Notes under the pieces: generated by a model
Told to the model about the DNA's origin: nothing
The model's database searches: none
The model's input: only the letters and a program-made list of their open reading frames with translations
Sequence record: OR258281.1
Length of the DNA: 64,000 nucleotides
Reading direction: 5' to 3' (one strand)
Part shown: positions 1 to 64,000 of the stretch, in pieces
Position numbering within the stretch: the first letter of the stretch is position 1
How the letters are laid out: the number at the start of each line of letters is the position of its first letter
Program-made: the position numbers and the translations under genes

Positions 1-1
1 C

Positions 2-3000
2 ATATTTTGCTTTCAATGAATACAATACTGATGATGTTGCAGAACTTGTATCAACAACTGGAGTACTGAACTTAAAACGTTGAAGTTTAAAGTGATTACC
101 AGTACCTAATACATCCTGAGAAGTACTTTGATACTTTTTATTCACAGCTTCTAACGCAAGTACAGAATCTAGTTCATCTGGAGTACATTGTACGTTATCA
201 AATACTAGAATCTCATTACTTTCCTGGAAAGGTCTCTGAGGTTCAACGAAATCACTAGGTAGAGAACCAGTGGTTACATACTTTTCCTGAATTTCGTCGT
301 ATTGTGCGTATTCATAATCCCAAATATCTTTCTCTACTTTGATCCATGAGCCATTTTCGAAAACATAACCGTTAGGACCAAGATCGTTGGAGATACCATT
401 AATTTCATCTTCATCAGAAGTTTTCTGTTCAATCTGAGAACGAATTTTAGTTCTGTAAGGTTTAACTTCTTCAAAGTACTCAACAATCTGATTAATTAAA
501 TCATCTTGTTGTAGGTAATTTTTCTGTAATGGTTGTTCTAAACCAACCACGAAGATATAAGAGGTTTTATAAACCCAATCTACCACATTTTGTTCAACGT
601 GTACATACTTAACCATATCAAACACCATTCTACTCTGAACAGTATCGAAGGTACTTTTTAGTAAAGTAATTGCCTGACGAACATTTTTCTCAATTGCAGT
701 TTCTGCACCAGTACTATCATACTGATTATATCCACTGAAGAGTTTTTCATTCATTTTGATTGTACTATTCTGACGACCAACAGCCTGCCATAGTAGTTTA
801 TTACGTGATACTGTTTTAACATATAGTGTCCAGATACCATCTGAACCAGTAACACGAATACAATCACCTTCCTGATAGTTTTTCTGGTCTGCAATGTCAG
901 TACTGGTTTCAACTGTAAATTCAGTACTATCATTATAACCATTACTATACCAATCAGTTAGTGACCAGTACTGAGTCATATCTAAATCAGTACCTAGACT
1001 AGAAACATAATCTGCCTGTTTGATAATACTGTGTTTACCAACACCAAGATCAGAAATTGTAATCGGAACAACATTACCATCTGAGCTTGCAGTACGCATT
1101 AACTGTATATAACCTTCATCAGTAATATGTACGAAGTAAACATCAGTATTTGTTAACGGAGATGGCAGTTCACCAGTGGTACTTACCAGAACTGTATCGT
1201 TTTCAACAAATGCTTTATCAGAAACACTAAGAACGTATTGGTTATTATAACTAATAACTTTGAATAACTTCTGGTTAGGGTTAACTTTATTAGTTTTAAC
1301 ATTAAACACAGAGTCCATCAGGACAGTATCAGTAGTAATGTTGATAGTCTTATAAATGCGGTTCATTGCTGAAACGAATTCACGACGAGCTTCCATTACG
1401 TCCATGAACCAAGTTTTATTAGGTTCACAACCAAGTAAAGTACTTGGGTACTGAATTACATTCACTTTATCTTCATCTAATTGTTCTTCACAAGTTAGTG
1501 AGTTGAATAGTGAATTCCAGATATTCGGATTGAAGTTATAATCCATACCTTCTTTACATAACTGGAACTGTTCGTGCTTAACTACTTCAGTTTTATCTTC
1601 CTGATAGTTAATAGTCAGAACACTTTTATCATCAGTAACTAAAGTTTCCTTTGAATTGATGATGAATGAATTACTATCTACCGGAGCGAACCATGGAACA
1701 TTTAGTTCAGATGGATCTTGAAGTGCACGTGCAATTTCATTGATTGTTTTGTTTCTAGAACTAATTTTCGGTACGTATATTGCATTCTGAACCCAAAAAT
1801 AGTAGAATGTTTTATAAGATGAAGTACTTTCATCCCATTCTTCAAATTGTGACCAGTCATCCTGAACAGCAGTACCACTTGGAACCCATGAAGAAGGATC
1901 TTTGTTTAGCTTCTGCTGGATATTACAATATTTTTCCCATTCCAGCGGTGATTTTGGAGATTTAACCCACTCATATACTACAATCTCACCATCCGGTAGT
2001 AATTTACCCCAATTATTACGTTTATACTGTAATGTAGCTTCTACATCAACATTACCTTCCGAATCATATATAGCACGGGTATAATCCATAAAGAACGCAT
2101 TGGAAGTGTCCCACCATACTTCACCAACATGTTCAGAACCCCATGCAAATGACTGCTCTGCATACACATTGAAACGTGCAGGGTTAACCGGAGTAGTATA
2201 CGTAATTTCACGCATTAATGAACCAGGAATAACACCATTAATTGGATCATAAATGTTGAAATTGATTTCAGGAACGTTAGTAACTGAATCGTAAGTACTT
2301 GGGCGGTCAAACATATTACTGTCCGGTGCCTGATAGCTATATTTGTTCGAAACATAGGCATCTTTTTCAGCTTGAGTACTGAAGATTGACTTATAAACAT
2401 AAAGTACGGGTTTCTCACCACTAAAGATAATGTCAGATGTTAATTCCAGTGGAATAACAAATGAATTCATAGTATCAGTACTGGTATAATACTCACGCTC
2501 TGTACTTAACATATCCGGCATGAATTGAGTATTATCTACGAAGTAATAATAATCAACACCACTTACCATGTTATGGTCTGCACTTAAGTTTACAGTACAG
2601 AAAGTACTTGATTCATTAGAAGCACGTTCATTCACAGTAATAGAATCAATTTCAATACCAGTATTAATGATATTGAACACATTCCAGTTTCCGTTAACAT
2701 CACGCAGAATCCATGCTTTAGCTGGCTGTTTATTGTAAGTATAAACGTATTGTGTACGCTCTGCAATAACAGTACTGAAGTCCTTCGATACAATATCAAC
2801 TTCATTTAATGTAACTGGACCGATGTTAGGAAGATTGATATTATTACTAACACCACTTCTCATCGGGAAGCTGAATTTACCATTAGGGCGAGTAACCCAA
2901 CGTGAATCTTTACCATTTGCACCGAAGTACTGGATGGTACTCGTATCAGAATCAGAAGAAGCGTTCACATCGAATGTGAATAACTGTGGATTCTGCTTAA

Positions 3001-6000
3001 TTTCACTGTTAATTAACTGGAACTGAAGATGTTTCTTACCATTAATGTTTCCATAAGTACCAATTTTGAAAGCCCATTCTTCTAGTGCTTTATAGTTTTC
3101 AGTATTATAGCTCTTTGAAACACGTAATACTTTCTCAAATGACTGTTTAGTACCTTTTTCACGAATATAACCTTTATAGAAATCAACCTGTGAACTTTCT
3201 GAGGTGATCATTTCTTTAAGATAATCACGACTCTGGAAACCAATAAGGTGACGACCTAAATTAGCAAGAGTTGAATTATCAGTAGGGTTGTCATTGTCGT
3301 AATACTTGGTAAAATCATTAACTAACTTCTCAAAGTTAGGTAAGGTGCCACTTTCAAGAACCATAAAGCCAGGTGCTTCAAGACGACCATTCCATGAGCC
3401 AGTGATATATCCATAAAGCTGAAGCATTTCATGAATAGAACCATAAACTGGCTGATAAATGTAGTTGCCAAAGATGGTTTTATTATCAAAGATAATTGCA
3501 TGTTCGAATGAAACTAGGTTCAGACGAATTAATGCCATCTGTTTAGTACTATCATCATCAAGGCGAACACTGAAAACGTTACCAATACGAGAAGTATCGA
3601 TCTCAGAAGGACGAATACCTGTACCTGTGCTATCAAGTAGTGACCAAACACCACCAGTATATTGAGCAACAGAAAGAACTGTACCGAATTCTGAGCCAAA
3701 TTTAGCATTAGCTGTGCTTGGAGATAGAATTAAGTACTCACCGCTTGATTTAGTGCTGATAGCCCAATCAAGGTATGACTTAGCAATTTTACCCCAATCA
3801 TATACTTCACCGTTACTGTCAATGTCTTCGAAAATCCATCCTTCGTTAACAAGATACTGACCATAGCCCGTAATGAAGTTATAAACCTCCTGTGGGGTCT
3901 TCAGTAGTGTACCATAGTCGTAGGTACTATATGTACTCAAGAACTCGCTGTAATGCGTTACAGAGAGGTTTCCAGCACTTGCAGTACTACGTTTGCCGAT
4001 TTTGTTAGGATTCTGCACGTTGAACTTAGAATTAACAAGGTCAAAACCAGTTAATGAATAGCCGTTTCCGGTCCAAGTAACTTTCATTGAACTGAAAATA
4101 GCTTCTTTATAAACAGAACTTTTAACAAGTCCGATTTTTTGGTTCTGTTGCGAAACAACACCGAAAGAATCAGATTTGAATGTTAAATTATCAGCTTTAC
4201 TATAACCACCAAGACGATGACCGATATTAACGTTACTAGCACGTAGAATATCACCGTAGTTTTTAGTTACATTAATGTTTTGAGAGATTAGTTTATCGCT
4301 AATCCACATCTGGTAACCAAGAGTACGGATTGAATTCTCACTATGTACTAAAGTATTAGAACTAAAGTTAAGACGAGTATTACTTTCACCGTACTGGAAC
4401 TGAGAATCACCGTTTTTAACAGTTTTAAGGTTAGAACTTTTAGTATCATAGAAATATGATGCAAACTTAGCTGGTTTAGCACGTAATAGAGTTAGTGCTT
4501 TATCAAATGCATAAAGCGGGGTATTAGAATATGCGAATTCAATTTCACCCATATCACCAAACTTCCAAGGTTCTGCTAAATGGTTAAGAGCACCACTTAC
4601 CATACCTAAAGTACTTGGAGAAATTAACTCAACGGTCATAATTTCGTTACCGTTTGATGCATAATTACCAGTTTTCTTGATTACGAACGGAACAACACCG
4701 AAATGTTTATATTTGTCGTACTGGCCTTTACGTGCACCCTGTGAAATAGTACCAGTACTAACATCACCAGAAACACCGTTATAATCCCATAGTCCGTTAC
4801 TTACTAGATTGCCATTTTCATTAACGAATGATGCATCATATACGTTGATAACGTCTGTATCATTAACACCAATCTGTACCTGACGTACTTTATACTCTGT
4901 ATTGAACCAATCAGGACGTTGAGTGAAACCGAACATTTCCCATGGATGAGTATGTGGACGATATGTGCCATACATGTCATTAAAAATTGCACGCCATGAA
5001 CCTTTAGCCGGAATATCGGTAACATTACCATTAACAACGTAAGTAGTACCGGTAAAGTTCCATGTCATCCAGTTATTTTGGTCATAATTATGTGCAGTCG
5101 CATCAATTGAGTTTGATGCAATAAAGTTTGTATACCCACGTAGTGAAAGAGTAGTAAACTCTTCAGAACTGTATTCAGTACCAGTATAATAAGCACTTGG
5201 TTTAAGATCACTTTCATTTAGTACAGGAACATAATCGGCATCTTTAAAATCGGCATCGATACTTGTATAAATGCGATTTTCAAGTTCATAGATTACATCA
5301 TCCATTAAAGGAACGTTACTGTTATTAACAGCATATGCTTTACTTACAGCACCAGTATGATCTACGTTGTAACAACCTACAGAACTACCAACATGCATAT
5401 AAACAGCTTTCTGTGGTTTAAAAGTACCAAGAATTCCTAAGAACTGTGGAGTTGCAGGAATATAAGTAGTTAGTACTGAAGAGTTTGAACCCACTAAGTT
5501 AATAGCGAATGGGAAATCAGAACTCTTACCAATGTTTAGTTTAGACAGAATTTCATCAACCAGAATAGATGCAGTCTTATTAGTGAATGCATTAGGGTCT
5601 GCGTTGTATAGCTGAATCATAACATTGTTAAAGCGGTTTTTGAATCGGAAGTACTCATTCTGGCTATACATAATAGCATCAAATAGATTCAGATTTTCAT
5701 TTGCTGAAGTCAGCATTAGTGGAAGCAGTGAAGCTTCATTCTGAATGATCTGAGTACTTAGACTGTTGTCAACTAAACCTTTCTCAAGCCGTAATTCATA
5801 ATCATTGGTATCATTAATAGAACCACTGGTGATGTTCTTACGAATAATTTCCTGGAAATGAAGAGTATAAAGACCCGCATGAACGTAATCAATTTTACCA
5901 TTCATTGGGTTATTTTTCAGATTGTCAGGAATTTCGTAAGCACCTAATTCTTTGTTTGGTACTTCAGTTGCACTGTAAGTTCTGATGCTAATAATAGTAT

Positions 6001-7756
6001 CATTAGTGAAAGTACTACTATTAGTAATATTAATCTTATCAACTTTACCTTCAGCATTTAAAATAGTAGTAAAACCATTGTCAAATAACTGTTCACCGTC
6101 AACATATACTTCAATAATATCAGTACTAGGAATAACTTTCTGTGCAACTTCATATTCCGTAACATAGATCTCAGAACTAACAACATCATTAGAAACCTGA
6201 TTCCATGTAAATTTAGTTGCACCTGTTTTTTGAGTGAACTGGTAAGTACTGTCAGTCTCAATAACATATGCATACATTTCAGCTATTGGAGAGTTGAAAT
6301 TGTTTAGTTCAAACAGAGAAGCGAATACACGGTACATTGAAGTAGTCTGTGCAGTATAAACTTGACGAACATATTGCTTTGAATCTTCTTCAGAACGAAC
6401 CCAATCAGTTTTAAGACTACTAACAATGGTATCATCTTCACCTGAACTTAGTACATTATAGTAATAGAATCCAGGGATCTCGGTAGTAGTTCCTTGGTTA
6501 GAATAGGTGAAACGTTGAGTCTGTAGATAGTTTTCAAAAACATAGTAGTTCATATCACTAAGTTCGATATGTACACCGTAGTTTTTATCTTCGCCATAAT
6601 TATAGTTAATTTTTAGGCCGAAGAGATTTGAGCCGCTAAAATTAGAGCTTGGATATTTGGTAGTATCACTTAGTAGGTTACCTTTACGATCATATAACTT
6701 GAACAGTGGAGAAGTATTCACACCACTTTTAGCCTGTGCTTTTTTCCATTGAGTACCGGTCCAGTAAAAACTTACGTTTGCGTATGATGCACCTTTACGA
6801 ATTAGTACTGTATCACCAGTTTTAGGTTCACCAGTAGGGCGTGAGTCGGTTTGCTCATCTTCATCTAATGCTAGACCATAAACTTTAGTATTGTCTTCCA
6901 TTGTTTTGACATATACTTTATAGATACGGTTATTTTCTCCGGGGTTACCAATGCTGGTGAATAGAATACGGTCGCCAGTTTGAATGATATTATCATCAAC
7001 ACGAACGTTATCAGATACACGCTTCTGTACAATATCTTCTGGTTTAACAGTATCAGAAAAATAGTCAACCACACCACGGAAACGAGTACCATAGTTTACA
7101 AGTTCAATATCTTTATTGAATTCGATAATCTGTGTTGCTGCACGGGTAAAACGTGAACTCTGTGCTAGGGTATCAGTTAGTTTACTACCATCTGGTAGTT
7201 CCTGACCAATAGTGTACCAGTAGTTCTGTAGAGACCACGTATTACCGTTTAGTGCATTACGTTCCATAACGATATAATCAGGAGAAATACCGAATTCGTT
7301 CTGGTTATCCCAAAAATAAGAACTGAAGTTCTGCATTTTGTTTGGGTTAATTGGTGGCGTCCATGAATAGAACTTACCACTGTTTAGGCGGCTTTCATTA
7401 TCCGTTAGTGAACCGTTATTTTCAAGGTGACCAACTAGATCTGGATAAAATTGTAGTGAACGAATAGAACTGTCAGTATTACGGCTTACATAAGCTGGAG
7501 AGAACTGATATTGCTGACGTTGTTCATCCTTCTCAGTTAAGAAAATTTTACCGGCAGCAGCGGGTGAACTATTATCACCGATATAGCCATCATATAGTTC
7601 TTGTTCTTCTGGAGTAAACCAAGGCTGAATAGCTTCATCGAAAAACATCTGAATCTGTTCTAGGTTTTGCATCCATTCTGGTAATCTTTTAATAACTAAT
7701 TTCTGATTCACCGCTTCGCTGATTTTAGAAGGTTGAAACGCAAATTTGTTAGCCAT
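2..7756 (-). CDS. Very large virion/baseplate wedge protein (>2585 aa, 3' end beyond window; not in ORF track)
   Basis: ATG at 7756 with GAGG SD, begins MANKFAFQPSKISEAVNQKLVIKRLPEWMQ. The frame is still open at base 2 (...SSVLYSLKAKY), and the ORF track reports no internal stop. It follows gp6 and has its own GATAAATA late promoter, which is the position of a gp7-like wedge protein. Confidence 0.75.
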   Translation of the reverse strand, partial: MANKFAFQPSKISEAVNQKLVIKRLPEWMQNLEQIQMFFDEAIQPWFTPEEQELYDGYIGDNSSPAAAGKIFLTEKDEQRQQYQFSPAYVSRNTDSSIRSLQFYPDLVGHLENNGSLTDNESRLNSGKFYSWTPPINPNKMQNFSSYFWDNQNEFGISPDYIVMERNALNGNTWSLQNYWYTIGQELPDGSKLTDTLAQSSRFTRAATQIIEFNKDIELVNYGTRFRGVVDYFSDTVKPEDIVQKRVSDNVRVDDNIIQTGDRILFTSIGNPGENNRIYKVYVKTMEDNTKVYGLALDEDEQTDSRPTGEPKTGDTVLIRKGASYANVSFYWTGTQWKKAQAKSGVNTSPLFKLYDRKGNLLSDTTKYPSSNFSGSNLFGLKINYNYGEDKNYGVHIELSDMNYYVFENYLQTQRFTYSNQGTTTEIPGFYYYNVLSSGEDDTIVSSLKTDWVRSEEDSKQYVRQVYTAQTTSMYRVFASLFELNNFNSPIAEMYAYVIETDSTYQFTQKTGATKFTWNQVSNDVVSSEIYVTEYEVAQKVIPSTDIIEVYVDGEQLFDNGFTTILNAEGKVDKINITNSSTFTNDTIISIRTYSATEVPNKELGAYEIPDNLKNNPMNGKIDYVHAGLYTLHFQEIIRKNITSGSINDTNDYELRLEKGLVDNSLSTQIIQNEASLLPLMLTSANENLNLFDAIMYSQNEYFRFKNRFNNVMIQLYNADPNAFTNKTASILVDEILSKLNIGKSSDFPFAINLVGSNSSVLTTYIPATPQFLGILGTFKPQKAVYMHVGSSVGCYNVDHTGAVSKAYAVNNSNVPLMDDVIYELENRIYTSIDADFKDADYVPVLNESDLKPSAYYTGTEYSSEEFTTLSLRGYTNFIASNSIDATAHNYDQNNWMTWNFTGTTYVVNGNVTDIPAKGSWRAIFNDMYGTYRPHTHPWEMFGFTQRPDWFNTEYKVRQVQIGVNDTDVINVYDASFVNENGNLVSNGLWDYNGVSGDVSTGTISQGARKGQYDKYKHFGVVPFVIKKTGNYASNGNEIMTVELISPSTLGMVSGALNHLAEPWKFGDMGEIEFAYSNTPLYAFDKALTLLRAKPAKFASYFYDTKSSNLKTVKNGDSQFQYGESNTRLNFSSNTLVHSENSIRTLGYQMWISDKLISQNINVTKNYGDILRASNVNIGHRLGGYSKADNLTFKSDSFGVVSQQNQKIGLVKSSVYKEAIFSSMKVTWTGNGYSLTGFDLVNSKFNVQNPNKIGKRSTASAGNLSVTHYSEFLSTYSTYDYGTLLKTPQEVYNFITGYGQYLVNEGWIFEDIDSNGEVYDWGKIAKSYLDWAISTKSSGEYLILSPSTANAKFGSEFGTVLSVAQYTGGVWSLLDSTGTGIRPSEIDTSRIGNVFSVRLDDDSTKQMALIRLNLVSFEHAIIFDNKTIFGNYIYQPVYGSIHEMLQLYGYITGSWNGRLEAPGFMVLESGTLPNFEKLVNDFTKYYDNDNPTDNSTLANLGRHLIGFQSRDYLKEMITSESSQVDFYKGYIREKGTKQSFEKVLRVSKSYNTENYKALEEWAFKIGTYGNINGKKHLQFQLINSEIKQNPQLFTFDVNASSDSDTSTIQYFGANGKDSRWVTRPNGKFSFPMRSGVSNNINLPNIGPVTLNEVDIVSKDFSTVIAERTQYVYTYNKQPAKAWILRDVNGNWNVFNIINTGIEIDSITVNERASNESSTFCTVNLSADHNMVSGVDYYYFVDNTQFMPDMLSTEREYYTSTDTMNSFVIPLELTSDIIFSGEKPVLYVYKSIFSTQAEKDAYVSNKYSYQAPDSNMFDRPSTYDSVTNVPEINFNIYDPINGVIPGSLMREITYTTPVNPARFNVYAEQSFAWGSEHVGEVWWDTSNAFFMDYTRAIYDSEGNVDVEATLQYKRNNWGKLLPDGEIVVYEWVKSPKSPLEWEKYCNIQQKLNKDPSSWVPSGTAVQDDWSQFEEWDESTSSYKTFYYFWVQNAIYVPKISSRNKTINEIARALQDPSELNVPWFAPVDSNSFIINSKETLVTDDKSVLTINYQEDKTEVVKHEQFQLCKEGMDYNFNPNIWNSLFNSLTCEEQLDEDKVNVIQYPSTLLGCEPNKTWFMDVMEARREFVSAMNRIYKTINITTDTVLMDSVFNVKTNKVNPNQKLFKVISYNNQYVLSVSDKAFVENDTVLVSTTGELPSPLTNTDVYFVHITDEGYIQLMRTASSDGNVVPITISDLGVGKHSIIKQADYVSSLGTDLDMTQYWSLTDWYSNGYNDSTEFTVETSTDIADQKNYQEGDCIRVTGSDGIWTLYVKTVSRNKLLWQAVGRQNSTIKMNEKLFSGYNQYDSTGAETAIEKNVRQAITLLKSTFDTVQSRMVFDMVKYVHVEQNVVDWVYKTSYIFVVGLEQPLQKNYLQQDDLINQIVEYFEEVKPYRTKIRSQIEQKTSDEDEINGISNDLGPNGYVFENGSWIKVEKDIWDYEYAQYDEIQEKYVTTGSLPSDFVEPQRPFQESNEILVFDNVQCTPDELDSVLALEAVNKKYQSTSQDVLGTGNHFKLQRFKFSTPVVDTSSATSSVLYSLKAKY

Positions 7757-7796
7757 GTTAGTTCCTCGTATAAAAATTCTTTCTTTTCATTTGAAA

Positions 7797-7804
7797 TATT
7801 TATC
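7797..7804 (-). promoter_or_regulatory. Late promoter (GATAAATA variant of T4 TATAAATA)
   Basis: tatttatc on + strand, about 40 nt upstream of the 7756 ATG and just downstream of a terminator. Confidence 0.65.
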
Positions 7805-7808
7805 AAAG

Positions 7809-7834
7809 AAAAAGGGGAACATAAAGTTCCCCTT
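7809..7834 (-). terminator. Intrinsic terminator after gp6
   Basis: aggggaac-ataaa-gttcccct stem with A-run on + strand (U-run on minus strand). Confidence 0.8.
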
Positions 7835-7837
7835 AAA

Positions 7838-10800
7838 TTACTTGCCAATATTAATGTTAGTTTGAGATAGAGAGTTAACAATTAGTACATTTTCAACGGT
7901 AGCCGTATTAACGAATAACTGATCAGACTCACTAGGTATTTCAAACAACGTACCAAATTTCGAATTTGGATTTGTAGGCACAATAACAATAGTACTTATA
8001 TCTGTTGCTAACTCCTGATGAATATACGTACAAAGTTCAGTAAAGTAGAAGCTTTCACCAAAATCCCAATTTGAAACTTCAAAGAAAGTATTCGTTAATT
8101 CAATAACCTTCTGACGAATTTCGTCATCACTAAAACTTGAATTAGGAGAACGTACTACTTTAAATGTTGCTTTATAGCTATCATCGGCAGCATTACCAAA
8201 TAATGGCAGATAACGAGCACTGTGCCAAATAATGCTATCACTAACTACAATCTTTGTTTCAACTTCTTCAAACATTTCCTGTAAATCGGAAGATGTTGGT
8301 GGTTTAGGGAAATCAGAACCGTCAGCAGTATCTACCCATAGTTGTACTTCATCACGATACGAAGTAGTAAGAACATACATATCAATAATGTTGGTTTTAC
8401 TTGGGTCAATTCTGTTATCATCTGGTGCATAGTGTTTCCACTGGAATTTCAAACTCACACGAGCATCATCTTTAAGGATATATTCGGTACTAACATCTTT
8501 ATAACCATAATATGTAAGAGTCTTAGTCTGTGGTGCAGTACTATCTGACAGATTCTGAATAGCACGATAAAATGCAAGTTCAGGAGTAATAGCTGCTGTA
8601 TCAGCACTGGACGTCATATTAGATAAGAAATTAGTCAGTCTGTCATTATTATTCGCTACAGTTTGTTCAATATAGTATTGAGTTCCATTGTAGTTGAAAG
8701 AAATAACAAAACCTGATGCTTTATTATATAAATTACTTATACTAGTACTTCTCATATTGATATTTCGTAAGAAAGCTGCTTTTTTGTAAGCATTATTCTC
8801 TGACTGTGCCGACTGAGCGGTATAAGTCCATGAACTATCAAGAAGAGTGAAGTTATTAGTTGGTAATGGTAAGTAATCTATGGTAAAATCATCATTCTGG
8901 TGAAGAACTATAATTGTTCCGTACTTAATCTTATCAGTTCCGGTATATTCAGGTACTAAAGTACGATACATATTAGGATTTAACGGGATTCCATTAGAAT
9001 CAAGCTTAGAACTCGTAATAAGTGCACGAGAACCATCCATATATCCATTATCCTGATTAACAACATCAATAATCTGATAATCTATCGGATCAGAGTAACC
9101 ATTATTGTTAGTAGGTGTACTGTTAACAGGTAAGATACTGATTTTATCAGTCTGAACAGTACCAGTACTAATATCCGAAATCTTATTAGTACTAACAAAA
9201 TAAAACTTAACTTTATCTCCACCAATAAAGACATAATCAACACCATAAGATACGAAATCCCATGAAGATGCATTAAATGTTGCTTTTAGGAAGATTGGAT
9301 GGTCAGTACTGTTTACAGTAATGGTATTCTCATCAAATGTACCTTCAACTACATTCCATGTTGAGTCATCTGGTTCATAGTACAATATAAAATCAGTCTG
9401 TTTAGCCATCTGATTAGAGATTAACTGCACTTCTGAAGTACTAAATTTAGTTCTGAAGTACTTAATATACTTAGAAGCAACCCAAGTTGAGTTAACTGCA
9501 TCAGATAATACAATATAACCAGTATCAAGCTTAGTTACAACCGAAGTCCATAGTGAATTAGTACCGGTACTATCAGTGAACTGAATTAATGTACCCACAT
9601 CATATGATACGGTCTGTGAACCAGTGCTTAATAGTCCATATGTGCCATATGTATAACTTGAACTTGATTGTGGATTCCAGTAATAAGAAGTAGTGTTGCT
9701 AACTGTATTACTTGGGAACTCCTGATAACGCTGAATAACAGAATTCGAACCAATTAAAGGCTGAATGCTGTCAATAACAATACTAGCATTAGCTTTAGTA
9801 GTAGGAAGCGGCACAGAAGACTTAACAATAGCTGCTTCTTCATCACGATAGATTGCACCATCATCAGCAAATACATCAGTATTTTGATATTTGCCAGTAC
9901 TGTCATTAATATCAATGAATCTGGACTGACCAGAATACAAACGGTTAATTGCTTTAGTTTTTAGTACTGCGTTACCTAACATTTGCGGTGCTATATTGTA
10001 ATCTTCACCAGTTACTACACGACTTTGCAGGTAATAGTTTTGTGGTGCACGAGATTTGATCTGTTCTAAAGTTTCTTTAGCTAAAGCGTTATCAACTGAG
10101 TACTGTAGTGAGAATTTGATAGTCAAAGTACTTGACTGATCCGCACTTTGTCCAGCAGTTCGGTAGCTGTACTGAATAGTTTTATTTTGAATATCGCTGG
10201 TTTTAATAGAATAAGTAAGACCATTACTTTTTCTGTACCACATACGATATAATCCACGTGGTGGGTTACCACTACGGTTATCAGGGAACTTTAAAGTTAC
10301 TGCATCATTATCACGGGTAGTAACAGCATAGATATTTTTTAGTTCACGTGCGACAGAGTTATATGCAACGGATTCAATTGCTGGAACCTGAGTCCATTTA
10401 CTTCTGATAATACCATCAGATGTAATTTCTTGTACCCACAAGTCAGTTTGGTTAATATTAATTCCATCTAAATCTACAGTTCGGTTTTCTACTGGCTGGT
10501 CAAACTGATAATCTTCGTAAGAAAGAGTACCTTGTTTGAAATAAACAAAGAAGCCAGTATTTGGAGAACTAAAACCATTACCATCATTACGATAAATGAT
10601 ATTCTGTTGTGCCTGTGGTTCAGGATGACGTTCTTCAAATGTGCCAGTACTGGAAATATCAGGATTGACTACTTCGAAGTTCATACTTGTACCATTAACG
10701 TTAGCACTGAACGGATATGCTGGTGCACTGAATGGTAGTGTGTTCATTCGGTAAATGTAATTAAGATACGAATTACTATCAACTACTTTTTTAACGGGTG

Positions 10801-11314
10801 AACCAAACTGGTTTGAAGAAATAAATGCACTATTCAGTACAAGAATAAAGTTTTCATACCAGTAGCTATCAGTAGGGTCATTCCATGTAATAGCTTTACC
10901 TTTTAGTGGATCACCATTACTGTTACGAATATCCTGATTGGTACTTACTTCAGTAATTTTAGCAATACCTTTACCAGAATAACAACGGCGTGGTGAATAG
11001 GAAATCATTTTAGCCAATCTTAGTACTGAACTGCGTCTTTCTGCACTATCCAAAAAGTTCTCGCGGGAGTTCATGTCCATACGGAATGCTAAGTTCTGAC
11101 CAATAAATGAAATAGTATCTAGAATGAAAATGAATTCATCGTTTTCGATCCAATCTGAGAAAGAATCTGGATATGTGGTTTGTATATAATTAACCATACT
11201 GGAACGAATGGTATCGAAGTCAAAACTTTGTAAGTTAATCTTACTGAAAGCCTGATATACTACTTCCCAATCCTCACCAGCATAGAGATTACTTTGTCTT
11301 GTTGCAATCGCCAT
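7838..11314 (-). CDS. gp6: Baseplate wedge subunit (T4 gp6-like), 1158 aa
   Basis: N-terminal FDFDTIR...FILDTISF...ENFLDSAERRSSVLRLAKMISYSP and later RAPQNY..QSRVVTGEDY, typical of gp6/baseplate J; AAGGA SD. Confidence 0.88.
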   Translation of the reverse strand: MAIATRQSNLYAGEDWEVVYQAFSKINLQSFDFDTIRSSMVNYIQTTYPDSFSDWIENDEFIFILDTISFIGQNLAFRMDMNSRENFLDSAERRSSVLRLAKMISYSPRRCYSGKGIAKITEVSTNQDIRNSNGDPLKGKAITWNDPTDSYWYENFILVLNSAFISSNQFGSPVKKVVDSNSYLNYIYRMNTLPFSAPAYPFSANVNGTSMNFEVVNPDISSTGTFEERHPEPQAQQNIIYRNDGNGFSSPNTGFFVYFKQGTLSYEDYQFDQPVENRTVDLDGININQTDLWVQEITSDGIIRSKWTQVPAIESVAYNSVARELKNIYAVTTRDNDAVTLKFPDNRSGNPPRGLYRMWYRKSNGLTYSIKTSDIQNKTIQYSYRTAGQSADQSSTLTIKFSLQYSVDNALAKETLEQIKSRAPQNYYLQSRVVTGEDYNIAPQMLGNAVLKTKAINRLYSGQSRFIDINDSTGKYQNTDVFADDGAIYRDEEAAIVKSSVPLPTTKANASIVIDSIQPLIGSNSVIQRYQEFPSNTVSNTTSYYWNPQSSSSYTYGTYGLLSTGSQTVSYDVGTLIQFTDSTGTNSLWTSVVTKLDTGYIVLSDAVNSTWVASKYIKYFRTKFSTSEVQLISNQMAKQTDFILYYEPDDSTWNVVEGTFDENTITVNSTDHPIFLKATFNASSWDFVSYGVDYVFIGGDKVKFYFVSTNKISDISTGTVQTDKISILPVNSTPTNNNGYSDPIDYQIIDVVNQDNGYMDGSRALITSSKLDSNGIPLNPNMYRTLVPEYTGTDKIKYGTIIVLHQNDDFTIDYLPLPTNNFTLLDSSWTYTAQSAQSENNAYKKAAFLRNINMRSTSISNLYNKASGFVISFNYNGTQYYIEQTVANNNDRLTNFLSNMTSSADTAAITPELAFYRAIQNLSDSTAPQTKTLTYYGYKDVSTEYILKDDARVSLKFQWKHYAPDDNRIDPSKTNIIDMYVLTTSYRDEVQLWVDTADGSDFPKPPTSSDLQEMFEEVETKIVVSDSIIWHSARYLPLFGNAADDSYKATFKVVRSPNSSFSDDEIRQKVIELTNTFFEVSNWDFGESFYFTELCTYIHQELATDISTIVIVPTNPNSKFGTLFEIPSESDQLFVNTATVENVLIVNSLSQTNINIGK

Positions 11315-11350
11315 TTATAAACATCCTTTTAATCTATTTGGACTTTGTAA

Positions 11351-11358
11351 TATTTATA
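11351..11358 (-). promoter_or_regulatory. Late promoter TATAAATA for gp6
   Basis: Perfect T4 late consensus 37 nt upstream of the ATG at 11314. Confidence 0.8.
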
Positions 11359-11362
11359 AAAG

Positions 11363-11387
11363 AAAAAGGCTCCAATGAAGGAGCCTT
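11363..11387 (-). terminator. Intrinsic terminator after gp25
   Basis: aaggctcc-aatgaa-ggagcctt stem plus A-run. Confidence 0.8.
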
Positions 11388-11390
11388 ATC

Positions 11391-11765
11391 TTATTGCATT
11401 CTATTTTGTGAACGCTGGTCAAATACGATAGATAATTGGTCTGATGTTTCAAGTTGTACAAAGTACAAATCAATTTCAAGTACATAACCGTACTCAATCT
11501 TGGTAACAGATATTGCTTGTTCTGTAACACGAGGGTCCATTTGTATAATGCGTCTGGCATCTGATTCAAGAGCTTCAGGTACACCAGCAACATCTAATTC
11601 AAATATTAAATCCCAACCAATAAAACCATATTCAGCATCCATAACACGCTCACCTTTACGAGTATAGAAATGATTTATCAAATCACGTTTAATCAAGTCC
11701 ACATCATAAAGTTTTTTAGTTCTCCCAACTACAGGAGAACCAAATCCAACGAAAGTTACTGCCAT
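11391..11765 (-). CDS. gp25: Baseplate wedge subunit gp25/GPW-like, 124 aa
   Basis: IKRDLINHFYTRKGERVMDAEYG...I..MDPRV motif of the GPW/gp25 family; baseplate context. Confidence 0.9.
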   Translation of the reverse strand: MAVTFVGFGSPVVGRTKKLYDVDLIKRDLINHFYTRKGERVMDAEYGFIGWDLIFELDVAGVPEALESDARRIIQMDPRVTEQAISVTKIEYGYVLEIDLYFVQLETSDQLSIVFDQRSQNRMQ

Positions 11766-11778
11766 AATTTAATTCCTT

Positions 11779-12267
11779 TTACGCACAGGCTTCGATACGT
11801 TTAGCAAGAATTTCAGCACGATTAGTAGTCTGTCTGTACCATAAAGAATTACGCATACCGTTCGCAGCAGCTTTATAGTTTTTATTAGCAAGTAGAGTAA
11901 GAGTATTTTTGAATTGCATTACTCCGGCTTTACCCATTTGAAAAACCATTTCCACCAGAACACGTTGTGCATCTTGAGGTAGATCCATTTTGTACTGATC
12001 GTATATAAATTTAGCATCAAGTACTTTCTGTGTAATATCTTTAGAAAGTAGTGAGTCAGCCTGAGCAGTACTCAGACCATCACGGAAACTTTCATTGATA
12101 GTAATCAAATGTCCATATCCGATAGTTGGATAACCAAGATGGTCTTTATATTGCCAGAATTTATTATTCTTGAAATAACCTAAACGGGTTTGTGCCTGAA
12201 TAGTACCTTCAAAGTTCTTGATATTCTCAAGAAGTTTTGCATCGGTATTAGTTATCATCCATGACAT
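11779..12267 (-). CDS. T4-type lysozyme (GH24), 162 aa
   Basis: FEG...YKDHLGYPTIGYGH (E/D/T triad), LVEMVFQMG, NSLWYRQT.NRA; GGAG SD. Confidence 0.92.
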   Translation of the reverse strand: MSWMITNTDAKLLENIKNFEGTIQAQTRLGYFKNNKFWQYKDHLGYPTIGYGHLITINESFRDGLSTAQADSLLSKDITQKVLDAKFIYDQYKMDLPQDAQRVLVEMVFQMGKAGVMQFKNTLTLLANKNYKAAANGMRNSLWYRQTTNRAEILAKRIEACA

Positions 12268-12279
12268 ATTTAATCTCCT

Positions 12280-14922
12280 TTATGCACATGCTTCAACACG
12301 TCTAATTAGTGTTTCAGCACGACGAGTTGTTTGTTGATACCAAGCGGAATTACGCATTCCACTTGCAGCAGCACGATAATCACCTCTTGCCATAGCTGAC
12401 AAGGTTCCGGTAAATTTACGTACTGAACCTAACCCCATTTGATATACCATTTCAGTTAGTACTAACTGAATCATATATGGAGTCTTCATGTTATAAGATG
12501 CATATATTTTCTTAGCACCAGTTATAGCAATTTTTACATCTTGCATTAAGTATTGTACTGCTTCGTCCATGGTTAAACCATTTGAGAAATCTTCTCCGGG
12601 TTTAATAAAGTGACCAAATCCAACTGAATGACCAAAGGCATCAACATATGGATATGAACGACCATTAATAGCATTACCGAATCCTTCAAAACCTTTTAAA
12701 TCCGAAATAAGTAGAGAATCGTCATTACTTACTTTCCAATCTACTACAGTTTTATCTATACTCACATTATCGTTAATCTGGAAGTTAACTGCTGAACCTT
12801 TAACCGCTTTTGTAGTATTTGCAGTTAAACGAGTAGGAGTACGTCTTGAACCACGTTGAGCATATCCTGAACCAATTGTTTGTACTGAAAGAATATTAAC
12901 AAGGTCAGTACTGTTAATTGATGGATCATTGCTTGCAACAGGTTTAGCATCTTTATTACTACGCTCACCAGCCTGAAGCTGTTTATTAGCACAATCAGAA
13001 CCTTTACCAGTTACAGTACTGTAGAATAAACCCGGATCAATTGTTCCACCAAAACCAAATAACGCAGAATTGGATTGACGAATTTCAAAGTAGAATATTC
13101 CATTACCGGTAGCTACTTTCTGTCCCTTTGTAACCGAGTCACCATTATACGAAGTTAGTTTTGCATCATAGAAAACAGATTTAAATCCATTTTTATGCAT
13201 AATATAAAAACCACCTTCTATTGTTGCTACAGTTCCAGCTTCAGGTGCAACAATGTCACCTTTACACTGGATAATCCATCCGTTGCGGTTTGATTTAGTA
13301 CCATCACCGTTATCAACATTCTGACCCCAATATCCGTACTGGCGAATTGTTCCGGTACATGGCATTACCATACCCAATGATTCATATGTCTGATAATAAG
13401 TGATACCTGAACCTTCAGTATCATAGAACATATCCTGTTCAAGAGCCTGTGAGACCTCTGGAGTGGTGTTAACTACCTGTACTGACTCCTGAGCCTTTTG
13501 TACTGGTACAACTGGCTGTACGTCATTTGCAGGTTGTGCACTTTCAGCCGGAGCAGCATTACTGGAACCACCACCCTGAACTGGTGCAGCCATTGCATCA
13601 CTGTGGTTAGTAGGGCTGGTAAATGCGGCATGGTAGTGAATATGGTTAACTAATCCGACAGATCCTGCCTGAAAGTCCTGACCTTTATAAATGGCATTAG
13701 TACTAACATCTGATTTAATTGTTAAGTGCGTTCCTGCACCTGTTAACTGAATTGCTGATGCTTTAGCATTTGTCACATCGGTACTAAGAAGATTCAGAGT
13801 ACTACCAGCAGTGATATTTGAACTTGCTCCACTCTGGAAACGAAGATCAGCACTGGCATATAAACGCAAACTTGCACCAGTATTAATTACTACTTCAGAG
13901 CCAACTTTTGCATCAAGCTTTCCAGCTAGATCTAATTTACTGTCACCGCCAACTTTCAAATTAAGATTACCACCTAATTCTATATTGAAATCTTTTGCGA
14001 TATAGTAGTTCATATCAGCTTCAGTACGAATGTTAATACTATTATCAGCATGAATGTTAATATATCCTTCTGGCGTTATTTCTACACGTCCAGTACCATC
14101 ACGGTTAATAATAAACACGTTACCGTTACTTTCTGAAAGTAATATCTGTGCACCACTTCGGGTTCTTAAACATATACCTTCATCTTTACGTGAACCAACA
14201 CGCGTATCATCACTGGGATTGTTTAGTTTAGTGTCCTGATAACCTTCGTCCTGATCCCAATTTGTTGCCTTAAGTTCATCATCTAACCAGCCATCATCAA
14301 TTACGATACTGTTCTGACGTGGTGAACTCATACCATAAACTGTTGGAATAGTCTGGCGAGTACTACTACGGTTAACCGCACCATTATTGAGATCGTATAA
14401 AAGGTTCTGTTTCTTTAAACCGTCAATAACAGGTGAGTTTACATATTTTTCTTCTACAACGGTTTCTAAACTATTACGATCATAGTCGGTAACTGGAATA
14501 GCACTATCTACTCCAGATGAACTTACTACTTTTGTCGCCATGCCCGGAACCATTGCGTTCATTCGGTCATCAAATACACCACCAAACCAGTACGCATCAT
14601 GAATATTACCATTAGCAAAGAATACGCATACCTGTGACCCAACATTAGGAGGAACAGCCCAAAATCCATAAGATTTCGGGTATTCTTGAAAGGTACTTGC
14701 ATTCTCTTCACCATCAGTACGGCCTGCGAATATAGAAACATATCGACATGTTATCCAAGACTCTTTAGTTCCTTCATTACTTTGCGAACCACTGATCCAT
14801 ACTTTCAACTTACCGCTGTTATCAGGATCGCGGTTATCTTTAACCACGCCAATCTGTATACGATCTGGATCGAAACGGCCTGCCTGGTTATTTGAATATT
14901 TTAACTGTTTGCTTTCCTGCAT
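12280..14922 (-). CDS. gp5: Baseplate hub/spike protein (gp5-like) with OB-fold, beta-helix, degenerate M23-like domain and C-terminal lysozyme, 880 aa
   Basis: IGVVKDNRDPDNSGKLKVWI (Gp5 OB-fold), FWAVPPNVGSQVCVFF, repetitive beta-helix, HIHYH apex at aa 427-431, C-terminal T4-lysozyme domain. Confidence 0.88.
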   Translation of the reverse strand: MQESKQLKYSNNQAGRFDPDRIQIGVVKDNRDPDNSGKLKVWISGSQSNEGTKESWITCRYVSIFAGRTDGEENASTFQEYPKSYGFWAVPPNVGSQVCVFFANGNIHDAYWFGGVFDDRMNAMVPGMATKVVSSSGVDSAIPVTDYDRNSLETVVEEKYVNSPVIDGLKKQNLLYDLNNGAVNRSSTRQTIPTVYGMSSPRQNSIVIDDGWLDDELKATNWDQDEGYQDTKLNNPSDDTRVGSRKDEGICLRTRSGAQILLSESNGNVFIINRDGTGRVEITPEGYINIHADNSINIRTEADMNYYIAKDFNIELGGNLNLKVGGDSKLDLAGKLDAKVGSEVVINTGASLRLYASADLRFQSGASSNITAGSTLNLLSTDVTNAKASAIQLTGAGTHLTIKSDVSTNAIYKGQDFQAGSVGLVNHIHYHAAFTSPTNHSDAMAAPVQGGGSSNAAPAESAQPANDVQPVVPVQKAQESVQVVNTTPEVSQALEQDMFYDTEGSGITYYQTYESLGMVMPCTGTIRQYGYWGQNVDNGDGTKSNRNGWIIQCKGDIVAPEAGTVATIEGGFYIMHKNGFKSVFYDAKLTSYNGDSVTKGQKVATGNGIFYFEIRQSNSALFGFGGTIDPGLFYSTVTGKGSDCANKQLQAGERSNKDAKPVASNDPSINSTDLVNILSVQTIGSGYAQRGSRRTPTRLTANTTKAVKGSAVNFQINDNVSIDKTVVDWKVSNDDSLLISDLKGFEGFGNAINGRSYPYVDAFGHSVGFGHFIKPGEDFSNGLTMDEAVQYLMQDVKIAITGAKKIYASYNMKTPYMIQLVLTEMVYQMGLGSVRKFTGTLSAMARGDYRAAASGMRNSAWYQQTTRRAETLIRRVEACA

Positions 14923-14935
14923 TTAAAACTCCATG

Positions 14936-17068
14936 TTATGTATTTTGTGGTGATATTTTATTAAGACTACGAATAATCAAAGCACCATTAATATGTTGGG
15001 TAAATTTACCGCCACTAAAATCGCTTACAACGGTTAATACACGATAGAATGATTGTGCGAACACACTCTTATCAGATATATCCATGATTCCGGTCTTATC
15101 ACTGATTTTACTTGATGGTTTTAGATTAAGTAACAGGTAACTTTCACCAGTAATATAATTAGCGGTTCTACTCTCAGCTTTAATTTCAATATCACGTGCA
15201 ATTAATGCAGCATTTAGATAATTCATATAAACATCTTCTGACCATCCTAGCCAGTACGGGTCACCTACTACATCCATATTCAATTCAAGAAGAAATGAGC
15301 GGTTATAATAGTTAGATTTACATGTTCTTCGATATAATTCATATGGAGAACTGTTCTGTACGGTACTAGATGAACTGGTTTCTGAAATGTTAGTAGGTTC
15401 AGTTGGAATAGTGTTAACATAATTACCACTTAATCCAGATGTTGCAAGCTCCTGTAAATCAGTATCTGATAGATCTTCGATAAAAACGTCAGATCCGGGA
15501 ACAGGAGATAATGAACTTAATTCATCATCGCCTTCAGTGACAGGACGTGTAGCCAGTGCAGCAGTACTATCACGTAAAAACTGCTTTTCTGACTCAGTTA
15601 GTACTTTACCCTCTGTTTGTTTTTTCTTAACCTGTTCAGATACTTTATATAACTCACTTAAATCTGAGTTTGCATTGACTTCAAACGTTTGGTTATTGAA
15701 AATAATAGTCTGAGATGCATGAGTACCAGAACTGTTGTTCGCATCTACAACACTGTATGGGTTACGAGTAGTAGCTACGTAAAAATGTGAGTCAAACTTC
15801 ATCTGTAAGTCAAGTACTTCACTATTCAACCCGGTGAACTGAAAATCATATCGTTTAGCTGGTATCTTAAGTGAATTAACACGTGTACCTTCAGGATCAC
15901 GAGAAACATCACGAATAAACGAGTTCACATTGAACACATTAGGGTCCATATCCTTATATTCTTTAATATCATAAGTCCAGAATGGTACAATATAATAATT
16001 ATAACGATATGCTGAGGTATTTCTAATAGGGTCATAACATCCATATGCAGCACTTGGTACTATCTGTACGAATTGACGGTTATTAGGGTCAACCGTACCA
16101 TCTGGTAACGTACCTGCACAACAATCTATTACGTTATCAATAATATTACTGATATTCATGGTAGCTTCGAACCGGAATTGACGATTACCAAAAGAAAGTT
16201 TAGCATCTGCACCATTTTCCTGGTCCTGTTTAGCATCAAGTACCATACCCAAGTTCTTTAATGAATCAGACACATGAATATTAAAAAACTTACCATCATT
16301 GAATGCTGGGTTTTTTGTCAGATAACCATACTGCTCTTTACTCATCTCATTCAGTTTATTTTCAAGTTGCTGACAGAAGTCACCGAATGTTGAAGTATTA
16401 CATTGGAATGGTTCTTTTAATATCCATGCCGGGTTATCATACGTGTTTCTTAGACTTACCATGTTAATTTTATGGTTAAAAGTACCACCTTCAGATGAGG
16501 GATCACTTTCAATTGTGTTAATACGAACGTTCCAGTACTTTCTGGTATCTGGAATTTCGGTCATTACACCAGTATCACCCTTCTGACCAACGAATTTAAG
16601 TTCAAGAATTAAAGGAACATCAGCAAACTTCTTGTAATTAAGAACATTTGACATGATAATAAGATCATCCATAAAATTCATGCCATTCTGTTCAGTAATA
16701 TTCAAATCTATCTGTAGTACGGAGTTGTTTGTAGTCTTTCCTGGAGAGCCGGGGCCGATACCAGTTATTTTCACATCACCTATACTGTATTTTGCAGTCA
16801 CTCCACTTTGTGCGATAACATAACGCTGAACCCGTTCTTTTGAATTAACCTGAAACAGTTTAAAGTCGGACTGACTCATTGCATACAAGGCAAAGTTATA
16901 TGTGTATGTGCCGTAATCAAATAAAACATTCGGATTATCAACAATGCGTTGATTCAAATCTATGTCACTTAACGTGTCATCAAATTCATTATAGTTAGGG
17001 TTATTACTTTTAGCGTTTACGTCAGGTGTTTTAATATTTGCTGCACTTGAAGAATAAGCGTTAGCCAT
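14936..17068 (-). CDS. Putative baseplate hub protein (gp27-like position), 710 aa
   Basis: Long ORF between the gp53-like and gp5-like genes; NPNVLFDYGTYTYNF start and C-terminal VVGDPYWLG...YRVLTVVSDFSGGKFTQ resemble contractile-tail hub proteins (inference). Confidence 0.55.
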   Translation of the reverse strand: MANAYSSSAANIKTPDVNAKSNNPNYNEFDDTLSDIDLNQRIVDNPNVLFDYGTYTYNFALYAMSQSDFKLFQVNSKERVQRYVIAQSGVTAKYSIGDVKITGIGPGSPGKTTNNSVLQIDLNITEQNGMNFMDDLIIMSNVLNYKKFADVPLILELKFVGQKGDTGVMTEIPDTRKYWNVRINTIESDPSSEGGTFNHKINMVSLRNTYDNPAWILKEPFQCNTSTFGDFCQQLENKLNEMSKEQYGYLTKNPAFNDGKFFNIHVSDSLKNLGMVLDAKQDQENGADAKLSFGNRQFRFEATMNISNIIDNVIDCCAGTLPDGTVDPNNRQFVQIVPSAAYGCYDPIRNTSAYRYNYYIVPFWTYDIKEYKDMDPNVFNVNSFIRDVSRDPEGTRVNSLKIPAKRYDFQFTGLNSEVLDLQMKFDSHFYVATTRNPYSVVDANNSSGTHASQTIIFNNQTFEVNANSDLSELYKVSEQVKKKQTEGKVLTESEKQFLRDSTAALATRPVTEGDDELSSLSPVPGSDVFIEDLSDTDLQELATSGLSGNYVNTIPTEPTNISETSSSSTVQNSSPYELYRRTCKSNYYNRSFLLELNMDVVGDPYWLGWSEDVYMNYLNAALIARDIEIKAESRTANYITGESYLLLNLKPSSKISDKTGIMDISDKSVFAQSFYRVLTVVSDFSGGKFTQHINGALIIRSLNKISPQNT

Positions 17069-17080
17069 GTTGTTCTATCC

Positions 17081-17380
17081 TTATTTCAAATATTGTTTAA
17101 CTCTTTCAACTGTTGGTACTTTAATAACGACTCCTGTTTGAAAATCATAAACAGGATCTTGAAGTACGTCAGGGTTAAGCAGAGCAAAAATATAATATAA
17201 ACGTTCATTATCATACAAATCCTTAGCTAATCTCCAAGGTTGTTCTGCATAGGTAGATGGTATTGTGTATTCAACATCGGTATCAGATGGATAAAATTTG
17301 TTGAATTCATAATAGTCAAGATAATAACTGGTTTGTTTAGCTTTATAATACGGTGAATATATACTATAATTAACAGACAT
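17081..17380 (-). CDS. gp53: Baseplate wedge gp53-like/LysM-fold protein, 99 aa
   Basis: EYTIPSTYAEQPWRLAKDLYDNERLYYIFALLN...GVVIKVP, the gp53/tail-X LysM-like pattern. Confidence 0.8.
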   Translation of the reverse strand: MSVNYSIYSPYYKAKQTSYYLDYYEFNKFYPSDTDVEYTIPSTYAEQPWRLAKDLYDNERLYYIFALLNPDVLQDPVYDFQTGVVIKVPTVERVKQYLK

Positions 17381-18255
17381 TAGATAAATCCTCCCTTACG
17401 AAGTAGTTCACCACGTTTGAATGAGTTCAAGTTAAATTGGTTACTCATAAAATTAGGTGTTGGCTGTTCCTCAAGTTGTAATGCAATACTTAGTTTTTGT
17501 GGAACATATACCATGTTTTCTTTATTACTGATTCCGTTGTTTCGGATATTGCTGTAAAACGAGTTAATATCTGATACACTGGTTTTAAAGAGATTTATAC
17601 CACTAACTGAATTTATAGTACTTTTAACTTTAGCTTCTACTGAACTCATTGCTTTCTCTTTTAATGAGTTAGCAGCGTTGGTGAGCACATTTCCAGTTCC
17701 AGCAGCAGGGGAAGTTACAGAACTTGTAACTGAACCAAGAGACTGAGACGAATCTAATGGTACTAATACAAAATCCACATCGTTGCCAAAGTCAAAAGAT
17801 AGAGATTTAACGATAACAGGAACGTCATTATACATATATCTACCATATGCACTGAATAAAAGTACCGGAGGTGGTGCACCGAGTACTGCGAAGTCTGGAG
17901 AAGATGAATTAACTGATCCTCTACCGAAGTCCATTAGGGTAACGCTACGTAAAAAGGTTATGATAGCAAGCATATACAATGCTTCTTTGCCGGAACCTGC
18001 ATAAAAATCACCCTGTACTGAAATTGTAGTATTGGATGTATTTTTATAGTTGTTATAACCACTGTTAGTATGAATTGGCTGCATGGTGTCATAGTTAACC
18101 TGACGGGTTTCACGAACTGTAGGAGTATAATTCCACACCATTCCCTGAGTTTGTCTTAGTACTGAAAGTACAGAAGGTACTGCACCACCCATATCACCAT
18201 AAACATAGTTTTCTGCTGCGGCTTTAGGTCTTAATCGAACACGACGATCTAACAT
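17380..18255 (-). CDS. Tail tube initiator/baseplate-tube junction protein (gp48/gp54-like), 291 aa
   Basis: GAPPPVLLFSAYG..MYNDVPVIVKSLSFDF tube-fold motif; position at the start of the baseplate operon. Confidence 0.65.
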   Translation of the reverse strand: MLDRRVRLRPKAAAENYVYGDMGGAVPSVLSVLRQTQGMVWNYTPTVRETRQVNYDTMQPIHTNSGYNNYKNTSNTTISVQGDFYAGSGKEALYMLAIITFLRSVTLMDFGRGSVNSSSPDFAVLGAPPPVLLFSAYGRYMYNDVPVIVKSLSFDFGNDVDFVLVPLDSSQSLGSVTSSVTSPAAGTGNVLTNAANSLKEKAMSSVEAKVKSTINSVSGINLFKTSVSDINSFYSNIRNNGISNKENMVYVPQKLSIALQLEEQPTPNFMSNQFNLNSFKRGELLRKGGFI

Positions 18256-18292
18256 TATATTTTCTCCTTAGTACTAATAACTTTATTGTACT

Positions 18293-18308
18293 TTGCAAGT
18301 ATTTATTT
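18293..18308 (-). promoter_or_regulatory. Late promoter AATAAATA for the baseplate operon
   Basis: tatttatt at 18300-18307, about 45 nt upstream of the ATG at 18255. Confidence 0.6.
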
Positions 18309-18311
18309 GGC

Positions 18312-18340
18312 TGAAACGTTTTAGTAAAGTGTGCTATACT
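18312..18340 (+). promoter_or_regulatory. Early/middle promoter TGAAAC-N17-TATACT (gp55-47-46 operon)
   Basis: tgaaac gttttagtaaagtgtgc tatact; one of 10 copies with identical spacing. Confidence 0.85.
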
Positions 18341-18389
18341 ACTAATGTGAACAAGGATTCGTTCATTGAGTACTTACATGGAGTTTAAA

Positions 18390-19256
18390 ATGATTACCAA
18401 GAAACCCAAGAAAAAATATCTGAATAATGCGGATTTACTTCGCGAAATTCAGAAAAGTAAAATGTCCTATTGTTATGTGTTAGATGATTCGTACAGCATG
18501 TATGATTACATCGTGTTTGATGTTACTGAGGTAACACAAGAACTTCTTGAAGTTGCTGCGATTGATCGTATGAAGCGTTTGAATAACGAACTCATTGACA
18601 AAGTTCAGGAAGAACAGGGACTATCAAAGAAGAAAGCAAAAGAATATGCTGAAGACAATTCTTTAATTATTAAAGAAGTACCTTTTGATGAAATCGTAGT
18701 AAGAGTTATAACTAATGAACACGTACCATATATAGAAGACAGTGCCAAAAAAGTACGTACTAATTTTGAACCATTTAAACACTACATCGTAGATAATACT
18801 GGTGAGTTGATTGAAGTTGCACGTTCACATTGGAATGGCGACTTAGATAATGGTACTTTTAGTCTTACAACCGGACGTCTTACTAATGAACTCGGTAAAA
18901 TGTTTATCAAGCTTGCTGAACATTATGCACAACGTGCTAATTACCGAAATTATACATATATCGATGAAATGATGGGTGATGCACGTATACAATTAGTAAA
19001 AAATGCATTGCTATTTAATGAAAGTATTTTTTATGATAAAAAACGTGATAAACCAGTAATTCAGTTGAATCCATTTGCCTATTATACCTCCTTTGTTAAT
19101 AATGCATTCCGTTCAGTACTGAATACTGAAAAGCAAGTTCGTAATATACGTGATGACCTACTGGAAATGCACGGATTCGACCCTAGCTTTACACGACAGA
19201 TTGAAATGGAAATGAAAATGGTAGAAGGAAAGGCAAATCGTGGCTCTATTCAATAA
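18390..19256 (+). CDS. gp55: Late-transcription sigma factor (T4 gp55-like)
   Basis: KYLNNADLL, ELGKMFIKLAEHYAQRANYRNYTYIDEMMGDA, NPFAYYT; start refined to ATG 18390 behind GGAG; upstream of gp47/gp46 as in T4. Confidence 0.9.
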   Translation: MITKKPKKKYLNNADLLREIQKSKMSYCYVLDDSYSMYDYIVFDVTEVTQELLEVAAIDRMKRLNNELIDKVQEEQGLSKKKAKEYAEDNSLIIKEVPFDEIVVRVITNEHVPYIEDSAKKVRTNFEPFKHYIVDNTGELIEVARSHWNGDLDNGTFSLTTGRLTNELGKMFIKLAEHYAQRANYRNYTYIDEMMGDARIQLVKNALLFNESIFYDKKRDKPVIQLNPFAYYTSFVNNAFRSVLNTEKQVRNIRDDLLEMHGFDPSFTRQIEMEMKMVEGKANRGSIQ

Positions 19257-20271
19257 GGCAATTACATTCACTGACATGCATTTAGGTTTACGTAATAACA
19301 GTAAGCAACATAATGAAGATTGTGTGGCTTTTACCGAATTTATGATCGAACATGCTAAAGAACGAGACATTAAAACATGTATCTTTATGGGAGATTTCTT
19401 CCACAACAGAAGTAATATAAATGTTAATACATTGAATTACGGTCTAAAGGTACTTGAGTTACTAAATGATAACTTCGATATTGTATATTTCATTGTGGGA
19501 AACCACGATATGTATCACAAAAACAAAAGAGATGTTGCTAGTACTAATATAGCTGATAAATTTCCTAACATCAAGCTTATTAACGACATTGAAACCTTTG
19601 ATGATTGTACTTTTATTCCTTTCATGATTGATAATGAATATGAAGTACTTCCTACTCTTAAGAGTAAGTACGTTTTCGGTCACTTAGAACTGCCCGGTTA
19701 TCTTCTCAATAAAATGATCGAGATGCCAGACCACGGAAAAGAGACTGAAGAATCATTCAAAGGGTGTGAATATGTGTTTAGCGGTCATTTTCATAAACGA
19801 CAGACTAAAATAACTAATTCTGGAACGAATGTAATCTATACCGGTAACTGTTTCCCCCATAACTACTCTGATGCATGGGATGATGCACGTGGAGTTATGA
19901 TACTGGAACACGGCAAGACTCCCGAATTTATTGCATGGGATGATGCACCTAAATATAGAACATTTTCACTATCAGAATTACTTACAGAGCCAGATTTTTA
20001 TCTTCAAAAGAACACAATATCTAAAGTACTTGTTGATATTAATGTAAGTATGGATGAAATCAGTTTCATTCGTGAAACTTTCAGTACTTTATTTGAAGTA
20101 CGTGAATTTAATGTGATACCTAACAAAAAGAATATGTCAGAGTTTGAAGATGTTGATGGTGAAGTTGGTACTGAAACTGTCGATGAAATCGTTATTAAAC
20201 AAATTAATAACATGGATCTAAATGATTCGTTCAAAAAGGAACTACTGATTCAGATATACTTGTCACTATAA
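19240..20271 (+). CDS. gp47: Recombination endonuclease subunit (gp47/Mre11/SbcD-like), 343 aa
   Basis: Metallophosphoesterase motifs TDMHLG, GDFFH, VGNHD, FGHLE, SGHFH. Confidence 0.93.
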   Translation: MALFNKAITFTDMHLGLRNNSKQHNEDCVAFTEFMIEHAKERDIKTCIFMGDFFHNRSNINVNTLNYGLKVLELLNDNFDIVYFIVGNHDMYHKNKRDVASTNIADKFPNIKLINDIETFDDCTFIPFMIDNEYEVLPTLKSKYVFGHLELPGYLLNKMIEMPDHGKETEESFKGCEYVFSGHFHKRQTKITNSGTNVIYTGNCFPHNYSDAWDDARGVMILEHGKTPEFIAWDDAPKYRTFSLSELLTEPDFYLQKNTISKVLVDINVSMDEISFIRETFSTLFEVREFNVIPNKKNMSEFEDVDGEVGTETVDEIVIKQINNMDLNDSFKKELLIQIYLSL

Positions 20272-20280
20272 GGATATAGG

Positions 20281-22422
20281 ATGCTTTTCTTCAAAAAAAT
20301 TAGTATGAAAAACTTTTTCTCATTCGGTAACGTTCCTCAAGTTCTAGAACTTGATAATAGTGCACTAACTCTAATTCTAGGCCAGAATAATGACGCTCTC
20401 AGTACTGATGGTGCTGAGGGTGCACGTAATGGTGTAGGCAAGAGTGCAATTATTCAGGGATTAGCTTACGGTCTGTACGGAAAAAGTATTGATAACAGTA
20501 TTAAAATACCAAACCTTGTTAACAAAATCAATGAAAAACACTGCGAAGTGAAAATTGAGTTTGAAAAGGATGGTATTTCATATCGTGTTGAACGTGGACG
20601 TTCACCAACATTCTTTAATTTCTACAAAAATGATAATATCGTTGAAGTAGATGAAAGTCGTGGTGAAATGAAAGACACACAGGAAGAACTAATTGAAGTA
20701 CTAGGAATATCTCAAACACTGTTTGAACATATAGTTGTGCTTAATACTAACGTACTGCCTTTCCTAGCTTTGAGTACTTCTAAACAGCGTGATATGATTG
20801 AGGAATTACTTGGTATTACTCAATTAACTGAAAAAGCAACTCTTCTCAAAGATATGTACAAGGAAACTAAACGCCTTGCCGATCAAGAGAAGTTTAGACT
20901 TGATACTGTATTCGAAAGTAACAAAAAGATTGAACAGAGTATTTCTGCACTGGAAGAACAAGCAGCAAACTTTGAACTTCATAAAGAAAAGAAGATTAAA
21001 GAAATTAACAACAGTCTAGAACAATTTAAAAACCTGAACTGGACTGAGTTGATGGAAAATGCTGTTAAATGTGATGCCATGCTAGTTCAAAATAAGAAAA
21101 TTGATGATCTTAAACGTAGCCTAACTGATTTAATGAATAAACGTACTAAGTACGATGAAAATATTAAATCACAGAAGAATGCAGTACTAAAGAATATTAA
21201 TGAACTTAAAAATATTGACATTAACGAAGAACTTGCAGCACATGAGAATGTAAAAGCATGGGAAGAATTGAATACCATTCATAAAGAGTTATCTATGAAT
21301 ACTCTTATGATAAATTCAAAGATTACTACTATAAATCAATACATTAAGAACAGTACTAACAAACTTGAAAAAGAGAATGCAGTACTAAACAGTCTTACTG
21401 ATATTGACAATGCTAAATGTCCTATGTGCGAACAGAGTTTAGAGCATACAGATTCACATGAAAGTATGTTATCAAACTGTAAGTCTAATATTGATGCAAT
21501 CAATGCAGAGATTCAGGGTTATAATGACGATATTGTAAAATTAAAGTCTGAATTACCTGAACTGTTTGACATGCCACCTAAACCAAGTACTCATTATCCT
21601 TCTGTGTCTGAAGCCAAGCTTCATGAACACAAATTGAGTACTTTAGAACAGGCATATAAAGAAGAAGGTACTAACCCATACGATGCTGATATTGTTGAGG
21701 TACAAAGTACTCTAGATACCATGGAGTATGTTGAAGTACCACAATATATTGATATTAGTTCAATCAGTATGTTACAGTTCCAGGAAACGGCATTAAAGAA
21801 AGATTTAGAACGTGAGAATGCGAGTACTAACCCGTATTTTCCACAAATTGAAGTACTAAAGAATAACTCGCTACAGATTCTTGACTATGATGAGTATAAC
21901 AGACTTGTCAGTACTTATGAGCATCAGGATTTTCTGACTAAACTACTTACAAACAAAGATTCATTTGTTCGTAAACGTATTATTGACCAGAATATTCAGT
22001 TCCTTAATAAGCGTCTGTCTTATTATATTGAGAAGAGTGGTTCTAACCATAACGTTGAATTCATGAACGACCTGAGCGTTGATATTTCGATGAATGGTAA
22101 ATCATATGACTACAGTCAGCTTTCCCGTGGTGAGCGAAATCGTATTATTATTTCTTTGAACCTTGCATTTCGTGATACTTACGAATCATTGTACCAGAAT
22201 ATCAATATTCTTTTTGTTGATGAGATTATCGATAACGGCCTTGATTCAAATGGTGTGTACAGTGCATGGAGTATTTTGCAGGATTTGAGTGCGACACGCA
22301 ACAAGAACATTTACGTTGTATCCCATCGTGAAGAACTTTTGAGTAAAGCAGCAAGCATCCTTAAGGTTCTAAAAGAAGATTCATTCAGTACTATTGAATT
22401 CTGTACTTCAGAAGATTTTTAA
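20281..22422 (+). CDS. gp46: Recombination ATPase subunit (gp46/Rad50/SbcC-like), 713 aa
   Basis: Walker A GARNGVGKS, coiled coil with CPMC zinc hook, signature LSRGE, Walker B LFVDE, VVSH. Confidence 0.95.
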   Translation: MLFFKKISMKNFFSFGNVPQVLELDNSALTLILGQNNDALSTDGAEGARNGVGKSAIIQGLAYGLYGKSIDNSIKIPNLVNKINEKHCEVKIEFEKDGISYRVERGRSPTFFNFYKNDNIVEVDESRGEMKDTQEELIEVLGISQTLFEHIVVLNTNVLPFLALSTSKQRDMIEELLGITQLTEKATLLKDMYKETKRLADQEKFRLDTVFESNKKIEQSISALEEQAANFELHKEKKIKEINNSLEQFKNLNWTELMENAVKCDAMLVQNKKIDDLKRSLTDLMNKRTKYDENIKSQKNAVLKNINELKNIDINEELAAHENVKAWEELNTIHKELSMNTLMINSKITTINQYIKNSTNKLEKENAVLNSLTDIDNAKCPMCEQSLEHTDSHESMLSNCKSNIDAINAEIQGYNDDIVKLKSELPELFDMPPKPSTHYPSVSEAKLHEHKLSTLEQAYKEEGTNPYDADIVEVQSTLDTMEYVEVPQYIDISSISMLQFQETALKKDLERENASTNPYFPQIEVLKNNSLQILDYDEYNRLVSTYEHQDFLTKLLTNKDSFVRKRIIDQNIQFLNKRLSYYIEKSGSNHNVEFMNDLSVDISMNGKSYDYSQLSRGERNRIIISLNLAFRDTYESLYQNINILFVDEIIDNGLDSNGVYSAWSILQDLSATRNKNIYVVSHREELLSKAASILKVLKEDSFSTIEFCTSEDF

Positions 22423-22425
22423 AAC

Positions 22426-22454
22426 AAAAAGGGAGCCTTTAGCTCCCTTTTTTT
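22426..22454. terminator. Bidirectional terminator between gp46 and endonuclease VII
   Basis: aaaaa-gggagc-cttta-gctccc-ttttttt; overlaps the EndoVII stop codon. Confidence 0.88.
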
Positions 22455-22921
22455 ATATCTAGCATATTTAATGCACCAGTCTTAATTAATTTACGAGCCT
22501 GATTTGCACGTTTAGTACCATTACTTTCGGGCTGGACTCCTAAATCAATAAGGATTTCCCGTTGACGGTCTGCACTAAGTGCTTTGAACTTGTTAACGTC
22601 AACTGACAGTGCTGTATGATGTACCGGATTGTCAGAGTAATCTTTTTCAAGATAATCGGCTAAGTTTCTTAGTACTTCATGCAGAGGCTTATCAGTGAGG
22701 TGTTTCATGTAACGGTTAAAGCTGTTTTGCACTTTACCTTCCCATGAGTTAACTTCACGCTGAAGAACCTGACGACAGTTCTGTTTACCGAAGTGCATAT
22801 GATCCAGTACTGGATCTTTAATCTGTTCTTTTGTAATTGGGTCAATGTTTTTCTGTTTCTTAAGAAGTTCATTCCTGAACTTAGCAGCTTCAGTGCTGTT
22901 TTTTAGTCTTTTATTTTCCAT
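22439..22921 (-). CDS. gp49: Recombination endonuclease VII (Holliday junction resolvase)-like, 160 aa
   Basis: PVLDHMH...CRQVLQREVNSWEGKV (D-H...N His-Me motif) and LRNLADYL; TCTAAATA late-like promoter at 22951-22958. Confidence 0.8.
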   Translation of the reverse strand: MENKRLKNSTEAAKFRNELLKKQKNIDPITKEQIKDPVLDHMHFGKQNCRQVLQREVNSWEGKVQNSFNRYMKHLTDKPLHEVLRNLADYLEKDYSDNPVHHTALSVDVNKFKALSADRQREILIDLGVQPESNGTKRANQARKLIKTGALNMLDIKKGS

Positions 22922-22965
22922 ATGTAGTACTCAATACTATAACATAATAGTATTTAGAAAATACA

Positions 22966-22994
22966 TGAAACATTCGTGAAATGTGTTCTATACT
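22966..22994 (+). promoter_or_regulatory. Early/middle promoter TGAAAC-N17-TATACT
   Basis: tgaaac attcgtgaaatgtgttc tatact; followed by about 640 nt with no credible ORF. Confidence 0.85.
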
Positions 22995-22996
22995 AC

Positions 22997-23590
22997 ATGT
23001 ATAAACCTGATTGGCGTACCCGTTTAGTCGTGGATTGATGATAAGAGTTTCATCCTTCTTGGTACGATGTATAAAACCTGATCCTATCGAAAACGTAGAT
23101 GGCAGATGAGTTGTCCAAACAGAACGAAGTGCAAATGAGACCCGTGTATATTACTCCAAGCGAACGCAGAGGACACGGCAATGCGGCACTATAAAGAGCA
23201 AAGATAATGCAAGTAATGCTCCATAGATAGACATATAAGGATCGCACCTTACCAACATGCATAAGGGATTCTATTACTAAAATAGATTTAGCGACATATT
23301 TTTATAATATAAATGTGTCCTGAATATTAGTACTTAGAGAGCTAATACGATTAATCATACAGTCTGTATTAGTAGAGTAGTGATGAACTACGACCGTTGT
23401 TAGAATGGCGATAGGAAGAAACAGGACAACCCGCTTCCGCTTACGATGTACAATATAGTTACGTCTAAAATTCGCTGTATGATATGTACGACGATACCAG
23501 CGTCAAATTTATATTTCACTTCCCTCTTGCGGGGGATAGAAATGTACTCATAGAACCGCGTCAAGTAGTAGTTGCTGTATAAGCTTTGTT
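22997..23590 (+). ncRNA. Candidate large structured non-coding RNA (or very long structured leader)
   Basis: Promoter-driven, no + strand ORF, 42% G+C at 23041-23220 against AT-rich neighbours, more than 10 stems with G-U pairs favouring the + strand. Confidence 0.5.
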
Positions 23591-23641
23591 ATTATTAAGT
23601 TTATAAAGTAATTAATATTAAATGAATTGAATGAGAAATGA

Positions 23642-24187
23642 ATGAACGTAGTGAATTCATTACGAATGAAAATTCTGACTTGCTTTAGCAAGGCATCTAA
23701 AGAGACATTAAGAATGTTAGAAAAGAACTATGAATATTTTATAGAATTCAAATATAATTTCCTTAATCTACTTCAAGAAATGCATAATTGGAATCAATGG
23801 TATTCCGTATTAGATACTACCAATTCATATGATAATATCAGATTTTGCTTTGATATTAAAGCATTTAACTCTAAGTACTATATCGCTATTTTTAATGAAA
23901 CATATAGTGGTTTGTTTGTTAGAATGATTAAAACTATAGCTTACACTAATGAAGATTATCGAATAAACTTTCATTTTAGTAACTATGACAAACTCAAACA
24001 TATAACTATATCTTTGAATCATGAATATGATATAATCATTGACATTACTGCTAAAACCTATACATTAAGAACTGTTAGGACTCAAGTACAACAGGCATTA
24101 TATGAAAATAGTGATTTCATTTTTAATATGTCATTCATCTATCCATTACAAGAAGATTTAAAGTACATTAAAGAAAACTTTTTATGA
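23642..24187 (+). CDS. Hypothetical protein, 181 aa (paralog family with C-terminal FIFNMS..YP motif)
   Basis: ORF track; very AT-rich; C-terminus NSDFIFNMSFIYPLQEDLKYI resembles that of the next ORF. Confidence 0.75.
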   Translation: MNVVNSLRMKILTCFSKASKETLRMLEKNYEYFIEFKYNFLNLLQEMHNWNQWYSVLDTTNSYDNIRFCFDIKAFNSKYYIAIFNETYSGLFVRMIKTIAYTNEDYRINFHFSNYDKLKHITISLNHEYDIIIDITAKTYTLRTVRTQVQQALYENSDFIFNMSFIYPLQEDLKYIKENFL

Positions 24188-24645
24188 TTAATAAATTACC
24201 TAATGAAATATTAGAAGTTGTTAATTCGGTTCTTGATAATAAAAACTATTTTTCATCTAAGTATTGTGCTTCTATAGAAGCTGATGACTTTTATTTGAAC
24301 TACGAAACTTATGCAAGAGGATTACATATTAATGGTAAGATTATATCAAATTGTAAAGGTTTAACTAAACTGACTCTAGCGAAATTTAATAATTCATACA
24401 ATATATGTTTCTTCTTTAATATTAACGGAACATTTGAATCAGTACAACTTAGTACTGATGGCTCCGCAAGAAAAGTACCAGAACTATTTTATGATGTTAA
24501 ACACTACAGTATTGAATATCGTGGAGAAGAAGTACAATATGGTAATGAATTTATCTTCAATTTAAGTATTATTCAACCAGATATGGTTGATGATTTCGAA
24601 TACATATATTATCGAATTTTAGGCATAAAAAAAGACACTCAATGA
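24184..24645 (+). CDS. Hypothetical protein, 153 aa (same paralog family)
   Basis: ATGA overlap with the previous ORF; C-terminus GNEFIFNLSIIQPDMVDDFEYI. Confidence 0.75.
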   Translation: MINKLPNEILEVVNSVLDNKNYFSSKYCASIEADDFYLNYETYARGLHINGKIISNCKGLTKLTLAKFNNSYNICFFFNINGTFESVQLSTDGSARKVPELFYDVKHYSIEYRGEEVQYGNEFIFNLSIIQPDMVDDFEYIYYRILGIKKDTQ

Positions 24646-24656
24646 GTGCCTTATTT
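24627..24656. terminator. Bidirectional terminator between convergent genes
   Basis: aaaaaaagacactc-aat-gagtgccttattt hairpin. Confidence 0.65.
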
Positions 24657-24809
24657 CTGCTTCTCTCTCTTAATTTTTGCATTCCATACATTAACAAGAG
24701 TGTCGCGTTTCGTTACTGGAATGTTCAGTAGTAAATCGTAAGTCACATTTGGGACATTTATTACAATGTCCCATAAATTCTTTTCAATCTCTTCCTGATT
24801 AAGTACCAT
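24651..24809 (-). CDS. gp51: gp51-like baseplate/tail assembly chaperone C-terminal ORF (52 aa from ATG; frame open from 24866); not in ORF track
   Basis: MVLNQEEIEKNLWDIVINVPNVTYDLLLNIPVTKRDTLVNVWNAKIKREKQK; fills the gap between gp26 and the terminator; no clear SD, so probably reached by frameshift. Confidence 0.65.
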   Translation of the reverse strand: MVLNQEEIEKNLWDIVINVPNVTYDLLLNIPVTKRDTLVNVWNAKIKREKQK

Positions 24810-24826
24810 CGTACCCAAAAACTTCT

Positions 24827-25693
24827 TTACTTCTTCGTAGTCTTCCGAGAGAAGCTGTCCACGAAAAAACTGCTAGGGTCAAATTGCAGTCCTTCAATAG
24901 TCCACTGATGCTTACATTCAGAACATTCCACATCCAGATTATGATCCACGCCAAAACTATTCATTTTGTATGCTGCTTCAGTAATAACTTCAACCGTATT
25001 CTTATCCAGATTATTAGCCCATTCTTTGATATGTTCTTTATTATCCACTACTACATTATCAGGTAGTTCGATACGACTGATATAGGTGGTTAGAATATCG
25101 AACTGTAACTGTGCCATATTATCAAAAAAAGCACTGAAGAATTTTAGTTTTTCATCATCTTCTTCAATCTTGTCAGCAAACTGCATAGTCTTCTGCTGCT
25201 GGAATGTACGAATACTGAATTCAGTATGTTCTTTCCATGTGTGCGGTTTAAAGTATATTACTAAACCGTTATCCAGTGCAAGTACTGGTTCTTCCTGCAT
25301 CAAAGTTGCCTGTTCAAAGAGATAATTCAGGTCACGTTCAAACATACCTTCCTTTTCACATTTGGGACATTTTTCAATAATCTCATATGTTTCTTCTTTA
25401 GTAGCCAATTTAATACCAATCAGTAGTAATTCAACATCTGGTACAAATAGTTCATCTGCATTCTTAATTTCTTTAACACAGTTTTCAATAACAGTACTTA
25501 CTGCTTTACCATTCATCAGTGCATCAGGGTTGTTGAATAGTAATTCATCTCGTGCTGAACGTGCACAAATACCAATTTCGGTACTGGTATCTTCAATTAC
25601 GGTTTTAGAATAGGGTACTTTGCTGTTTGTTACTAATTTAGTGAACTTAATCGGTGTTTTAGTATACTGAGCCAAAGGATTCATATTACTCAT
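24827..25693 (-). CDS. gp26: Baseplate hub/tail assembly chaperone (T4 gp26-like), 288 aa
   Basis: NPL..Y...KL, ARDELLFNNPDALMNGKA, DVELLLIGIKLAT, CPKC and C-terminal CSEC..FDPSSFF; divergent from the tape-measure candidate. Confidence 0.85.
   Translation of the reverse strand: MSNMNPLAQYTKTPIKFTKLVTNSKVPYSKTVIEDTSTEIGICARSARDELLFNNPDALMNGKAVSTVIENCVKEIKNADELFVPDVELLLIGIKLATKEETYEIIEKCPKCEKEGMFERDLNYLFEQATLMQEEPVLALDNGLVIYFKPHTWKEHTEFSIRTFQQQKTMQFADKIEEDDEKLKFFSAFFDNMAQLQFDILTTYISRIELPDNVVVDNKEHIKEWANNLDKNTVEVITEAAYKMNSFGVDHNLDVECSECKHQWTIEGLQFDPSSFFVDSFSRKTTKK
24863..24869 (-). other. Putative -1 ribosomal frameshift slippery heptamer T TTT TTC
   Basis: Codons AGT TTT TTC (S-F276-F277); the -1 frame opens two codons after a TAG (24873-75) and runs 71 codons into the gp51-like ORF. 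Confidence 0.7.
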
Positions 25694-25707
25694 GTTGCGA
25701 CTCCATC

Positions 25708-25715
25708 TATAAATA
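25708..25715 (+). promoter_or_regulatory. Late promoter TATAAATA for the tape measure-portal operon
   Basis: Perfect consensus 40 nt upstream of ATG 25755. Confidence 0.8.
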
Positions 25716-25729
25716 CTTCATAATAACTC

Positions 25730-25737
25730 TATTTATA
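25730..25737 (-). promoter_or_regulatory. Late promoter TATAAATA for gp26
   Basis: tatttata on + strand, 37 nt upstream of ATG 25693; face-to-face with the 25708 promoter. Confidence 0.8.
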
Positions 25738-25754
25738 AATTGGAGAATTGTATT

Positions 25755-27884
25755 ATGCAGACGGATGTTATTTTAGAACAGATTTTGGAACAAGCAAAAT
25801 TATCTAATGGCACGTTAGCACTAATAAAAGAACAACTTGTTAAAAATGCAGGTAATAATGGTTCTGGTTCTGGTCCAGGTGGTAATCCACCTTCTCCACC
25901 ACCTGGTGCTAACCGAAATCAAGGCCCAAGTATTGATTTCAAGAAAATATTCAAAGATTTTGGTAAATCATTTGCCCCACTAGCAGCAAGTTCAGCGGAT
26001 TCAAGTACCTTAATCAATTCAGTAGGACAAGCAGCCAGTTCTGCTGCTGATTCCTTACAATCCATACCAAACCCGGTAGCACAGGCCGCAGGAATGTTCC
26101 TGAGAGTCGTAAGTACTGGTTCTAAACTATATGATTATCTTGAAGGTCAGTTAAAGCTGTATCAGGATCTGAATAACGCAGGTCTATCACTACAGACAGG
26201 TATATTTGGCGTTAAATCGTCAGCGGCTGATGCACATCTAAGTTTAGATGGATTATCTAAAGTACTAATGTCAAACACCGACACATTTGCAGCAATGGAT
26301 GATGTGTATGGTGACGGAATACAGCACTTTGGTAACTTAGTAAATACCGTGACAATGGCACAGAAACAAATTGGTGCATACGGTTTATCTCAGCAGCAGA
26401 TAGCTAATATTACTGCTAAGAATTTTAAATTAGACAAGTTATATGGTAGTAACTCACAGATGCGTGATTTGCAGGAGCAACAATCATCTCAGAGTTACAT
26501 CAGAACATTACTTGATATGAGTAAAGTACTTGGTACGAGTGTTGATACTTTATTGAAAAAGAATGAAGCTTTCTCTGAAAGTTATGAAGGATTTGCTATT
26601 GATACAGTACTGGATAGGTTATTACCGCCGGACTTATCTAAGAAAACATCTAAAGAATTTGGCGTGTTCACTGCTGGTTTAGGTGAAGCTGGTGAGAACA
26701 TTCAGCATATTATGTCTGAATATTTGACTACTGGACGTTTACCTAAAGATGTTGGTCAGTGGGGCAGAAGTTTAATGCCATTCTTTGATAATATGTACAA
26801 AGCAATTAAATCAGGTAATTTTAATCCTAAAGACTTTGAAAAAGAACTTAAGAGATTAAGTAAAGATCCTTCTCAGCTTGCAGCAATGCAGGATGATATT
26901 CAAGCAGCACAGCAAACAAGTAATGCTGCCGGTGCAAAAATACTTACATCATTCCGTAATGTCAGTGTATTACTAAATCAGAATGCAGGTAAAACTGATG
27001 ATGCCTTTACTACATTGATGACCAGATTTGATAACTGGATGGGTGATAGTATTACTAAACCTATTCTAAAATTCTTTAGTGATACTGCTAATACAATTAG
27101 TGAAGGTATATTAAGTGTATATAATAGTACTGGTTCTAGTTGGGAAGTAGCACAGAGTTTATTCTTAGCTGGTATGGGTAAGTTATTTGATTGGATAACA
27201 TATATTCCTACAAAATTAGCAGGATTACTTATTGGTCAGGAAAATGCCGAAGGAATACAAACTGCGGTTAAATCCGTATTCACTAACTTAACTTCTGTGT
27301 TCCAGCGTGCAGGTAAAATTGTATGGGATATGTTCTTTGGCAGTGAAGAAGATTTAAAACGTGACGGTAAGATGATCCATGAAGCTATTAACAATATAGT
27401 GCAAGGAGTAAAAGATTGGTTTAATAAAATTAAGAATCTTATTAAAAATCTTTCCTTTACTGGAATAAAGGATTCGATTACCGATTGGGGTAAAGAGGCT
27501 AGTGATTCTGTTAGTAAGAAATGGGATGCATTTAAGAAAGGTTTCAAAGGTGATACTACTGAAACTCAAAAACCTGCATCACCTAAGACTCAAAAAACTA
27601 ACGGACCAACCAGTACTGAGAAAAAGGCTAAACCTGTTGCACCAGTTAAACCAGTTAAGGTTAAGCCAGAATATACTAACCCGGTTAAAGTTGATAAACC
27701 CGATGATAAAGATCAAGACCCAAATGCAAATGGTCCGGTACAACCAACACAGGCAGAATTGGATATTCAGAACATACTAAATAACCTTGCAAGCGTTGGA
27801 AATGCACAACTTGGTGCACTTAACAATGCGGTGAAAGCTCTTAATAATATTAATTCTAATACCCAACCGGTAAACAATGCATAA
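25755..27884 (+). CDS. Putative tape measure protein (gp29-like), about 709 aa
   Basis: Start refined to ATG 25755 behind GGAG; helical Ala/Gly/Gln-rich sequence with Trp/Phe-periodic segments; adjacent to the gp26/gp51 chaperone. Confidence 0.6.
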   Translation: MQTDVILEQILEQAKLSNGTLALIKEQLVKNAGNNGSGSGPGGNPPSPPPGANRNQGPSIDFKKIFKDFGKSFAPLAASSADSSTLINSVGQAASSAADSLQSIPNPVAQAAGMFLRVVSTGSKLYDYLEGQLKLYQDLNNAGLSLQTGIFGVKSSAADAHLSLDGLSKVLMSNTDTFAAMDDVYGDGIQHFGNLVNTVTMAQKQIGAYGLSQQQIANITAKNFKLDKLYGSNSQMRDLQEQQSSQSYIRTLLDMSKVLGTSVDTLLKKNEAFSESYEGFAIDTVLDRLLPPDLSKKTSKEFGVFTAGLGEAGENIQHIMSEYLTTGRLPKDVGQWGRSLMPFFDNMYKAIKSGNFNPKDFEKELKRLSKDPSQLAAMQDDIQAAQQTSNAAGAKILTSFRNVSVLLNQNAGKTDDAFTTLMTRFDNWMGDSITKPILKFFSDTANTISEGILSVYNSTGSSWEVAQSLFLAGMGKLFDWITYIPTKLAGLLIGQENAEGIQTAVKSVFTNLTSVFQRAGKIVWDMFFGSEEDLKRDGKMIHEAINNIVQGVKDWFNKIKNLIKNLSFTGIKDSITDWGKEASDSVSKKWDAFKKGFKGDTTETQKPASPKTQKTNGPTSTEKKAKPVAPVKPVKVKPEYTNPVKVDKPDDKDQDPNANGPVQPTQAELDIQNILNNLASVGNAQLGALNNAVKALNNINSNTQPVNNA

Positions 27885-27897
27885 CATGGAGTGTTAA

Positions 27898-29646
27898 ATG
27901 AGTAGTTGGAAACGACATATGACTATGAGCCGTTCCAAAATCACCACAAATAAAAAAGGTGACAAGGAAGACGTATTCGGAACGGGTAGTAGTAAAAATT
28001 ATTCATCATACCTTCCTGCTGTTTATACAGGTCTTTCAAATCGTACTGACCGTTATCGTCAGTACGATCAAATGGATCAAGATCCAGAAATTAGTACAGC
28101 ACTAGATATTCTAACTGATTTCTGTACACAAAACACAGAAGACTATGATATACCATTTCAATTAAAGTATAAAGATGACATGGGTGATACTGAAGTTATC
28201 ACACTGGAATCTATGCTTGATTCATGGTGTACTTTAAACGATATTAAAATACGGATTTATAATTTTTTCCGTTCTTATATTAAGTACGGAGATATTTTCT
28301 TTGTACGTGATCCAGAAACCTACGAGCTACTTTGGATAGACCCAGCTAACGTAGATAAAGTAACAGTTAATGAAAGTACTGGTAAAATTCCTGTAATTTA
28401 TTATATGCGTGATATCTCTTTAAACGTAAGAGACAAAGTACTGAGTAACGTTAACGTTGGAATGGATCGTGGTTTATATGCAGGACAAGTACCCAACAGT
28501 ATGAGTGGTGGTGGAATGCAGTATGGTTCAATGGGCGGTGGTGGTTCATCTCCTAGTGCTGATACTTCTAATCCATATAGCACTTCTGGTCAGCTAGATG
28601 TTATTCCAGTAGCAGCAGAACACGTAGTACATATTTCACTAAACCCCGGAACAGATGCATTCTGGCCTTTTGGAACTAGTATTTTAGAAACCGTGTTCAA
28701 AACATATAAACAGAAAGAATTACTTGAAGATAGTATTATTATCTATCGTGTACAACGTGCACCAGAACGCCGTGTGTTTAAGATTGATGTTGGTGATATG
28801 CCAGCACACCAAGCACTATCATATGTTGAACGTATGAAAAATGAAATCCATCAACGCCGTATTCCATCTAATAAAGGTGGTAGTACTTCATTAATGGATG
28901 CAGCTTACAACCCATTAAGTATGTTAGAAGATTATTTCTTCCCACAGACTGCTGATGGTCGTGGCTCCAGTGTAGAAACATTACCGGGTGGTGAAAACTT
29001 AGGACAGATTGATGACTTACGTTGGTTTAATAATAAACTAATTCGTGGATTAAAAATCCCAAGTTCATATCTTCCATTTGGTCCAGAAGATGGTGGTACT
29101 TTATTTGGTGATGGTGGAGTAGGCAAAGCACTTATTCAGGAACATCGCTTTAATAAAGCATGTATGCGTTGGCAGACACTATTCTCTAAAGTAATTGACC
29201 AAGAGTTTAAACGTTATTTGATTGCAAATGGTTTAAATATTCCAGCAGAATCTTTTGAAGTGAACTTTATCCAGCCTATGAACTTTGCAGCTTATCGTAA
29301 AGCAGAATATGACCAGACTATGATTAGTACCTATGCAGCACTAAACGAATTACCGTATGTTGCTAAACAAACCATTCTTAAACGTATGGGATGGACACAG
29401 GAAGAAATCGTAGAGAACGAACGTTTACTACTTCAAGAGAATCCGAAACGTGCCAATAAAAACTCTGGCGGTGCAGATGATCAAGCAGGTTTACAATCTG
29501 TAGGAATTTCCGCTCCGAATGAACCTGATATGGATTTAGGTGCAAACCCTGAAGATACCGAAGGATTAGGTGCTTCTGAAGGTGGTGCCTCTCCAATTCC
29601 AGGTGGTGCAGGTTTAGACCCTAATTCAGTTGGAGGCTCTTTCTAA
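27898..29646 (+). CDS. gp20: Portal protein (T4 gp20-like), 582 aa
   Basis: LLEDSIIIYRVQRAPERRVFKIDVG, NPLSMLEDYFFP...GRGSSVETLPGGENLGQIDD..WF..KL..GLKIPSSYL. Confidence 0.96.
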   Translation: MSSWKRHMTMSRSKITTNKKGDKEDVFGTGSSKNYSSYLPAVYTGLSNRTDRYRQYDQMDQDPEISTALDILTDFCTQNTEDYDIPFQLKYKDDMGDTEVITLESMLDSWCTLNDIKIRIYNFFRSYIKYGDIFFVRDPETYELLWIDPANVDKVTVNESTGKIPVIYYMRDISLNVRDKVLSNVNVGMDRGLYAGQVPNSMSGGGMQYGSMGGGGSSPSADTSNPYSTSGQLDVIPVAAEHVVHISLNPGTDAFWPFGTSILETVFKTYKQKELLEDSIIIYRVQRAPERRVFKIDVGDMPAHQALSYVERMKNEIHQRRIPSNKGGSTSLMDAAYNPLSMLEDYFFPQTADGRGSSVETLPGGENLGQIDDLRWFNNKLIRGLKIPSSYLPFGPEDGGTLFGDGGVGKALIQEHRFNKACMRWQTLFSKVIDQEFKRYLIANGLNIPAESFEVNFIQPMNFAAYRKAEYDQTMISTYAALNELPYVAKQTILKRMGWTQEEIVENERLLLQENPKRANKNSGGADDQAGLQSVGISAPNEPDMDLGANPEDTEGLGASEGGASPIPGGAGLDPNSVGGSF

Positions 29647-29879
29647 TGTTAAAAAGTATTCTATTTGAAGCTACCGAAGATAGTTTATATGATCCTGAAG
29701 ATGATACTACTGCATATAAACTTGAAGATACTCGAAAGCCTAAATTAACTCTCAAAATCCTCAATAAATTGAGAATGTACCGAGAGTTCAAAAAGAATGA
29801 AATAAATATGCGTAATGAAGTAGTTGCGGCTGTATATGAACAGCCAGAACAACCAGCACAGCCTGGTATGGGAATGTAA
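29646..29879 (+). CDS. Small prohead core-associated protein (gp67/68 position), 77 aa
   Basis: Coupled to the portal stop; RKPKLTLKILNKLR; position in the head operon. Confidence 0.6.
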   Translation: MLKSILFEATEDSLYDPEDDTTAYKLEDTRKPKLTLKILNKLRMYREFKKNEINMRNEVVAAVYEQPEQPAQPGMGM

Positions 29880-29901
29880 CGAAATACTTTATTGAATATA
29901 C

Positions 29902-29930
29902 CAGAAAACGCACTTTTGGGGCGTTTTCTG
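29902..29930. terminator. Perfect 10-bp hairpin upstream of a late promoter
   Basis: cagaaaacgc-acttttggg-gcgttttctg; weak U-tract, so function is uncertain. Confidence 0.5.
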
Positions 29931-29950
29931 ATTTAGCTGTTATTGGTTAC

Positions 29951-29958
29951 TATAAATA
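29951..29958 (+). promoter_or_regulatory. Late promoter TATAAATA
   Basis: Perfect consensus upstream of ATG 30000 (GGAGG SD). Confidence 0.85.
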
Positions 29959-29999
29959 ATCACATACAAACTATTCTTATATCTTAATGGAGGATATAA

Positions 30000-30851
30000 A
30001 TGTCCAAGAAAATGCAAAAAGCCCTACTAGCTTTCATTAATGAAGATGTAGACCAGGCTAAGAAACTATTACGTCAGGTTTTTGTTGAATCTGCTCAGAA
30101 AGTCAATAAAGAACTTGAAGAACAATATGAAGCTGAACAGCCTGAAGAAGATCTATCTGAAGATGTTGAACAGAATCCTGAATCCGATCTAGAAGGTGAA
30201 GTTGAATACAAACTAGAAGAAGGTTTCGGTGAATGGGATGACAAACCAGAACAAGCAGGTCAAGAACAACCTATGCAAGAAGCTGACGAACCTGATTTTG
30301 GTGGTGAAGCTGATGAAGGTACTGATGACTTTGCAGGCGACGAATCTGTATCTGATGCTGTTTCAGAACCAGTAGAAGTTGAAGGTGACGAATGGCAGAA
30401 AGTACTAGATCTAGTTGATGACCTAGCTGAAATTTTTGACAATATTCAGAACGGCGGCGATGCAGAAGTATCATTAGATGCTCCAGAAGAAGAAGGTTTC
30501 GGTGACGAAGGTTCTGAAGAAGGTGAATTTGATGGTGTTGCAATGGGCGATCAGAAATTCGGTGAATCTTACAAGATGAAACCAGTATCTGTACCTGCAC
30601 AAACTGCTGAGAAGTCTAAATCACCAGTTGCTGCTAATGCACAGTCTCCAGTTAAAGGCGTACAGCCAGTTCGTATTAAAGACGGTCATGTAGAAGTATC
30701 TGACAGTGCTTTCAAGAACTCTGATACCGAATCAGCTAAAACTGAAGATCATAACAATGTTATGGACTCAGCTAAAGGCATGATGAAGGATGTTAAAGTT
30801 CCTAAGCATACTGCTGAAAAATCTAAATCCCCACTACCTAAACAGAAGTAA
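30000..30851 (+). CDS. Acidic prohead core/scaffolding protein, 283 aa
   Basis: Highly Glu/Asp-rich with many E-G/E-A type sites (T4 gp21-like cleavage sites); lies between the portal and the protease. Confidence 0.65.
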   Translation: MSKKMQKALLAFINEDVDQAKKLLRQVFVESAQKVNKELEEQYEAEQPEEDLSEDVEQNPESDLEGEVEYKLEEGFGEWDDKPEQAGQEQPMQEADEPDFGGEADEGTDDFAGDESVSDAVSEPVEVEGDEWQKVLDLVDDLAEIFDNIQNGGDAEVSLDAPEEEGFGDEGSEEGEFDGVAMGDQKFGESYKMKPVSVPAQTAEKSKSPVAANAQSPVKGVQPVRIKDGHVEVSDSAFKNSDTESAKTEDHNNVMDSAKGMMKDVKVPKHTAEKSKSPLPKQK

Positions 30852-30867
30852 TTAAAAGGAGACCATC

Positions 30868-31497
30868 ATGAGTTCAATGCTAAGAGAATGGTCTTCGTTC
30901 AAAGATTCTAATATGGTTGTTGAATATAAAGACAACTCATTAACTGGTTCAAAGGATTGCTACCTTAAAGGTATTATGATTCAGGCTGACACTCGTAATT
31001 TAAATGAACGTGTTTATCCACTTCATGAAATTCAAAGTGCAGTACTAAGAATGAAAGAAAAGCTGGCTCAGGGAAAGAGTATTCTTTGTGAATGTGATCA
31101 CCCTGAGACACTTACTATCAATCTTGACCGCGTAGCCGGAATGATTACCGATGTATGGATGGAAGGAAATAACGGTTACGGTGTAATCAAACTTTTCCCT
31201 AACTCTATGGGTTCAAATCTACGTATTATGCTAGAAAGCGGAGCTAAACTTGGTGTTAGTTCTCGTGGTACTGGTAACGTAGACCACAATGGTATTGTTT
31301 CAGAATTTGAAATTGTTACCGTTGACATTGTAGCAGAACCAAGTGCACCAGATGCATATCCAGAAGTAGTATTTGAATCTCTATATAAGCCCGCTGGTCA
31401 TATTATTGGTGAAAGTAATTCACCTAAAAGTTCACCTGTAACCTCTAAAAAAACTAACGAACAAATTTTGCAGTTTTTTAAGGATTTAAAAGGTTAA
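30868..31497 (+). CDS. gp21: Prohead protease (T4 gp21-like), 209 aa
   Basis: NLNERVYP, ECDHP, LGVSSRG, VDIVAEPSAPDA. Confidence 0.95.
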   Translation: MSSMLREWSSFKDSNMVVEYKDNSLTGSKDCYLKGIMIQADTRNLNERVYPLHEIQSAVLRMKEKLAQGKSILCECDHPETLTINLDRVAGMITDVWMEGNNGYGVIKLFPNSMGSNLRIMLESGAKLGVSSRGTGNVDHNGIVSEFEIVTVDIVAEPSAPDAYPEVVFESLYKPAGHIIGESNSPKSSPVTSKKTNEQILQFFKDLKG

Positions 31498-31508
31498 TTT
31501 AATTTTAT

Positions 31509-31516
31509 TATAAATA
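31509..31516 (+). promoter_or_regulatory. Late promoter TATAAATA
   Basis: Perfect consensus upstream of ATG 31568 (AAGGAG SD). Confidence 0.85.
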
Positions 31517-31567
31517 TCTGTACACAATGTGCTGATATACAATCCAGTACTTATAAGGAGATAACGA

Positions 31568-32677
31568 ATGTCTAAATTGGATAAGTTTCTAAAAGAATCT
31601 AACCTTCCTGAAGATGGTAAAAAACTAATTCAGGAAGCCTGGGATGAAGAAAAGAAAGCAATTGCTGCTGAAATTAGAACTGAAATGAAAGATCGTTATC
31701 AGGGTGACTTGAACAAACTTACCGAAGGTCTAAACGCATTAATTCAGGAAGTAATTTCTGAAGAAATGACTTCAGTTTACGATGAAAAACGTAAACTTGC
31801 AGAAGACCGCGTAAAAATTCGTTCCTCACTTGGTAACTTCTCTAATTTCGCTAACTCAGTACTTGCTGAAGAAGTGCAACAGATGCGTACTGAACGTAAT
31901 GAACTAAACGAATCTCTACAGAAATTTGTTTCTTTCTCAAACAACGTTCTCGCTGAAGAACTAAAAGAATTCCACGTTGAAAAACGTCAATTAGTAGAAC
32001 AACGTGTAAAACTAATCTCGGAAGGTAAACGTAAAATTGATGAAGCTCAACAGAACTTCGTTAAACGTGCATCTGATACCGCTGCTAAATTCATTGAAGA
32101 AAGTGTGCGTTCAGAAATGTCTAACCTACGTGGTGAACTACACGAAGCTAAAAAGAACATGTTCGGTCGTAAAATTTACGAAGCGTTTGCTGGTGAGTTT
32201 AAAGTTAACCAGTTCAATGAGAACTCAATTCTTCGTGCTCTTAATGAGTCTATCAAGACTAAAGAAGATGAAGTATTTGCAATGAAACTTGAACTACAGG
32301 AATCAAAACAAGCTGCTGCTAAAGCTGAACAAAAAATTCGTATTATGGAAGATGCAAAGACACGCAATAGCGTAATCTCTGAACTAACTAAACCACTAAA
32401 CACGAATCAGAAGCAAATTATGGAATCCCTTCTAGAAAGTACCCCAACTACTAATCTAAAAGAAGATTTCAACAAGTACATTAAATCTGTACTTAAAGAA
32501 TCTGCTGTACGTACCCCTAGCCGCCCAGCAGTTAATAATCAGGCTAAGACTACTCTATCTGAATCCAAAGAAGTAACTGGAAACCGTAAGGGTAATTTAA
32601 TTGCAGAAAGCGAAATGACCGATGAAGAAAAAGCTCTACTCGAAATGCTTGCTTCTCGTGCTGGTATCAGAAAGTAA
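31568..32677 (+). CDS. gp22: Prohead scaffold protein (T4 gp22-like), 369 aa
   Basis: Long coiled coil, GRKIYEAFAGEF; between the protease and the major capsid protein. Confidence 0.85.
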   Translation: MSKLDKFLKESNLPEDGKKLIQEAWDEEKKAIAAEIRTEMKDRYQGDLNKLTEGLNALIQEVISEEMTSVYDEKRKLAEDRVKIRSSLGNFSNFANSVLAEEVQQMRTERNELNESLQKFVSFSNNVLAEELKEFHVEKRQLVEQRVKLISEGKRKIDEAQQNFVKRASDTAAKFIEESVRSEMSNLRGELHEAKKNMFGRKIYEAFAGEFKVNQFNENSILRALNESIKTKEDEVFAMKLELQESKQAAAKAEQKIRIMEDAKTRNSVISELTKPLNTNQKQIMESLLESTPTTNLKEDFNKYIKSVLKESAVRTPSRPAVNNQAKTTLSESKEVTGNRKGNLIAESEMTDEEKALLEMLASRAGIRK

Positions 32678-32722
32678 AAACCAGTAAAAATTTCGTATTA
32701 TTAAATGCTAATATTATTGTGT

Positions 32723-32730
32723 GATAAATA
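32723..32730 (+). promoter_or_regulatory. Late promoter GATAAATA for the major capsid gene
   Basis: Upstream of ATG 32777 (AAGGAG SD). Confidence 0.75.
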
Positions 32731-32776
32731 ATATCATACAAAAAAGGAAAAATATCTTTTCAAGGAGATTACAATA

Positions 32777-33952
32777 ATGTCACAACTATTAACTGAATCA
32801 AAATGGGCTGCTATTAAGGGTACTCTTACTGAGGGTCTAAAAGGCAACCGTAAACTAGTAATGGAAACCGTACTAGATAACCAACGTAAAGTAATGCTAA
32901 ACGAAAGTGCTACCTCTGGTGCAACTTCTGCTGGTAACATTGCTACACTAAACAAAGTAATTCTACCAATTATCCGCCGTGTAATGCCTACCGTTATCGC
33001 TAACGAAATTATCGGTGTTCAGCCTATGACTGGTCCAGTTGGTCAGATTCATACTCTACGTGTACAGTATGCTGACAACGCTCCAGGTGTACAAGCTGGT
33101 GAAGAAGCACTATCTCCTTATAACATTGCAAAATCTTATACTGGTGAAACTTCTTCTGATAACAGTAACCCACAAGCTGCACCTACTTCACAACTTGAAG
33201 GTGTTATGGGTCGTCGTGTAAACGTTCGTATTCTACGTGAAACCGTTGAAGCAAAATCACGTCGTCTATCTGCTCGTTGGACTGTTGAATCTGCTCAAGA
33301 TGCTCAAGCACAGCACGGTATTGATATTGAAGCTGAACTAATGGCTGCTATCGCAACTGAAATTACTACTGAGATTGACCAGGAACTACTATTCAAACTT
33401 CGTTCTATTCCAGGTGCTGCTGCTGTAACTTATGATCAGTCTAAAGTTACTGGTGTTGCTACTTTCGTTGGTGATGAACATGCTGCTCTAGCAGTACTAA
33501 TCAACAACCAAGCAAACAAAATTGCACAGCGTACCAAACGTGGTGCTGCGAACTGGGCTGTTGTTTCTAACACTGCTCTAACTATTCTTCAGTCTGCTGG
33601 TACTTCAAGTTTTGCTCGTACTACTGAAGGTACTTTCGAAGCTCCTACTAACGTGAAATTTGTTGGTACTCTAAACAGTACTATGAAGATCTACGTTGAT
33701 ACCTATGCTGATGACAGCACTGACCTATTACTAGGTTATAAAGGTTCACGTGAGACTGATGCTGGTGCATTCTACTGCCCGTACATCCCACTAATGAACT
33801 CTGGTACTGTAATGGACCCGAACACTGGTGAACTAGTTTCTAGCTTCCTAACTCGTTATGGTTTCGTTGCTCTAACTGATAGTACTTCATCTCTTGGTAA
33901 CGCTGCTGATTACTACAGCAAAATCGCTATCAAAAACGTTAGCTTCATGTAA
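32777..33952 (+). CDS. gp23: Major capsid protein (T4 gp23-like), 391 aa
   Basis: IIRRVMPTVIANEIIGVQPMTGPVGQIHTLR, AKSRRLSARWTVE..QD..A.HGIDIEAEL, GAFYCPYIPL, FLTRYG. Confidence 0.97.
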   Translation: MSQLLTESKWAAIKGTLTEGLKGNRKLVMETVLDNQRKVMLNESATSGATSAGNIATLNKVILPIIRRVMPTVIANEIIGVQPMTGPVGQIHTLRVQYADNAPGVQAGEEALSPYNIAKSYTGETSSDNSNPQAAPTSQLEGVMGRRVNVRILRETVEAKSRRLSARWTVESAQDAQAQHGIDIEAELMAAIATEITTEIDQELLFKLRSIPGAAAVTYDQSKVTGVATFVGDEHAALAVLINNQANKIAQRTKRGAANWAVVSNTALTILQSAGTSSFARTTEGTFEAPTNVKFVGTLNSTMKIYVDTYADDSTDLLLGYKGSRETDAGAFYCPYIPLMNSGTVMDPNTGELVSSFLTRYGFVALTDSTSSLGNAADYYSKIAIKNVSFM

Positions 33953-33974
33953 TTATACAAAAAGTTTAACTTTT

Positions 33975-34002
33975 AAAAAGGACTCTTCGGAGTCCTTTTT
34001 TT
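33975..34002 (+). terminator. UUCG-loop intrinsic terminator after the major capsid gene
   Basis: aggactc-ttcg-gagtcct-ttttttt. Confidence 0.95.
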
Positions 34003-34073
34003 ATTGCCAAAGAAAAGCAAAATAGGTACATTAAACGATTGTCTAAATATTTTTATTGAACAAAAAATAATCT

Positions 34074-34102
34074 TGAAACGCTCGCACAGTATGTCCTATA
34101 CT
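34074..34102 (+). promoter_or_regulatory. Early/middle promoter TGAAAC-N17-TATACT
   Basis: tgaaac gctcgcacagtatgtcc tatact. Confidence 0.85.
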
Positions 34103-34140
34103 ACTGCTGTAGAGGGCAAAGTTTAAGCAGGGAGACGCTT

Positions 34141-34533
34141 GTGATTAAAGTCAAAGATGACGATTATGTTGTTGCCTTCAAGGTACTTGATGATATATGG
34201 GTAAAATCATATTTTAGTGATATGGAATGTAGAATTGATTATGGTGATACCGTAGCAGTTCTTGAAGAAAAACTATGTATTTGTTTAGGACGTGATATAT
34301 ATAGAATCACGTGGGACAAGTATATGCAATTAGTAGATAAGGTTGAAGTACTAGAAGTTAAGTACAAAGATTATCTCCAAATGCATAGAGACAGTGTAAT
34401 CAGAAAAAACCCTGATGCTCCTGTTATATTACAAATTGATGAAAGAAGTGGTCAGAGTTCTGACAGTACTTCATATTCTCCTAAAAGTGTCATAAACATT
34501 GGGAAATCCGAAATACGGATTCAAAGATATTAA
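34141..34533 (+). CDS. Hypothetical protein, 130 aa
   Basis: GTG start behind GGGAG, downstream of a promoter. Confidence 0.75.
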   Translation: MIKVKDDDYVVAFKVLDDIWVKSYFSDMECRIDYGDTVAVLEEKLCICLGRDIYRITWDKYMQLVDKVEVLEVKYKDYLQMHRDSVIRKNPDAPVILQIDERSGQSSDSTSYSPKSVINIGKSEIRIQRY

Positions 34534-34841
34534 TGCCTAGAATAAACAATAATGAAAAGAACAGTGCAATGGAAGAGTACGCTGCGTTCTTCGCTGACAT
34601 TACTGATTCTTATCCTAATATACAACAATATCTACAGCATCATTTCGGTATCAATCGCGGCCAAATTAAAGTACTTGAAGATCCTTCCGGTGAAAGTGTG
34701 TACTTAGTTTTTCGTCAAGATACTTTCTGGTTATTTGAAATTGAAGAGTTCACTAATTATTATTTCGGTCAAGATTTATATGAGCATCTTAGTGACCGTT
34801 TATCTTCAGCATACGACCGCATATCTAAGAAGTATTTTTAA
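34533..34841 (+). CDS. Hypothetical protein, 102 aa
   Basis: TAATG coupling to the previous ORF. Confidence 0.75.
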   Translation: MPRINNNEKNSAMEEYAAFFADITDSYPNIQQYLQHHFGINRGQIKVLEDPSGESVYLVFRQDTFWLFEIEEFTNYYFGQDLYEHLSDRLSSAYDRISKKYF

Positions 34842-34883
34842 AGGGACTAAATAACTCACCTCAGCATTCAAGGAAGAGTTATT

Positions 34884-35186
34884 ATGTCCCAAATTTGTTA
34901 TGTAATCACTAATGCAGCATACCCTGATTGGGTTAAAATTGGTTTTACTTCTAAGTCAGAAATGACTTCTAGACTTAGAGTATATCAAACAGGTTCACCA
35001 TTCCGAGACTATGAAGTATATCATGAAGTACTATTTGATGATGCAAAATTAGCGGAAAAAGAAGTACATAAACGTTTAAAGCAAATGGGAGCTACTAGTA
35101 AAAATGAGTGGTTCAAAATATCTAAACGTTTAGCCTCTAATATGATTGATGCAGTTTTTGATGATATAGATAATGGTTTATTATGA
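34884..35186 (+). CDS. T5orf172/GIY-YIG-like nuclease domain protein, 100 aa
   Basis: CYVI..A.YPDWVKIGFT...RL..YQTGSP..DY...A...EKEVH..L...KNEWF; ACTAAATA late-like promoter at 34847-34854. Confidence 0.85.
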   Translation: MSQICYVITNAAYPDWVKIGFTSKSEMTSRLRVYQTGSPFRDYEVYHEVLFDDAKLAEKEVHKRLKQMGATSKNEWFKISKRLASNMIDAVFDDIDNGLL

Positions 35187-35263
35187 AATTAGAAAAGACA
35201 CTTACTCTATGGGGTAAGATTAACAGGTTCTTTTCCAGTACCGCAAGTACTGGCCCACTATAA
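35183..35263 (+). CDS. Possible 26-aa peptide (MKLEKTLTLWGKINRFFSSTASTGPL)
   Basis: ATGA overlap with the upstream stop and exactly fills the gap to the next gene; weak SD. Confidence 0.35.
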   Translation: MKLEKTLTLWGKINRFFSSTASTGPL

Positions 35264-35273
35264 AGGTACTAAT

Positions 35274-35738
35274 ATGTCAATAGACTATAACCGCATTGCC
35301 CGTGCGATTGTCCATTTCAAAACCCATGGCTTCAAAAAAGAAGATGGACTTGATGTACATTCACTATACGAGAAAATGAAGATAGGTACTAGGCTGTATT
35401 CGGGGTTACATTCTAATGGTAAAGGAATTACTTTACATATTATGAAAGTAACCGACCTTACTGAAACTCAAAATATGTCAGAATCAGAATATAAGTACTT
35501 TGAAAATGATGTACACTATGATCTTATGGCTATGGTTCGTAGTACCAAAGTATTCTTTAATCACGAAAACGTACAGACTAATATCAATGAGATTGGTAAG
35601 TTCAAAATCGAATTAGTTGATAAGTTAACTAATAAAGTACTTGCTGAATTTGAGTACATCCGAAATACTAATTGCACTGAAGTACTTTATGGTAAGGTAT
35701 TAAGTGAACCAGAATTTGGCGTTTTGACACTTAAGTAA
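35274..35738 (+). CDS. Hypothetical protein, 154 aa
   Basis: ORF track; AAGGT SD. Confidence 0.75.
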   Translation: MSIDYNRIARAIVHFKTHGFKKEDGLDVHSLYEKMKIGTRLYSGLHSNGKGITLHIMKVTDLTETQNMSESEYKYFENDVHYDLMAMVRSTKVFFNHENVQTNINEIGKFKIELVDKLTNKVLAEFEYIRNTNCTEVLYGKVLSEPEFGVLTLK

Positions 35739-35756
35739 TTTACGTACCGTCCTCTT

Positions 35757-35764
35757 AATAAATA
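35757..35764 (+). promoter_or_regulatory. Late promoter AATAAATA for the tail fibre genes
   Basis: 31 nt upstream of ATG 35795 (AGAGG SD). Confidence 0.7.
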
Positions 35765-35794
35765 ATGTATAATTATACGTTAAGAGGACTTTGT

Positions 35795-37633
35795 ATGAGT
35801 TTAAGTATTAATCATCCACTTGGTAGAGTAAGTAGTACTACTGCTTTATCATTTGAGGTACAGGGCGGCAGTGCGACTGCACCTAAGAACATAAACTTGT
35901 CTGCTTCATCCGTCATAATGCCGAACGTTCAGCAACCAGTAGGTACATCTGGTGCAATGATATTCGATGCAAGTACTAAACGAATGAAGTACTATGATGG
36001 TACTCAATGGATTTCTTGGTTACCAAGTACTGAAATTACAGATCCTATTGAGACAGATTTAACAGACATTAGAAATAAATTAAACACTAAAATTGACTCA
36101 GTAATTTACAGCAGTTCTGCTGTTCCTACTGCCAGTATTAGTGGAACTACACTTTATATTAACTTCCCTACTGGTGGTGCTAGTTCTAATACCACTCCTG
36201 GATTATTCACATCTCTACCTACTGGTAGTATCAGTCATTATGCATTAGTTTCTGGTCAAACTCCAGCCAGTGTTCGTGAACAATTAGGTGGTTCAGTTGG
36301 TTCACAAAATGGCAGAGATGGTACTCAAGCTTCTCCGTTTATCACAAGTACTGGTTGGACTTTCGCTGATGGTTTATACTGGCAGTGGAATGGACCTAAT
36401 GGAACTGTGGTAACAAAAGTACCTAATCTAAATCAGAATGCTTATATGAAAGGTATGAGTACTTCAGGTATTACTAAATCAGATACTCCAATTGCAAGTT
36501 CTGGTAGCATTAGTGGAACTTCACTAACTATTTCACAATTACCTGCACATAACTTTACCGTAAGTGGAACTACTAGTTTTGGTGGTGGTCATATACATAA
36601 AACTACATGGAATCCGATGGGATGGAGTGGTACTTCCAATGTTAAAGATGGTCGTGGTGTAACTTCCGGTAGTGGTTCTTTAGATACTGAATATGCTGGT
36701 GATCACAGTCATACTTTTAGTGCAACTACTAATACCGTAGGTTCTGGCTTATCACATAGTCACGCATTACAAGATGTAGATGTTGCACACTTTAATGTTG
36801 CAGTACTTTGGAATATGGCAACACCATCTTTAGCATTAAACCAAGCAGCAGGTGATGCACGATACGTTCTAAAATCCGGTGACACTATGACCGGCTCACT
36901 TACTATTGCTAGTTCTGCTGTATTACGTGGTGATGACAGTAACCTTGTATTCTGGTTCCGAAATAGTGCAAATACCGAAAGAGCAGTAATATATCATAAT
37001 GGTAGTACATTACGTTTCCGTTCAAACGGTGGTAATGAAATGTCATTGAGTAATAGTGGACTATTAACTGCACCTCAGATTTCCACTCCCGGTACAGTAA
37101 CAGCTAGTCAGTTAACAAGTAATGGTAATGCAAATATTGCGGGTACTTTAAATGCTAACGTTCTTGCTGCAAACCAAGTAACAAGTAATGGTAATGCTAA
37201 TGTTGCAGGGACTACTACTTCTGGTTCGGTGGTTACTAACCAGCTTGTTAGTTATAATACTTTACAGGTAAATGGTTCAGCAACAACTGGTCCACTACAG
37301 GTAAACGGTACTGCAAATACTGGTACTCTAAATGTAAACGGCCAAATTACTGCTACTGGTGATATTTGGGCTTTCTCTGATGAAAGACTAAAAGAAAATA
37401 TCAAACCTATTGTTAATGCAAAAGAAACTCTTTCTCAGATTACTGGTATCATTGGTAATATGATTGAAGACGAAACTAAAACTGAAAAGTCAATGGTTAT
37501 TGCACAGCAGATCAAGGCGGTGTTCCCTCAAGCAGTTAGTACTGATGAAAATGGTTACTTAAAAGTTAACTACATTGCATTAATCCCACTATTAATTGCT
37601 GGATATAATGAGCTATTGAAAGGGGATAAGTAA
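35795..37633 (+). CDS. Tail fibre protein with collar/HxH needle region and C-terminal peptidase S74 intramolecular chaperone, about 612 aa
   Basis: LTISQLPAH, HIH/HSH/HSH motifs, GDTMTGSL, NG-x-N beta repeats, GDIWAF|SDERLKENI autocleavage motif; start refined to 35795. Confidence 0.88.
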   Translation: MSLSINHPLGRVSSTTALSFEVQGGSATAPKNINLSASSVIMPNVQQPVGTSGAMIFDASTKRMKYYDGTQWISWLPSTEITDPIETDLTDIRNKLNTKIDSVIYSSSAVPTASISGTTLYINFPTGGASSNTTPGLFTSLPTGSISHYALVSGQTPASVREQLGGSVGSQNGRDGTQASPFITSTGWTFADGLYWQWNGPNGTVVTKVPNLNQNAYMKGMSTSGITKSDTPIASSGSISGTSLTISQLPAHNFTVSGTTSFGGGHIHKTTWNPMGWSGTSNVKDGRGVTSGSGSLDTEYAGDHSHTFSATTNTVGSGLSHSHALQDVDVAHFNVAVLWNMATPSLALNQAAGDARYVLKSGDTMTGSLTIASSAVLRGDDSNLVFWFRNSANTERAVIYHNGSTLRFRSNGGNEMSLSNSGLLTAPQISTPGTVTASQLTSNGNANIAGTLNANVLAANQVTSNGNANVAGTTTSGSVVTNQLVSYNTLQVNGSATTGPLQVNGTANTGTLNVNGQITATGDIWAFSDERLKENIKPIVNAKETLSQITGIIGNMIEDETKTEKSMVIAQQIKAVFPQAVSTDENGYLKVNYIALIPLLIAGYNELLKGDK

Positions 37634-38229
37634 TGATTCCATGTTCAGGTACTATAAAAGCCTCTGATATAAACGTAGAGTTACAGCGTTCAGGTAATGC
37701 GGTGTTTGATATTAATAATACACCTGAAAGACAACTTGCTGGTAAGCCATCTGGACTAATAAAGTTCAGTGACTTTGCATGTAAGTCATACGGTTTTAAA
37801 TTAACTGTTGGTCAGGCTAATGGTAACGGTGCTACTACTACTGGCTATTATAACAGTGATGGCGGGTATGGTAAAACTGGTTTAATTAATGGTGCACGTC
37901 CTGCACAGTACTTTAATGCCGGATTTATGGGTTCAACACAGGGTTTCTATATTCATGACTTCTTTGTTGCGGGGGTTCGTGGTAATACATTCTTCCAAGC
38001 AATCTTCGATGCATCTAATAGTGGTGGTTACCCTACTAATGCTATACTACCATTTGGACGTAACCCGACACTTATAGTAAGAACTACTGCTGGTGCACAA
38101 GCTACAGCTAAATGTTATTACTACCGTACATCTATTGATTCTATAAGATGTGACGATGCCAGTATTATTAATATGTTCTTAGGTAATATTGGTGGTGATT
38201 TATTCTGTACCTTACAATATGGTGCATAA
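37633..38229 (+). CDS. Tail fibre tip adhesin/receptor-binding accessory (gp38-type N-terminus), 198 aa
   Basis: SGTIKASDINVELQRSG...ERQLAGKPSGLIKFSDF..KS attachment motif commonly found downstream of S74 fibres; Gly/aromatic-rich remainder. Confidence 0.7.
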   Translation: MIPCSGTIKASDINVELQRSGNAVFDINNTPERQLAGKPSGLIKFSDFACKSYGFKLTVGQANGNGATTTGYYNSDGGYGKTGLINGARPAQYFNAGFMGSTQGFYIHDFFVAGVRGNTFFQAIFDASNSGGYPTNAILPFGRNPTLIVRTTAGAQATAKCYYYRTSIDSIRCDDASIINMFLGNIGGDLFCTLQYGA

Positions 38230-38237
38230 TAAAAGTT

Positions 38238-38266
38238 TGAAACGAATTTGAAATATATTCTATACT
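38238..38266 (+). promoter_or_regulatory. Early/middle promoter TGAAAC-N17-TATACT (dsbA-pol)
   Basis: tgaaac gaatttgaaatatattc tatact. Confidence 0.85.
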
Positions 38267-38330
38267 GTCCATGTAATCGCAAGGTTGCATGGACTTTTTT
38301 TATCTTTATAATAAAACAATGGAGTACAAC

Positions 38331-38633
38331 ATGGCTAAATCTAAATCATCTTCTTCTATCCTAACTCAACCACTAAACACTGAAACTGCAAAAGAAATTA
38401 AACGTATTATTGCAGCAGGTGCAGTATACAAACAAGCTATCGCAGATGCAAATGATGGTTTGAAAGATTTAGTAGAAGAAGGTTCAGCTAAAACTGGCGT
38501 GGATAAATCTGTTCTTAAAGAAGTAATTGCTACTGTATTCAAACAGGATTATCTGGAAAAAACTGAGAAGCGTAATGAAGTAGAAGCCGTACTTGCAATT
38601 ACAGGTCAGCTTCCAACCAAAGGCGACGAATAA
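38331..38633 (+). CDS. dsbA: dsDNA-binding protein (T4 DsbA-like), about 100 aa
   Basis: Start refined to MAKSK behind GGAG; KQAIADANDGLKDLVEE..AKTGVDKSVLKEVIATVFKQDY pattern. Confidence 0.7.
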   Translation: MAKSKSSSSILTQPLNTETAKEIKRIIAAGAVYKQAIADANDGLKDLVEEGSAKTGVDKSVLKEVIATVFKQDYLEKTEKRNEVEAVLAITGQLPTKGDE

Positions 38634-38648
38634 GATTTAATGCATTAC

Positions 38649-38674
38649 AAGTACCGCAGGACGCGGTACTTTTT
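38649..38674 (+). terminator. Terminator/attenuator between dsbA and DNA polymerase
   Basis: aagtaccgc-aggac-gcggtactt-ttt. Confidence 0.75.
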
Positions 38675-38699
38675 AATTTATACAACATAAGGACGTGAA

Positions 38700-41600
38700 A
38701 TGTACGTTGACGGATATTTAGATAGAAAGAAAGAAATTCTATACGTTGCTGAAAGAATTAACGGACGTAGAATTTTAGTACAGCATTCTCCTGTTTATGA
38801 ATTTTATGTAGAAAGCCAAAGTGGTTCATATAGTACTATTAACGGTACATCAGCAAACAAATACGATTTCGCTCGTTCAGGTGAAATGCGTAGAAGTGTT
38901 GATCAATATAAAGCACAAGGTGCTAAGGTATTTGAATCAGATTGTAACGTAGTATTCAAAACATTAGCTAAACACTACATGGGTGATTCTTCCCCGGATC
39001 TACACAAAGTATTTTTCGATATTGAAACCGACTTTGACAAGAAACGTGGATTCGCCCCGCCAGATGATCCATTCCATCGCATTACTGCAATTTCTTTATA
39101 TCAAAGCTGGACTGATACTGCTTATGTTCTAGTTCTTCCACCAGAAGAAATGAACGAATCAGACGCACGTGATATTATTAATCAGGTACAACAAGAACAC
39201 CCTGAAGGTGTTATTATCATGTACCAAGATGAAAAAGAAATGCTTGAGTACTTCTTTGAACTTATTGAAGATGCTGATGTACTTTCAGGATGGAACAGCG
39301 AATTCTTTGATATTCCATATATGGTAAACCGTGTTCGTCGTATCTTCAGTGATGCAATGACTACACGTTTTTGTCTATGGGGTAAAAAACCATTACCGCG
39401 TGAAGTAGATAACTACGGTAAGACCATGGTATCATATGACCTATCTGGTCGTGTACACCTAGATTATCTTGCTTTATATAAGAAACATGCCGGACAGGTA
39501 AAAGCATCTTATAAACTGGATGATATTGGTTTAGAAGAAACTGGTGAAAAGAAAGTAGAATATGAAGGTTCGTTAGATAATTTATATCGTTCTAACTTTA
39601 AACGCTTCGTAGAATATTCATTACAAGATACCGTACTACTTAAAAAGATTGATAAAAAGCTTGATTATATCAGTCTGCATAACCGACTAGCACATCAGGA
39701 ATGTGTATTAATCGGTACTACTATGGGTTCTGTTGCTCTAATCGATACTGCTATTATTAACCTCGCACACAAACGCGGTGAAGTAGTATTTGATAAGAAA
39801 CCACAAGAAGATGACGTAGATGATAATGATCTGCAATTTGAATTTGAGTCTGATGACGATGATGAAGATTCAGGTTCATCGGAAATGTCTTCTGCTAAAG
39901 CTGCTGGTGCATGGGTACAAGATCCAGTTACTGGACTAATCGATGCATTAGGATGTGTGGACTTCAACAGTCTATATCCTTCGGTACTTCGTTCATTAGG
40001 CATGAGTACTGAGTGTATTCTAGGACAGATTCGTACTGATTACACCGATAAACTACTTGAAGAACGTGTACAGCAACAGAAAGCAAAATCTAAATCTAAA
40101 AAATTCGAACCTGATTGGACAGAAGCATGGCATGGTCTATTCAGTACTGTAGAATTCAGTAAAGTTCAGGAAAAAAGTACTGAAGTAATGACTGTGGATT
40201 TAGAAGACGGACAGAGTTTTAATTGTACTGGTGAAGAACTGTACAATATGATTTACTCTGAAGGTTCTAATATCGTTCTGAGTGCTAACGGTACTCTGTT
40301 CGATAAAAATAAGAGCGGCGTTATTCCTGAAATCCTGAGTACTTGGTATTCAGAACGTAAGGCAATGCAGAAAGCTAAACTTGATTTTAAACACTTCAGT
40401 ACTGATGGTTTACGCATTAACGATCCAGATGATATTAATGTAGATGTAGAGTTGTTAAAGACTTACATTCATAATAATGGTCAGGTTAAAATTAAGCGTA
40501 CTAATTTAGATACTGAATGTCCAGCTTTCGCATTACGTGCTGCACTTAAAAAGAATAATCTTGAACTAGCAGGTTCAATTATCAGCAGTAACTTTGAATT
40601 GCACGATAATGTGATTAAGTGTACTAATGATGATCTTGAATATTGCAAAAACCAGAGTTCTTTTTGGGATCAGAACCAGCTAATTCGTAAAATTCTTCTT
40701 AACTCCCTGTACGGTGCACTACTAAACAAGGGTTCACGTTTCTATGATAAACGTTTAGGTCAGTCTGTAACATTAACTGGTCGTAGCATGGCTAAACACC
40801 TTGCTAGTAAAATCAATGAAGTTTGTGGTGAAGAATATATTCATCATGGTGGTGCGGTTGTTTATGGTGATACGGACTCAGTATATTTCAGTGTTGCATA
40901 TCTGATGAAATTGCGTGGATTGGAATTTGATCTAAGTAAAGAACAGATTGTAGAGATGTACCAGAATATCGGTAAAATCGTAGGTGAGTCATTCCCTTCA
41001 TTCATGAATACTACTTTTAATACAGGAATGGAAAAAGGTGCAATCATTGGTGCTGATCTGGAAATGGTTGGTTCACGTGGTTTATTCCTGAAGAAGAAGC
41101 GTTATGCAATTCTTAAGTATTGGGAAGATGGTTTCCGTTTAGATACTGGTGGTAAGCCTGGTAAAATTAAGGCAATGGGTCTGGAAATCAAACGTTCAGA
41201 TACTGCTAAGTACATCCAGAAGTTTTTAGAAGAAATTCTAATTAACCTTCTATGTGGTGAGAAAGAAGAGAACCTACGTGAACAGGTACGCGAATTTAAG
41301 AAGGGTTTCCGTAAAATGGAATCATTCGATAAAGGAGCACCGAAAACCGTTAAGAAGCTCTCTCATTGGTCAGAAGAGTATGAGAAGACAGGTAAATGTA
41401 GTGTAGGTCATGTTCTGGCTGCAATCCAGTGGAACAAACTACGTAACATCTATGATGACAAACTAGTACCAGAAGCAACTGACGGTACTAAAGTAGTTGT
41501 CTGCACTCTAAAGAGCAACATATATGGTATCAAGAGTATTGGATATCCTATCGAATGCAGAGAGTATTTGCCACAGTGGTTCCTTGATCTACCATTTGAT

Positions 41601-41723
41601 GATGATGACATGGAACAGAAAGTACTGGTTAAAAAGATGGAAAACATTTTTGGCATTATTGACATGGATATTGGTATTCATGAAACAGAAGTAATGGCAG
41701 AAGGTGGATTCCTTGAATGGTAA
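38700..41723 (+). CDS. gp43: Family B DNA polymerase (T4 gp43-like), 1007 aa
   Basis: ExoI FDIET, ExoII GWNSEFFDIPY, ExoIII YSLQD, motif A DFNSLYPS, B KILLNSLYG, C YGDTDS. Confidence 0.97.
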   Translation: MYVDGYLDRKKEILYVAERINGRRILVQHSPVYEFYVESQSGSYSTINGTSANKYDFARSGEMRRSVDQYKAQGAKVFESDCNVVFKTLAKHYMGDSSPDLHKVFFDIETDFDKKRGFAPPDDPFHRITAISLYQSWTDTAYVLVLPPEEMNESDARDIINQVQQEHPEGVIIMYQDEKEMLEYFFELIEDADVLSGWNSEFFDIPYMVNRVRRIFSDAMTTRFCLWGKKPLPREVDNYGKTMVSYDLSGRVHLDYLALYKKHAGQVKASYKLDDIGLEETGEKKVEYEGSLDNLYRSNFKRFVEYSLQDTVLLKKIDKKLDYISLHNRLAHQECVLIGTTMGSVALIDTAIINLAHKRGEVVFDKKPQEDDVDDNDLQFEFESDDDDEDSGSSEMSSAKAAGAWVQDPVTGLIDALGCVDFNSLYPSVLRSLGMSTECILGQIRTDYTDKLLEERVQQQKAKSKSKKFEPDWTEAWHGLFSTVEFSKVQEKSTEVMTVDLEDGQSFNCTGEELYNMIYSEGSNIVLSANGTLFDKNKSGVIPEILSTWYSERKAMQKAKLDFKHFSTDGLRINDPDDINVDVELLKTYIHNNGQVKIKRTNLDTECPAFALRAALKKNNLELAGSIISSNFELHDNVIKCTNDDLEYCKNQSSFWDQNQLIRKILLNSLYGALLNKGSRFYDKRLGQSVTLTGRSMAKHLASKINEVCGEEYIHHGGAVVYGDTDSVYFSVAYLMKLRGLEFDLSKEQIVEMYQNIGKIVGESFPSFMNTTFNTGMEKGAIIGADLEMVGSRGLFLKKKRYAILKYWEDGFRLDTGGKPGKIKAMGLEIKRSDTAKYIQKFLEEILINLLCGEKEENLREQVREFKKGFRKMESFDKGAPKTVKKLSHWSEEYEKTGKCSVGHVLAAIQWNKLRNIYDDKLVPEATDGTKVVVCTLKSNIYGIKSIGYPIECREYLPQWFLDLPFDDDDMEQKVLVKKMENIFGIIDMDIGIHETEVMAEGGFLEW

Positions 41724-41727
41724 TAGT

Positions 41728-41751
41728 GGTGGGGATTAACCCCACCTTTTT
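41728..41751 (+). terminator. Intrinsic terminator after the polymerase
   Basis: ggtgggg-attaa-ccccacc-ttttt. Confidence 0.88.
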
Positions 41752-41764
41752 ATAAGGAAAATAT

Positions 41765-42142
41765 ATGAGTCTATTTGCACGTATTAAGAAATTCTTCAAA
41801 GCTGAACCTGAAGTACCAAAGAAAAGTGTTATTACTCTCAATAAAGAAAATGAGATGTATAATAATTCAGTTAATGCCAGTATTAAAAGTAATGTAGCAT
41901 CACAAGTAAAACAAAATAAAAAAGAGTATTCAGCACCACGTCCTGCCAGAAGTGTAGTTTCTGGTCCACTACCTAAACCTTCAAGAACATCAAGATCGTC
42001 AAGTACTTCAAGTTCATCATCAAGTTCTTATAGTGGTTATGACAGTACTCCATCATATACATCATATGATAGTTCTTCGTCATATAGTAGTTCCGATTGC
42101 TCAAGTTCCAGTTCGTCAAGTTCTAGTACTTGTGATTTTTAA
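41765..42142 (+). CDS. Hypothetical protein with Ser-rich C-terminus, 125 aa
   Basis: AAGGA SD; ends SSSYSSSDCSSSSSSSSSTCDF. Confidence 0.75.
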   Translation: MSLFARIKKFFKAEPEVPKKSVITLNKENEMYNNSVNASIKSNVASQVKQNKKEYSAPRPARSVVSGPLPKPSRTSRSSSTSSSSSSSYSGYDSTPSYTSYDSSSSYSSSDCSSSSSSSSSTCDF

Positions 42143-42148
42143 TTTTAG

Positions 42149-42177
42149 TGAAACGATTTATAAACATGTTCTATACT
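42149..42177 (+). promoter_or_regulatory. Early/middle promoter TGAAAC-N17-TATACT
   Basis: tgaaac gatttataaacatgttc tatact. Confidence 0.88.
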
Positions 42178-42208
42178 AGTCAAGCAAACAACAAAATGGA
42201 GATTTAAA

Positions 42209-42937
42209 ATGGAATTTCGCGATATTCTACGTGACCTAGTTAATACCACTTCACCACTGGCTTTCGATACTATTGTACTCGGTCAGACTGATGATAACAA
42301 AATTACAATGGAGTCATATACCAATGACAAAACTGTAGTAATGAAAGCGGTATCTAACGAATCAATTACCGATATGAACGGCGTAGAAAACTTTGGCCTA
42401 TCTAACCTAAACATGCTACAGGGTCTGCTAAGCCTTAATACTTATAAAACAGAAAGTACTTCAATCACTCCAGTACTAAAAGGTAATCAGATTCAAAAAC
42501 TATCTTTTAGCTCTGATGATTCCAGTACTGATTTCGTTGTGTTAGCAACTGCTGCACTACCTAAACAGCCTAAACTAATTGATAAAGGTTTTGACGTGCA
42601 GGTTACTCCTAGTCCTTCAAAAGTCAATGAGTTGAAAAGCTATGCAGGTGTTTTCAAAACTCTAAGTGAAAAAGTAACTCCGTATACCGATGACAACCAA
42701 CTACGTTTCAAAGTAGGTAATGCTGCTAAGAACAATCACGGTGGTAGTATTGCATTTGCACCAACTAAAGAAGAACTAACTGAAGGTTATGGTTATTCTG
42801 TAGACCGTCTAATGCAAACTCTGTCTCGTATCAATAACTGCAAATCTAGCCAGATTAGTATCAGTTCTAAAGGCATGATGGCAATCACTATTGATACTGG
42901 TGTATGTCAGTACAGCTTCTACATGATGGGTGCTTAA
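42209..42937 (+). CDS. gp45: Sliding clamp (T4 gp45-like), 242 aa
   Basis: Size and position next to the polymerase; FGLSNLNMLQGLLSL resembles T4 gp45 AIYDLNGFLGILSL. Confidence 0.65.
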   Translation: MEFRDILRDLVNTTSPLAFDTIVLGQTDDNKITMESYTNDKTVVMKAVSNESITDMNGVENFGLSNLNMLQGLLSLNTYKTESTSITPVLKGNQIQKLSFSSDDSSTDFVVLATAALPKQPKLIDKGFDVQVTPSPSKVNELKSYAGVFKTLSEKVTPYTDDNQLRFKVGNAAKNNHGGSIAFAPTKEELTEGYGYSVDRLMQTLSRINNCKSSQISISSKGMMAITIDTGVCQYSFYMMGA

Positions 42938-42944
42938 TAAATTA

Positions 42945-42968
42945 GGGGAACTTAGGTTCCCCGTTTTT
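42945..42968 (+). terminator. Intrinsic terminator
   Basis: ggggaac-ttag-gttcccc-gttttt. Confidence 0.85.
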
Positions 42969-42985
42969 AATTAGGATATAAGATA

Positions 42986-43600
42986 ATGAGTACTCCACGC
43001 TTTGTTGCTGACCTTCATATGGGTCACAGAAACATTTATAAATACAGGCCAGTGTTCAAAAGTACTTTACACAATGATTACTTCTTTATGGAAGTATTAG
43101 AAAGTGTATGTACTAAAAGAGATATTATGTACTTTCTTGGTGATATTTTATTTGATAAAAAATACCTCGGATTCATCAAATCTCTTCCCGGTACTAAAAT
43201 TTTGATTCCGGGGAACCACTGTACTGAATACATTTCTATGAAAGAACTTGCAAATACATTTGATGATGTTCACGCTTCATTAAAGAAAAACGGATTCTGG
43301 TTAACACATATTCCAATTCATGATGATGAACTTCGCGGTAAACCAAATATCCATGGTCATGTACATGCAAGTAGTATTCATAGTTCCGACCATCTTAACG
43401 TATCAGTTGATAGTTCATTTATGAAGTACTATCCAAGAACATTAGATGAATGTCGTCTTGCAATTCAACATCAACAGGAAAATAATACATATTTTCCGGG
43501 AATTGCTAATTTTGAAGCTGAGGATATTATTCTCGATAATTCAGAAACGTCAGAGATTTATAAAAGAACGTTAAACAAATCAAAAACCATTACTGTATAA
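42986..43600 (+). CDS. Calcineurin-like metallophosphoesterase, 204 aa
   Basis: ADLHMGH, LGDI, PGNH, LTHIP, IHGHVH. Confidence 0.9.
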   Translation: MSTPRFVADLHMGHRNIYKYRPVFKSTLHNDYFFMEVLESVCTKRDIMYFLGDILFDKKYLGFIKSLPGTKILIPGNHCTEYISMKELANTFDDVHASLKKNGFWLTHIPIHDDELRGKPNIHGHVHASSIHSSDHLNVSVDSSFMKYYPRTLDECRLAIQHQQENNTYFPGIANFEAEDIILDNSETSEIYKRTLNKSKTITV

Positions 43601-43613
43601 CTTAGGAGCAAGG

Positions 43614-43814
43614 ATGCCACTATATACATACCGCTGTACTCAGTGCGAAGAAAGTACTGATAAAATTGTCAAAATGGCTGATCGTGAAACGCCTAAACCA
43701 TGTGTCAAATGTGAAACAACTGACACTATGATCTACGAACCATATACTGCTGGTAATAAAGGTTCTAATCTTTATTTTCGTGGAAACTGGTTTGCTACTA
43801 AAGGGAGATATTAA
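43614..43814 (+). CDS. FmdB-family zinc-ribbon protein, 66 aa
   Basis: MPLYTYRCTQC...PCVKC...FRGNWFAT. Confidence 0.88.
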   Translation: MPLYTYRCTQCEESTDKIVKMADRETPKPCVKCETTDTMIYEPYTAGNKGSNLYFRGNWFATKGRY

Positions 43815-43815
43815 T

Positions 43816-44100
43816 ATGGCACTAAAGATGATTAATGATTTTGTACTGGTTAAAGTTGACAGTGCAATTACAACTACCAAATCAGGAATTGCACTTGCTT
43901 CAGTTGAAATTCCAACTACTGGTAAAGTAGTTTCTGTTGGTGAAGGTAAAGTACTTCCTAATGGCACACGTGTTGAGCCTAATGTCCAAGTTGGCGATTC
44001 TATTATTTTTGGTAAATCAGCAATGAATACTAAAATTGAAGAAGACGGCGTTGATTATTATGTAATGAAAATTGATGAGATTTTTGGGAAGAAAAAATGA
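43816..44100 (+). CDS. groES: Co-chaperonin GroES (Cpn10), 94 aa
   Basis: Start refined to 43816 (GGGAG SD); LKMINDFVLV...TTKSGIAL...GKVVSVGEGK...VQVGDSIIFGK. Confidence 0.92.
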   Translation: MALKMINDFVLVKVDSAITTTKSGIALASVEIPTTGKVVSVGEGKVLPNGTRVEPNVQVGDSIIFGKSAMNTKIEEDGVDYYVMKIDEIFGKKK

Positions 44101-44810
44101 GATTACCATTTAAATTAATTCCGGCTCATTGGGGATTAAGTGGTAAATCATTAGAACTTGCTAAAATTGACTACTACATTAAAGATCCTTATGAAGCAGA
44201 GACCGCACGTGCTAATTTGATTGATGATGATATTGAACGTCAAAAATCTCAACTACGTGTTGATAAAAAGTACTCAAAAATTACTGATTCACAGTATGAA
44301 GTTGCAATGATTGTTCTAAACAATGAACTTATTTCAGAAGTGGATTATAAGAAAGCGGTTCTACAGATACGTAAAAAGTACAAAGAGTTGTCAGAACGTG
44401 AATACATGGAATCTGAACTAGAGTTAATGCCTGATTCAAAAGAGAAAGAACTTATGACTCTTGCGTTACTTTATAAGTACCATGAAATTACAGAAGATGA
44501 TTATCATAAAGGTGTTGCTACCATTAATGAAAAAGTGTGGTGGAAACTCACTGTAACTTCAGATAGTAATGAGGAAGTGGAAGTATCATTAGACTATAAT
44601 GAATTCTTCGTTAAGACATTACAAGAAACAGGTCATCCAGGAAACGATGAGAATGAAATTGTCGATTTCTATGTAAAGGATTTGGGAAGAAAATTGGCTA
44701 CTGGAGAATCAAGTGATTATGATTCCCGATTACTTCAGGCGAATCTTGATGACCCAAAGATGATTATTCGTGGTATATCTAACGGCGACGGTACTGTAGA
44801 TTATTCATAA
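44097..44810 (+). CDS. Hypothetical protein, 237 aa
   Basis: ATGA overlap with groES; long ORF. Confidence 0.8.
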   Translation: MRLPFKLIPAHWGLSGKSLELAKIDYYIKDPYEAETARANLIDDDIERQKSQLRVDKKYSKITDSQYEVAMIVLNNELISEVDYKKAVLQIRKKYKELSEREYMESELELMPDSKEKELMTLALLYKYHEITEDDYHKGVATINEKVWWKLTVTSDSNEEVEVSLDYNEFFVKTLQETGHPGNDENEIVDFYVKDLGRKLATGESSDYDSRLLQANLDDPKMIIRGISNGDGTVDYS

Positions 44811-44838
44811 AAAAAAGGACGCAATATGCGTCCTTTTT
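44809..44838. terminator. Bidirectional terminator
   Basis: aaaaaaa-aggacgca-ata-tgcgtcct-tttt between convergent genes. Confidence 0.9.
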
Positions 44839-44848
44839 GTGTTTTAAC

Positions 44849-45505
44849 TTATTTTAGTGCTGGTAGAGATTTGAATAGTTTAACACCGAAGTTACCTTGA
44901 GCACCAGCGGTAGCACTTGAAAGTAGTTTAATTTCACTACCATCAGCAGCTAACATAGGTACACCAGTTAGATCATCGATTAGGTTACGACTAACATCTA
45001 CAACACCAGTTGGAACGCCTTGGAATGATAGAATATCTTTATCAAACACATTAGCACGTTCTACCATGAAAGTAATAACTTCAGCAGCAGTAATATCAAC
45101 ATTACCAGTTACACCTGCTGGAGCATTACGAAACTCAGTAACATCACTAACATCAATGTCTGAAGCTAGTAGAATAACTGCACGCTGTTGTACAATATCA
45201 ACTACACGCTTTAGGTTAGTCTGTGCAGAATGAGATGCAATATAATCAGCTTCAACAGAAGCAAGAACAAATGCAGAACCATCAACACGAACAACACCTT
45301 TAGCATTTAGAAAATCTACTAGAGCCTGATCATCATCAGAGTTAAGGAAACGTTTAACTTCTACTAGAGAAGCAACCGCACCAGTATCTTTTAGTGCTAC
45401 GTCACCAGCGGAACCAATCGCAACAGATACTGCTGCGTTTTTCCCCATGAAATAACCTAGTACTGAACTTTTATTAAAACCATTGATACGTTCAAAAGTT
45501 GCCAT
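44849..45505 (-). CDS. Putative late virion structural protein, 218 aa (paralog of the next gene)
   Basis: AAGGAG SD; Ala/Val/Gly-rich; shares QRAV and VERA motifs with 45531-46085. Confidence 0.65.
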   Translation of the reverse strand: MATFERINGFNKSSVLGYFMGKNAAVSVAIGSAGDVALKDTGAVASLVEVKRFLNSDDDQALVDFLNAKGVVRVDGSAFVLASVEADYIASHSAQTNLKRVVDIVQQRAVILLASDIDVSDVTEFRNAPAGVTGNVDITAAEVITFMVERANVFDKDILSFQGVPTGVVDVSRNLIDDLTGVPMLAADGSEIKLLSSATAGAQGNFGVKLFKSLPALK

Positions 45506-45530
45506 TTTATAATCTCCTTGGTTTTAATGA

Positions 45531-46085
45531 TTAAGCTAGAATAGCTGGTAGTGCATCATAAACCTTAACAGCAACGCCAGCAGCAGCAACAGAAGCAACA
45601 CCTGCTTTAGTTTCGAAGAAACCAGCAGCACCAATGTTAGCAGCTAGATCAGCAGTTGGATCGACAGTTAGAGCATAAGTAGCACCAGGTTTATCAACTT
45701 GAGTAGTTAGTACATCAGCACGTTCTACTAGGTAAGTTAGTGCGAAAGAGTTAGTTGCAGGAGTACCAGCTTTACCGAACGCTAGAACATTACCACCAAC
45801 AGTTTCAAAACCAGCAGCAGTAGGGTTAGCAGTACTAGAAGGTGCAGATACTGCAACAACAACAGCACGTTGGCCTAGAGCCTGAGCAAGTTTGAACTGG
45901 TTACGCTGAGCAGCACTTAGTGCAGTCTGAGCAGCATCGGAACCATCTTGTGCAACCGCAGTTACACCAATTTCGGTATCAGCAGGTAGAGTTACTACAA
46001 TAGTAACGAAACCGTTGTTACCACCCCAAAACTCACGGCTGTTAGTTGACATGCCATAGTTACGGTTAAAAGTATTGAGAGCCAT
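45531..46085 (-). CDS. Putative late virion structural (decoration-like) protein, 184 aa
   Basis: AGGAG SD; AATAAATA late promoter at 46138-46145; highly expressed codon style (GCT/CTA/ACT). Confidence 0.65.
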   Translation of the reverse strand: MALNTFNRNYGMSTNSREFWGGNNGFVTIVVTLPADTEIGVTAVAQDGSDAAQTALSAAQRNQFKLAQALGQRAVVVAVSAPSSTANPTAAGFETVGGNVLAFGKAGTPATNSFALTYLVERADVLTTQVDKPGATYALTVDPTADLAANIGAAGFFETKAGVASVAAAGVAVKVYDALPAILA

Positions 46086-46137
46086 AATATTCTCCTAAAG
46101 TCTTATTTGGTGCAGGAACCTTTTTCCTGCTTAATGT

Positions 46138-46145
46138 TATTTATT
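46138..46145 (-). promoter_or_regulatory. Late promoter AATAAATA
   Basis: tatttatt on + strand; leader hairpin gcaggaa/ttcctgc at 46112-46130. Confidence 0.7.
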
Positions 46146-46147
46146 AA

Positions 46148-47274
<1,127 letters not shown>

Positions 47275-47275
<1 letters not shown>

Positions 47276-47778
47276 TGGCTATATTAAAAAAACTAACTGA
47301 GTATTCTTATATTCTTGAAACCAATACTAAAGAGAAGATTGGTATTGTCGTAGACTATTCACAAAGTTCATCTGATAAAAGTGGCATTGAATTTTTCAAT
47401 GCCAAAGGTCGATTAGCTTTTGACTCAATTGATTCACTTGCTGGCCTTATCGGTGACAGTATCGTATATGAAGAAGTACAGGAAACATCAAGTACCGATA
47501 ACACCAAGTACATCGACGAGTATCCTATTAATGATACAGATTCTGTACATGATGTTAAGGACGATACTGAATACAATATGAAAACCTTCTCCAAAAGTAA
47601 GCGTTCAAAGAAACGATTCTTACCGGGTTGGTGGGTTGTACAGAGTCTGGATGGCACCACAACAACAGCACGTTTGACAATAAGCGTAGATACATATAAA
47701 GAGCGTGAACTCGGGAAAACGCTGTATGGGCCGTTTAAGACCTATATGGAAGTATCATATCAGATGAAAAAGGTATAA
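47275..47778 (+). CDS. Hypothetical protein, 167 aa
   Basis: TAATG coupling to rnh. Confidence 0.8.
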
Positions 47779-47802
47779 TTCTATATTGTATTTGTATTGA
47801 GT

Positions 47803-47810
47803 ACTAAATA
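47803..47810 (+). promoter_or_regulatory. Late promoter ACTAAATA for the terminase operon
   Basis: Followed by leader hairpin 47814-47837 and AGGAG SD of 47855. Confidence 0.65.
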
Positions 47811-47854
47811 ACGATGAGGGGCTGAATAAGCCCTCATTAATTTAGGAGTTCAAT

Positions 47855-50171
<2,317 letters not shown>

Positions 50172-50178
50172 TTTAAAC

Positions 50179-50186
50179 AATAAATA
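50179..50186 (+). promoter_or_regulatory. Late promoter AATAAATA
   Basis: 25 nt upstream of ATG 50211 (AAGGAG SD). Confidence 0.7.
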
Positions 50187-50210
50187 ATGTAAAGAATCAA
50201 GGAGACAATT

Positions 50211-51509
<1,299 letters not shown>

Positions 51510-51527
51510 GCATCTCCTTTATTTTCG

Positions 51528-51556
51528 TGAAACGTTTACCAAATATGTTCTATACT
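51528..51556 (+). promoter_or_regulatory. Early/middle promoter TGAAAC-N17-TATACT (distal, upstream of SSB)
   Basis: tgaaac gtttaccaaatatgttc tatact. Confidence 0.88.
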
Positions 51557-51559
51557 ATT

Positions 51560-51826
51560 AAGGTAATCAGCAGTAACGCTCTTAGGTGGGACTTGGTATC
51601 GTAATTGATGCATAAACAAAGGTTTGTAGTAATTCCCGCAAACGAGTAACCTTGAAAGACACGAAGCTGATTATTGTCGCCCGTACATGTTTACTTCCCT
51701 CCTTGTGAGTTCTGGTTACTGTACATTCTACACATGGTATAATGTGTAATATGATAGGCAAAGCGTAGTGGCATTTACGTCCAATGATATTGTGCCAAAT
51801 TTTCGGTAATTAAAAAGCTGAAAATA
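51560..51826 (+). ncRNA. Candidate structured ncRNA or gene-32 leader (about 270 nt)
   Basis: No ORF; nested stems taatcagc/gctgatta, gctc/gagt, gtggga/tcccgc, ataaac/gtttgt, tacacat/atgtgta; possible pseudoknot agtaacc/ggttact; bracketed by two promoters. Confidence 0.5.
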
Positions 51827-51830
51827 AACC

Positions 51831-51859
51831 TGAAACAAAGATGAAATATGTTCTATACT
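51831..51859 (+). promoter_or_regulatory. Early/middle promoter TGAAAC-N17-TATACT (proximal SSB)
   Basis: tgaaac aaagatgaaatatgttc tatact. Confidence 0.88.
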
Positions 51860-51939
51860 ATTGATACCGGATGTGCATGATGCACTGAAGGAAAACTAAG
51901 AAACTCTATATAAACAAAGAAACTGATAAGGATATCAAA

Positions 51940-52965
51940 ATGGCAACTTTAGCTGAAATTCGTGCACGTCTACTAGCTGATCAAAAGAAACAAGATGACG
52001 CTAAAAACGGAGTCTTTACTTCTCAACCTGACGCATTTCTTCCTTTCTGGAATATTGCAGACGGCAAACCTCTTAACCTACGTTTACTACCTGATGGTGG
52101 AGAAAACGATTTCTTCTGGAAAGAGCGTGAGATGATCAACCTAGTATTCCGTGGTATTAAAGGTCAGAGTACTGACACTGTGAAACTAGTTGTTCCATGC
52201 AACGAAATGTTCACTAAGCAGAAAGACTCTTGTCCGGTACTACGTGAAGTACGTACATGGTACGCTGCAAATGATGATGAGCTTACCAAGAAAGCTAATC
52301 AGTACTGGAAGAAAAAATCATATCTATTCCAAGTACTAATTGCACCAGGTTCTACTACCGTTGAAAACGATAATGCACCTGAAAACCCAATTCGTCGTAT
52401 TCTTGTTAACAAGCAAATCTTTACGCGAATTAAATCAATTCTATTGAATCCATCTATTCAATACCTACCTACTGATTACGAACACGGTCGTGATATTATG
52501 ATTGTGAAAAGTAAAAACAGCGGTGGTTTTGCATCATATGATGAATCACAATGGAGCATGGCAGAGCGTCCACTAAATGAAACAGAACGTGCAGCAATTG
52601 AGCAATACGGTCTATTCAATCTAGAAGAGTTCATGCCTAAAAAACCTTCTGATGAAGAACTTAACGCAATTGAAGAGATGTTCCAGGCTTCAGTAAACGG
52701 TGAAGCATATGATCCGCAGCGTTGGGCTAAGTACTACCGTCCAGCGGGTGTACATAAGCCAGTAGAAGGTAATACTGTTGATACGGCTACTATTGTATCT
52801 TCAGTGCAGAAAACTGTTGCACCTGTACAGCAGGAAGCTGTAGTAGCGAGTACTCCAGTACAAACTACCACTGAATCAGTTGCACCAAGTACCCCAGCCG
52901 CTACCAGTACTGGTATGTCAGCAATGGATCTACTTGCTAAACTAAACGCTAACAAAGGTCAATAA
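51940..52965 (+). CDS. gp32: Single-stranded DNA-binding protein (T4 gp32-like), 341 aa
   Basis: PFW...LRLLP, CNEM....DSCPV, ANQYWKKKSY, DYEHGRD.MIVK...GGFASYDESQW; upstream of uvsX. Confidence 0.9.
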   Translation: MATLAEIRARLLADQKKQDDAKNGVFTSQPDAFLPFWNIADGKPLNLRLLPDGGENDFFWKEREMINLVFRGIKGQSTDTVKLVVPCNEMFTKQKDSCPVLREVRTWYAANDDELTKKANQYWKKKSYLFQVLIAPGSTTVENDNAPENPIRRILVNKQIFTRIKSILLNPSIQYLPTDYEHGRDIMIVKSKNSGGFASYDESQWSMAERPLNETERAAIEQYGLFNLEEFMPKKPSDEELNAIEEMFQASVNGEAYDPQRWAKYYRPAGVHKPVEGNTVDTATIVSSVQKTVAPVQQEAVVASTPVQTTTESVAPSTPAATSTGMSAMDLLAKLNANKGQ

Positions 52966-52972
52966 TATATTA

Positions 52973-53001
52973 AGGGGCAACGGAGTTTGCCCCGTTCTTT
53001 T
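52973..53001 (+). terminator. Intrinsic terminator after SSB
   Basis: ggggcaa-cggagt-ttgcccc-gttctttt. Confidence 0.8.
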
Positions 53002-53015
53002 CATGGAGTGAAATT

Positions 53016-54155
53016 ATGAAGAATATTTCTGCACTAAGCAATATTATCAAAAGTAGTACTAAAAGTCTAAAAGGCATTACTGGCGTAAGTATTGGATTTC
53101 ACGATCCTGATACTTGGGTAAGTACTGGCAACCTCGCTTTAAACTACCGTATCAGCGGTGACTTCGAAAAAGGTATTCCACTAGGTAAAGTTACTGTATT
53201 CGCGGGTGAATCTGGTTCAGGTAAATCATTTATCGTATCTGGTAATATCGCACGTGAAGCACAGAAACAAGGGATCTTCGTGGTAATGATTGATTCCGAA
53301 AACGCCCTTGATGACCAATGGCTAACTGATCTAGGTGTTGATACTTCTCCCGAAAAACTACTTAAACTTAATATGTCAATGATTGACCACGTAGGTAAAT
53401 TTACCTCTGAGTTTATTAAAGGTTATCGTGGTGATTTCGAAGATGTAACACGTGAAGAACGTCCTAAAGTACTTTTCATTGTTGACTCACTCGGTATGCT
53501 ATTAACGCCTACTGAAATCGACCAGTTCGAAAAAGGTGATATGAAAGGTGATATGGGTCGTAAAGCTAAACAGCTTAAAGCACTTGTTACAAACTGTGTA
53601 AACAGTTTTGGTGATTTGAATATTGGCATGGTATGTACTAACCATACATACGCATCACAAGATATGTTTGATCCTGACCCTAAGATTTCTGGCGGTAGTG
53701 GTTTCGTATATGCAGCATCGATTCTTGTTGCCATGGGTAAACTAAAACTGAAAGAAGATGAAGAAGGTAATAAACTTACTGGTGGTGAAGTAGCTGGTAT
53801 TCGTGCTAAATGTAAAGTGATGAAAACACGCTTCAACAAACCTTTCGAAGATGTTGAAATTAAAATTCCTTATAGTACTGGTATGAATCCATACAGCGGT
53901 CTACTTGATATGTTTGAGAAATTTAAACTAATTAATCAGGTTGGTACTAGCTTAGTGTATGTTGATATTGATACTGGCGAACAAATTAAAATGTTCCGCA
54001 AAGCATGGATGAGAAACGATAAAAATTGTCTTGATTTAGTTATGAAGCAGTTTGAACGTCACCCACTAATTCTTCCGGTTCAAGAAGATTTAGGTTCTGA
54101 AGATATTCCTGAAGATTCTGAATTGAATCTTGAAGGAACAAATACCGAAGAATAA
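53016..54155 (+). CDS. uvsX: RecA-like recombinase UvsX, 379 aa
   Basis: STG..ALNY.ISG, Walker A AGESGSGKS, IDSENA, VDSLG, TNHTY, SGGSG. Confidence 0.95.
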   Translation: MKNISALSNIIKSSTKSLKGITGVSIGFHDPDTWVSTGNLALNYRISGDFEKGIPLGKVTVFAGESGSGKSFIVSGNIAREAQKQGIFVVMIDSENALDDQWLTDLGVDTSPEKLLKLNMSMIDHVGKFTSEFIKGYRGDFEDVTREERPKVLFIVDSLGMLLTPTEIDQFEKGDMKGDMGRKAKQLKALVTNCVNSFGDLNIGMVCTNHTYASQDMFDPDPKISGGSGFVYAASILVAMGKLKLKEDEEGNKLTGGEVAGIRAKCKVMKTRFNKPFEDVEIKIPYSTGMNPYSGLLDMFEKFKLINQVGTSLVYVDIDTGEQIKMFRKAWMRNDKNCLDLVMKQFERHPLILPVQEDLGSEDIPEDSELNLEGTNTEE

Positions 54156-54210
54156 AATCATATAGAGTAGTACCTAACGGTGCTGCTCTTTTTTGTTTGG
54201 AGAAAATAAA

Positions 54211-54678
54211 ATGGCACAGATTAAATGGCATCGTATTATCAAGGCTGATAAATCTAAACTTGAGGACTTCATTGATTTCTTTGAAAAGGAAATTGAAGAT
54301 GCCCGTAAAGAAATAGTAGCTAAAGGTAATCTGGAAACAGTAACAAAGAATATTCCATATTATCACGATATGCGTTTTGCACAATTGCAGCAGGTTGAAA
54401 CAGTACTTGAAGTACTTGAACTTGAACTGAAAGAGTTACGTTCTGAAAAGTTCCAGCTATTTCTTGAGAGCTATAAACGTGCTCTAACATCTAATGACTG
54501 TATGAAGTACGTCGATGGTGAAAAAGAAGTAGTAGCACTTAGTGGTATTATTAATGAAGTACGTTTTGTACGTAATCAGTTGCTAGGAATTGTTGATTCA
54601 TTAAGTAAACTTGGATTTGCTTTAGGTCATATTATTCGCCTACGTACTGCTGGTCTAGAAGATGCTCGTTTAGAGTAA
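54211..54678 (+). CDS. uvsY: Recombination mediator UvsY-like, about 155 aa
   Basis: Follows uvsX; helical; FLESYKRALTSND..KYVDGE pattern; start refined to MAQIKW behind GGAG. Confidence 0.8.
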   Translation: MAQIKWHRIIKADKSKLEDFIDFFEKEIEDARKEIVAKGNLETVTKNIPYYHDMRFAQLQQVETVLEVLELELKELRSEKFQLFLESYKRALTSNDCMKYVDGEKEVVALSGIINEVRFVRNQLLGIVDSLSKLGFALGHIIRLRTAGLEDARLE

Positions 54679-54688
54679 GAGAGAATTA

Positions 54689-54982
54689 ATGTCAATTTCT
54701 AAAGCCAAAAACGTTTTGAACAGATATTGGATTTCGTATGAAGAAATGAATGAAGCACTTAAAGTTCAAGGCCCATCTTATCATTACGTAATTGAATATG
54801 ATGATGAGGAATCTAAATTCAGTATTGTTACTTATGGCAATGATGATAATGATAATTCAGTACTGGATTTCTCAATGTCAATATACCCTATGCAGTTCCA
54901 TGGCACTGAATTCTATTTTGAGAAATGGTTCAAAGGTGTTAAGGAAGTAATAGTACATTATTATATGGAAAAGAATCGATGA
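54689..54982 (+). CDS. Hypothetical protein, 97 aa
   Basis: ORF track; C-terminal LDFSMSIYP resembles the motif of 23642/24184. Confidence 0.7.
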   Translation: MSISKAKNVLNRYWISYEEMNEALKVQGPSYHYVIEYDDEESKFSIVTYGNDDNDNSVLDFSMSIYPMQFHGTEFYFEKWFKGVKEVIVHYYMEKNR

Positions 54983-55782
54983 ATAAAATAGAAGAATTTT
55001 TATACTGGTTGGGAGTAGTTGATACTGAGACTACCGGAACGACTAATACAGATGATGTTATTGAATTCAGTATTATGATGAATCAAGGGAGTGAACCTAC
55101 GTACTTTACATCCTATTTTAAAACCAATATTCCGGTTCCTCCTGAGAGTTCAGCAGTACATTGGATTTCAGACGAGGATTTAACAGATGCACCTACCTTT
55201 GAAAGTGCTGCAAGTACAATAGGTATGATTATGGACCAAATGCAGTATTTGGTGGGTCATAATGTTGAATTTGACCGCCAGATGATTGCACAGAATTATG
55301 CACGTAAAAACATTACAGTGCCAAATTCAGTACTGAATAAACAGCAATGGATTTGTACCCACAAAATAGCAAAGAAACTATTTGGACAAGACACCATTGA
55401 ATTTGATAATTTTAAACTAGGGTACTTGTGGTTTAAATTAGGTCTGAATAAATTAAGTACCAGAAAGATTAATCCTCATAAAGCTGAAGATGATGTGTAT
55501 ATGTGTTATATGCTACTAATTAGTCTTTTGAATGAATGTATTAATCGTGGTATTGTTGACCCCAATAAGGATATTGGAGTACAACTACATAAATTCAGCA
55601 CTACCCCAAATATTCTAGAAGTTTATCCTTATGGAAAATATAAGGGTACTAAGTTCAAAGAAGTATTCGAAAAAGATCGCCGTTACTTAGAATGGATGGT
55701 TACCACAAGTGACCTTTTAAATCCTGAGAACTCAAGCTTTGATGAAGACTTTGCTGCGACTATTGAATATTATCTAAGTTAA
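54979..55782 (+). CDS. DEDDh 3'-5' exonuclease (ExoX/DnaQ-like), 267 aa
   Basis: VDTETTG, GHNVEFD, HKAEDDV, C-terminal PYGKYKG..F.EV...D..YLEW. Confidence 0.9.
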   Translation: MNKIEEFLYWLGVVDTETTGTTNTDDVIEFSIMMNQGSEPTYFTSYFKTNIPVPPESSAVHWISDEDLTDAPTFESAASTIGMIMDQMQYLVGHNVEFDRQMIAQNYARKNITVPNSVLNKQQWICTHKIAKKLFGQDTIEFDNFKLGYLWFKLGLNKLSTRKINPHKAEDDVYMCYMLLISLLNECINRGIVDPNKDIGVQLHKFSTTPNILEVYPYGKYKGTKFKEVFEKDRRYLEWMVTTSDLLNPENSSFDEDFAATIEYYLS

Positions 55783-55797
55783 TACAGGAGCCACGGA

Positions 55798-57264
55798 ATG
55801 GCAAAGCTAATCCTCATGGATGAGGTGAATTGTAAATTTGAAGATCTTGATCCAGCAGTTCGCCAGAAGTTAATTAAAGCGGTATCATATGTTTTACCAC
55901 ATGCACGTTTCACCCCACAAGGGCGTATGGGACGCTGGGATGGAAAGGTAAACTTTATGAATATGGGCGGTAAAACTTATTTCCATATGCTGGAAAAGTT
56001 GCTACCCATTCTTGAAGAAAATAAAGTACAATTAGAGATTGAAGATCTACGTCCTCAATACAATTTCGAATTTGATGAAATTGATAAAGACTTCTTTAAT
56101 TATGTCCAATTCCCACCGGGTCATCATATGGAAGGTAAGAGTATTACCCTCCATGATCATCAGGTAGAAGCGGTTAATGCATGTCTGGCAAACCGTCATG
56201 GTTTGTTACTTGCAAGTACCAGTGCTGGTAAAACTCTAATTACTGCTGCACTATCTAAAAAGGTTGAGAAGTACGGAAGAAGTATTGTAATTGTACCTAA
56301 TACAGATCTGGTACAACAAACTTTCAATGATTATGAAATGCTGGGCTTAGATGCTGGCGTATTTTATGGTTCCAAGAAAGAGTTTGGACATAAACATACT
56401 ATTACAACATGGCAGTCACTAAACTCTTTGTGGAAGAAGACAAAGAAAGGTGATATTCAGATGGATGAAAATGATGTTCATGACTTCATTCTTGATGTAT
56501 GTTGTGTAGTAGTAGATGAATGTCATACTTCAAGTGCCGATGCATTACAGGCAATCTTAGGCGAAGTAATGTGTAACATTCCTATTCGCTGGGGATTAAC
56601 TGGTACTATTCCAAAAGATGAAGTACTAGCCAACAAGATTAAATGTAATGTGGGTAACGTAATCTATACTATCAGTGCAAAAGATTTACAGGATAAAAAG
56701 ATCCTTAGTACTTGTAACATCAATGCTATTCGTCTTAAAAGTTCTCTTAAGTTCGGTACTTATCCTGAAGAACTAAAATGGTTAGTTACTAACCGAGAAC
56801 GGATGAAGTATATAGCTTCATTAATTGAGGCTATATCAAATTCAGGTAACACTTTAGTACTGGTTGACCGCCTAGAGGCTGGTGAACTTTTATGTGAGTT
56901 CCTTAATATACCTAAAAGTGAATTTGTTCGTGGTGATACGAACAAGAAAGATCGCGAAAGTCAGTACGGTGAAATACGCTGGGCTGATAATAAAATACTT
57001 ATAGCAACGTTTGGCGTTGCGAGTACTGGTATTAGTATTAGTCGTTTATATAATGTTGTTTTGATTGAACCAGGCAAAAGCTTTGTTCGTACCATTCAAA
57101 GTATTGGTCGTGGACTGCGTAAAGCACAGGACAAAGACCATGTTGAAATTTACGATATTTGTGGCACTAATAAATATACCGCTCGACATTCCAATGAGCG
57201 TATTAAGTACTACAAAGAAGTACAATATCCTTATAACGTTATTACAGTAAAGGATTGGGAATAA
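55798..57264 (+). CDS. uvsW: SF2 DNA helicase UvsW, 488 aa
   Basis: STSAGKT, VVVDECH, GLTGT, GVASTGI, QSIGRGLR. Confidence 0.95.
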   Translation: MAKLILMDEVNCKFEDLDPAVRQKLIKAVSYVLPHARFTPQGRMGRWDGKVNFMNMGGKTYFHMLEKLLPILEENKVQLEIEDLRPQYNFEFDEIDKDFFNYVQFPPGHHMEGKSITLHDHQVEAVNACLANRHGLLLASTSAGKTLITAALSKKVEKYGRSIVIVPNTDLVQQTFNDYEMLGLDAGVFYGSKKEFGHKHTITTWQSLNSLWKKTKKGDIQMDENDVHDFILDVCCVVVDECHTSSADALQAILGEVMCNIPIRWGLTGTIPKDEVLANKIKCNVGNVIYTISAKDLQDKKILSTCNINAIRLKSSLKFGTYPEELKWLVTNRERMKYIASLIEAISNSGNTLVLVDRLEAGELLCEFLNIPKSEFVRGDTNKKDRESQYGEIRWADNKILIATFGVASTGISISRLYNVVLIEPGKSFVRTIQSIGRGLRKAQDKDHVEIYDICGTNKYTARHSNERIKYYKEVQYPYNVITVKDWE

Positions 57265-57295
57265 TCTTAACAATAAAGAACATCTAAAATATTCA

Positions 57296-57324
57296 TGAAA
57301 TAAAAACAATAGATGTTCTATACT
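57296..57324 (+). promoter_or_regulatory. Early/middle promoter TGAAAT-N17-TATACT
   Basis: tgaaat aaaaacaatagatgttc tatact. Confidence 0.8.
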
Positions 57325-57342
57325 AATAAAGGAAGCACACAG

Positions 57343-57765
57343 ATGAGTTTACGTTCAAGCCTCGCTATCATTTCTGATAATGGCAATAAATTAGATGAAG
57401 TTGATACACTTCTTACTGATGATAGTATTTTAGATGACATGGTATTGTCTCTGGATTATGTTAGCGAACTGGATAAAGATGATACACGCGTTTATCGCTG
57501 TGAAACCAATGAAGATTCATGGGTTAACATCTATGAAGTACTTAAACGCTTGGATGGTAATGCTAGTGATATAGTATATGCAAGCACTGACAGTAAAACT
57601 TTTGTTGAAGTGATTAGTACTTCTGGTTTATTTGATGCATACGTTGATACAAATTTAGACAAGATTCAGGAACTGTGCGAAACATACGGTTTAGAATTCT
57701 TCGGTGCTGAAGATGAATATGACTATGATTCAGAAGATGAAGACGATCACGACGATTGGAACTAA
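57343..57765 (+). CDS. Acidic hypothetical protein, about 140 aa
   Basis: Start refined to 57343 (AAGGA SD; the track start lies inside the promoter); C-terminus EDEYDYDSEDEDDHDDWN. Confidence 0.75.
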   Translation: MSLRSSLAIISDNGNKLDEVDTLLTDDSILDDMVLSLDYVSELDKDDTRVYRCETNEDSWVNIYEVLKRLDGNASDIVYASTDSKTFVEVISTSGLFDAYVDTNLDKIQELCETYGLEFFGAEDEYDYDSEDEDDHDDWN

Positions 57766-57768
57766 TTG

Positions 57769-57801
57769 AAGTCCCTGTGCTGAGAAGTGCAGGGACTTTT
57801 T
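57769..57801 (+). terminator. Intrinsic terminator
   Basis: aagtccctgtgc-tgagaa-gtgcagggactt-ttt. Confidence 0.8.
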
Positions 57802-57816
57802 ACATGGAGTAGTAAT

Positions 57817-58317
57817 ATGAATGTTTTAACACCCGAAAATTATGCGTTTGATATGAATCAGGTAACTGATACTGAGCCGGATGCAATGTTCTGTGTTCTG
57901 GACTTATCAGATATTGATGAATCTGATTATTTCTTTAAACACATCCTCAATACCGTATCGTTTAATAGTATCAGTGCTGAATTGCAAGTTGGTACTGAAC
58001 GTATACAGGTTCCTCTAAGCTGGCAAATCCTAGTAGGAGATGAAGATACTGGAATGGTGGAAATGTGCACTATTGAAAATCTTCTTAATATGAAAGAGCC
58101 AAAAGCTTATGTAATTAATCCGCTACGTTCACTATATGCTAAATTTGAAGACATTAAAGTACTTCATGTTTATACATTGCCTATCAAGTGGCAGATACCT
58201 TATCTTCAAAAGAAAAATCTGTTAGCAGTACCTTTACGTAATGGTAATAATCCACCGTGTGTATTCTTTGCTGACGAAAACGAAAAAATTCAGGATCTAT
58301 ATCTAGGACTTGCGTAA
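57817..58317 (+). CDS. Conserved hypothetical protein, about 166 aa
   Basis: Start refined to MNVLTPEN behind GGAG; first gene of a coupled operon ending in the DnaE-like gene. Confidence 0.75.
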   Translation: MNVLTPENYAFDMNQVTDTEPDAMFCVLDLSDIDESDYFFKHILNTVSFNSISAELQVGTERIQVPLSWQILVGDEDTGMVEMCTIENLLNMKEPKAYVINPLRSLYAKFEDIKVLHVYTLPIKWQIPYLQKKNLLAVPLRNGNNPPCVFFADENEKIQDLYLGLA

Positions 58318-59150
58318 TGATAAACTTTGATGATGTACCATTAGATGACGAATTTTCCAAGAATGAGAAACTTAAACTTGATATTGGTGTAGTACTTCAG
58401 AATATTGATACTGCTAACTTTAGTTTCTACAATGAATTATCAGAAGAAGAACGTAAACTGTTTACTCCTTATACAGTCCAACGATGGGTAGGCTCACTTG
58501 ATGATGCAATCCAGGTAACGTATAATGCTAAAAGTTTAGAATCTATTTTTGGTAAATGGAAAGAAGGTGGTAAAGCTGCTCTCAATGAATTCATTGAAGA
58601 ATTCAATGGTTCAACTATGAAATGTTCATCAGTAGTCAAATATGAACATGCTAAGTTTGATTGGCGTTTTCGTTTCAGTATGGAATCTAATTCTGCTGCA
58701 CTAGAATTCATTACTTCCATGAAAGAGTTCGCTCCAAATGCACGTTCTGAAATTGTTTCACTCACCAGTACTGAAGTAGTTAAAAACAATGTTCAGATGC
58801 TTAATGAATTGGTAAACGTACACTTTTGGGAATTACATAAGTACCCTGAACTGGTATATAAACTTTTGTGTCTAGTATCGGTACTAAGCGATACTAATAA
58901 GAAAGATCGTTCGTGGCTTCCATTCAGCAAGAACAATAAGAAACCGGATGCAGAGATCTCTAAGGTACTACGTACATCACTAAGTGCATTAACATCATTA
59001 CAGCTTGAAAATTCAGAATATAAAATTCTTGTCCGTGAAACGGAAGTTGATAAATTTGATCTTATGCTTACTGAACACGGTTATCAGGAAAATGATAGAA
59101 AAGCATTGTTGAAGAAATTTAAATCGGAAAAAGAGAAATATGGCAAATGA
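58317..59150 (+). CDS. Possible clamp-loader small subunit (gp62-like) with internal insertion, 277 aa
   Basis: FYNELSEEERKLFTPY.VQRW...LNELVN.HFWELHKYPEL..KLL...RSWLPF pattern recalls gp62-like proteins (inference). Confidence 0.45.
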   Translation: MINFDDVPLDDEFSKNEKLKLDIGVVLQNIDTANFSFYNELSEEERKLFTPYTVQRWVGSLDDAIQVTYNAKSLESIFGKWKEGGKAALNEFIEEFNGSTMKCSSVVKYEHAKFDWRFRFSMESNSAALEFITSMKEFAPNARSEIVSLTSTEVVKNNVQMLNELVNVHFWELHKYPELVYKLLCLVSVLSDTNKKDRSWLPFSKNNKKPDAEISKVLRTSLSALTSLQLENSEYKILVRETEVDKFDLMLTEHGYQENDRKALLKKFKSEKEKYGK

Positions 59151-59838
59151 TTTTGAATGCCGGTTCTGTTCTAAGAAATTTAAAAGGGAGCAAACGGTAC
59201 TATCTCATAAATGTTTAAAACGTGACCGTTATAATGAGAAAGATACCAGAAAGATGAAAGTTGCATATATGATGTGGAAAGAATATATGCAATACCATAA
59301 GTTTAAGATTCCCGCTAAAGTAGTACAGGCTGGCGATGAGTACTTGTACTTTATTAATAGCTCAGTATTCAATGAATTTGAGAAATTTGCAGAATATGTA
59401 ACTCAGAATGATATTTTTAAACCTGATGAATTTATTACTCATGTAATAAAATCAGGAATAAATGCCAGAGATTGGTGTACCTTTAAGGTACATCAGGATT
59501 GGGTAATTAAGTATACTAGAAATGAACACCCGCGTAGCGGCATAGAACGCAGTATAAGAGCCTTTGCTGATTGGGAAGCCCTAACAGGTCAACCATGGAA
59601 TACGTTCTTCAGTAGTGCTACGCTGGTTCGTGTAATCATGTGGTTTGAGAGTGGGAAGCTTTCACCATGGATTATCTATGCAAGTAATACTGCCGATGAA
59701 TTACTGAGTAGAGTAAGTGATTCAGAATATTCACATCTTATACCTTATATCGATCATACAGTTTGGATTCCTAAGATTAGTGCGTACCGAACTGATGTAG
59801 AAAGTATTAAACAAGAACTAAAAGGATTTGGTTTATAA
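59140..59838 (+). CDS. Zinc-finger-containing hypothetical protein, 232 aa
   Basis: N-terminal CRFCSKKFKREQTVLSHKC (C2H2/C2HC-like). Confidence 0.75.
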   Translation: MANDFECRFCSKKFKREQTVLSHKCLKRDRYNEKDTRKMKVAYMMWKEYMQYHKFKIPAKVVQAGDEYLYFINSSVFNEFEKFAEYVTQNDIFKPDEFITHVIKSGINARDWCTFKVHQDWVIKYTRNEHPRSGIERSIRAFADWEALTGQPWNTFFSSATLVRVIMWFESGKLSPWIIYASNTADELLSRVSDSEYSHLIPYIDHTVWIPKISAYRTDVESIKQELKGFGL

Positions 59839-60158
59839 TGGACAACAATAATATTAAGTCACAAGTTTATTCACAAGAGAATAATCCGGTACAACCTAAA
59901 GATAACTCATCTTCATTTCTAAAACGTGGTTCGGTAACCAGTATTACTATTGGTGATAAAACACTTGAAGTACTTGATAAAGATTTTGCCAAAGCGGTAC
60001 AGAATAAAATTAATGAGCTGCAAGAGAAAAATACTGAAACTCAACGTGCGTTTCGTTTACAAAGTGCAAAGTTGGCACAGCTTGAATCCGATTTGGCTAC
60101 ATTGAAACAAATTGTAAAATCTATGGGACAGGATATACTTAAAAATAACTGGAAATAG
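59838..60158 (+). CDS. Hypothetical coiled-coil protein, 106 aa
   Basis: TAATG coupling; heptad-rich C-terminal half. Confidence 0.7.
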   Translation: MDNNNIKSQVYSQENNPVQPKDNSSSFLKRGSVTSITIGDKTLEVLDKDFAKAVQNKINELQEKNTETQRAFRLQSAKLAQLESDLATLKQIVKSMGQDILKNNWK

Positions 60159-60159
60159 T

Positions 60160-60783
60160 ATGGAATACAGAAAGGCCAGAACTGACATTGATATAGACTT
60201 ACGCAGCAGAGATGATGCACTTGCCGTTATTAATTGTGTAAGAAGTACTGAGAAAATTACAGAGGAAGGGTTAGTGCCTCACAAAACCGGAATACATTTA
60301 GATAATATTCCGGTAGATCCATGTACTGGTTTTGCTGCAATAGCGTACAAGGAAGCTGAGGCACTAGGTTATCAGAAAATAGATTTACTAAATGTAAGTG
60401 CGTATGATAATGTAAAGGACAGGGAGCATTTGAAAAGGTTAGCGAGTACTGAACCTAATTGGGAGTTGTTGTTATATCCTGAGATATGCGAACAATTGTT
60501 TCAGCTTAAGAATTATTGTTCATTGCTGAATGTCTGGAAACCTACGAGTATTGATGAATTGGCTATGATATTGGCTATGATACGTCCGGGGAAGAGAAAT
60601 TGTCAAAGTTTGTATAATTGGCAGGAAGTTCGGGAGCAGATTTGGGATTATAGTACTGTAGCAACTGATGCAAATGGTAAAAAGCTTAACTACTTTAAAA
60701 AACCACACGCTTATAGTTACAGTCTCTTGATTATTGTACAACTTAATGCGTTAGTAGAAAAACTTACTTCTTCCGCTTCTTAA
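60160..60783 (+). CDS. Miniature DNA polymerase III alpha (DnaE/C-family)-like protein, 207 aa
   Basis: TDIDIDL, HKTG, GYQKIDLL, LAMIRPG and YFKKPHAYSY match the DnaE PDFDVDF, HAGG, GLVKFDFL, ALFRPGP and YGFNKSHSAAY motifs in order. Confidence 0.85.
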   Translation: MEYRKARTDIDIDLRSRDDALAVINCVRSTEKITEEGLVPHKTGIHLDNIPVDPCTGFAAIAYKEAEALGYQKIDLLNVSAYDNVKDREHLKRLASTEPNWELLLYPEICEQLFQLKNYCSLLNVWKPTSIDELAMILAMIRPGKRNCQSLYNWQEVREQIWDYSTVATDANGKKLNYFKKPHAYSYSLLIIVQLNALVEKLTSSAS

Positions 60784-61129
60784 GAACGATATTACGTCTT
60801 TTGATTCGTTTAGTAGGTAGATCTGATAAAGATATTAATGGGCCGTGTACGTGAATACAACTATCAGTATTAAATCTGATTGTGTATTTTTCGAAGCGTT
60901 CCATTTCTTCACGCATAAACAGGGAAATTGGAATCCCTCTATTACTTTGCCACCACCATTGTTCAGCGAATTCCAGAAGTGATTTCTGTTCTTCAGGTGG
61001 CATATGGTTTAAACAATACAATGAAATATATTGTTTGCTTTTGATTTTTAATATACCTACATATTCAGTATCATTATGAATGAGTACTGTAACATATGGC
61101 ATTCTAGACTTAATATCCATATAATCCAT
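60764..61129 (-). CDS. Conserved hypothetical protein, 121 aa
   Basis: WWWQSNRGIPISLF motif; TATAAATA late promoter at 61164-61171 on the minus strand. Confidence 0.75.
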   Translation of the reverse strand: MDYMDIKSRMPYVTVLIHNDTEYVGILKIKSKQYISLYCLNHMPPEEQKSLLEFAEQWWWQSNRGIPISLFMREEMERFEKYTIRFNTDSCIHVHGPLISLSDLPTKRIKRRNIVLKKRKK

Positions 61130-61131
61130 CC

Positions 61132-61139
61132 AATAAATA
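61132..61139 (+). promoter_or_regulatory. Late promoter AATAAATA for 61183
   Basis: 44 nt upstream of ATG 61183 (AGGTGG SD). Confidence 0.65.
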
Positions 61140-61163
61140 AAGTAAATAACGATTTTACATTTT

Positions 61164-61171
61164 TATTTATA
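61164..61171 (-). promoter_or_regulatory. Late promoter TATAAATA for 61129
   Basis: tatttata on + strand; face-to-face with the 61132 promoter. Confidence 0.7.
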
Positions 61172-61182
61172 GGTGGAAAATA

Positions 61183-62157
61183 ATGTCTAGTAATGGAGTA
61201 TATACATACCCACATAACCAAGAAGCTACATTAGGTAACTTCAGTATGCCTTTTAATAATAAAAGACTGGTTATATATAAGGGTGCAAACAATCCTTTAA
61301 GTTTTACAATTCATAATGCTGATGGTAAGTACACATTACTAAAAGATAATGAATACGTGGTTTTTAGTATCTTCGATACAAGAAACAATACAAAGATTTT
61401 CGAATCTCGTTTAGAGAAAACAGCACCATCATGGGTATCTGAAGCTGGTCAGGCTAGACCTACCATTTCAATGCAGAACAAAGTATATTACACTGGTGTT
61501 GTGCCAGCAGGTATTATACAGGATCTAAGCCCCGGTACGAAATATCGCTGGAGTATTATTAAAGTACAAGAAGATGGAAATAATCTAGTACCTAATACAC
61601 AGTATCTGTATACTGGTCTGAACTATGAAGCAAGTGCTGAATTAGAAATTAGTACTCTTGCTGCACCAGTGTTTATTGGTAGTGTAGAACTTAGTGAACA
61701 AGCTAATGCGTCATTCCTTCCAATCAAAGATAAAGAGCGTCAGGATATTTCTAAAGGTGTTATTGGTGAATATGATGTACTTGGTAGTACTCCAGTACCA
61801 TCAGGTGTTCAATATGGTTTAGTTGATGGTCTAAGTACTATTGCTTTCTATTTTGATAACTTTATAGGACGATACCAGCTTCAGGGTTGTCTGAGTAATG
61901 ATGTACCAAAAGATGAAGAGAACTATAAGTGGTTCAATATTAATCTTTGTGGTTGTGATTACATCGGAAATGAACTTGATGATAAAGGCGTTCCAATCCC
62001 AATCAATGGTATAGTACCTTACAACTTCAAGGGTAATTTTATGTGGGTAAGAGTGGTAGTATGTATTCCACCTTTCATCCGTACAATTACTCCTGTAACT
62101 GTCAGAAAAGAATACAATCCATATAACACGATGCCTAAAGTACTAGTTCGAAGATAA
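61183..62157 (+). CDS. Putative virion structural protein, 324 aa
   Basis: Late promoter; beta-rich; LVIYKGANNPLSFTIHNADG resembles BppU-type N-terminal domains (weak inference). Confidence 0.55.
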   Translation: MSSNGVYTYPHNQEATLGNFSMPFNNKRLVIYKGANNPLSFTIHNADGKYTLLKDNEYVVFSIFDTRNNTKIFESRLEKTAPSWVSEAGQARPTISMQNKVYYTGVVPAGIIQDLSPGTKYRWSIIKVQEDGNNLVPNTQYLYTGLNYEASAELEISTLAAPVFIGSVELSEQANASFLPIKDKERQDISKGVIGEYDVLGSTPVPSGVQYGLVDGLSTIAFYFDNFIGRYQLQGCLSNDVPKDEENYKWFNINLCGCDYIGNELDDKGVPIPINGIVPYNFKGNFMWVRVVVCIPPFIRTITPVTVRKEYNPYNTMPKVLVRR

Positions 62158-62158
62158 T

Positions 62159-62187
62159 TGAAACACTATTCTAATGTGTTCTATACT
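62159..62187 (+). promoter_or_regulatory. Early/middle promoter TGAAAC-N17-TATACT (primase-helicase)
   Basis: tgaaac actattctaatgtgttc tatact. Confidence 0.88.
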
Positions 62188-62216
62188 ATCATGTGTAATG
62201 CTAAGGATAGTAGAAA

Positions 62217-63242
62217 ATGAATAATGTATTAACAATAATAGCGGGACTCATGCATAACCCATGTCCACCAATTGGTAGATGGGTAAAACGTGACTGTCCC
62301 GTTTGTCTTAATGGTGCTTCAGGAAGGGTACGCGGATCATATATTTTCGATAATGACAGTTTCGCTTTCCACTGTTTCAACTGTGATTTTAAAACTAACT
62401 GGAAACCCGGTTATAATATAAATCAGAAGATGATAGACTTCCTTCAAAAAGTCGGTGCTAGTTCCAATGAAATAATGCAGCTAAGTATGATGGCTAAAGA
62501 TATTATTGAAAACGGAAATTTTGAAAAGCCCGAACTTACCAATTCTGCAATATATCAGAAAATAACACAACGTCAGTTACCAAGTACTGCAAAGTCGTTT
62601 CTGGAATGGGGAAACTCAAATCCTCCACCTGACTTTGTTAAGGTACTTAATCATGTGTTTGCAAGAAACCCATATTTATTTGACTTAGATTTATACTGGA
62701 CGCCGGATAAAAATAACGATTTAAACTTTCGTTATCTTCTACCTTACTATATGAATGGTGAGATAGTTGGTTATTCTGGTCGAGATACAAGACCTTACAG
62801 TAAGTTAAAGTATTACAATCAGATTAGTACTAGCACTTTTTATAACTTTGACCTTCTTAATGATCCTAACATCAAAACTCTTTTTGTTACTGAAGGATTA
62901 TTCGATGCTGCTCTTATGGGTGGACTAGGAAGTAATAACTACAAGATGACGGATATCCAGATTGCACAGTTATTACATGCAAAGGAACGTGGTAAAAGAA
63001 TAGTACTAGTACCTGACCGTGATAAGAATGGTATTGAATCTATTAATCAAGCACTGGAACATGGATTTGAAGTTTCATTGCCAGATTGGGGAACAAAGAG
63101 AACATCAAATGGAGTTGAATTTATAAAGGACTTTGAAGAAGCCAGCAAAACATACGGAAGATTGTTTTGTACTTTACTTCTTCACAAGAGTATTTGTAAT
63201 TCAGAATTTGAAACTAAAGTATTAATGAATAAATGGATTTAA
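62217..63242 (+). CDS. gp61: DNA primase (T4 gp61/DnaG-like), 341 aa
   Basis: Zinc ribbon CPVC...FHCFNC; TOPRIM VTEGLFDA and PDRD. Confidence 0.92.
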   Translation: MNNVLTIIAGLMHNPCPPIGRWVKRDCPVCLNGASGRVRGSYIFDNDSFAFHCFNCDFKTNWKPGYNINQKMIDFLQKVGASSNEIMQLSMMAKDIIENGNFEKPELTNSAIYQKITQRQLPSTAKSFLEWGNSNPPPDFVKVLNHVFARNPYLFDLDLYWTPDKNNDLNFRYLLPYYMNGEIVGYSGRDTRPYSKLKYYNQISTSTFYNFDLLNDPNIKTLFVTEGLFDAALMGGLGSNNYKMTDIQIAQLLHAKERGKRIVLVPDRDKNGIESINQALEHGFEVSLPDWGTKRTSNGVEFIKDFEEASKTYGRLFCTLLLHKSICNSEFETKVLMNKWI

Positions 63243-63254
63243 AAGGAAGAAAAG

Positions 63255-64000
63255 ATGATCTCACAGGAAGTGAAAAACTATGATCCAAAATTCCAGCAGT
63301 TTATGCTGAGTGTTATGTTAAACGAACCTGAAATTTTTGTTCGTTGTCAGGGTATTATTAAACCTGAATATTTTGATAAAGCTTATAAGCCTGTTGTGAA
63401 CTTCGTACTTGAATATGCTGACAAGTACCGTACCCTTCCATCTCTGAAAGAAATTGAAGTTAATACTACAGCAGCATTTGAAGCAGAAGTAATTAAGAAG
63501 GAACACCGTCAAGGACACCTTGATAGTATTGAAAGTTTCTGTCGTCATAAAGCACTAGAGAATGCAATCCAGGAAGGAATGAAATGCGTTCAGGAACGTA
63601 AGTACGGTATGTTAGAAGTACTGGTCAAAGAAGCAATGCAGATTTCATTGCAGAATGACTTAGGTACTAACTATTTTGAAGATCCTGAAGGTCGTATTCG
63701 TGCACTATTTGACGAACAGGGTACTATCAGTACTGGCTGGATTGATGTTGATAAACGTCTATTCGGTGGTTTCGGTCCAGGTGAATTAGAAATCTTCCTT
63801 GCACCTTCTGGTTGTGGTAAGTCAATGCTCATGCAGAACCTTGCTGTTAACTTCAGTGCACGAATGATGAACGGCGTATACATTTCTTTGGAACTATCAG
63901 AGAACCTTGTAAACAGCCGTATTGACAGTATGATGCTTGATCGCAGCAAGAAGAATATTCAATCCAATATTGAAGACGTTGCTGCTGAGATTAAAGTACT
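63255..64000 (+). CDS. gp41: Replicative helicase (T4 gp41/DnaB-like), 5' part; not in ORF track
   Basis: MISQEVKNYD...ISTGWIDVDKRLFGGFGPGELEIFLAPSGCGKS (Walker A)...YISLELSE; runs off the window. Confidence 0.93.
   Translation, partial: MISQEVKNYDPKFQQFMLSVMLNEPEIFVRCQGIIKPEYFDKAYKPVVNFVLEYADKYRTLPSLKEIEVNTTAAFEAEVIKKEHRQGHLDSIESFCRHKALENAIQEGMKCVQERKYGMLEVLVKEAMQISLQNDLGTNYFEDPEGRIRALFDEQGTISTGWIDVDKRLFGGFGPGELEIFLAPSGCGKSMLMQNLAVNFSARMMNGVYISLELSENLVNSRIDSMMLDRSKKNIQSNIEDVAAEIKV

Follow-up and report, generated by a model that had tools for sequence, protein, structure and literature searches.

The palindrome AGTACT is about tenfold over-represented across Xanthomonas phage XaC1 and the Rak2-like phages, where it may serve as a recognition tag

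Introduction

Phages are textbook cases of palindrome avoidance, which raises the question of why one of them should be filled with copies of a single six-base palindrome. The case studied here is a stretch of 64,000 nucleotides, referred to as the window, which corresponds to bases 186001-250000 of the 349 kb genome of Xanthomonas phage XaC1 (OR258281.1). A sequence-only reading of this DNA had pointed out the iteration of AGTACT and attributed it to a phage-encoded modification, repair, recombination or DNA-organising system targeting (A)GTAC(T). The observation was borne out in every detail: AGTACT is about ten times too frequent across XaC1 and the whole Rak2-like clade. The word is the site of ScaI/Eco255I and GTAC that of RsaI/HpyAXII/PabI (compare PMC2588503, PMC10273834). 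No published report of AGTACT enrichment in Rak2-like phages was found; the literature yielded no paper combining AGTACT with jumbo phages, and the motif is unmentioned in the XaC1, RaK2, CBB and jumbo-phage comparative papers.

Extent and placement of the AGTACT excess

The window (1..64000) contains 195 copies of AGTACT, about 3 per kb, distributed over genes of both strands, three reading frames and non-coding DNA. Dinucleotide-preserving shuffles gave 24.7 +/- 4.5 copies (maximum 36), the enrichment by base composition is 9.0-fold, and the word ranks first among the 4096 hexamers. Markov models of orders 0, 1, 2, 3 and 4 predict 21.6, 25.5, 51.5, 113 and 180 copies, respectively. In the complete XaC1 genome 1356 copies occur against 118 expected (11.5-fold, one per 257 bp), and GTAC is enriched 3.5-fold. 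AGTACT therefore shares with words of the HIP type that it is a perfect palindrome, the top word of its length and enriched at least about tenfold genome-wide.

The sites follow no evident pattern. Their spacing is exponential-like (coefficient of variation 0.96), no regular spacing or helical phasing was found in XaC1, and the counts per gene are Poisson-like (dispersion 0.91), which rules out an artefact of tandem repeats such as collagen-like Gly-Ser-Thr units. About 85% of the copies lie inside genes, evenly over early, middle and late ones, and the early region is the richest in AGTACT (20-25-fold). Enrichment is lowest in the capsid, portal and terminase genes and highest in non-coding DNA; as a test of recent acquisition, homing-endonuclease (HNH) and other accessory genes were inspected and carry the word too.

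Individual features of the window illustrate this distribution. The in-window part of the virion structural gene XaC1_312 (1..7756, minus strand) contains 27 copies, so that the enrichment holds for a minus-strand gene. At least 15 copies had been reported for positions 1-3000 and 13 for the gene of the gp46-like (Rad50-type) endonuclease subunit, XaC1_322 (20281..22422, plus strand); recounting gave 15, at the coordinates listed, and 13. All nine Ser-Thr dipeptides of the latter gene are written AGT-ACT, exactly where they had been placed, and TCA and TCT together make up 25 of its 61 serine codons. Use of a second frame had likewise been noticed, and the window has 110 copies as AGT-ACT, 58 as xxA-GTA-CTx and 19 as xAG-TAC-Txx; in its minus-strand genes frames 0, 2 and 1 hold 40, 15 and 8. 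The non-coding copies, five of which had also been noticed, number seven in 3436 nt against about 1.2 expected. Two of them, at 18270 and 18369 (18270..18374), lie in the intergenic DNA from which XaC1_319 and the gp55-like late sigma gene diverge, and two more, at 22926 and 23329 (22926..23334), in a 790-bp gap after the endonuclease VII gene. The other three are found between the prohead protease gene and XaC1_333 (31546..31551), between XaC1_337 and XaC1_338 (35246..35251), and upstream of the gene for the ssDNA-binding protein (47800..47805).

Codon choice and protein composition

The contribution of codon usage was assessed by shuffling synonymous codons within each gene, a procedure that keeps the protein, hence every dipeptide, and the codon usage of the gene. 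Coding AGTACT in the window exceeds this expectation by far (187 against 56.2 +/- 6.8, z = 19), with a 3-4-fold excess in each frame, and genome-wide 1158 copies were counted against 361 (3.2-fold, z about 42, all frames). Other palindromes do not behave alike, the next ones in the genome-wide codon shuffle being CACGTG (1.6-fold) and GTGCAC (1.5-fold). The observed/expected ratio thus stays far from 1 with protein and dipeptides preserved, and the word occurs in all coding frames and in non-coding DNA in a manner that codon usage does not explain, as in HIP-type words. Its density is 6.0 per kb in non-coding DNA and 3.1-5.5 per kb in coding DNA.

The shaping of codon choice proposed from the sequence goes further than stated there, since AGTACT overrides not only codon choice but even dipeptide composition. 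Ser-Thr is the most over-represented dipeptide of the XaC1 proteome (914 against 530), with 566 of the 914 (62%) written AGT-ACT, and Val-Leu and Gly-Thr are raised 1.52-fold and 1.63-fold. Since Ser-Thr is the dipeptide in greatest excess, the pressure on AGTACT limits how the proteins of more than 500 genes can evolve. This effect is of DNA-level and not of translational nature. A bias of codons, codon pairs or tRNAs could be suspected because AGT, ACT and GTA are preferred codons and a tRNA-Ser whose anticodon ACU matches AGT is among the phage's genes; this explanation deserves practically no credit, being refuted by the survival of the excess in three frames after synonymous shuffling, by the density of non-coding DNA, which is the most enriched, and by the depletion of the swapped pair ACT-AGT (30 against 111 expected). 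A preferable reading of the tRNA-Ser(ACU) is that it adapted to the motif.

A symmetric signal on double-stranded DNA

The signal acts on double-stranded DNA and is dyad-symmetric. The top hexamer of the 4096 is itself a palindrome, and although 89% of XaC1 genes are on one strand, words of the sense strand and their reverse complements are similarly enriched (CAGTAC 2.7-fold and GTACTG 2.2-fold; AAGTAC 2.65-fold and GTACTT 2.3-fold). The two flanks, or half-sites, of GTAC make roughly multiplicative contributions. Beyond the hexamer, once codon position is corrected for, XaC1, XbC2 and six other relatives prefer C at -1 and G at +1 over G(-1) and C(+1), which are disfavoured; the 8-mer CAGTACTG occurs 119 times against 3.6 expected. 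AGTACT is self-reverse-complementary and its flanking words are strand-symmetric, so it is not an oriented word of the Chi or KOPS type.

Distribution and turnover in the Rak2-like clade

The nine Rak2-like jumbo contigs examined, including matches to the 121Q, GAP32, CBB and BF genomes, show AGTACT enrichments of 7.6-13-fold, and XbC2 one of 12.3-fold. At loci around the capsid gene, relatives reach 3.2-6.5-fold when their capsid identity is 87% or more, and about 1-fold when it is about 65%. The outgroups Atu_ph07 (3 copies against 13.7 expected), PA5oct (1 against 8.4) and XacN1 (0 against 5.9) lack it. As with HIP-type words, the trait is common to the whole lineage tested and absent from the outgroups.

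Single sites come and go, with many private to each lineage, and at the same time the conservation of AGTACT at 87% identity is 0.82, that of all hexamers 0.53; at 74% identity the two values are about 0.5 and 0.25. As a summary figure, sites are 2-3 times better conserved than average hexamers. The pressure on AGTACT is still acting, and it bears on density, not on position.

Other viral lineages were surveyed by scanning IMG/VR for three AGTACT within about 80 bp. Among the matches listed, the strong ones outside the Rak2-like group are mainly tandem coding repeats, e.g. collagen-like Gly-Ser-Thr; such repeats account for loci L153, L168, L166 and part of L122, which were discarded for this reason. 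Locus L122 also contains dispersed GTAC-rich sequence outside its repeat.

Avoidance of other palindromes

Like other phages XaC1 has 4-6 bp palindromes under selection, and its avoidance is extreme: GCGC is absent (0 against 327 expected), together with 23 hexamer palindromes. AGTACT (11.5-fold) and GTAC (3.5-fold) have the opposite sign. The purging of GCGC and of the 23 hexamers argues that XaC1 DNA is not globally modified and that selection on short words is efficient in this phage.

This pattern bears on the proposed phage-encoded system for (A)GTAC(T). That proposal is supported in part, in that the determinant must travel with the phage lineage, given its presence in all Rak2-like phages, whether their hosts are Xanthomonas or Enterobacterales, and its absence from the nearest outgroups. 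A general activity on GTAC, on the other hand, is unlikely: XaC1 has been purged of both GGTACC (0 against 84 expected) and CGTACG (0 against 29 expected), and the total absence of these two words also disfavours a general modification of GTAC.

Under passive licensing the phage would methylate AGTACT, so that the palindrome escapes avoidance and drifts upward. The conservation of a methyltransferase in the clade, the purging of all other GC-containing palindromes and the resistance of XaC1 DNA to NdeI and EcoRV, though not to EcoRI, as reported (PMC11273794), are in line with this. Escape from avoidance predicts a ratio of about 1, not 11.5-fold by composition and 3.2-fold over the codon shuffle, and the remaining non-avoided palindromes reach only 1.0-1.6-fold; nor does it predict the remodelling of dipeptides. 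The excess is already too large for passive licensing to be its sole cause, and we consider this explanation quite improbable.

Candidate proteins

The sequence-only reading had suggested a search for a methyltransferase whose presence tracks the enrichment. An N6-adenine methyltransferase of family PF05869 (XaC1_104 in XaC1) is indeed conserved and syntenic across the Rak2-like clade, but its association with the motif is inseparable from shared ancestry. A single-sequence search for a correlation between methyltransferase and motif found nothing; an alignment-based search found the enrichment only in Rak2-like contigs, whereas 70 other phages with more distant homologues are without it, and the correlation is therefore confounded with phylogeny. 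The genes adjoining the methyltransferase showed no Pfam domains other than two families of unknown function, and no relative of solved structure was found for the enzyme in the PDB. The search for a binding protein, nuclease or methyltransferase of AGTACT specificity gave no hit. Two further candidates were rejected: the HNH endonuclease XaC1_228 as a conserved nuclease, being sporadic and about 30% identical in relatives, and M.EcoGIX as a phage Dam-type enzyme, since it is actually a plasmid-borne, single-strand-specific methyltransferase.

Comparison with known systems

The closest parallel is HIP1 (GCGATCGC) of cyanobacteria, likewise a short palindrome hugely over-represented in every frame and in non-coding DNA, lineage-specific, with turnover of sites and a bias on codon and amino-acid usage. 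For both words a methyltransferase is suspected (for HIP1, PMC6105098 and PMC6604393). The differences are that HIP1 is an 8 bp, GC-rich word of a cellular phylum and AGTACT a 6 bp, AT-rich word of a virus clade, that AGTACT coexists with the complete purging of other palindromes, and that the methyltransferase is here only a candidate.

Chi (RecBCD), DUS/USS (DNA uptake) and KOPS (FtsK) are also dense genome-wide words in which density and distribution prevail over position, and they mark 'own' DNA for a protein. They lack symmetry, are biased in orientation and have known readers, whereas AGTACT, being palindromic, carries no direction. Chi itself was rejected as an explanation, its 21 copies in XaC1 representing only a mild enrichment. 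The SlmA-binding site of E. coli, GTGAGTACTCAC, is a palindrome with an AGTACT core and a dimeric reader. It is flanked by the two disfavoured bases, G(-1) and C(+1), the trait is equally strong in Xanthomonas phages, and the full GTGAGTACTCAC occurs 0 times in XaC1, so this site was also discarded.

A selected tag and its rivals

The reading we prefer, tentatively and with less than even confidence, is that AGTACT is a selected recognition tag read by the phage. AGTACT, preferably preceded by C and followed by G, would act throughout the genome as the recognition word of a putative factor that the Rak2-like lineage encodes and that would read duplex DNA as a symmetric dimer. Selection would maintain a high density of sites and not particular positions, so that the word would accumulate where the sequence tolerates it: most in non-coding DNA, then at synonymous positions, and then through measurable shifts to Ser-Thr, Val-Leu and Gly-Thr. 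The most plausible function of so dense a tag would be to label the phage's DNA as 'self', or to help in its loading, organisation or protection; candidate roles are to set it apart from host DNA when the host is shut off or degraded, to coat it protectively, or to condense it. Here we infer selection rather than drive, a phage-encoded reader and the purpose of the tag. One site per 257 bp is more than most known tag systems need, which counts against a tag.

The main rival is a neutral, HIP1-like drive, which we regard as possible but doubtful. A lineage-encoded enzyme pair, e.g. a site-specific methyltransferase plus mismatch- or nick-directed repair, or another form of biased gene conversion, would keep turning near-cognate sequences into AGTACT, and the word would spread without benefit to the phage. 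Pervasive, Poisson-like enrichment that is inverse to constraint fits such a process; turnover, random spacing and uniformity across genes are equally expected from it, a drive that restores sites could also give the excess conservation, and the changes in amino-acid sequence resemble a cost rather than a design. The clade also retains an orphan methyltransferase of family PF05869, and HIP1 contains a methyltransferase target (PMC6105098). A drive by Vsr-type T:G repair fares worse, since the one-mismatch neighbours are not depleted (AGTATT 1.00, AATACT 0.87, others about 1.3 in the codon shuffle), C/T at position 5 and G/A at position 2 rank with the most frequent differences that separate related genomes, and neither a cytosine methyltransferase nor a Vsr homologue is annotated in XaC1. 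The dyad-symmetric flank preference beyond the hexamer is also less expected for a target of restriction-modification type. We consider it unlikely that AGTACT is instead an enzymatic site of phage DNA metabolism, preferentially cleaved, nicked or used for priming, as in a 4-base-staggered A|GTAC|T cut by the topoisomerase II of T4 type, the start site of a primase or a self-inflicted break that sets off recombination-dependent replication, so that many copies would speed replication of the 349-kb genome. A palindrome would, by the logic of its sequence, suit a symmetric enzyme leaving a GTAC overhang, and the importance of density over position agrees with this; replication and recombination genes independent of topoisomerase (gp46/47, UvsX-like, primase, helicases) lie in the window, and a topoisomerase II is encoded in the XaC1 genome. 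Yet PA5oct, Atu_ph07 and the outgroups with about 65% capsid identity have the T4-type replication module without the enrichment, the XaC1 genes for HNH nucleases are of the homing type, sporadic and without conservation across the clade, and we know of no T4-type enzyme with such hexamer specificity. A regulatory element (part of a promoter, operator or terminator) or an RNA-level signal, AGUACU, is already unlikely as a general explanation, and we hold it to be highly improbable. Eighteen early promoters within the first 26 kb of the XaC1 genome do have GTAC boxes, two or three per promoter, just upstream of -35, just upstream of -10 and at about -5; the early region is the richest in sites, and a palindrome is present in the mRNA whichever strand is transcribed. 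These boxes cover only a few dozen sites against the large intragenic majority spread evenly over all temporal classes, and they are missing from the early promoters of CBB, so that nothing about function can be read from them; the symmetry between strands and the dyad symmetry of the flanks indicate duplex DNA, and no Rfam family matched in the window.

Implications

The recognition tag invites comparison with the hydroxymethyl-cytosine of T4, as a T4-related phage has to tell its own DNA from that of the host for shut-off of the host and protection against nucleases. This base may be a functional analogue, with the difference that it is a chemical base substitution and the proposed mark a sequence word. 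The tag would do the same job in the Rak2-like phages, which seem not to be globally modified, as almost every other restriction-type palindrome has been purged from them. In its most specific form, which we consider speculative and rather doubtful, a word every 250 bp or so would replace the modified base as mark of 'self', and a putative phage reader, possibly together with the PF05869 methyltransferase, would ensure that phage DNA is spared, organised or used in preference while the host's DNA is being shut off or destroyed.

An entire clade of phages with genomes of 350 kb enriches a single site of the ScaI type and purges nearly all other palindromes. In practical terms, ScaI or RsaI should shred the DNA of these phages unless the AGTACT sites are modified, and the word provides a sharp signature for spotting Rak2-like contigs in metagenomes. 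If AGTACT results from a drive, these phages would offer a second system for the long-unsolved HIP1 problem, one much more tractable because several members of the clade grow on laboratory E. coli. If it is a tag with a reader, it would point to a new way in which jumbo phages recognise self or handle their DNA; and if it does stand in for a modified base, it would give a virus an identity system written in its sequence, for which the proteome has been remodelled and a dedicated tRNA-Ser(ACU) recruited.

Excess of AGTACT in the window and the genome

The window matches bases 186001-250000 of Xanthomonas phage XaC1 (OR258281.1) at 100% identity. XaC1 is a jumbo myovirus of 348,967 bp that infects X. 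vesicatoria, and the window contains T4-type genes for the baseplate, the head, replication and recombination. In its capsid protein the phage shares 86% identity with coliphage 121Q and 60% with Agrobacterium phage Atu_ph07. AGTACT occurs 195 times in the window against 24.7 +/- 4.5 in dinucleotide-preserving shuffles and ranks first among the 4096 hexamers for over-representation (9.0x). Markov expectations climb with order (21.6, 25.5, 51.5, 113 and 180 for orders 0 to 4); therefore, the excess accrues stepwise, from GTAC (2.7x) to AGTAC and GTACT (4.5-5x). The sequence-only reading had claimed that this palindrome is enriched and shapes codon choice, and every one of its coordinates and counts was correct, including the 13 sites and nine Ser-Thr pairs spelled AGT-ACT in the gp46-like gene (XaC1_322, window 20281..22422, + strand). 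The excess persisted when synonymous codons were shuffled within each gene, a control that leaves the encoded proteins with all their dipeptides and the codon usage of every gene unchanged: the window genes contain 187 sites vs 56.2 +/- 6.8 expected, distributed over the three frames as 110 vs 36, 19 vs 4.4 and 58 vs 15.5. Non-coding DNA of the window holds seven vs about 1.2 expected.

Whole-genome figures were obtained by joining eight annotated stretches of OR258281.1. AGTACT is present in 1356 copies vs 118 expected (11.5x), one per 257 bp, and GTAC in 3941 (3.5x); all 10-kb bins are enriched at least 5.7x for AGTACT, with peaks of 20-25x among the small early genes of the first 30 kb. The codon-shuffle result also holds genome-wide (1158 vs 361 in genes, z ~42) and is the largest deviation of any hexamer. 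The other Ser-Thr spellings TCAACT and TCTACT fall to 0.4x, and ACTAGT, in which the two halves are swapped, stands at 0.36x. Site density is 6.0 per kb in non-coding vs 3.1-5.5 per kb in coding DNA, and reaches 12.6 per kb in early-region non-coding DNA. No dipeptide of the proteome is more over-represented than Ser-Thr (914 vs 530 expected; Thr-Ser only 1.07x), and 566 of the 914 pairs are spelled AGT-ACT. Val-Leu (1.52x), Gly-Thr (1.63x), Val-Gln and Val-Pro, which can all spell GTAC, are in excess as well; the pressure thus extends to protein sequence. The motif imposes AGT as a serine codon, and AGT is the commonest serine codon of the window genes (36%); a tRNA-Ser with anticodon ACT (ACU), cognate to AGT and with an unusual A34, is encoded outside the window (record 305983-306070).

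A pressure on duplex DNA

The pressure acts on duplex DNA, because the word is palindromic and its flanking words are strand-symmetric: these words and their reverse complements are equally enriched on the sense strand, even though 89% of genes share one strand. The contributions of the bases flanking GTAC are roughly multiplicative (in the window, AGTACT 195, GGTACT 69, AGTACC 54, GGTACC 0 and CGTACG 0). After correction for codon position, C(-1) and G(+1) are favoured and G(-1) and C(+1) disfavoured in XaC1, Xanthomonas phage XbC2 and six other relatives, and CAGTACTG occurs in 119 copies vs 3.6 expected. Per-gene counts are Poisson-like (dispersion 0.91), spacing between sites is exponential-like, and homing-endonuclease genes likewise contain the word. 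Sites are conserved better than the average hexamer (0.82 vs 0.53 at 87% identity; ~0.5 vs 0.25 at 74%), yet each lineage has many private sites, and differences between related genomes fall mostly at the outer positions. Taken together, these observations describe a pressure that is ongoing, spans the genome and concerns how many sites there are, not their location.

Restriction-type palindromes are extremely purged, both in the window and in the whole genome. GCGC is absent from 349 kb (327 expected), and 23 hexamer palindromes have zero copies, among them CTGCAG (~100 expected from codon shuffles), CAGCTG (78 expected), GGTACC, GGATCC, GTCGAC, CTCGAG and GAGCTC; TGGCCA and CGATCG occur once each. 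GCGC is also absent from XbC2, about half of expected in XacN1 and normal in Atu_ph07 and PA5oct.

Distribution among phages

The trait is a mark of the Rak2-like jumbo-phage clade, and the excess was present across the members examined. At capsid-gene loci of IMG/VR contigs, enrichment is 3.2-6.5x where capsid identity is at least 87% and ~1x at ~65%. It reaches 12.3x in XbC2 and 7.6-13x in 20-kb loci around the conserved methyltransferase of nine jumbo contigs, four of which are putatively 121Q, GAP32, CBB and BF; it is absent from Atu_ph07 (3 vs 13.7 expected), PA5oct (1 vs 8.4) and XacN1 (0 vs 5.9). Hosts of enriched phages include Xanthomonas, Escherichia, Klebsiella, Salmonella, Cronobacter, Serratia, Erwinia, Pectobacterium and Yersinia, a range from which the determinant is most simply phage-borne. 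A 60-kb contig of 42% G+C (IMGVR_UViG_3300017648_000055) may represent a second GTAC-enriched lineage: its top hexamers are GTAC-rich (CTGTAC, CAGTAC, TGTACT), ~20 AGTACT copies are scattered over 9 kb outside its collagen-like repeat, and no XaC1 protein match was found in the 14 kb examined.

Methyltransferase and DNA modification

A methyltransferase correlating with the enrichment had been proposed as a check, and the correlation was found within the clade only. XaC1_104, a predicted PF05869 'Dam' N6-adenine methyltransferase, is kept there at 50-56% identity, but AGTACT is not enriched in seventy other phages whose PF05869 homologues are more distant, and GTAC is mostly depleted in them; the association is thus confounded with phylogeny. 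The gene lies directly upstream of a cytidyltransferase gene in the five relatives whose loci were compared, and four small genes separate the two in XaC1; a 41-kb stretch of Atu_ph07 has a methyltransferase of another family near its cytidyltransferase gene. The flanking genes have no recognisable domains, and no related solved structure was found for XaC1_104. EcoRI reportedly cuts XaC1 DNA and NdeI and EcoRV do not (PMC11273794), and RaK2 DNA is reported to be methylated (PMC3622015); therefore some modification exists in these phages, although neither report concerns AGTACT. The genome carries 162 CATATG and 27 GATATC sites despite the NdeI/EcoRV resistance, which hints at adenine modification in a short ATAT-core context, with no direct bearing on AGTACT. 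Protective modification of all GTAC is argued against by GGTACC (0 vs ~81-84 expected) and CGTACG (0 vs 29).

Promoters and a repeated element

A near-identical family of ~18 sigma-70-type early promoters lies outside the window, at record 2400-26000. They follow the pattern ATTAAAAGTACCTTGCAA-N11-GGGTACTTTATAATGTACTTA, with a -35 TTGCAA, a 17-bp spacer, a -10 TATAAT and two or three GTAC boxes each, placed just 5' of -35, just 5' of -10 and at ~-5. Neither the boxes nor this architecture occurs in the published early promoters of the relative CBB, and the boxes are read as AGTACT pressure at tolerant positions, then copied with the promoter family. Within XaC1 genes, late-promoter-like words are avoided in both orientations relative to codon shuffles (TAAATA 0.20x, TATTTA 0.18x; TATAAATA 2 vs 15 expected, TATTTATA 0 vs 20), which is consistent with a T4-like late promoter recognised by a gp55-like sigma factor, whose gene lies at window 18390-19256; AAAAAA and TTTTTT are halved too.

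The endonuclease VII gene is followed by a 790-bp gap (window 22930-23720, record 208930-209720), one of five non-coding repeat copies of ~0.65-0.7 kb and 69-75% identity that all lie in annotation gaps. The others are at record 14798-15375, 48672-49354, 117376-118005 (directly after the HNH gene XaC1_228) and 303230-303889. The five copies have no conserved ORF in common and no credible Rfam match; they may encode a large non-coding RNA or represent a mobile element without coding capacity.

Interpretation

Cyanobacterial HIP1 is the nearest known phenomenon, and a literature search found no paper tying AGTACT to jumbo phages; the enrichment appears to be an unreported variant of the HIP1 kind. 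The leading explanation, advanced tentatively, is that AGTACT is a selected recognition tag. Its main rival, a neutral HIP1-like drive, is less probable; in its Vsr-type repair form, neighbouring words are expected to be depleted and are not. An enzymatic replication or topology site is improbable. Less likely or refuted as causes of the excess are passive licensing through methylation, a role in regulation or at the RNA level, and a translational bias.

Under the recognition-tag explanation, a symmetric phage-encoded DNA-binding or DNA-modifying factor would read (C)AGTACT(G), and site density would be what matters to this reader. Phage DNA would probably be marked, protected or organised in this way, in a lineage that seems to lack T4-style base substitution and instead avoids restriction sites.

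Follow-up and report, generated by a model that had tools for sequence, protein, structure and literature searches.

The window analyzed here, a stretch of 64,000 nucleotides, was identified by BLAST as part of Xanthomonas phage XaC1 (OR258281.1, 348,967 bp), a jumbo myovirus of the RaK2/121Q/GAP32 group. Positions refer to the window and equal those of the record minus 186,000. Between an endonuclease VII gene and a hypothetical gene lies an ORF-free stretch (22922-23641) that is unannotated in the record and holds the sequence that we call copy A. Its immediate surroundings are as follows.

22439-22921, minus strand: endonuclease VII gene, 5' neighbor of copy A
22965-22995, plus strand: predicted promoter, with a -35-like ATGAAA (22965-22970), the block TGTTCTATACTA (22984-22995) and, within it, a -10 hexamer TATACT (22989-22994)
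annotated from 23714, plus strand: hypothetical gene, 3' neighbor of copy A

An earlier note, made from the letters alone, had proposed that a consensus promoter fires here into a non-coding, densely structured RNA of about 600 nt. Its description of the local sequence is accurate: there is no + strand ORF longer than 35 aa within 22922-23641; the region is G+C-richer (GC 0.41-0.44 at 23000-23300 vs 0.24-0.30 downstream); the direct repeat ATGTATAAA(A)CCTGAT is present at 22997 and 23067; the complementary segments of all the stems that it listed are each present; and the AT-rich tract that it placed after the region has a GC of 0.245 at 23600-23799. The neighboring genes are as AT-rich as this downstream tract. 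Folding against shuffled controls, a comparison that the note had named under what would refute it, gave z = -2.4 for the + strand, a value equaled by none of 20 shuffles, and z = +0.45 for the - strand. Taken alone, the fold-energy result is modest evidence, and it is the comparative data that decide the question of an RNA gene.

The -10 hexamer of the promoter is there and sits in a conserved block, but the scan score of the promoter (9/12) is alone at chance level. The block TGTTCTATACTA, which contains the hexamer, lies upstream of all five copies of the RNA in XaC1. It occurs at 16 sites in the XaC1 genome, every one of them on the + strand, which marks it as a phage promoter class. Outside the XaC1 lineage, every copy has an extended -10 (TGnTATAAT) in the corresponding position. 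We infer that transcription starts near 23000.

Copy A is one of five XaC1 paralogs, all on the + strand, all in unannotated gaps and 65-75% identical to one another over ~600 nt. Their positions in the record are:

14.8 kb, plus strand: copy C
48.7 kb, plus strand: copy B
117.4 kb, plus strand: copy D
209 kb, plus strand: copy A, the copy in the window
303.2 kb, plus strand: copy E

None of the five lies next to a tRNA gene. The annotated small ORF XaC1_451 falls inside copy E and was called spurious. In ~71 phage records (RaK2-like jumbo phages), 4-5 places per genome are 66-76% identical to the RNA core, and these matches are nearly always unannotated; the hosts of the phages are Escherichia, Salmonella, Klebsiella, Erwinia, Serratia, Yersinia, Pectobacterium, Cronobacter and Xanthomonas. 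Further homologs were obtained by scanning IMG/VR, metagenomes and bacterial genomes for motifs and were screened by nhmmer, giving a collection of 80 loci, 67 near full-length and 41 non-redundant (<95% identity).

The genomic setting of these copies is orderly. The interval between endonuclease VII and the baseplate hub holds a copy in XaC1, PBECO4, 121Q, GAP32, BF, fHe-Yen9-04, CBB and metagenomic phages, and other phage copies define further syntenic locus types. In PBECO4, 121Q, GAP32, CBB and two metagenomic phages (L105 and L102), the RNA at this endonuclease VII-hub locus is bounded on either side by - strand genes, which makes it a transcription unit of its own. In the tree, the enteric phage copies group by locus type and not by phage; consequently, the paralogs appear to predate these genera. 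No common partner was found among the flanking proteins, which vary by locus (DUF6267, DUF7325, DUF5856, HNH, or unknown). At one locus type, the RNA is preceded by a small HNH gene.

The earlier note had also called for covariation among homologous intergenic regions, and this proved to be the decisive line of evidence. RNAalifold, applied to 24 sequences, returned 56 pairs, of which 35 show double compensatory changes. A scan of 41 sequences for covarying column pairs, made without energy terms, found the RNAalifold helices again together with two pseudoknots. In 64 curated pairs across the 41 non-redundant sequences, 97.7% of cells were canonical and 405 double-compensatory cells were distributed over 43 pairs; the best of 500 column shuffles gave 146 such cells and 83.4% pairing, and none reached the observed values, a contrast that is somewhat inflated because the pairs were chosen and counted on the same alignment. 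The repeat on a separate alignment (A4) gave 279 double-compensatory cells against a shuffle maximum of 94. When the 3' partner was slid by one or two columns, pairing fell from 89% to 34-44% and double-compensatory cells from 411 to 28-55, figures that belong to a first-pass pair list in which P5 and P7 were still out of register. In the variable inserts, the MAFFT alignments cannot be relied on.

Strand and coding content can be read from the same alignments. The helices hold 200 G.U pairs against 14 A.C pairs, which establishes the + strand as the functional one and agrees with the original remark that several stems use G-U pairs specific to that strand; the paralog stem TATACA/TGTGTG, for example, pairs only through G.U. 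Some 100 columns of the alignment do not vary, and many of these are unpaired; no homolog has a stop-free frame of more than 113 codons. The resulting model of the RNA has 14 or more helices, two of them pseudoknots and one of them tying the 5' core to the 3' end:

23004-23072, plus strand: 5' domain, consisting of the CCUGAUUGG motif and then a hairpin with an outer stem (23015-23020/23061-23066) and an inner stem (23037-23041/23050-23054)
23073-23270, plus strand: 5' core (alignments A2 and A3), near-invariant CCUGAUCCUAUCGAAA..GUAGAUGGCAGAUGAG, with P1, the 5' strand of P2, and P3-P6
23083-88/23098-102, plus strand: P1
23105-08/23559-62, plus strand: P2, the closing helix (GAUG/CGUC), invariant in 40-41 of 41 sequences
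23110-12/23123-25, plus strand: P3, 23 double-compensatory cells
23128-32/23186-90, plus strand: P4, 36 double-compensatory cells
23142-45/23175-78, plus strand: P5
23196-200/23218-22, plus strand: P6, 67 double-compensatory cells
23262-68, plus strand: invariant UAAGGGA of the 5' core
23271-23342, plus strand: variable insert domain with a hairpin (23293-23301/23311-23319), absent from c-type and D-type copies
23343-23482, plus strand: 3' core, with P8-P11, the two pseudoknots and invariant GACCGUUG
23343-52/23361-70, plus strand: P8, 70 double-compensatory cells
23355-60/23477-82, plus strand: PK1, formed by the P8 loop, 66 double-compensatory cells
23377-80/23388-91, plus strand: P9, 27 double-compensatory cells
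23396-400/23426-30, plus strand: PK2, formed with the P11 loop, 12 double-compensatory cells (GUUGC/GCAAC, GUUGU/ACAAC, GUUAC/GUAAC)
23407-11/23472-76, plus strand: P10, 57 double-compensatory cells
23414-18/23434-38, plus strand: P11, 41 double-compensatory cells, conserved loop AAACMGGRCAACCCG
23483-23565, plus strand: 3' tail, with a first CGUCA (23501-05), P12 and a second CGUCA (23559-63) whose CGUC closes P2
23510-23546, plus strand: P12, a long hairpin with a G/C core at 23521-25/23531-35

The stems that had been proposed from the single sequence fared unequally in this comparison. In the 5' domain, where the XaC1 lineage has a longer hairpin and other phages a short one at the same place, the proposed stem cgtacc/ggtacg is backed, as is the stem inside it, by compensatory changes among the XaC1 paralogs (outer stem GTACC/GGTAC, ATACC/GGTAT and GCACC/GGTGT; inner stem GATGA/TCATC, AGTACT/AGTACT and TATACA/TGTGTG). 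The stem gagca/tgctc is P6, supported by its 67 double-compensatory cells. For others the outcome was mixed. The stem gacatattt/aaatgtgtc is maintained despite changes in the copies that have the insert domain, but the domain is missing from some copies; ccgtgt/acacgg retains an invariant ccgt/acgg core but shows no covariation; and the long hairpin at 23510-23546 has a conserved G/C core that does not covary, its only change being from C-G to U-G. Two of the seven stems had to be abandoned: tattag/ctaata, whose two middle pairs are canonical in 1-2 of 17 sequences and which is not conserved, and cgctg/cagcg, in which four of the five pairs are canonical in only 8-17 of 41 sequences and whose 5' strand is part of P10 and PK1.

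The limits of the RNA are best seen in distant comparisons. The copy on an E. coli island (see below) and the copy in Serratia phage BF are 80.6% identical from CCUGAUCC to ...CUCGUCAG, where homology stops; this span corresponds to 23077-23565 in the window, and the lineage-specific 5' hairpin and the promoter lie upstream of it. Position 23565, the end of the core, is the limit of the universally conserved RNA, and nothing downstream of it is conserved in the island-BF comparison. An additional element is common to XaC1 copies A, D and E, many enteric copies and some islands:

23622-23692, plus strand: optional 3' module, UGAAUUGA.., ACGAAUGAAAAUUCU and a hairpin CUUGC/GCAAG (23679-83/23688-92)

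This element was considered as a 16-codon mini-ORF (23638-23688, NENS...-like), but it shows no third-position bias and carries frameshifts and stops among copies, indicating that it is a nucleotide module. The homologies suggest an RNA of roughly 570-700 nt, extending from ~22998 to 23565 and perhaps to ~23692. The boundaries of 22997-23640 given at the outset come near the limits of the homology set, which run from ~23000 to the core end, with the optional module to ~23692. A terminator scan found no intrinsic terminator after copy A. In many enteric copies, a terminator-like hairpin with a U run is located inside the conserved region, between the two CGUCA motifs; several copies are without it. 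Furthermore, GAUG 23105-08 can pair with either CGUC motif. The internal hairpin and the alternative pairing make two isoforms or a conformational switch possible.

Comparison with catalogued families gave consistently negative results. At gathering score, no Rfam 15 family matched anywhere in the whole window or in seven island loci, and the ROOL, GOLLD, OLE and raiA models gave no match at E values up to 10 (22800-23800) or up to 5 (island copy). The Infernal search against Rfam that the earlier note had recommended thus places the RNA in no family, since permissive thresholds gave only matches at the level of chance: VqmR on the wrong strand (26 bits vs a cut-off of 76), a hammerhead (14.7 vs 34) and miRNAs. 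Membership in ROOL, GOLLD, OLE, raiA, RNase P, introns, 6S, tmRNA or HEARO was rejected on this basis, and the RNA is accordingly not a ROOL, OLE or GOLLD member. RNase P RNA, tmRNA, 6S, SRP and tRNA-like candidates had no match in Rfam or by ARAGORN, which found no tRNA-like gene. Group I or II introns are at odds with the setting, in which every locus is intergenic with its own promoter and unrelated flanks and without an Rfam intron match. A type III toxin-antitoxin RNA (ToxI-like) was rejected because there is no tandem array of ~36-nt repeats and the neighbors vary, and an IscB/TnpB omega RNA (HEARO) or IS110 bridge RNA because there is no Rfam match, the phage neighbors are unrelated and the type of island integrase differs.

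What the RNA does have is the set of features of a large ornate RNA, namely more than 400 nt without an ORF, 64 pairs, two pseudoknots and ~100 invariant columns. Paralogs, orthologs, covariation and strand-specific G.U pairs all agree with the initial proposal of a promoter-driven, ~600-nt structured non-coding RNA of ROOL/OLE size, and we are close to certain that a large, structured non-coding RNA gene exists at this locus. By every test available, the RNA represents a class of large structured RNAs that has not been described before and lies outside the catalogued families. The literature searched does not describe the RNA; short fragments of it could be among the unnamed candidates of PMC10690425.

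Copies of the RNA are not confined to phages. Six bacterial genome contigs, from Buttiauxella, Silvania, Serratia, Enterobacter, an Enterobacteriaceae isolate and a 'Clostridium' fragment (probably mis-binned), carry full-length copies with no phage genes nearby, and many metagenome contigs do likewise. At least 16 loci are of this type, lying in small integrative islands of Enterobacteriaceae, and their RNA is 73-81% identical to the phage RNA. The fuller islands share a module order of integrase, RNA (on the same strand), a convergent CI-like S24 repressor, HTH_35, a membrane protein, an LprI-family protein and a resolvase, the integrase being tyrosine-type in some and a large serine recombinase in others. 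No replication, capsid or packaging genes and no toxin partner were recognized on the islands, and no plasmid matched the RNA. Among complete E. coli genomes, 2 of 5,426 have a copy. In strain LR-29-1, the RNA lies on an island beside ffs that also holds the PADLOC candidate defence genes PDC-M45. In the tree, the island copies are polyphyletic, which suggests that the RNA has moved between phages and islands more than once; the E. coli copy falls inside a phage clade, as would be expected if it passed from phage to island.

Several large RNAs offer points of comparison. ROOL and GOLLD (RF03087, RF01998) are similarly ORF-free, 500-800 nt long, and built of many conserved helices and pseudoknots; they too are encoded by phages or prophage-like elements and are presumed to act via tertiary or quaternary structure. 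For RNAs of the ROOL/GOLLD type, cryo-EM cages are reported in a preprint (bioRxiv 10.1101/2024.12.08.627333). They differ from the present RNA in that their hosts are Firmicutes or rumen organisms, whereas here the hosts are Enterobacterales and Xanthomonas, and 4-5 diverged paralogs per genome occupy syntenic loci. OLE (RF01071), a ribonucleoprotein scaffold, is likewise ~600 nt long with an intricate conserved fold; however, it is chromosomal in anaerobic Firmicutes and single-copy, beside partner genes (oapA and others), while the XaC1-type RNA has neither a conserved partner gene nor a match to the model. The islands in turn recall phage satellites, small integrative elements that hold a copy of an element acquired from a phage, as in P4 and cos-type islands with the cos site of their helper; pseudo-ToxI of phages is an RNA mimic in phage-host conflict. 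Here, by contrast, the element common to phage and island is a large structured RNA gene.

On balance, we lean toward the view that this is a large structured RNA gene whose product acts in trans via its fold in phage-host conflict. The RNA would be transcribed early by the host RNA polymerase, a timing suggested by the sigma-70-type promoter (extended -10 in enteric phages). It may then act in trans through its fold, either providing a scaffold for some phage or host factor or binding such a factor. Two observations argue for such action: the RNA is a stand-alone unit at its best-conserved locus and elsewhere has unrelated neighbors, and its invariant loops, pseudoknots and closing helix form the pattern of RNAs that act by shape. 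ROOL, GOLLD and OLE are likewise thought to work by fold and not by base-pairing or control of a neighboring gene. The trans-acting structural mechanism, considered by itself, we rate at slightly below even odds. The diverged copies could supply dose or slightly different specificities. The islands may have taken up a phage copy in order to disturb this same interaction or turn it to their own use; repeated capture beside a repressor and defence-type cargo suggests that this interaction is blocked or exploited. The more specific proposal that the RNA is central to RaK2-like infection, as a subunit or scaffold of a ribonucleoprotein, and that islands repeatedly captured copies, as an RNA decoy defending the cell against jumbo phages or as the handle of a new kind of satellite, strikes us as unlikely in that full form.

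The main rival, raised as an alternative in the earlier note, is an RNA-primed replication origin, in which the transcript would form a lasting hybrid with the template near its 3' end and prime DNA synthesis; the 4-5 copies would then be multiple origins of a 350-kb genome, and islands carrying one would be replicated by the infecting phage. The models are ColE1 RNA II, which resembles the XaC1-type RNA in size and promoter-driven layout, and the promoter-plus-unwinding-element origins of T4. The likeness extends to a ~550-nt structured transcript with its own promoter, to the presence of several origins in T4, and to the AT-rich DNA that follows copy A, whose neighboring genes are AT-rich to the same degree; an invariant G run and a hairpin lie near the 3' end of the RNA. 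The copies are dispersed at 14.8, 48.7, 117.4, 209 and 303 kb, each with its own promoter, at positions that are syntenic across genera; no replication gene was recognized on the islands; and dispersed, promoter-equipped copies and their presence on islands fit a cis-acting origin equally well. However, two pseudoknots and long invariant unpaired stretches exceed the known needs of a pre-primer, and conservation is far more intricate here than in ColE1 RNA II. Island-phage homology ends exactly at the 3' end of the RNA, the downstream sequence is not conserved, and no antisense RNA or other antisense regulator is evident. GC skew, tried as an origin marker, tracks gene orientation only. Iteron- or DnaA-type origins were rejected because direct-repeat arrays are lacking; the search for iterons and tandem arrays turned up a single repeat of 11 nt in two copies (23624-23645) and two direct repeats of chance size. 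We consider the origin distinctly unlikely.

The ribozyme and the cis-acting leader are less likely than this rival. A ribozyme whose conserved pseudoknotted core catalyzes self-processing, or the cleavage or ligation of another RNA, would fit the ~100 invariant positions, many of them unpaired, in a compact core, the conservation of the family across phage genera and the phage-island divide, and the RNA ligases, polynucleotide kinase and tRNA-repair enzymes that the phages encode. Yet no ribozyme family matches and no conserved processing junction or substrate is evident. The only candidate, a type I hammerhead (14.7 bits, E = 4.2, cut-off 34), has an altered core, with CAGAUGA for CUGAUGA (an A at core position U4) and GAU in place of GAA in four of the five XaC1 paralogs, and was rejected; we judge a ribozyme improbable. 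A giant riboswitch or attenuator, serving as a leader for the downstream gene with the CGUCA motifs and the terminator-like hairpin as its switch, is more improbable still. It draws on the ability of GAUG 23105-08 to pair with either CGUC motif, on the U-run hairpin between the CGUCA motifs in many enteric copies, and on the absence of a terminator between copy A and the next + strand ORF. Nevertheless, no same-strand gene is conserved downstream: the endonuclease VII-hub locus of PBECO4, 121Q, GAP32 and CBB has no + strand gene after the RNA, downstream genes are unrelated between loci, and in the main island family the RNA is followed by the gene of the CI-like repressor in convergent orientation. 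The terminator-like hairpin, moreover, is missing in several copies. The multiplicity of copies and their presence on mobile islands might also bring to mind a decayed protein gene or a recently spread DNA repeat, such as the remnant of a mobile element. Copies that are only 52-75% identical are not recent; they are also syntenic and keep their pairs through double changes, and an excess of G.U over A.C would be meaningless for DNA or protein. The homologs share no reading frame, for which the coding reading was rejected, and there are no terminal repeats or target duplications. This explanation is ruled out by the covariation and is hardly credible.

A further comparison was made with putative long non-coding RNAs already seen by RNA-seq in PA5oct, a jumbo phage related to the RaK2 group. 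That study (PMC7318152) lists ncRNA001-004 as transcribed ORF-free regions of 236-619 nt, two of which make up 1-5% of phage reads. With nhmmer run with filters off, ncRNA002 and ncRNA004, the two compared, returned nothing, and the signature motifs do not occur in order in them; ncRNA004 is not at the syntenic locus.

Large intricate RNAs of bacteria and phages are few (ribosomal RNAs, RNase P, introns, OLE, ROOL, GOLLD and raiA), and each has opened new biology. The family described here is found in phages of E. coli, Salmonella, Klebsiella, Serratia, Erwinia, Yersinia and Xanthomonas, that is, in tractable hosts. Its distribution is unusual, combining old paralogs at fixed loci in 350-kb genomes with island copies beside repressors and candidate defence genes, and suggests a part in conflict between phage and host or phage and satellite that would be invisible to protein-centered annotation. 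If the RNA does serve as a decoy or satellite handle, the weapon in that conflict would be a large folded RNA. For annotation, ~3 kb per jumbo-phage genome is involved, at present blank or filled with spurious small ORFs. As a minor observation on composition, GTAC is 2.5 times over-represented in the RNA and 3.5 times in the whole genome; since the genome-wide excess is the larger, the enrichment was set aside as a property of the genome and not of the RNA.

The RNA genes of XaC1 share a putative promoter element. A 12-mer, TGTTCTATACTA, which contains the -10-like motif TATACT, occurs at 16 sites in the whole genome, on the + strand every time, and precedes four RNA copies; the fifth, copy D, has TATTCTATACTA in its place. 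Some protein genes are also preceded by the 12-mer, and a tRNA cluster begins about 270 nt downstream of one site. The element looks like a phage promoter class. Sites within the window and the features 3' of copy A are as follows:

22984, 42167, 51546, 51849, 57314 and 62177, + strand: 12-mer TGTTCTATACTA
23622-23692: conserved module after RNA copy A
23642-24187: ORF 3' of copy A, an alternative start to the CDS that the record begins at 23714

The module at 23622-23692, which is terminated by a hairpin, has equivalents 3' of XaC1 copies D and E, as well as 3' of many RNA copies from enteric phages and islands. It can be read as a short ORF (MNERSEFITNENSDLL in XaC1, with NENSLTFEEWQI as part of the reading in enteric phages); its conservation is at the nucleotide level, with frameshifts and stops among copies. 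The ORF that follows has two possible starts, 23642, giving 181 aa, and the annotated 23714, giving 157 aa; the longer form would overlap the module. In copy c of Serratia phage BF, the module is fused in frame with a 330-aa ORF. Within copy E itself, the record annotates a 27-aa CDS, XaC1_451 (4749-4832 of the XaC1 piece L007), which is probably spurious.

In some copies, the segment separating the first from the second CGUCA motif, in the 3' tail of the conserved RNA, holds a terminator-like hairpin with 6-7 consecutive U after it. Equivalents of the two examples listed here occur in c-type and hub-type enteric copies, and in XaC1 no such hairpin separates these motifs in copies A, C, D and E.

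1189-1206 of sequence piece L009: terminator-like hairpin within the RNA
1586-1610 of sequence piece L081: terminator-like hairpin within the RNA

A separate 11-bp hairpin, flanked by T runs at both ends, occupies 22426-22452 of the window, between a gp46-like gene (ending at 22422) and a convergent endonuclease VII gene (ending at 22439), the 3' end of whose ORF it overlaps. This hairpin is probably a bidirectional terminator.

D-type copies have recurrent neighbors. Upstream of the XaC1 copy is a small HNH endonuclease gene, and related phages have homologs of it (30-63% identity) in the same place. The gene on the downstream side codes for a DUF5856 protein.

17689-18321 of the XaC1 piece L004: HNH endonuclease gene

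Full-length copies of the phage RNA are also present on small integrative islands in Enterobacteriaceae chromosomes. The conserved island module comprises an integrase, the RNA, a CI-like S24 repressor, HTH_35, a membrane protein, LprI and a resolvase; its integrase belongs either to the tyrosine or to the large serine type.

L122-L127, L134-L136, L139, L142, L145, L146, L159, L167 and L168: island loci
3733-12232 of L134: example of an island locus
4753-15303 of L172: island of E. coli LR-29-1

The LR-29-1 island adjoins ffs, retains an integrase fragment beside an IS3 insertion, and carries PDC-M45 candidate defence genes (PADLOC).

Finally, GTAC occurs 3,978 times in the whole XaC1 genome, window included (11.3 per kb), where base composition predicts about 1,133; this excess may stem from codon usage or from a motif for modification or recognition.

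What the first reader, a model, noticed from the sequence alone, without database searches (positions are those of the whole stretch)
24651..25693. Probable -1 programmed frameshift fusing gp26 to a hidden gp51-like ORF (lambda G/GT-style chaperone in a T4-related jumbo phage)
Seen in the sequence: gp26 reads AGT TTT TTC (S-F276-F277), giving the X XXY YYZ heptamer T TTT TTC at 24863-24869 on the minus strand. The -1 frame opens only two codons earlier (TAG at 24873-75) and runs 71 codons (FRGQLLSEDYEEVKKFLGTMVLNQEEIEKNLWDIV...KREKQK*) to 24651. The internal ATG at 24809 has no clear SD, and the 0-frame tail after FF is a short junk-like VDSFSRKTTKK. The predicted products are 288 aa and 347 aa, and the gene lies next to the tape-measure candidate. 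Established knowledge: G/GT frameshifts are conserved in long-tailed phage tail chaperones, whereas T4 gp26 and gp51 are treated as separate genes. Inference: gp26/gp51 is the G/GT system and is made here by recoding.
Basis: partly seen in the sequence, partly recalled or inferred. Interest (0 to 1): 0.85.

Follow-up and report, generated by a model that had tools for sequence, protein, structure and literature searches.

The report
Conserved frameshift in phage gp26 chaperone
The gp26 tail/baseplate-hub assembly gene of Xanthomonas jumbo phage XaC1 almost certainly makes a second, longer protein by a -1 ribosomal slip on T_TTT_TTC, but this two-product arrangement was already described for T4-like phages in 2022, so it is a well-supported, unannotated example of a known kind.

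Summary
The window is Xanthomonas phage XaC1. Its 288-aa gp26 homologue (PF12322) carries T_TTT_TTC in the X_XXY_YYZ register at its C-terminal Phe-Phe. The 0 frame stops 11 codons later and the -1 frame runs 70 further codons to a terminator.

One such heptamer means little: the window has four. Comparison decides it. The heptamer, a 0-frame stop 0-11 codons on, and a homologous 58-84-codon -1 ORF are present in 51 of 54 related loci, down to about 15-25% gp26 identity. The codon before Phe-Phe always ends in T although its amino acid varies. The background for internal x-Phe-Phe sites is 12%. ATG positions in the -1 ORF are not conserved, and PA5oct has none.

The clearest exceptions are T-even phages. 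They lack the site and carry a separate gp51, which is a gp26-like domain joined in one frame to a tail homologous to the -1 extension.

It matches Vladimirov, Gautam and Davidson (Virology 2022), which I know only through citing papers. The 582-aa neighbour is the portal. The 714-aa neighbour is only weakly tape-measure-like. Verdict: new member of a known kind.

The parts
24827..25693 (-). gp26-like gene, 0 frame, 288 aa (annotated XaC1_327 'baseplate hub subunit'); the short product
   Evidence: PF12322 T4_baseplate E 6e-20, with the profile ending at residue 277, the second Phe of the heptamer. phrog_150 E 1.4e-26. The AF2 model has pLDDT 87 and pTM 0.85, with residues 278-288 below pLDDT 50. 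BFVD fold matches to gp26-type baseplate hub proteins reach E 1e-23. Four Cys (109, 112, 257, 260) are invariant.
24863..24869 (-). Slippery heptamer T_TTT_TTC in X_XXY_YYZ register (codons 276-277 plus the last base of codon 275)
   Evidence: Read directly. T_TTT_TTY/G sits at the homologous Phe-Phe in 51 of 54 related loci. The preceding codon is always NNT although it encodes S, H, N, R, T, D, Y, A or V.
24651..24869 (-). -1-frame coding segment read after the slip (72 codons counted from TTT TTT, plus the stop); the C-terminal extension of the long product
   Evidence: Translation. phrog_18291 E 8e-14. tblastn matches cover it from its first residues in 74 phage records. Homologous -1 ORFs of 58-84 codons occur in all loci that have the heptamer (alignments A1 and A5). 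hhalign to the T2 gp51 C-terminus gives E 7e-4.
24829..24855 (-). Predicted hairpin starting 7 nt after the heptamer; possible frameshift stimulator
   Evidence: MFE -9.4 kcal/mol, at the 12th percentile of same-length windows in the locus. Across 34 loci the downstream 50 nt is more structured than background: median percentile 0.17, Fisher p 2e-5, with the loci not independent. The helix is possible in 86% of cells in the RaK2-like alignment but shows no covariation.
24651..24809 (-). Annotated small ORF XaC1_326 (52 aa from ATG 24809); here read as the 3' part of the -1 segment, not a separate gene
   Evidence: Annotation. Weak SD, -3.0 kcal/mol. The nearest non-identical relatives have no Met at this position and place their first Met elsewhere.
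24632..24652 (-). Terminator-like hairpin followed by a T run, directly after the -1 ORF stop
   Evidence: 9-pair stem, 3-nt loop, T7 tail. No minus-strand (gene-strand) terminator-like site was reported between the 0-frame stop and the -1 ORF; a plus-strand one lies at 24750-24773.
25730..25737 (-). TATAAATA 8-mer 37 nt upstream of the gp26 ATG; possible T4-type late promoter
   Evidence: A second copy on the + strand at 25708-25715 faces the 714-aa gene. There is none in front of the small ORF. That this 8-mer is the T4 late-promoter consensus is my own knowledge, and the motif is not enriched in the window overall (7 found, 10 expected).
25740..27884 (+). Divergent 714-aa virion structural protein gene (XaC1_328; the record's annotated start corresponds by my coordinate conversion to window 25755); candidate tape measure, not shown
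   Evidence: phrog_14121 E 1e-108, and a weak phrog_3336 tape-measure hit at E 0.0028. Syntenic next to gp26 throughout the RaK2-like clade. The RaK2 homologue's record note reads 'similar to ... tail tape measure protein'. No BLASTP similarity to T2 gp29 and no PDB or NCBIfam hit.

Best explanation
gp26 of XaC1 is the tail/baseplate-hub assembly chaperone of the T4 superfamily, and it is decoded in two ways. Most ribosomes read the 0 frame and stop 11 codons after the C-terminal Phe-Phe, giving the 288-aa short form. A minority slip back one base on T_TTT_TTC, with the P- and A-site tRNAs re-pairing on TTT TTT. They then read 70 more codons in the -1 frame, giving a ~347-aa long form that shares the first 277 residues and gains a small, probably helical, C-terminal domain. 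The long form is the functional equivalent of T-even gp51, and the short form of T-even gp26. By analogy with lambda G/GT, the shared body would hold the tape measure or hub protein and the extension would recruit the tube or hub partner. Shown here: the anatomy, its deep conservation, the homology of the extension to the gp51 tail, and the absence of a conserved start. Inferred: that the slip is ribosomal, its efficiency, the hairpin's role, and the chaperone mechanism.
For: (1) The heptamer is in register at the homologous Phe-Phe in 51 of 54 loci. These span RaK2-like, PA5oct-like, Atu_ph07/Phosso, XacN1/CM1, SCTP-2 and RsoM2USA jumbo phages, cyanophages, non-T-even Straboviridae, Pootjesviridae and metagenomic contigs, with gp26 identity down to about 15-25%. 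(2) The constraint is at nucleotide level. The preceding codon is always NNT although its amino acid varies, and the first Phe is always TTT. Internal x-Phe-Phe sites in the same loci show this only 8 times in 69. (3) The 0 frame always stops 0-11 codons later, at variable positions. That tail is disordered in the AF2 model. (4) The -1 frame is open from the heptamer for 58-84 codons in every such locus and is closed 1-13 codons upstream in the 20 loci where this was measured. (5) The residues right after the slip are as conserved as the rest. In 26 jumbo-lineage sequences, position 3 is Arg in 19, position 6 is Leu/Ile in 25, position 16 is Ile/Val in 23, and position 59 is Arg in 24. (6) The first Met varies from position 3 to 58 and PA5oct has none. 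RaK2 and PA5oct records annotate no small ORF. (7) T2 and CHI14 lack the heptamer and the -1 ORF. They carry gp51, which is PF12322 over residues 1-201 plus a tail. phrog_634 covers both that tail and the -1 extensions of S-BM1, D486 and AS-zj, with E 4e-31 to 3.5e-12. (8) XaC1 has a single gp26-family gene. (9) All 64 homologues in the 5.8-billion-protein set are 278-306 aa. (10) A hairpin starts 7 nt downstream, a terminator follows the -1 stop, and no promoter-like 8-mer precedes the small ORF. (11) Citing papers report the same model for T4-like phages.
Against: There is no direct protein or ribosome evidence for XaC1 or any relative in what I could read. The hairpin has no covariation support, and in XaC1 it is only at the 12th percentile. 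The short 0/-1 overlap does not show which frame is under selection: identity is 0.55 against 0.62, with no codon-position bias. Several relatives have an ATG overlapping the 0-frame stop, so some independent translation by coupling is possible there. ATG 24809 has a weak but non-zero SD. The link from the XaC1-clade extension to the gp51 tail rests on modest profile scores, E 3e-4 to 7e-4 with probability 26-40%. No sequence or fold similarity to lambda-type chaperones was found. [quoted passage not shown]
Confidence: 0.8

Rival explanations
1. The same two products arise by transcriptional slippage. The RNA polymerase adds one U in the T run, so a fraction of mRNAs carry the fused frame and ribosomes read them normally.
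For: The signal is a homopolymer. It is T6 in most loci, T7 in CM1, XacN1, L005 and L037, and T9 in RsoM2USA. [quoted passage not shown]
Against: The run always starts at codon position 3, giving the X_XXY_YYZ register. The equally long codon-aligned TTT TTT preceded by a non-T base is never seen in about 45 distinct loci. RHph_I9 keeps the register with T_TTT_TTG. Runs of six are short for efficient polymerase slippage (my own knowledge). A downstream hairpin at 6-8 nt fits ribosomal pausing.
Confidence: 0.1
2. The small ORF is a separate gene, translated on its own from ATG 24809 or by termination-reinitiation. The heptamer is only the coding of a conserved Phe-Phe, and no fusion protein is made.
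For: GenBank records annotate it as a separate gene, often with TAATG or TGATG overlap with the gp26 stop. ATG 24809 has a weak SD-like GGG. Vibrio phage K447 lacks the heptamer and has an ATG overlapping the stop.
Against: This does not explain the invariant NNT before Phe-Phe or TTT for the first Phe, against a 12% background. It does not explain conservation of the -1 peptide upstream of every ATG. It does not explain lineages whose first ATG lies 30-58 codons in, or PA5oct, which has none. T-even gp51 carries the same junction in one continuous frame.
Confidence: 0.07
3. The frame break is a sequencing or assembly indel in the T run, or a recent inactivating mutation of a longer gene.
For: Homopolymer runs are error-prone. 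That is the only support.
Against: The same frame arrangement occurs in 51 independently sequenced loci and in all 64 database homologues, which are 278-306 aa. Three independent metagenome contigs encode a 98%-identical gp26 of the same length, and the one examined (L051) shows the same T run and junction.
Confidence: 0.01

Closest known systems
[quoted passage not shown]
   Same: Same protein family (PF12322). Same idea of a short form and a long form that shares its N-terminus. Same poly-T -1 signal at the end of the short-form gene. T-even phages replace recoding by two genes, gp26 as the short form and gp51 as the fused long form. My reproduce this independently.
   Different: I could not read the paper, so I do not know whether RaK2-like and other jumbo phages were covered. 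None of the GenBank records I fetched annotates a joined CDS. In XaC1 the gene is divergent from the candidate tape-measure gene rather than upstream of it.
Lambda G/GT and the conserved tail-chaperone frameshift of long-tailed phages (Xu, Hendrix, Duda, Mol Cell 2004, as cited in PMC10885494)
   Same: [quoted passage not shown] The downstream ORF has no conserved start. Two products share an N-terminus. Conservation is by position rather than by sequence.
   Different: No sequence or fold similarity was detected. gp26 is 208-300 aa with a four-Cys motif, larger than typical chaperones of this kind (size comparison from my own knowledge). The heptamer is all-T. The tube - chaperone - tape measure gene order is seen in some T4-like relatives but not in XaC1.
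Tail chaperone -1 frameshift of Pakpunavirus/Vandenendeviridae and Andersonviridae with an invariant GTTTTT motif (PMC12846349)
   Same: A T-rich slippery site at the 3' end of the short-form gene. The downstream ORF is routinely mis-annotated as a hypothetical protein. The argument rests on an uninterrupted -1 frame across divergent genomes.
   Different: A different protein family and different phage families. The motif there is GTTTTT, whereas here it is a full T_TTT_TTY heptamer.

Membership tests
T4 gp26 family (Pfam PF12322 T4_baseplate / phrog_150 baseplate hub) | Profile match above the curated threshold over most of the protein | tested here: met
   72.3 bits against a cut-off of 24.5, residues 54-277. 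phrog_150 E 1.4e-26.
T4 gp26 family (Pfam PF12322 T4_baseplate / phrog_150 baseplate hub) | Two conserved Cys pairs and the same fold as other gp26-type proteins | tested here: met
   C109, C112, C257 and C260 are invariant in 41 sequences. The AF2 model (pLDDT 87) matches BFVD gp26/baseplate hub models with E 1e-23 to 1e-7 and TM up to 0.83. No solved structure exists to compare with.
Frameshifted tail assembly chaperone (short form / long form, lambda G/GT logic) | [quoted passage not shown] | tested here: met
   T_TTT_TTC at 24863-24869. Present in 51 of 54 loci, against an 11.6% background.
Frameshifted tail assembly chaperone (short form / long form, lambda G/GT logic) | The downstream -1 ORF is open from the slip site, conserved, and has no conserved initiation codon | tested here: met
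   58-84 codons open in all such loci. First Met at position 3-58 or absent. Column shares..
Frameshifted tail assembly chaperone (short form / long form, lambda G/GT logic) | The gene lies between the tail tube gene and the tape measure gene | tested here: inconclusive
   In Vibrio D486, Pseudomonas Milchi and Rhizobium RHph_I9, gp26 follows a tube or tube-initiator gene. In D486 and Milchi a large ORF follows it directly; in RHph_I9 a 141-aa ORF comes first. In XaC1 it is back-to-back with a 714-aa virion protein whose tape-measure similarity is weak.
Frameshifted tail assembly chaperone (short form / long form, lambda G/GT logic) | Sequence or fold similarity to characterised chaperones of the lambda gpG type | tested here: not met
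   No Pfam, NCBIfam or PDB sequence hit. The best Foldseek PDB E-value is 1.5. The claim is therefore 'works like', not membership of the gpG family.
Frameshifted tail assembly chaperone (short form / long form, lambda G/GT logic) | Two protein products observed, with the long one in the minority | not testable with these tools
   I found no proteomic or ribosome-profiling data for this locus. The XaC1 paper mentions no frameshift.
T4 gp51 (baseplate hub assembly catalyst, phrog_634) | The C-terminal tail of gp51 is homologous to the -1 extension | tested here: inconclusive
   This is strong for T4-like relatives: phrog_634 hits T2 gp51 residues 147-246 and the extensions of S-BM1, D486 and AS-zj, with E 4e-31 to 3.5e-12. 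For the XaC1 clade it is indirect: phrog_18291 is the hit rather than phrog_634, and hhalign gives E 7e-4 and 3e-4 at probability 26-40%, with positional equivalence in alignments A1 and A6.
T4 gp51 (baseplate hub assembly catalyst, phrog_634) | A single continuous ORF of gp26-like domain plus tail | tested here: not met
   In XaC1 the two parts are in different frames. No homologue in this clade among the 64 database proteins is longer than 306 aa.

The most novel reading that the evidence does not exclude
The all-T recoding site at the gp26 Phe-Phe may be far older and wider than described. It is shared by RaK2-like, PA5oct-like, Atu_ph07/Phosso, XacN1-like and SCTP-2-like jumbo phages, cyanophages, Pootjesviridae and uncultured lineages. 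The T-even two-gene arrangement would then be a late derived exception. That would make this one of the most deeply conserved recoding sites in tailed phages, and it is missing from every GenBank record I fetched. A lesser variant is that the shift is transcriptional rather than ribosomal.
Probability: 0.4. Interest if true: 0.45.

Novelty: new member of a known kind. Interest (0 to 1): 0.33.

Why it matters
It corrects the annotation of XaC1 and of dozens of related jumbo-phage genomes. The small 'hypothetical protein' after the 'baseplate hub subunit' is most likely the C-terminal domain of a second gp26 isoform, and 'baseplate hub subunit' is better read as an assembly chaperone. It also gives an independent comparative confirmation, across very divergent phages, of the gp26/gp51 chaperone model for T4-like tails. 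It shows where T-even phages departed from the ancestral recoding solution. It does not open a new kind of biology.

Tried and rejected
**Checks that were negative or inconclusive**
- RNAalifold on 11 RaK2-like sequences paired the U run itself with a purine stretch. Its energy was -0.2 kcal/mol with no covariation, so I rejected it.
- The hairpin I specified is possible in 86% of cells but shows no compensatory changes.
- A frame-of-selection test on the 33-nt overlap was inconclusive.
- Rfam found nothing in the window and there are no tRNAs.
- NCBIfam gave no hits. PDB sequence and fold searches found no relative of gp26.
- The 714-aa protein has no PDB hit and no meaningful BLASTP similarity to T2 gp29.
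- A single-sequence AF2 model of the extension is low confidence: pLDDT 60, four helices.

**Searches that needed a second attempt**
- The search for related loci with the single protein found only two loci. The RaK2-like alignment worked.

**Literature**
- The Vladimirov 2022 paper is not held.
- Searches for gp26 or baseplate hub together with frameshift found nothing relevant.

**Rejected explanations**
- Sequencing error, pseudogene, and the 582-aa ORF as a tape measure (it is the portal).

- The 9-nt anti-Shine-Dalgarno string in the script was typed from my own knowledge.
- The 8-mer searched was read from the window, but its meaning as a late promoter is from memory.
- Once I wrote an eight-letter string that straddled the junction of one relative. 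It was not saved or used.
- This report gives column shares instead.
Full report
**Origin and anatomy**

The window is Xanthomonas phage XaC1 (OR258281.1), a 349-kb myovirus of X. vesicatoria, at 100% identity. On the minus strand, ORF 25693..24827 encodes a 288-aa protein annotated 'baseplate hub subunit'. It matches PF12322 (T4_baseplate, E 6e-20) and phrog_150. The Pfam profile ends exactly at residue 277. Codons 275-277 are AGT TTT TTC, which gives T_TTT_TTC at 24869..24863 in the X_XXY_YYZ register.

The 0 frame stops 11 codons later. The -1 frame is closed by TAG at 24875..24873 and then open to 24651. GenBank annotates only its last 52 codons, from ATG 24809, as hypothetical protein XaC1_326. 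Its two product lengths, 288 and 347 aa, are also right.

**Is it more than chance?**

On its own it is not. ORFs of at least 100 aa in the window contain four in-register T_TTT_TTY sites. I therefore collected relatives:
- 26 loci from annotated phage records;
- 27 loci from IMG/VR that could be scored;
- contigs that encode close database homologues.

54 loci were scored in all, about 48 of them distinct. 51 have T_TTT_TTC at the homologous C-terminal Phe-Phe, or T_TTT_TTT in seven loci and T_TTT_TTG in RHph_I9. In each of these the 0 frame stops 0-11 codons later. A -1 ORF of 58-84 codons starts at the heptamer. Where measured (20 loci), that frame is closed 1-13 codons upstream.

The set includes:
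- RaK2, 121Q, CBB, GAP32 and BF;
- Vibrio 2.275.O;
- PA5oct;
- Phosso and Atu_ph07;
- SCTP-2 and RsoM2USA;
- XacN1 and CM1;
- the cyanophages S-BM1, S-CRM01 and P-HM1;
- Aeromonas AS-zj, Vibrio D486, Stenotrophomonas Yut2, Pseudomonas Milchi and Rhizobium RHph_I9.

gp26 identity to XaC1 falls to about 15-25%.

The codon before Phe-Phe is always NNT, although it encodes nine different amino acids, and the first Phe is always TTT. Among 69 internal x-Phe-Phe sites in long ORFs of the same loci, only 8 (11.6%) are encoded this way. This is a constraint on the nucleotides, not on the protein.

**Is the -1 ORF an independent gene?**

The evidence says no.
- In 26 jumbo-lineage sequences the residues directly after the slip are as conserved as the distal motif. 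Position 3 is Arg in 19. Position 6 is Leu/Ile in 25. Position 7 is Leu in 18. Position 16 is Ile/Val in 23. Position 47 is Tyr in 20. Position 59 is Arg in 24.
- The first Met lies anywhere from position 3 to 58 and is absent in PA5oct. RaK2 and PA5oct records annotate no small ORF.
- In the closest non-identical relatives of XaC1 (69-71% gp26 identity), Met is at position 14, where XaC1 has Lys. They have no Met where XaC1 has ATG 24809.
- The SD before 24809 is weak, at -3.0 kcal/mol. That is weaker than about 80% of long-ORF starts, though above random ATGs.
- No annotated record carries a joined CDS.
- All 64 homologues found among 5.8 billion proteins are 278-306 aa. The frame break is therefore universal in this clade and is not an error.

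**The T-even exceptions explain the system**

T2 and CHI14 (Tevenvirinae) encode Phe-Phe as TTC TTT. Their gp26 ends three residues later, gp25 follows at once, and the -1 frame is closed. They carry a separate, divergently transcribed 249-250-aa gp51.

T2 gp51 matches PF12322 over residues 1-201 at E 4e-55, so it is a gp26 paralogue with a ~48-residue tail. phrog_634 ('baseplate hub assembly catalyst') matches T2 gp51 residues 147-246. It also matches, at profile positions 56-119, the -1 extensions of S-BM1 (E 4e-31), D486 (1e-21) and AS-zj (3.5e-12). In alignment A6 the gp51 segment that follows its gp26-like domain lines up with the start of those extensions. Cyanophage records already call the tail of this ORF 'gp51'.

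For the XaC1 clade the link is weaker. The family hit is phrog_18291, of unknown function. hhalign to the gp51 C-terminus gives E 7e-4, and to the T4-like extension profile E 3e-4, at probabilities of 26-40%. Position and a shared distal motif agree with the link. XaC1 has only one gp26-family gene, so a long form can arise only by recoding.

Vibrio phage K447 is the third exception. It has no heptamer, and an ATG overlaps the stop. I did not follow it up.

**Mechanism**

The constant register favours tandem tRNA slippage over polymerase slippage. The codon-aligned T6 alternative is never seen, and RHph_I9 keeps the register with G at the last position. The longer T7-T9 runs in some lineages keep the polymerase rival alive.

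In XaC1 a hairpin of -9.4 kcal/mol starts 7 nt after the heptamer, at 24855..24829. Across 34 loci the 50 nt downstream are more structured than same-length windows of their loci. The median percentile is 0.17, and 20 of 34 fall below 0.25. Fisher's p is 2e-5, but the loci are related. No single helix is conserved by covariation, so the stimulator is plausible but not shown.

A terminator-like hairpin follows the -1 stop directly. The only TATAAATA on this strand in the region lies 37 nt upstream of the gp26 start. A second copy faces the 714-aa gene.

The AF2 model of the 0-frame product is confident (pLDDT 87, pTM 0.85), except for residues 278-288, the 0-frame tail. That fits a tail without function. 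The extension alone folds as four helices at low confidence.

**Context**

The 582-aa ORF at 27898-29646 is the portal (PF07230, E 9e-112). The 714-aa divergent neighbour is a conserved virion protein of the RaK2-like clade. It has one weak tape-measure hit and a record note to that effect for RaK2. It has no similarity to T2 gp29. At 714 residues against a measured tail of 133 nm (PMC11273794), the size is compatible with a tape measure, but nothing more can be said. In D486 and Milchi, gp26 and its extension sit between a tube-type gene and a large ORF. RHph_I9 is similar, but a 141-aa ORF lies between the extension and the large ORF.

**Prior knowledge**

PMC10885494 and PMC12846349 cite Vladimirov, Gautam and Davidson (Virology 2022) for three points. 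[quoted passage not shown] It reported poly-T -1 signals in their short-form genes. It reported that some T4-like phages carry one short gene and one fused long gene instead of frameshifting. I could not read the paper. The XaC1 description does not mention a frameshift.

**Verdict**

The mechanism is most likely a -1 ribosomal frameshift (0.8). The finding is a new, unannotated member of a known kind, and its interest is moderate to low.

A 9-nt anti-SD string was typed from my own knowledge. I recalled generic slippery motifs in my reasoning. Once, in reasoning only, I wrote an eight-letter string across the junction of a relative.

Noticed in passing
window 27898-29646 (+): The 582-aa ORF next to the 714-aa gene is the T4-type portal protein (PF07230 E 9e-112, phrog_213), not a tape measure.
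   Followed up: yes
L020 (Vibrio phage K447, OZ196071.1) 2040-2300: This gp26 ends without a slippery heptamer (Leu-Phe encoded CTT TTC). The homologous downstream ORF has an ATG overlapping the stop (TAATG). It may have switched from recoding to coupled initiation. I did not check whether it has a second gp26 paralogue.
   Followed up: no
L004 (IMGVR_UViG_3300009354_000014) 3250-3271: A second in-register X_XXY_YYZ heptamer (T_TTA_AAC) lies 15 nt upstream of the conserved T_TTT_TTC, and the -1 frame is already open there.
   Followed up: no
Yersinia phage fHe-Yen9-03/-04 records; JGI names for P0041 and P0051: gp26 homologues are misnamed 'Lead, cadmium, zinc and mercury transporting ATPase' and 'ribosomal protein S27E'. 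The likely cause is the four-Cys motif, which is invariant (C109, C112, C257, C260 in XaC1 numbering).
   Followed up: partly
window about 22922-23713: About 790 bp carry no annotated gene between XaC1_324 and the endonuclease VII gene. BF, XbC2 and 121Q have a similar ~800-bp unannotated gap between the small ORF and endonuclease VII; in RaK2 the corresponding gap is only ~170 bp by my count. There is no Rfam family and no tRNA.
   Followed up: partly
window 25708-25737: Two copies of TATAAATA sit back to back, one on each strand, in the ~60-bp gap between gp26 and the 714-aa gene. This suggests a divergent late promoter pair. The motif is not enriched in the window overall.
   Followed up: partly
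Pectobacterium phage CBB record (KU574722.1 / NC_041878.1): The gp26 homologue is annotated 'structural protein'. If that rests on virion mass spectrometry, it would sit oddly with a pure chaperone role. I did not check the paper.
   Followed up: no

Follow-up and report, generated by a model that had tools for sequence, protein, structure and literature searches.

Xanthomonas phage XaC1 encodes, as XaC1_367, the C-terminal half of a split minimal DNA polymerase III alpha core

XaC1_367, a protein that the sequence record of Xanthomonas phage XaC1 annotates as 'hypothetical protein', is the C-terminal protein of a split minimal DNA polymerase III (Pol III) alpha system that is already known (Iyer et al., 2021). 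The split arrangement is real and is conserved in hundreds of phages. The present work is a rediscovery of a published computational result from 2021, and XaC1_367 is not new in kind. We consider it likely that a miniature C-family nucleotidyltransferase in two pieces, with this protein as its C-terminal subunit, adds dNTPs in repair, gap filling or primer extension.

The window, i.e. the whole stretch of 64,000 nucleotides that was analysed, comes from the XaC1 record (OR258281.1; 348,967 bp) and corresponds to record positions of about 186001-250000. Coordinates are given in the window unless they are called record positions. XaC1_367 and its relatives are referred to as C-units, and the partner family, represented in XaC1 by XaC1_411, as N-units.

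Motifs, homology and fold of XaC1_367

The C-unit gene and its motifs are as follows:

60160-60783, plus strand: C-unit gene XaC1_367, 207 aa, with an ATG start (record positions 246160-246783)
60184-60198, plus strand: DIDID strand, residues 9-13; D9/D11/D13 correspond to E. coli D401/D403/D405, and D9 and D11 are catalytic metal ligands
60280-60291, plus strand: H41-K-T-G44 palm motif, the proposed equivalent of E. coli H511-A-G-G514, just past the missing thumb
60376-60390, plus strand: KIDLL strand, residues 73-77; K73/D75 correspond to E. coli K553/D555, and D75 is the third catalytic Asp
60577-60591, plus strand: MIRPG finger motif, residues 140-144, corresponding to E. coli ALFRPG 636-641; after it, about 100 residues of DnaE are missing
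60697-60720, plus strand: start of the KKPHAYSY helix, residues 180-187; K180/H183 correspond to E. coli K758/H760

A first, sequence-only reading of this DNA had picked out five DnaE motifs in order within 207 aa, and all five are indeed there: DIDID (9-13), H.TG (41-44), KIDLL (73-77), MIRPG (140-144) and KKPHAYSY (180-187). H41-G44 is placed on the basis of motif order and the range of the structural alignment. The E. coli numbering was checked on the dnaE translation, in which D401/D403/D405 lie within PDFDVDF and K553/D555 within VKFDFLGL. Residues D401, D403 and D555 make up the absolutely conserved triad of the C family (PMC3919608), and E. coli H760 is presumed to act as the steric gate that keeps out ribonucleotides (PMC8485763).

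The triad had been described as fully retained, with its conservation among homologs proposed as a check. Both points hold: in an alignment of 95 representative homologs, whose members are just 27-47% identical to XaC1_367, D9, D11 and D75 are kept without exception (95/95), as are D13, K73 and P143. Nearly as constant are H41 and R142 (94/95 each) and G44 and H183 (92/95 each), with K145 and K180 conserved in at least 90%. The position of E. coli S759, adjoining the steric gate, is taken by P182 in XaC1_367; XaC1 and XbC2 alone among the 95 family representatives have a proline there.

The family is large. XaC1_367 matches phrog_11778 'DNA polymerase' in PHROGs (E 1.5e-89), and a search of 1.84 billion representative proteins returned 268 relatives at E<=1e-3, nearly all of them 180-215 aa long. 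With tblastn, 96 phage genomes were matched, all Rak2-like or related large myophages, and more than 585 IMG/VR stretches encode a relative. The nearest phages are 121Q, PBECO4, GAP32, CBB, RaK2, XbC2, Atu_ph07 and PA5oct.

Single-sequence comparison with Pfam places XaC1_367 below threshold on PF17657 (DNA_pol3_finger), at 14.9 bits for a cut-off of 22, and there is no match in NCBIfam; 42 of the 95 homologs reach PF17657 at E<=0.01. When the C-unit family profile was compared with PDB sequences, it found Pol III alpha chains only (E 8e-6). Residues 55-140 align with E. coli 539-641, with K73/D75 on K553/D555 and R-P-G on 639-641, and residues 151-181 align with 739-770, with K180/H183 on K758/H760. 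On its own, a pairwise alignment between residues 1-85 and E. coli 393-565 falls short of significance (score 40.6; shuffled sequences have a mean of 29.5 and a maximum of 47.4). Taken together, the motifs and the homology are far beyond chance.

The AlphaFold2 model of XaC1_367, built with the 95-sequence alignment, has a pLDDT of 96.6 and a pTM of 0.88; in it, strand 10-14 carries DxDxD and strand 73-78 carries K73/D75. In a Foldseek search with this model, Pol III alpha or PolC chains take all of the top 11 places (best E 3.8e-4, probability 1.00). With VIA-align the top 15 are all C-family polymerases, and the next, unrelated structure has Z 3.9. The Taq structure 3e0d gives Z 9.8 and an rmsd of 4.3 over 200 of 207 residues (chain 456-841), PolC 3f2c gives Z 9.7, and E. 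coli 4jom gives Z 8.4 (chain 394-784). Structure prediction, which had also been suggested as a check, thus returns the Pol-beta-like palm of the C family (Z 9.8).

XaC1_367 spans with 207 residues what takes 391 in E. coli alpha. Its start lies 8 residues ahead of the first Asp, at the equivalent of E. coli 393/394, and its C-terminal end falls at about E. coli 784. Two gaps lie between these points. The first is at the thumb, where D13 and H41 are 28 residues apart vs 106 for D405 and H511, a stretch 78 residues shorter; because the pairwise alignment is not significant alone, this gap rests on motif spacing and structural ranges. The second, of about 100 residues, is in the fingers, between E. 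coli 641 and 739. By Pfam, motif spacing and profile and structural alignment, the PHP domain, thumb, full fingers, HhH, clamp-binding motif and OB domain are absent from XaC1_367, and the profile and fold alignments bear out the initial description of a DnaE palm homolog that has lost its PHP, HhH, OB and clamp-binding regions. XaC1_367 likewise has neither the GRGS element for nucleotide binding nor the first palm half with its helices.

The N-terminal half, its co-occurrence with XaC1_367 and a natural fusion

A scan of the whole XaC1 record with PF07733 gave one match, at record positions 279767-279994, which lies within the following gene:

Record positions 279482-280000, same strand as XaC1_367: N-unit XaC1_411, 172 aa, annotated 'DNA polymerase'

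XaC1_411 passes the PF07733 cut-off (35.3 bits vs 23.9) and is encoded about 33 kb downstream of XaC1_367, beyond the window. The sequence-only reading had offered, as one option, a subunit of a split polymerase assembled with neighbouring ORFs. The split is upheld, and the partner is found at this distance instead of next door. The accompanying remark that no partner fragment is recognisable in the window is correct as worded, but only since XaC1_411 is located outside it.

The C-terminus of XaC1_411, ...HEFLKW, aligns with E. coli ...FERFL392. Among 80 N-units from environmental loci, which are 157-202 aa long, the ...EFL[KR] end is present in 80/80, and W-G-V-G-R-G-S is invariant in 83/83 N-units in an alignment built from environmental N-units. 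The N-unit fold was modelled on an environmental homolog (L216:3001-3519) that is 39% identical to XaC1_411. This AF2 model has a pLDDT of 89.2, and its residues 79-173 superpose on E. coli alpha 279-393 with Z 10-11 and an rmsd of 2.1-2.6. Its match with Mtb DnaE1 gives Z 12.2, and C-family polymerases are the only structures above Z 2.7.

The two models tile E. coli alpha, the N-unit covering 279-393 and the C-unit 394-784, without overlap or spare residues. Since the ranges abut at 393/394 with no extra residues, there is no space for an intein, and any assembly must therefore be non-covalent. We infer that XaC1_367 and XaC1_411 associate in this way to form one Pol-beta-like palm and one finger subdomain, and that an active site would exist in the heterodimer only.

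The two halves occur together. Of the records in the phage collection, 96 have the C-unit and 98 have an N-unit match; among the latter are a few weak matches in phages without a listed C-unit, one of them annotated as Pol III alpha. Tallied by genus (C-unit/N-unit), the counts differ by one record at most: 34/34 for Escherichia, 11/11 for Pseudomonas, 11/10 for Klebsiella, 8/8 for both Erwinia and Salmonella, and 4/4 for both Xanthomonas and Yersinia. Uncultivated C-unit genomes that are at least 90% complete have a distant N-unit in 3/3 cases.

The two genes are never adjacent in the approximately 96 phage records that have both. In Rak2-like isolates, 31-34 kb separate them. The distance is as short as 14 kb in Xoo-sp13 and RAS14 and increases from 44 kb (PA5oct) to 116 kb (SCTP-2) and 182 kb (Atu_ph07), with an overall range of 14-244 kb. 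Environmental loci give the same picture: no N-unit was found within 10 kb of a C-unit (0/80 C-units), and no C-unit within 3 kb of an N-unit (0/80 N-units).

The sole longer C-unit form among the 1.84 billion representative proteins is a fusion of the two halves in the expected order, N followed by C. This protein, P0099, has 375 aa and is encoded on an ENA metagenome contig (L004 1066-2193). Identity is 38% between its N-half and XaC1_411 (E 4e-24) and 35% between its C-half and XaC1_367 (E 4e-27); both its PF07733 match and its alignment to E. coli alpha 319-417 are continuous across the junction. A quick tree puts the C-half among stand-alone C-units, on an unremarkable branch (SH-aLRT 91). 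P0099 forms a cluster by itself and comes from a single 2.4-kb contig. Searching IMG/VR with its own peptides found no relatives, and none of 594 IMG/VR relatives has a match reaching into the N-half.

These results bear on two other readings of XaC1_367. The first is that it acts alone as a minimal nucleotidyltransferase, as had been proposed initially, given that the three catalytic Asp residues and the finger motifs are all in this one chain and that its in-silico fold is confident by itself. We find this scarcely credible, and the proposal is set aside: GRGS and the first palm-half helices are missing from XaC1_367, they are invariant in the separate N-unit, the N-unit is present in every near-complete genome checked, and the only longer form joins the two. 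The second reading takes XaC1_367 for a non-catalytic remnant, a pseudoenzyme that binds only DNA or a replisome partner. Its extreme reduction is in keeping with this, but the catalytic residues are invariant in both halves at just 30-50% identity, which would be unexpected for a decayed active site and makes the idea very improbable.

The conserved module around the C-unit and its probable activity

The C-unit gene lies among replication and repair genes. The neighbours considered here, together with the family-B polymerase, are:

38700-41723, plus strand: full family-B DNA polymerase XaC1_342 with its own exonuclease domain, the presumed main replicase
54979-55782, plus strand: ExoX/DnaQ-type 3'-5' exonuclease, at the head of the module
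55798-57264, plus strand: UvsW-like helicase, at the head of the module
57787-59150, plus strand: two coupled ORFs (phrog_11279 and phrog_11758) with no assigned function
59140-59838, plus strand: C2HC zinc-finger ORF, coupled, with a single N-terminal finger in which C7, C10, H23 and C25 are invariant
59838-60158, plus strand: coiled-coil ORF, 106 aa, with its stop 1 nt ahead of the C-unit ATG
60764-61129, minus strand: convergent 121-aa ORF that overlaps the C-unit 3' end by 20 nt; no known fold
62217-63242, plus strand: primase, downstream of the C-unit, in the conserved module
63255 onward to 63998, running past the window end, plus strand: DnaB-type helicase, in the conserved module

The ORFs that start at 57787, 58317, 59140, 59838 and 60160 form a chain with abutting or overlapping stop and start codons, of which XaC1_367 is the last member; a coupled operon ending in 60160-60783 had been read from the sequence, and the chain from 57787 to 60783 agrees with it. 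A promoter and terminator scan of 55500-62300 found 31 promoter-like sites vs 30 expected and marked no operon boundary. ExoX, UvsW, primase and helicase genes nearby, and a full B-family replicase, had also been reported, and all were found within the window. The label 'gp62-like' for the ORF at 58317-59150 finds no support in Pfam, NCBIfam or PHROGs.

The order UvsW, ORF 57787, ORF 58317, zinc-finger ORF, C-unit, convergent ORF, structural protein, primase and DnaB recurs in most of 80 environmental loci, which were compared at 38-46% identity. Atu_ph07 and PA5oct share this module, SCTP-2 has it with an insertion, and parts of it are found in Xoo-sp13 and the 141-kb phage Slickus01. The most constant neighbour of the C-unit is the convergent 121-aa ORF, found in 78/80 environmental loci and in Atu_ph07, PA5oct, SCTP-2 and Xoo-sp13. 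The coiled-coil ORF at 59838-60158 was detected in close relatives only (XbC2). This conserved order may be merely inherited core synteny.

It could also be taken to mean that the miniature polymerase needs extra subunits from its neighbours (the zinc-finger protein, ORFs 57787 and 58317, and the 121-aa ORF), replacing the parts that grip DNA. Adjacency is kept in 67-78 of the 80 environmental loci and in Atu_ph07, PA5oct and SCTP-2, while the N-unit sits 14-244 kb off; the ORFs are translationally coupled, and a zinc finger is a plausible nucleic-acid binder. We nevertheless regard this as unlikely. Core gene order is generally kept in these phages, no zinc-finger homolog is detectable beside the C-unit in Xoo-sp13 or Slickus01, and the neighbouring ORFs have no likeness to any Pol III part (Pfam, NCBIfam and PHROGs). 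A more elaborate scheme, which we consider decidedly unlikely, would make the heterodimer of about 380 aa the catalytic heart of a modular polymerase whose neighbours grip DNA in trans and which, with primase and DnaB, would form an 'initiator' that hands over to the family-B replicase.

Because it keeps the steric-gate His and all of the catalytic triad, the heterodimer of XaC1_367 and XaC1_411 would most likely extend a DNA 3' end with dNTPs. Its action is expected to be distributive, because the thumb, further fingers, HhH, clamp-binding motif and PHP domain are missing, and its probable role beside the family-B replicase is in repair, gap filling or primer extension, within a module that also encodes UvsW, primase and DnaB. 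As the thumb and most of the DNA-contacting parts of the fingers are missing, the enzyme may be unable to hold a primer-template.

Pol-beta-fold nucleotidyltransferases catalyse many reactions other than templated synthesis, and the halves might assemble into an enzyme of that sort: a terminal transferase, an enzyme that nucleotidylates a protein or primer, or one that makes a nucleotide signal in phage-host conflict. The loss of the parts that grip duplex DNA (thumb, HhH, clamp-binding parts and most of the fingers) is compatible with this, as is the fact that XaC1 already has a complete family-B replicase. On the other hand, C-family polymerases contact the incoming dNTP with a finger helix that is conserved here, as is the steric-gate His, the C-unit gene lies between UvsW and primase/DnaB in distant phages, and no defence or counter-defence genes were seen around it. 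We therefore judge a non-templated activity to be fairly unlikely.

An active heterodimer would be far smaller than any other C-family polymerase, with about 380 aa in two chains vs more than 1100 aa, and it would amount to a natural experiment on the minimal needs of Pol III alpha. It would also place a second, bacterial-type polymerase inside an otherwise T4/archaeo-eukaryotic-type replisome. Members of the family are common, and the environmental phage contigs that encode one number in the hundreds.

Comparison with known systems

The XaC1 pair shares with bacterial DnaE (E. coli 2HNH and 4JOM, Taq 2HPI and 3E0D, Mtb DnaE1 5LEW) the palm triad, K553, the RPG motif and the K758/H760 helix, and XaC1_367 matches the bacterial Pol III alpha fold with Z 8.4-9.8 over 192-200 residues. 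Unlike in DnaE, the palm is spread over two proteins that total about 380 aa vs 1160, and the PHP domain, thumb, remaining fingers, HhH, clamp-binding motif, OB domain and C-terminal domain are lacking. Similar relationships are seen with PolC (Geobacillus kaustophilus 3F2B/3F2C; 9QPC and 9QRN), on which the C-unit gives Z 9.7 at 966-1299 and the N-unit Z 8-11.6 at about 823-965. The PolC of Firmicutes, in contrast to the XaC1 pair, is a single chain with an inserted proofreading exonuclease, a PHP domain, an OB domain and the full DNA-binding apparatus.

Cyanobacterial DnaE is also encoded by two distant genes, and its halves carry a split intein and are spliced into full-length DnaE. The XaC1 pair differs from it in having no residues to spare at the break: the N-unit ends in ...EFL[KR], and only 8 residues of the C-unit precede its first catalytic Asp.

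The closest system is the one that Iyer, Anantharaman, Krishnan, Burroughs and Aravind (Viruses 2021, 13:63; PMC7824862) described from sequence: a split minimal Pol III alpha in group 2.2 (Rak2-like) jumbo phages, which consists of an N-terminal NTP-binding protein and a C-terminal protein that binds Mg and the DNA template, encoded by genes far apart and with a family-B polymerase alongside. These authors suggested that, in strand synthesis or repair, the split core may act jointly with the family-B polymerase, and they put it forward as a model for the ancestral enzyme. A truncated 172-aa 'Pol III alpha' had been noticed earlier in the genome papers of CBB and Atu_ph07. In the literature, we found no functional study of the split minimal Pol III alpha (activity, complex or expression), and the PA5oct omics paper has nothing on the C-unit gene.

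Compared with the system of Iyer et al., nothing in the XaC1 pair is different in kind: the genes are distant, a PolB is encoded at 38700-41723, and the phage is a Rak2-like, T4-related jumbo myophage. To that description we add the junction at E. coli 393/394, defined by residue and by fold, together with the gaps in the thumb and fingers. We also add one natural fused form, a conserved C-unit module and the presence of the C-unit in a 141-kb, non-jumbo phage.

The two units and their natural fusion

Counterparts of the C-unit (XaC1_367) and the N-unit (XaC1_411), the two halves of the split minimal Pol III alpha of Xanthomonas phage XaC1, are joined in a single chain in the metagenomic protein P0099. 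The coordinates of the N-unit gene and of the fusion are as follows:

L002:1216-1734 (record 279482-280000, outside the window): XaC1_411, the N-unit
L004:1066-2193 (ENA metagenome contig): P0099, a natural fusion of N-unit and C-unit, 375 aa

In P0099, with which residues 319-417 of E. coli DnaE are collinear, a linker of ~10 residues lies between the two units. Its cluster is a singleton, sourced from one 2.4-kb contig, and among ~590 IMG/VR relatives of either half we found no other fusion of the two. In the N-unit, the DnaE-palm match is preceded by ~78-94 N-terminal residues that are conserved across the family, including the fusion, and that are predicted to fold as a small strand-plus-helix domain.

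A C-unit is also encoded, at 30% identity, in Alishewanella phage Slickus01 (L253), whose 141.6-kb genome lies under the jumbo threshold, and its sibling phage Slicko01 has an N-unit-like match at 79029-79253, ~10 kb from the corresponding position. On these matches, the split enzyme is seemingly not confined to genomes above 200 kb.

Gene neighbourhood of the C-unit

Four genes around the C-unit were considered:

54979-55782 (+): ExoX/DnaQ-type 3'-5' exonuclease (RNase_T and ExoX-like_C)
58317-59150 (+): ORF named 'gp62-like' in the sequence-only reading
59140-59838 (+): zinc-finger ORF, 232 aa, with one N-terminal classical zinc finger
60764-61129 (-): convergent ORF, 121 aa, overlapping the last 20 nt of the C-unit

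The exonuclease heads the gene module of the C-unit and may supply proofreading in trans to a polymerase with neither a PHP domain nor an epsilon-binding site. The 'gp62-like' label found no support: the ORF matched no clamp-loader family in Pfam, NCBIfam or PHROGs. The annotated clamp loader of XaC1 is XaC1_420 (record 284033-284986), whose gene lies ~4 kb downstream of that for the N-unit.

The zinc-finger ORF stands directly 5' of the C-unit in 67 of the 80 environmental loci, as well as in Atu_ph07, PA5oct and SCTP-2. Residues C7, C10, H23 and C25 of its finger are invariant, and a profile search with it picks up C2H2 fingers of the eukaryotic type, among them Gfi-1 (9e-6); the other ~200 aa are conserved and without matches. 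The most constant neighbour is the convergent ORF (78/80 loci), which is also kept in Atu_ph07, PA5oct, SCTP-2 and Xoo-sp13. Its W-W-x-x-x-N-R-x-x-P-I motif is invariant and its tail, KRIKRR, is basic; it has no sequence match in the PDB and no Pfam family.

The residue beside the steric gate

60703-60705: codon of P182, the equivalent of E. coli S759, beside the steric-gate His

Proline occupies this position in XaC1 and XbC2; among the 95 family representatives it occurs only here, and the others have Ser (74), Ala (16), Gly (3) or Cys (1). In E. coli, substitutions of S759 alter selectivity for base and sugar (PMC8485763).
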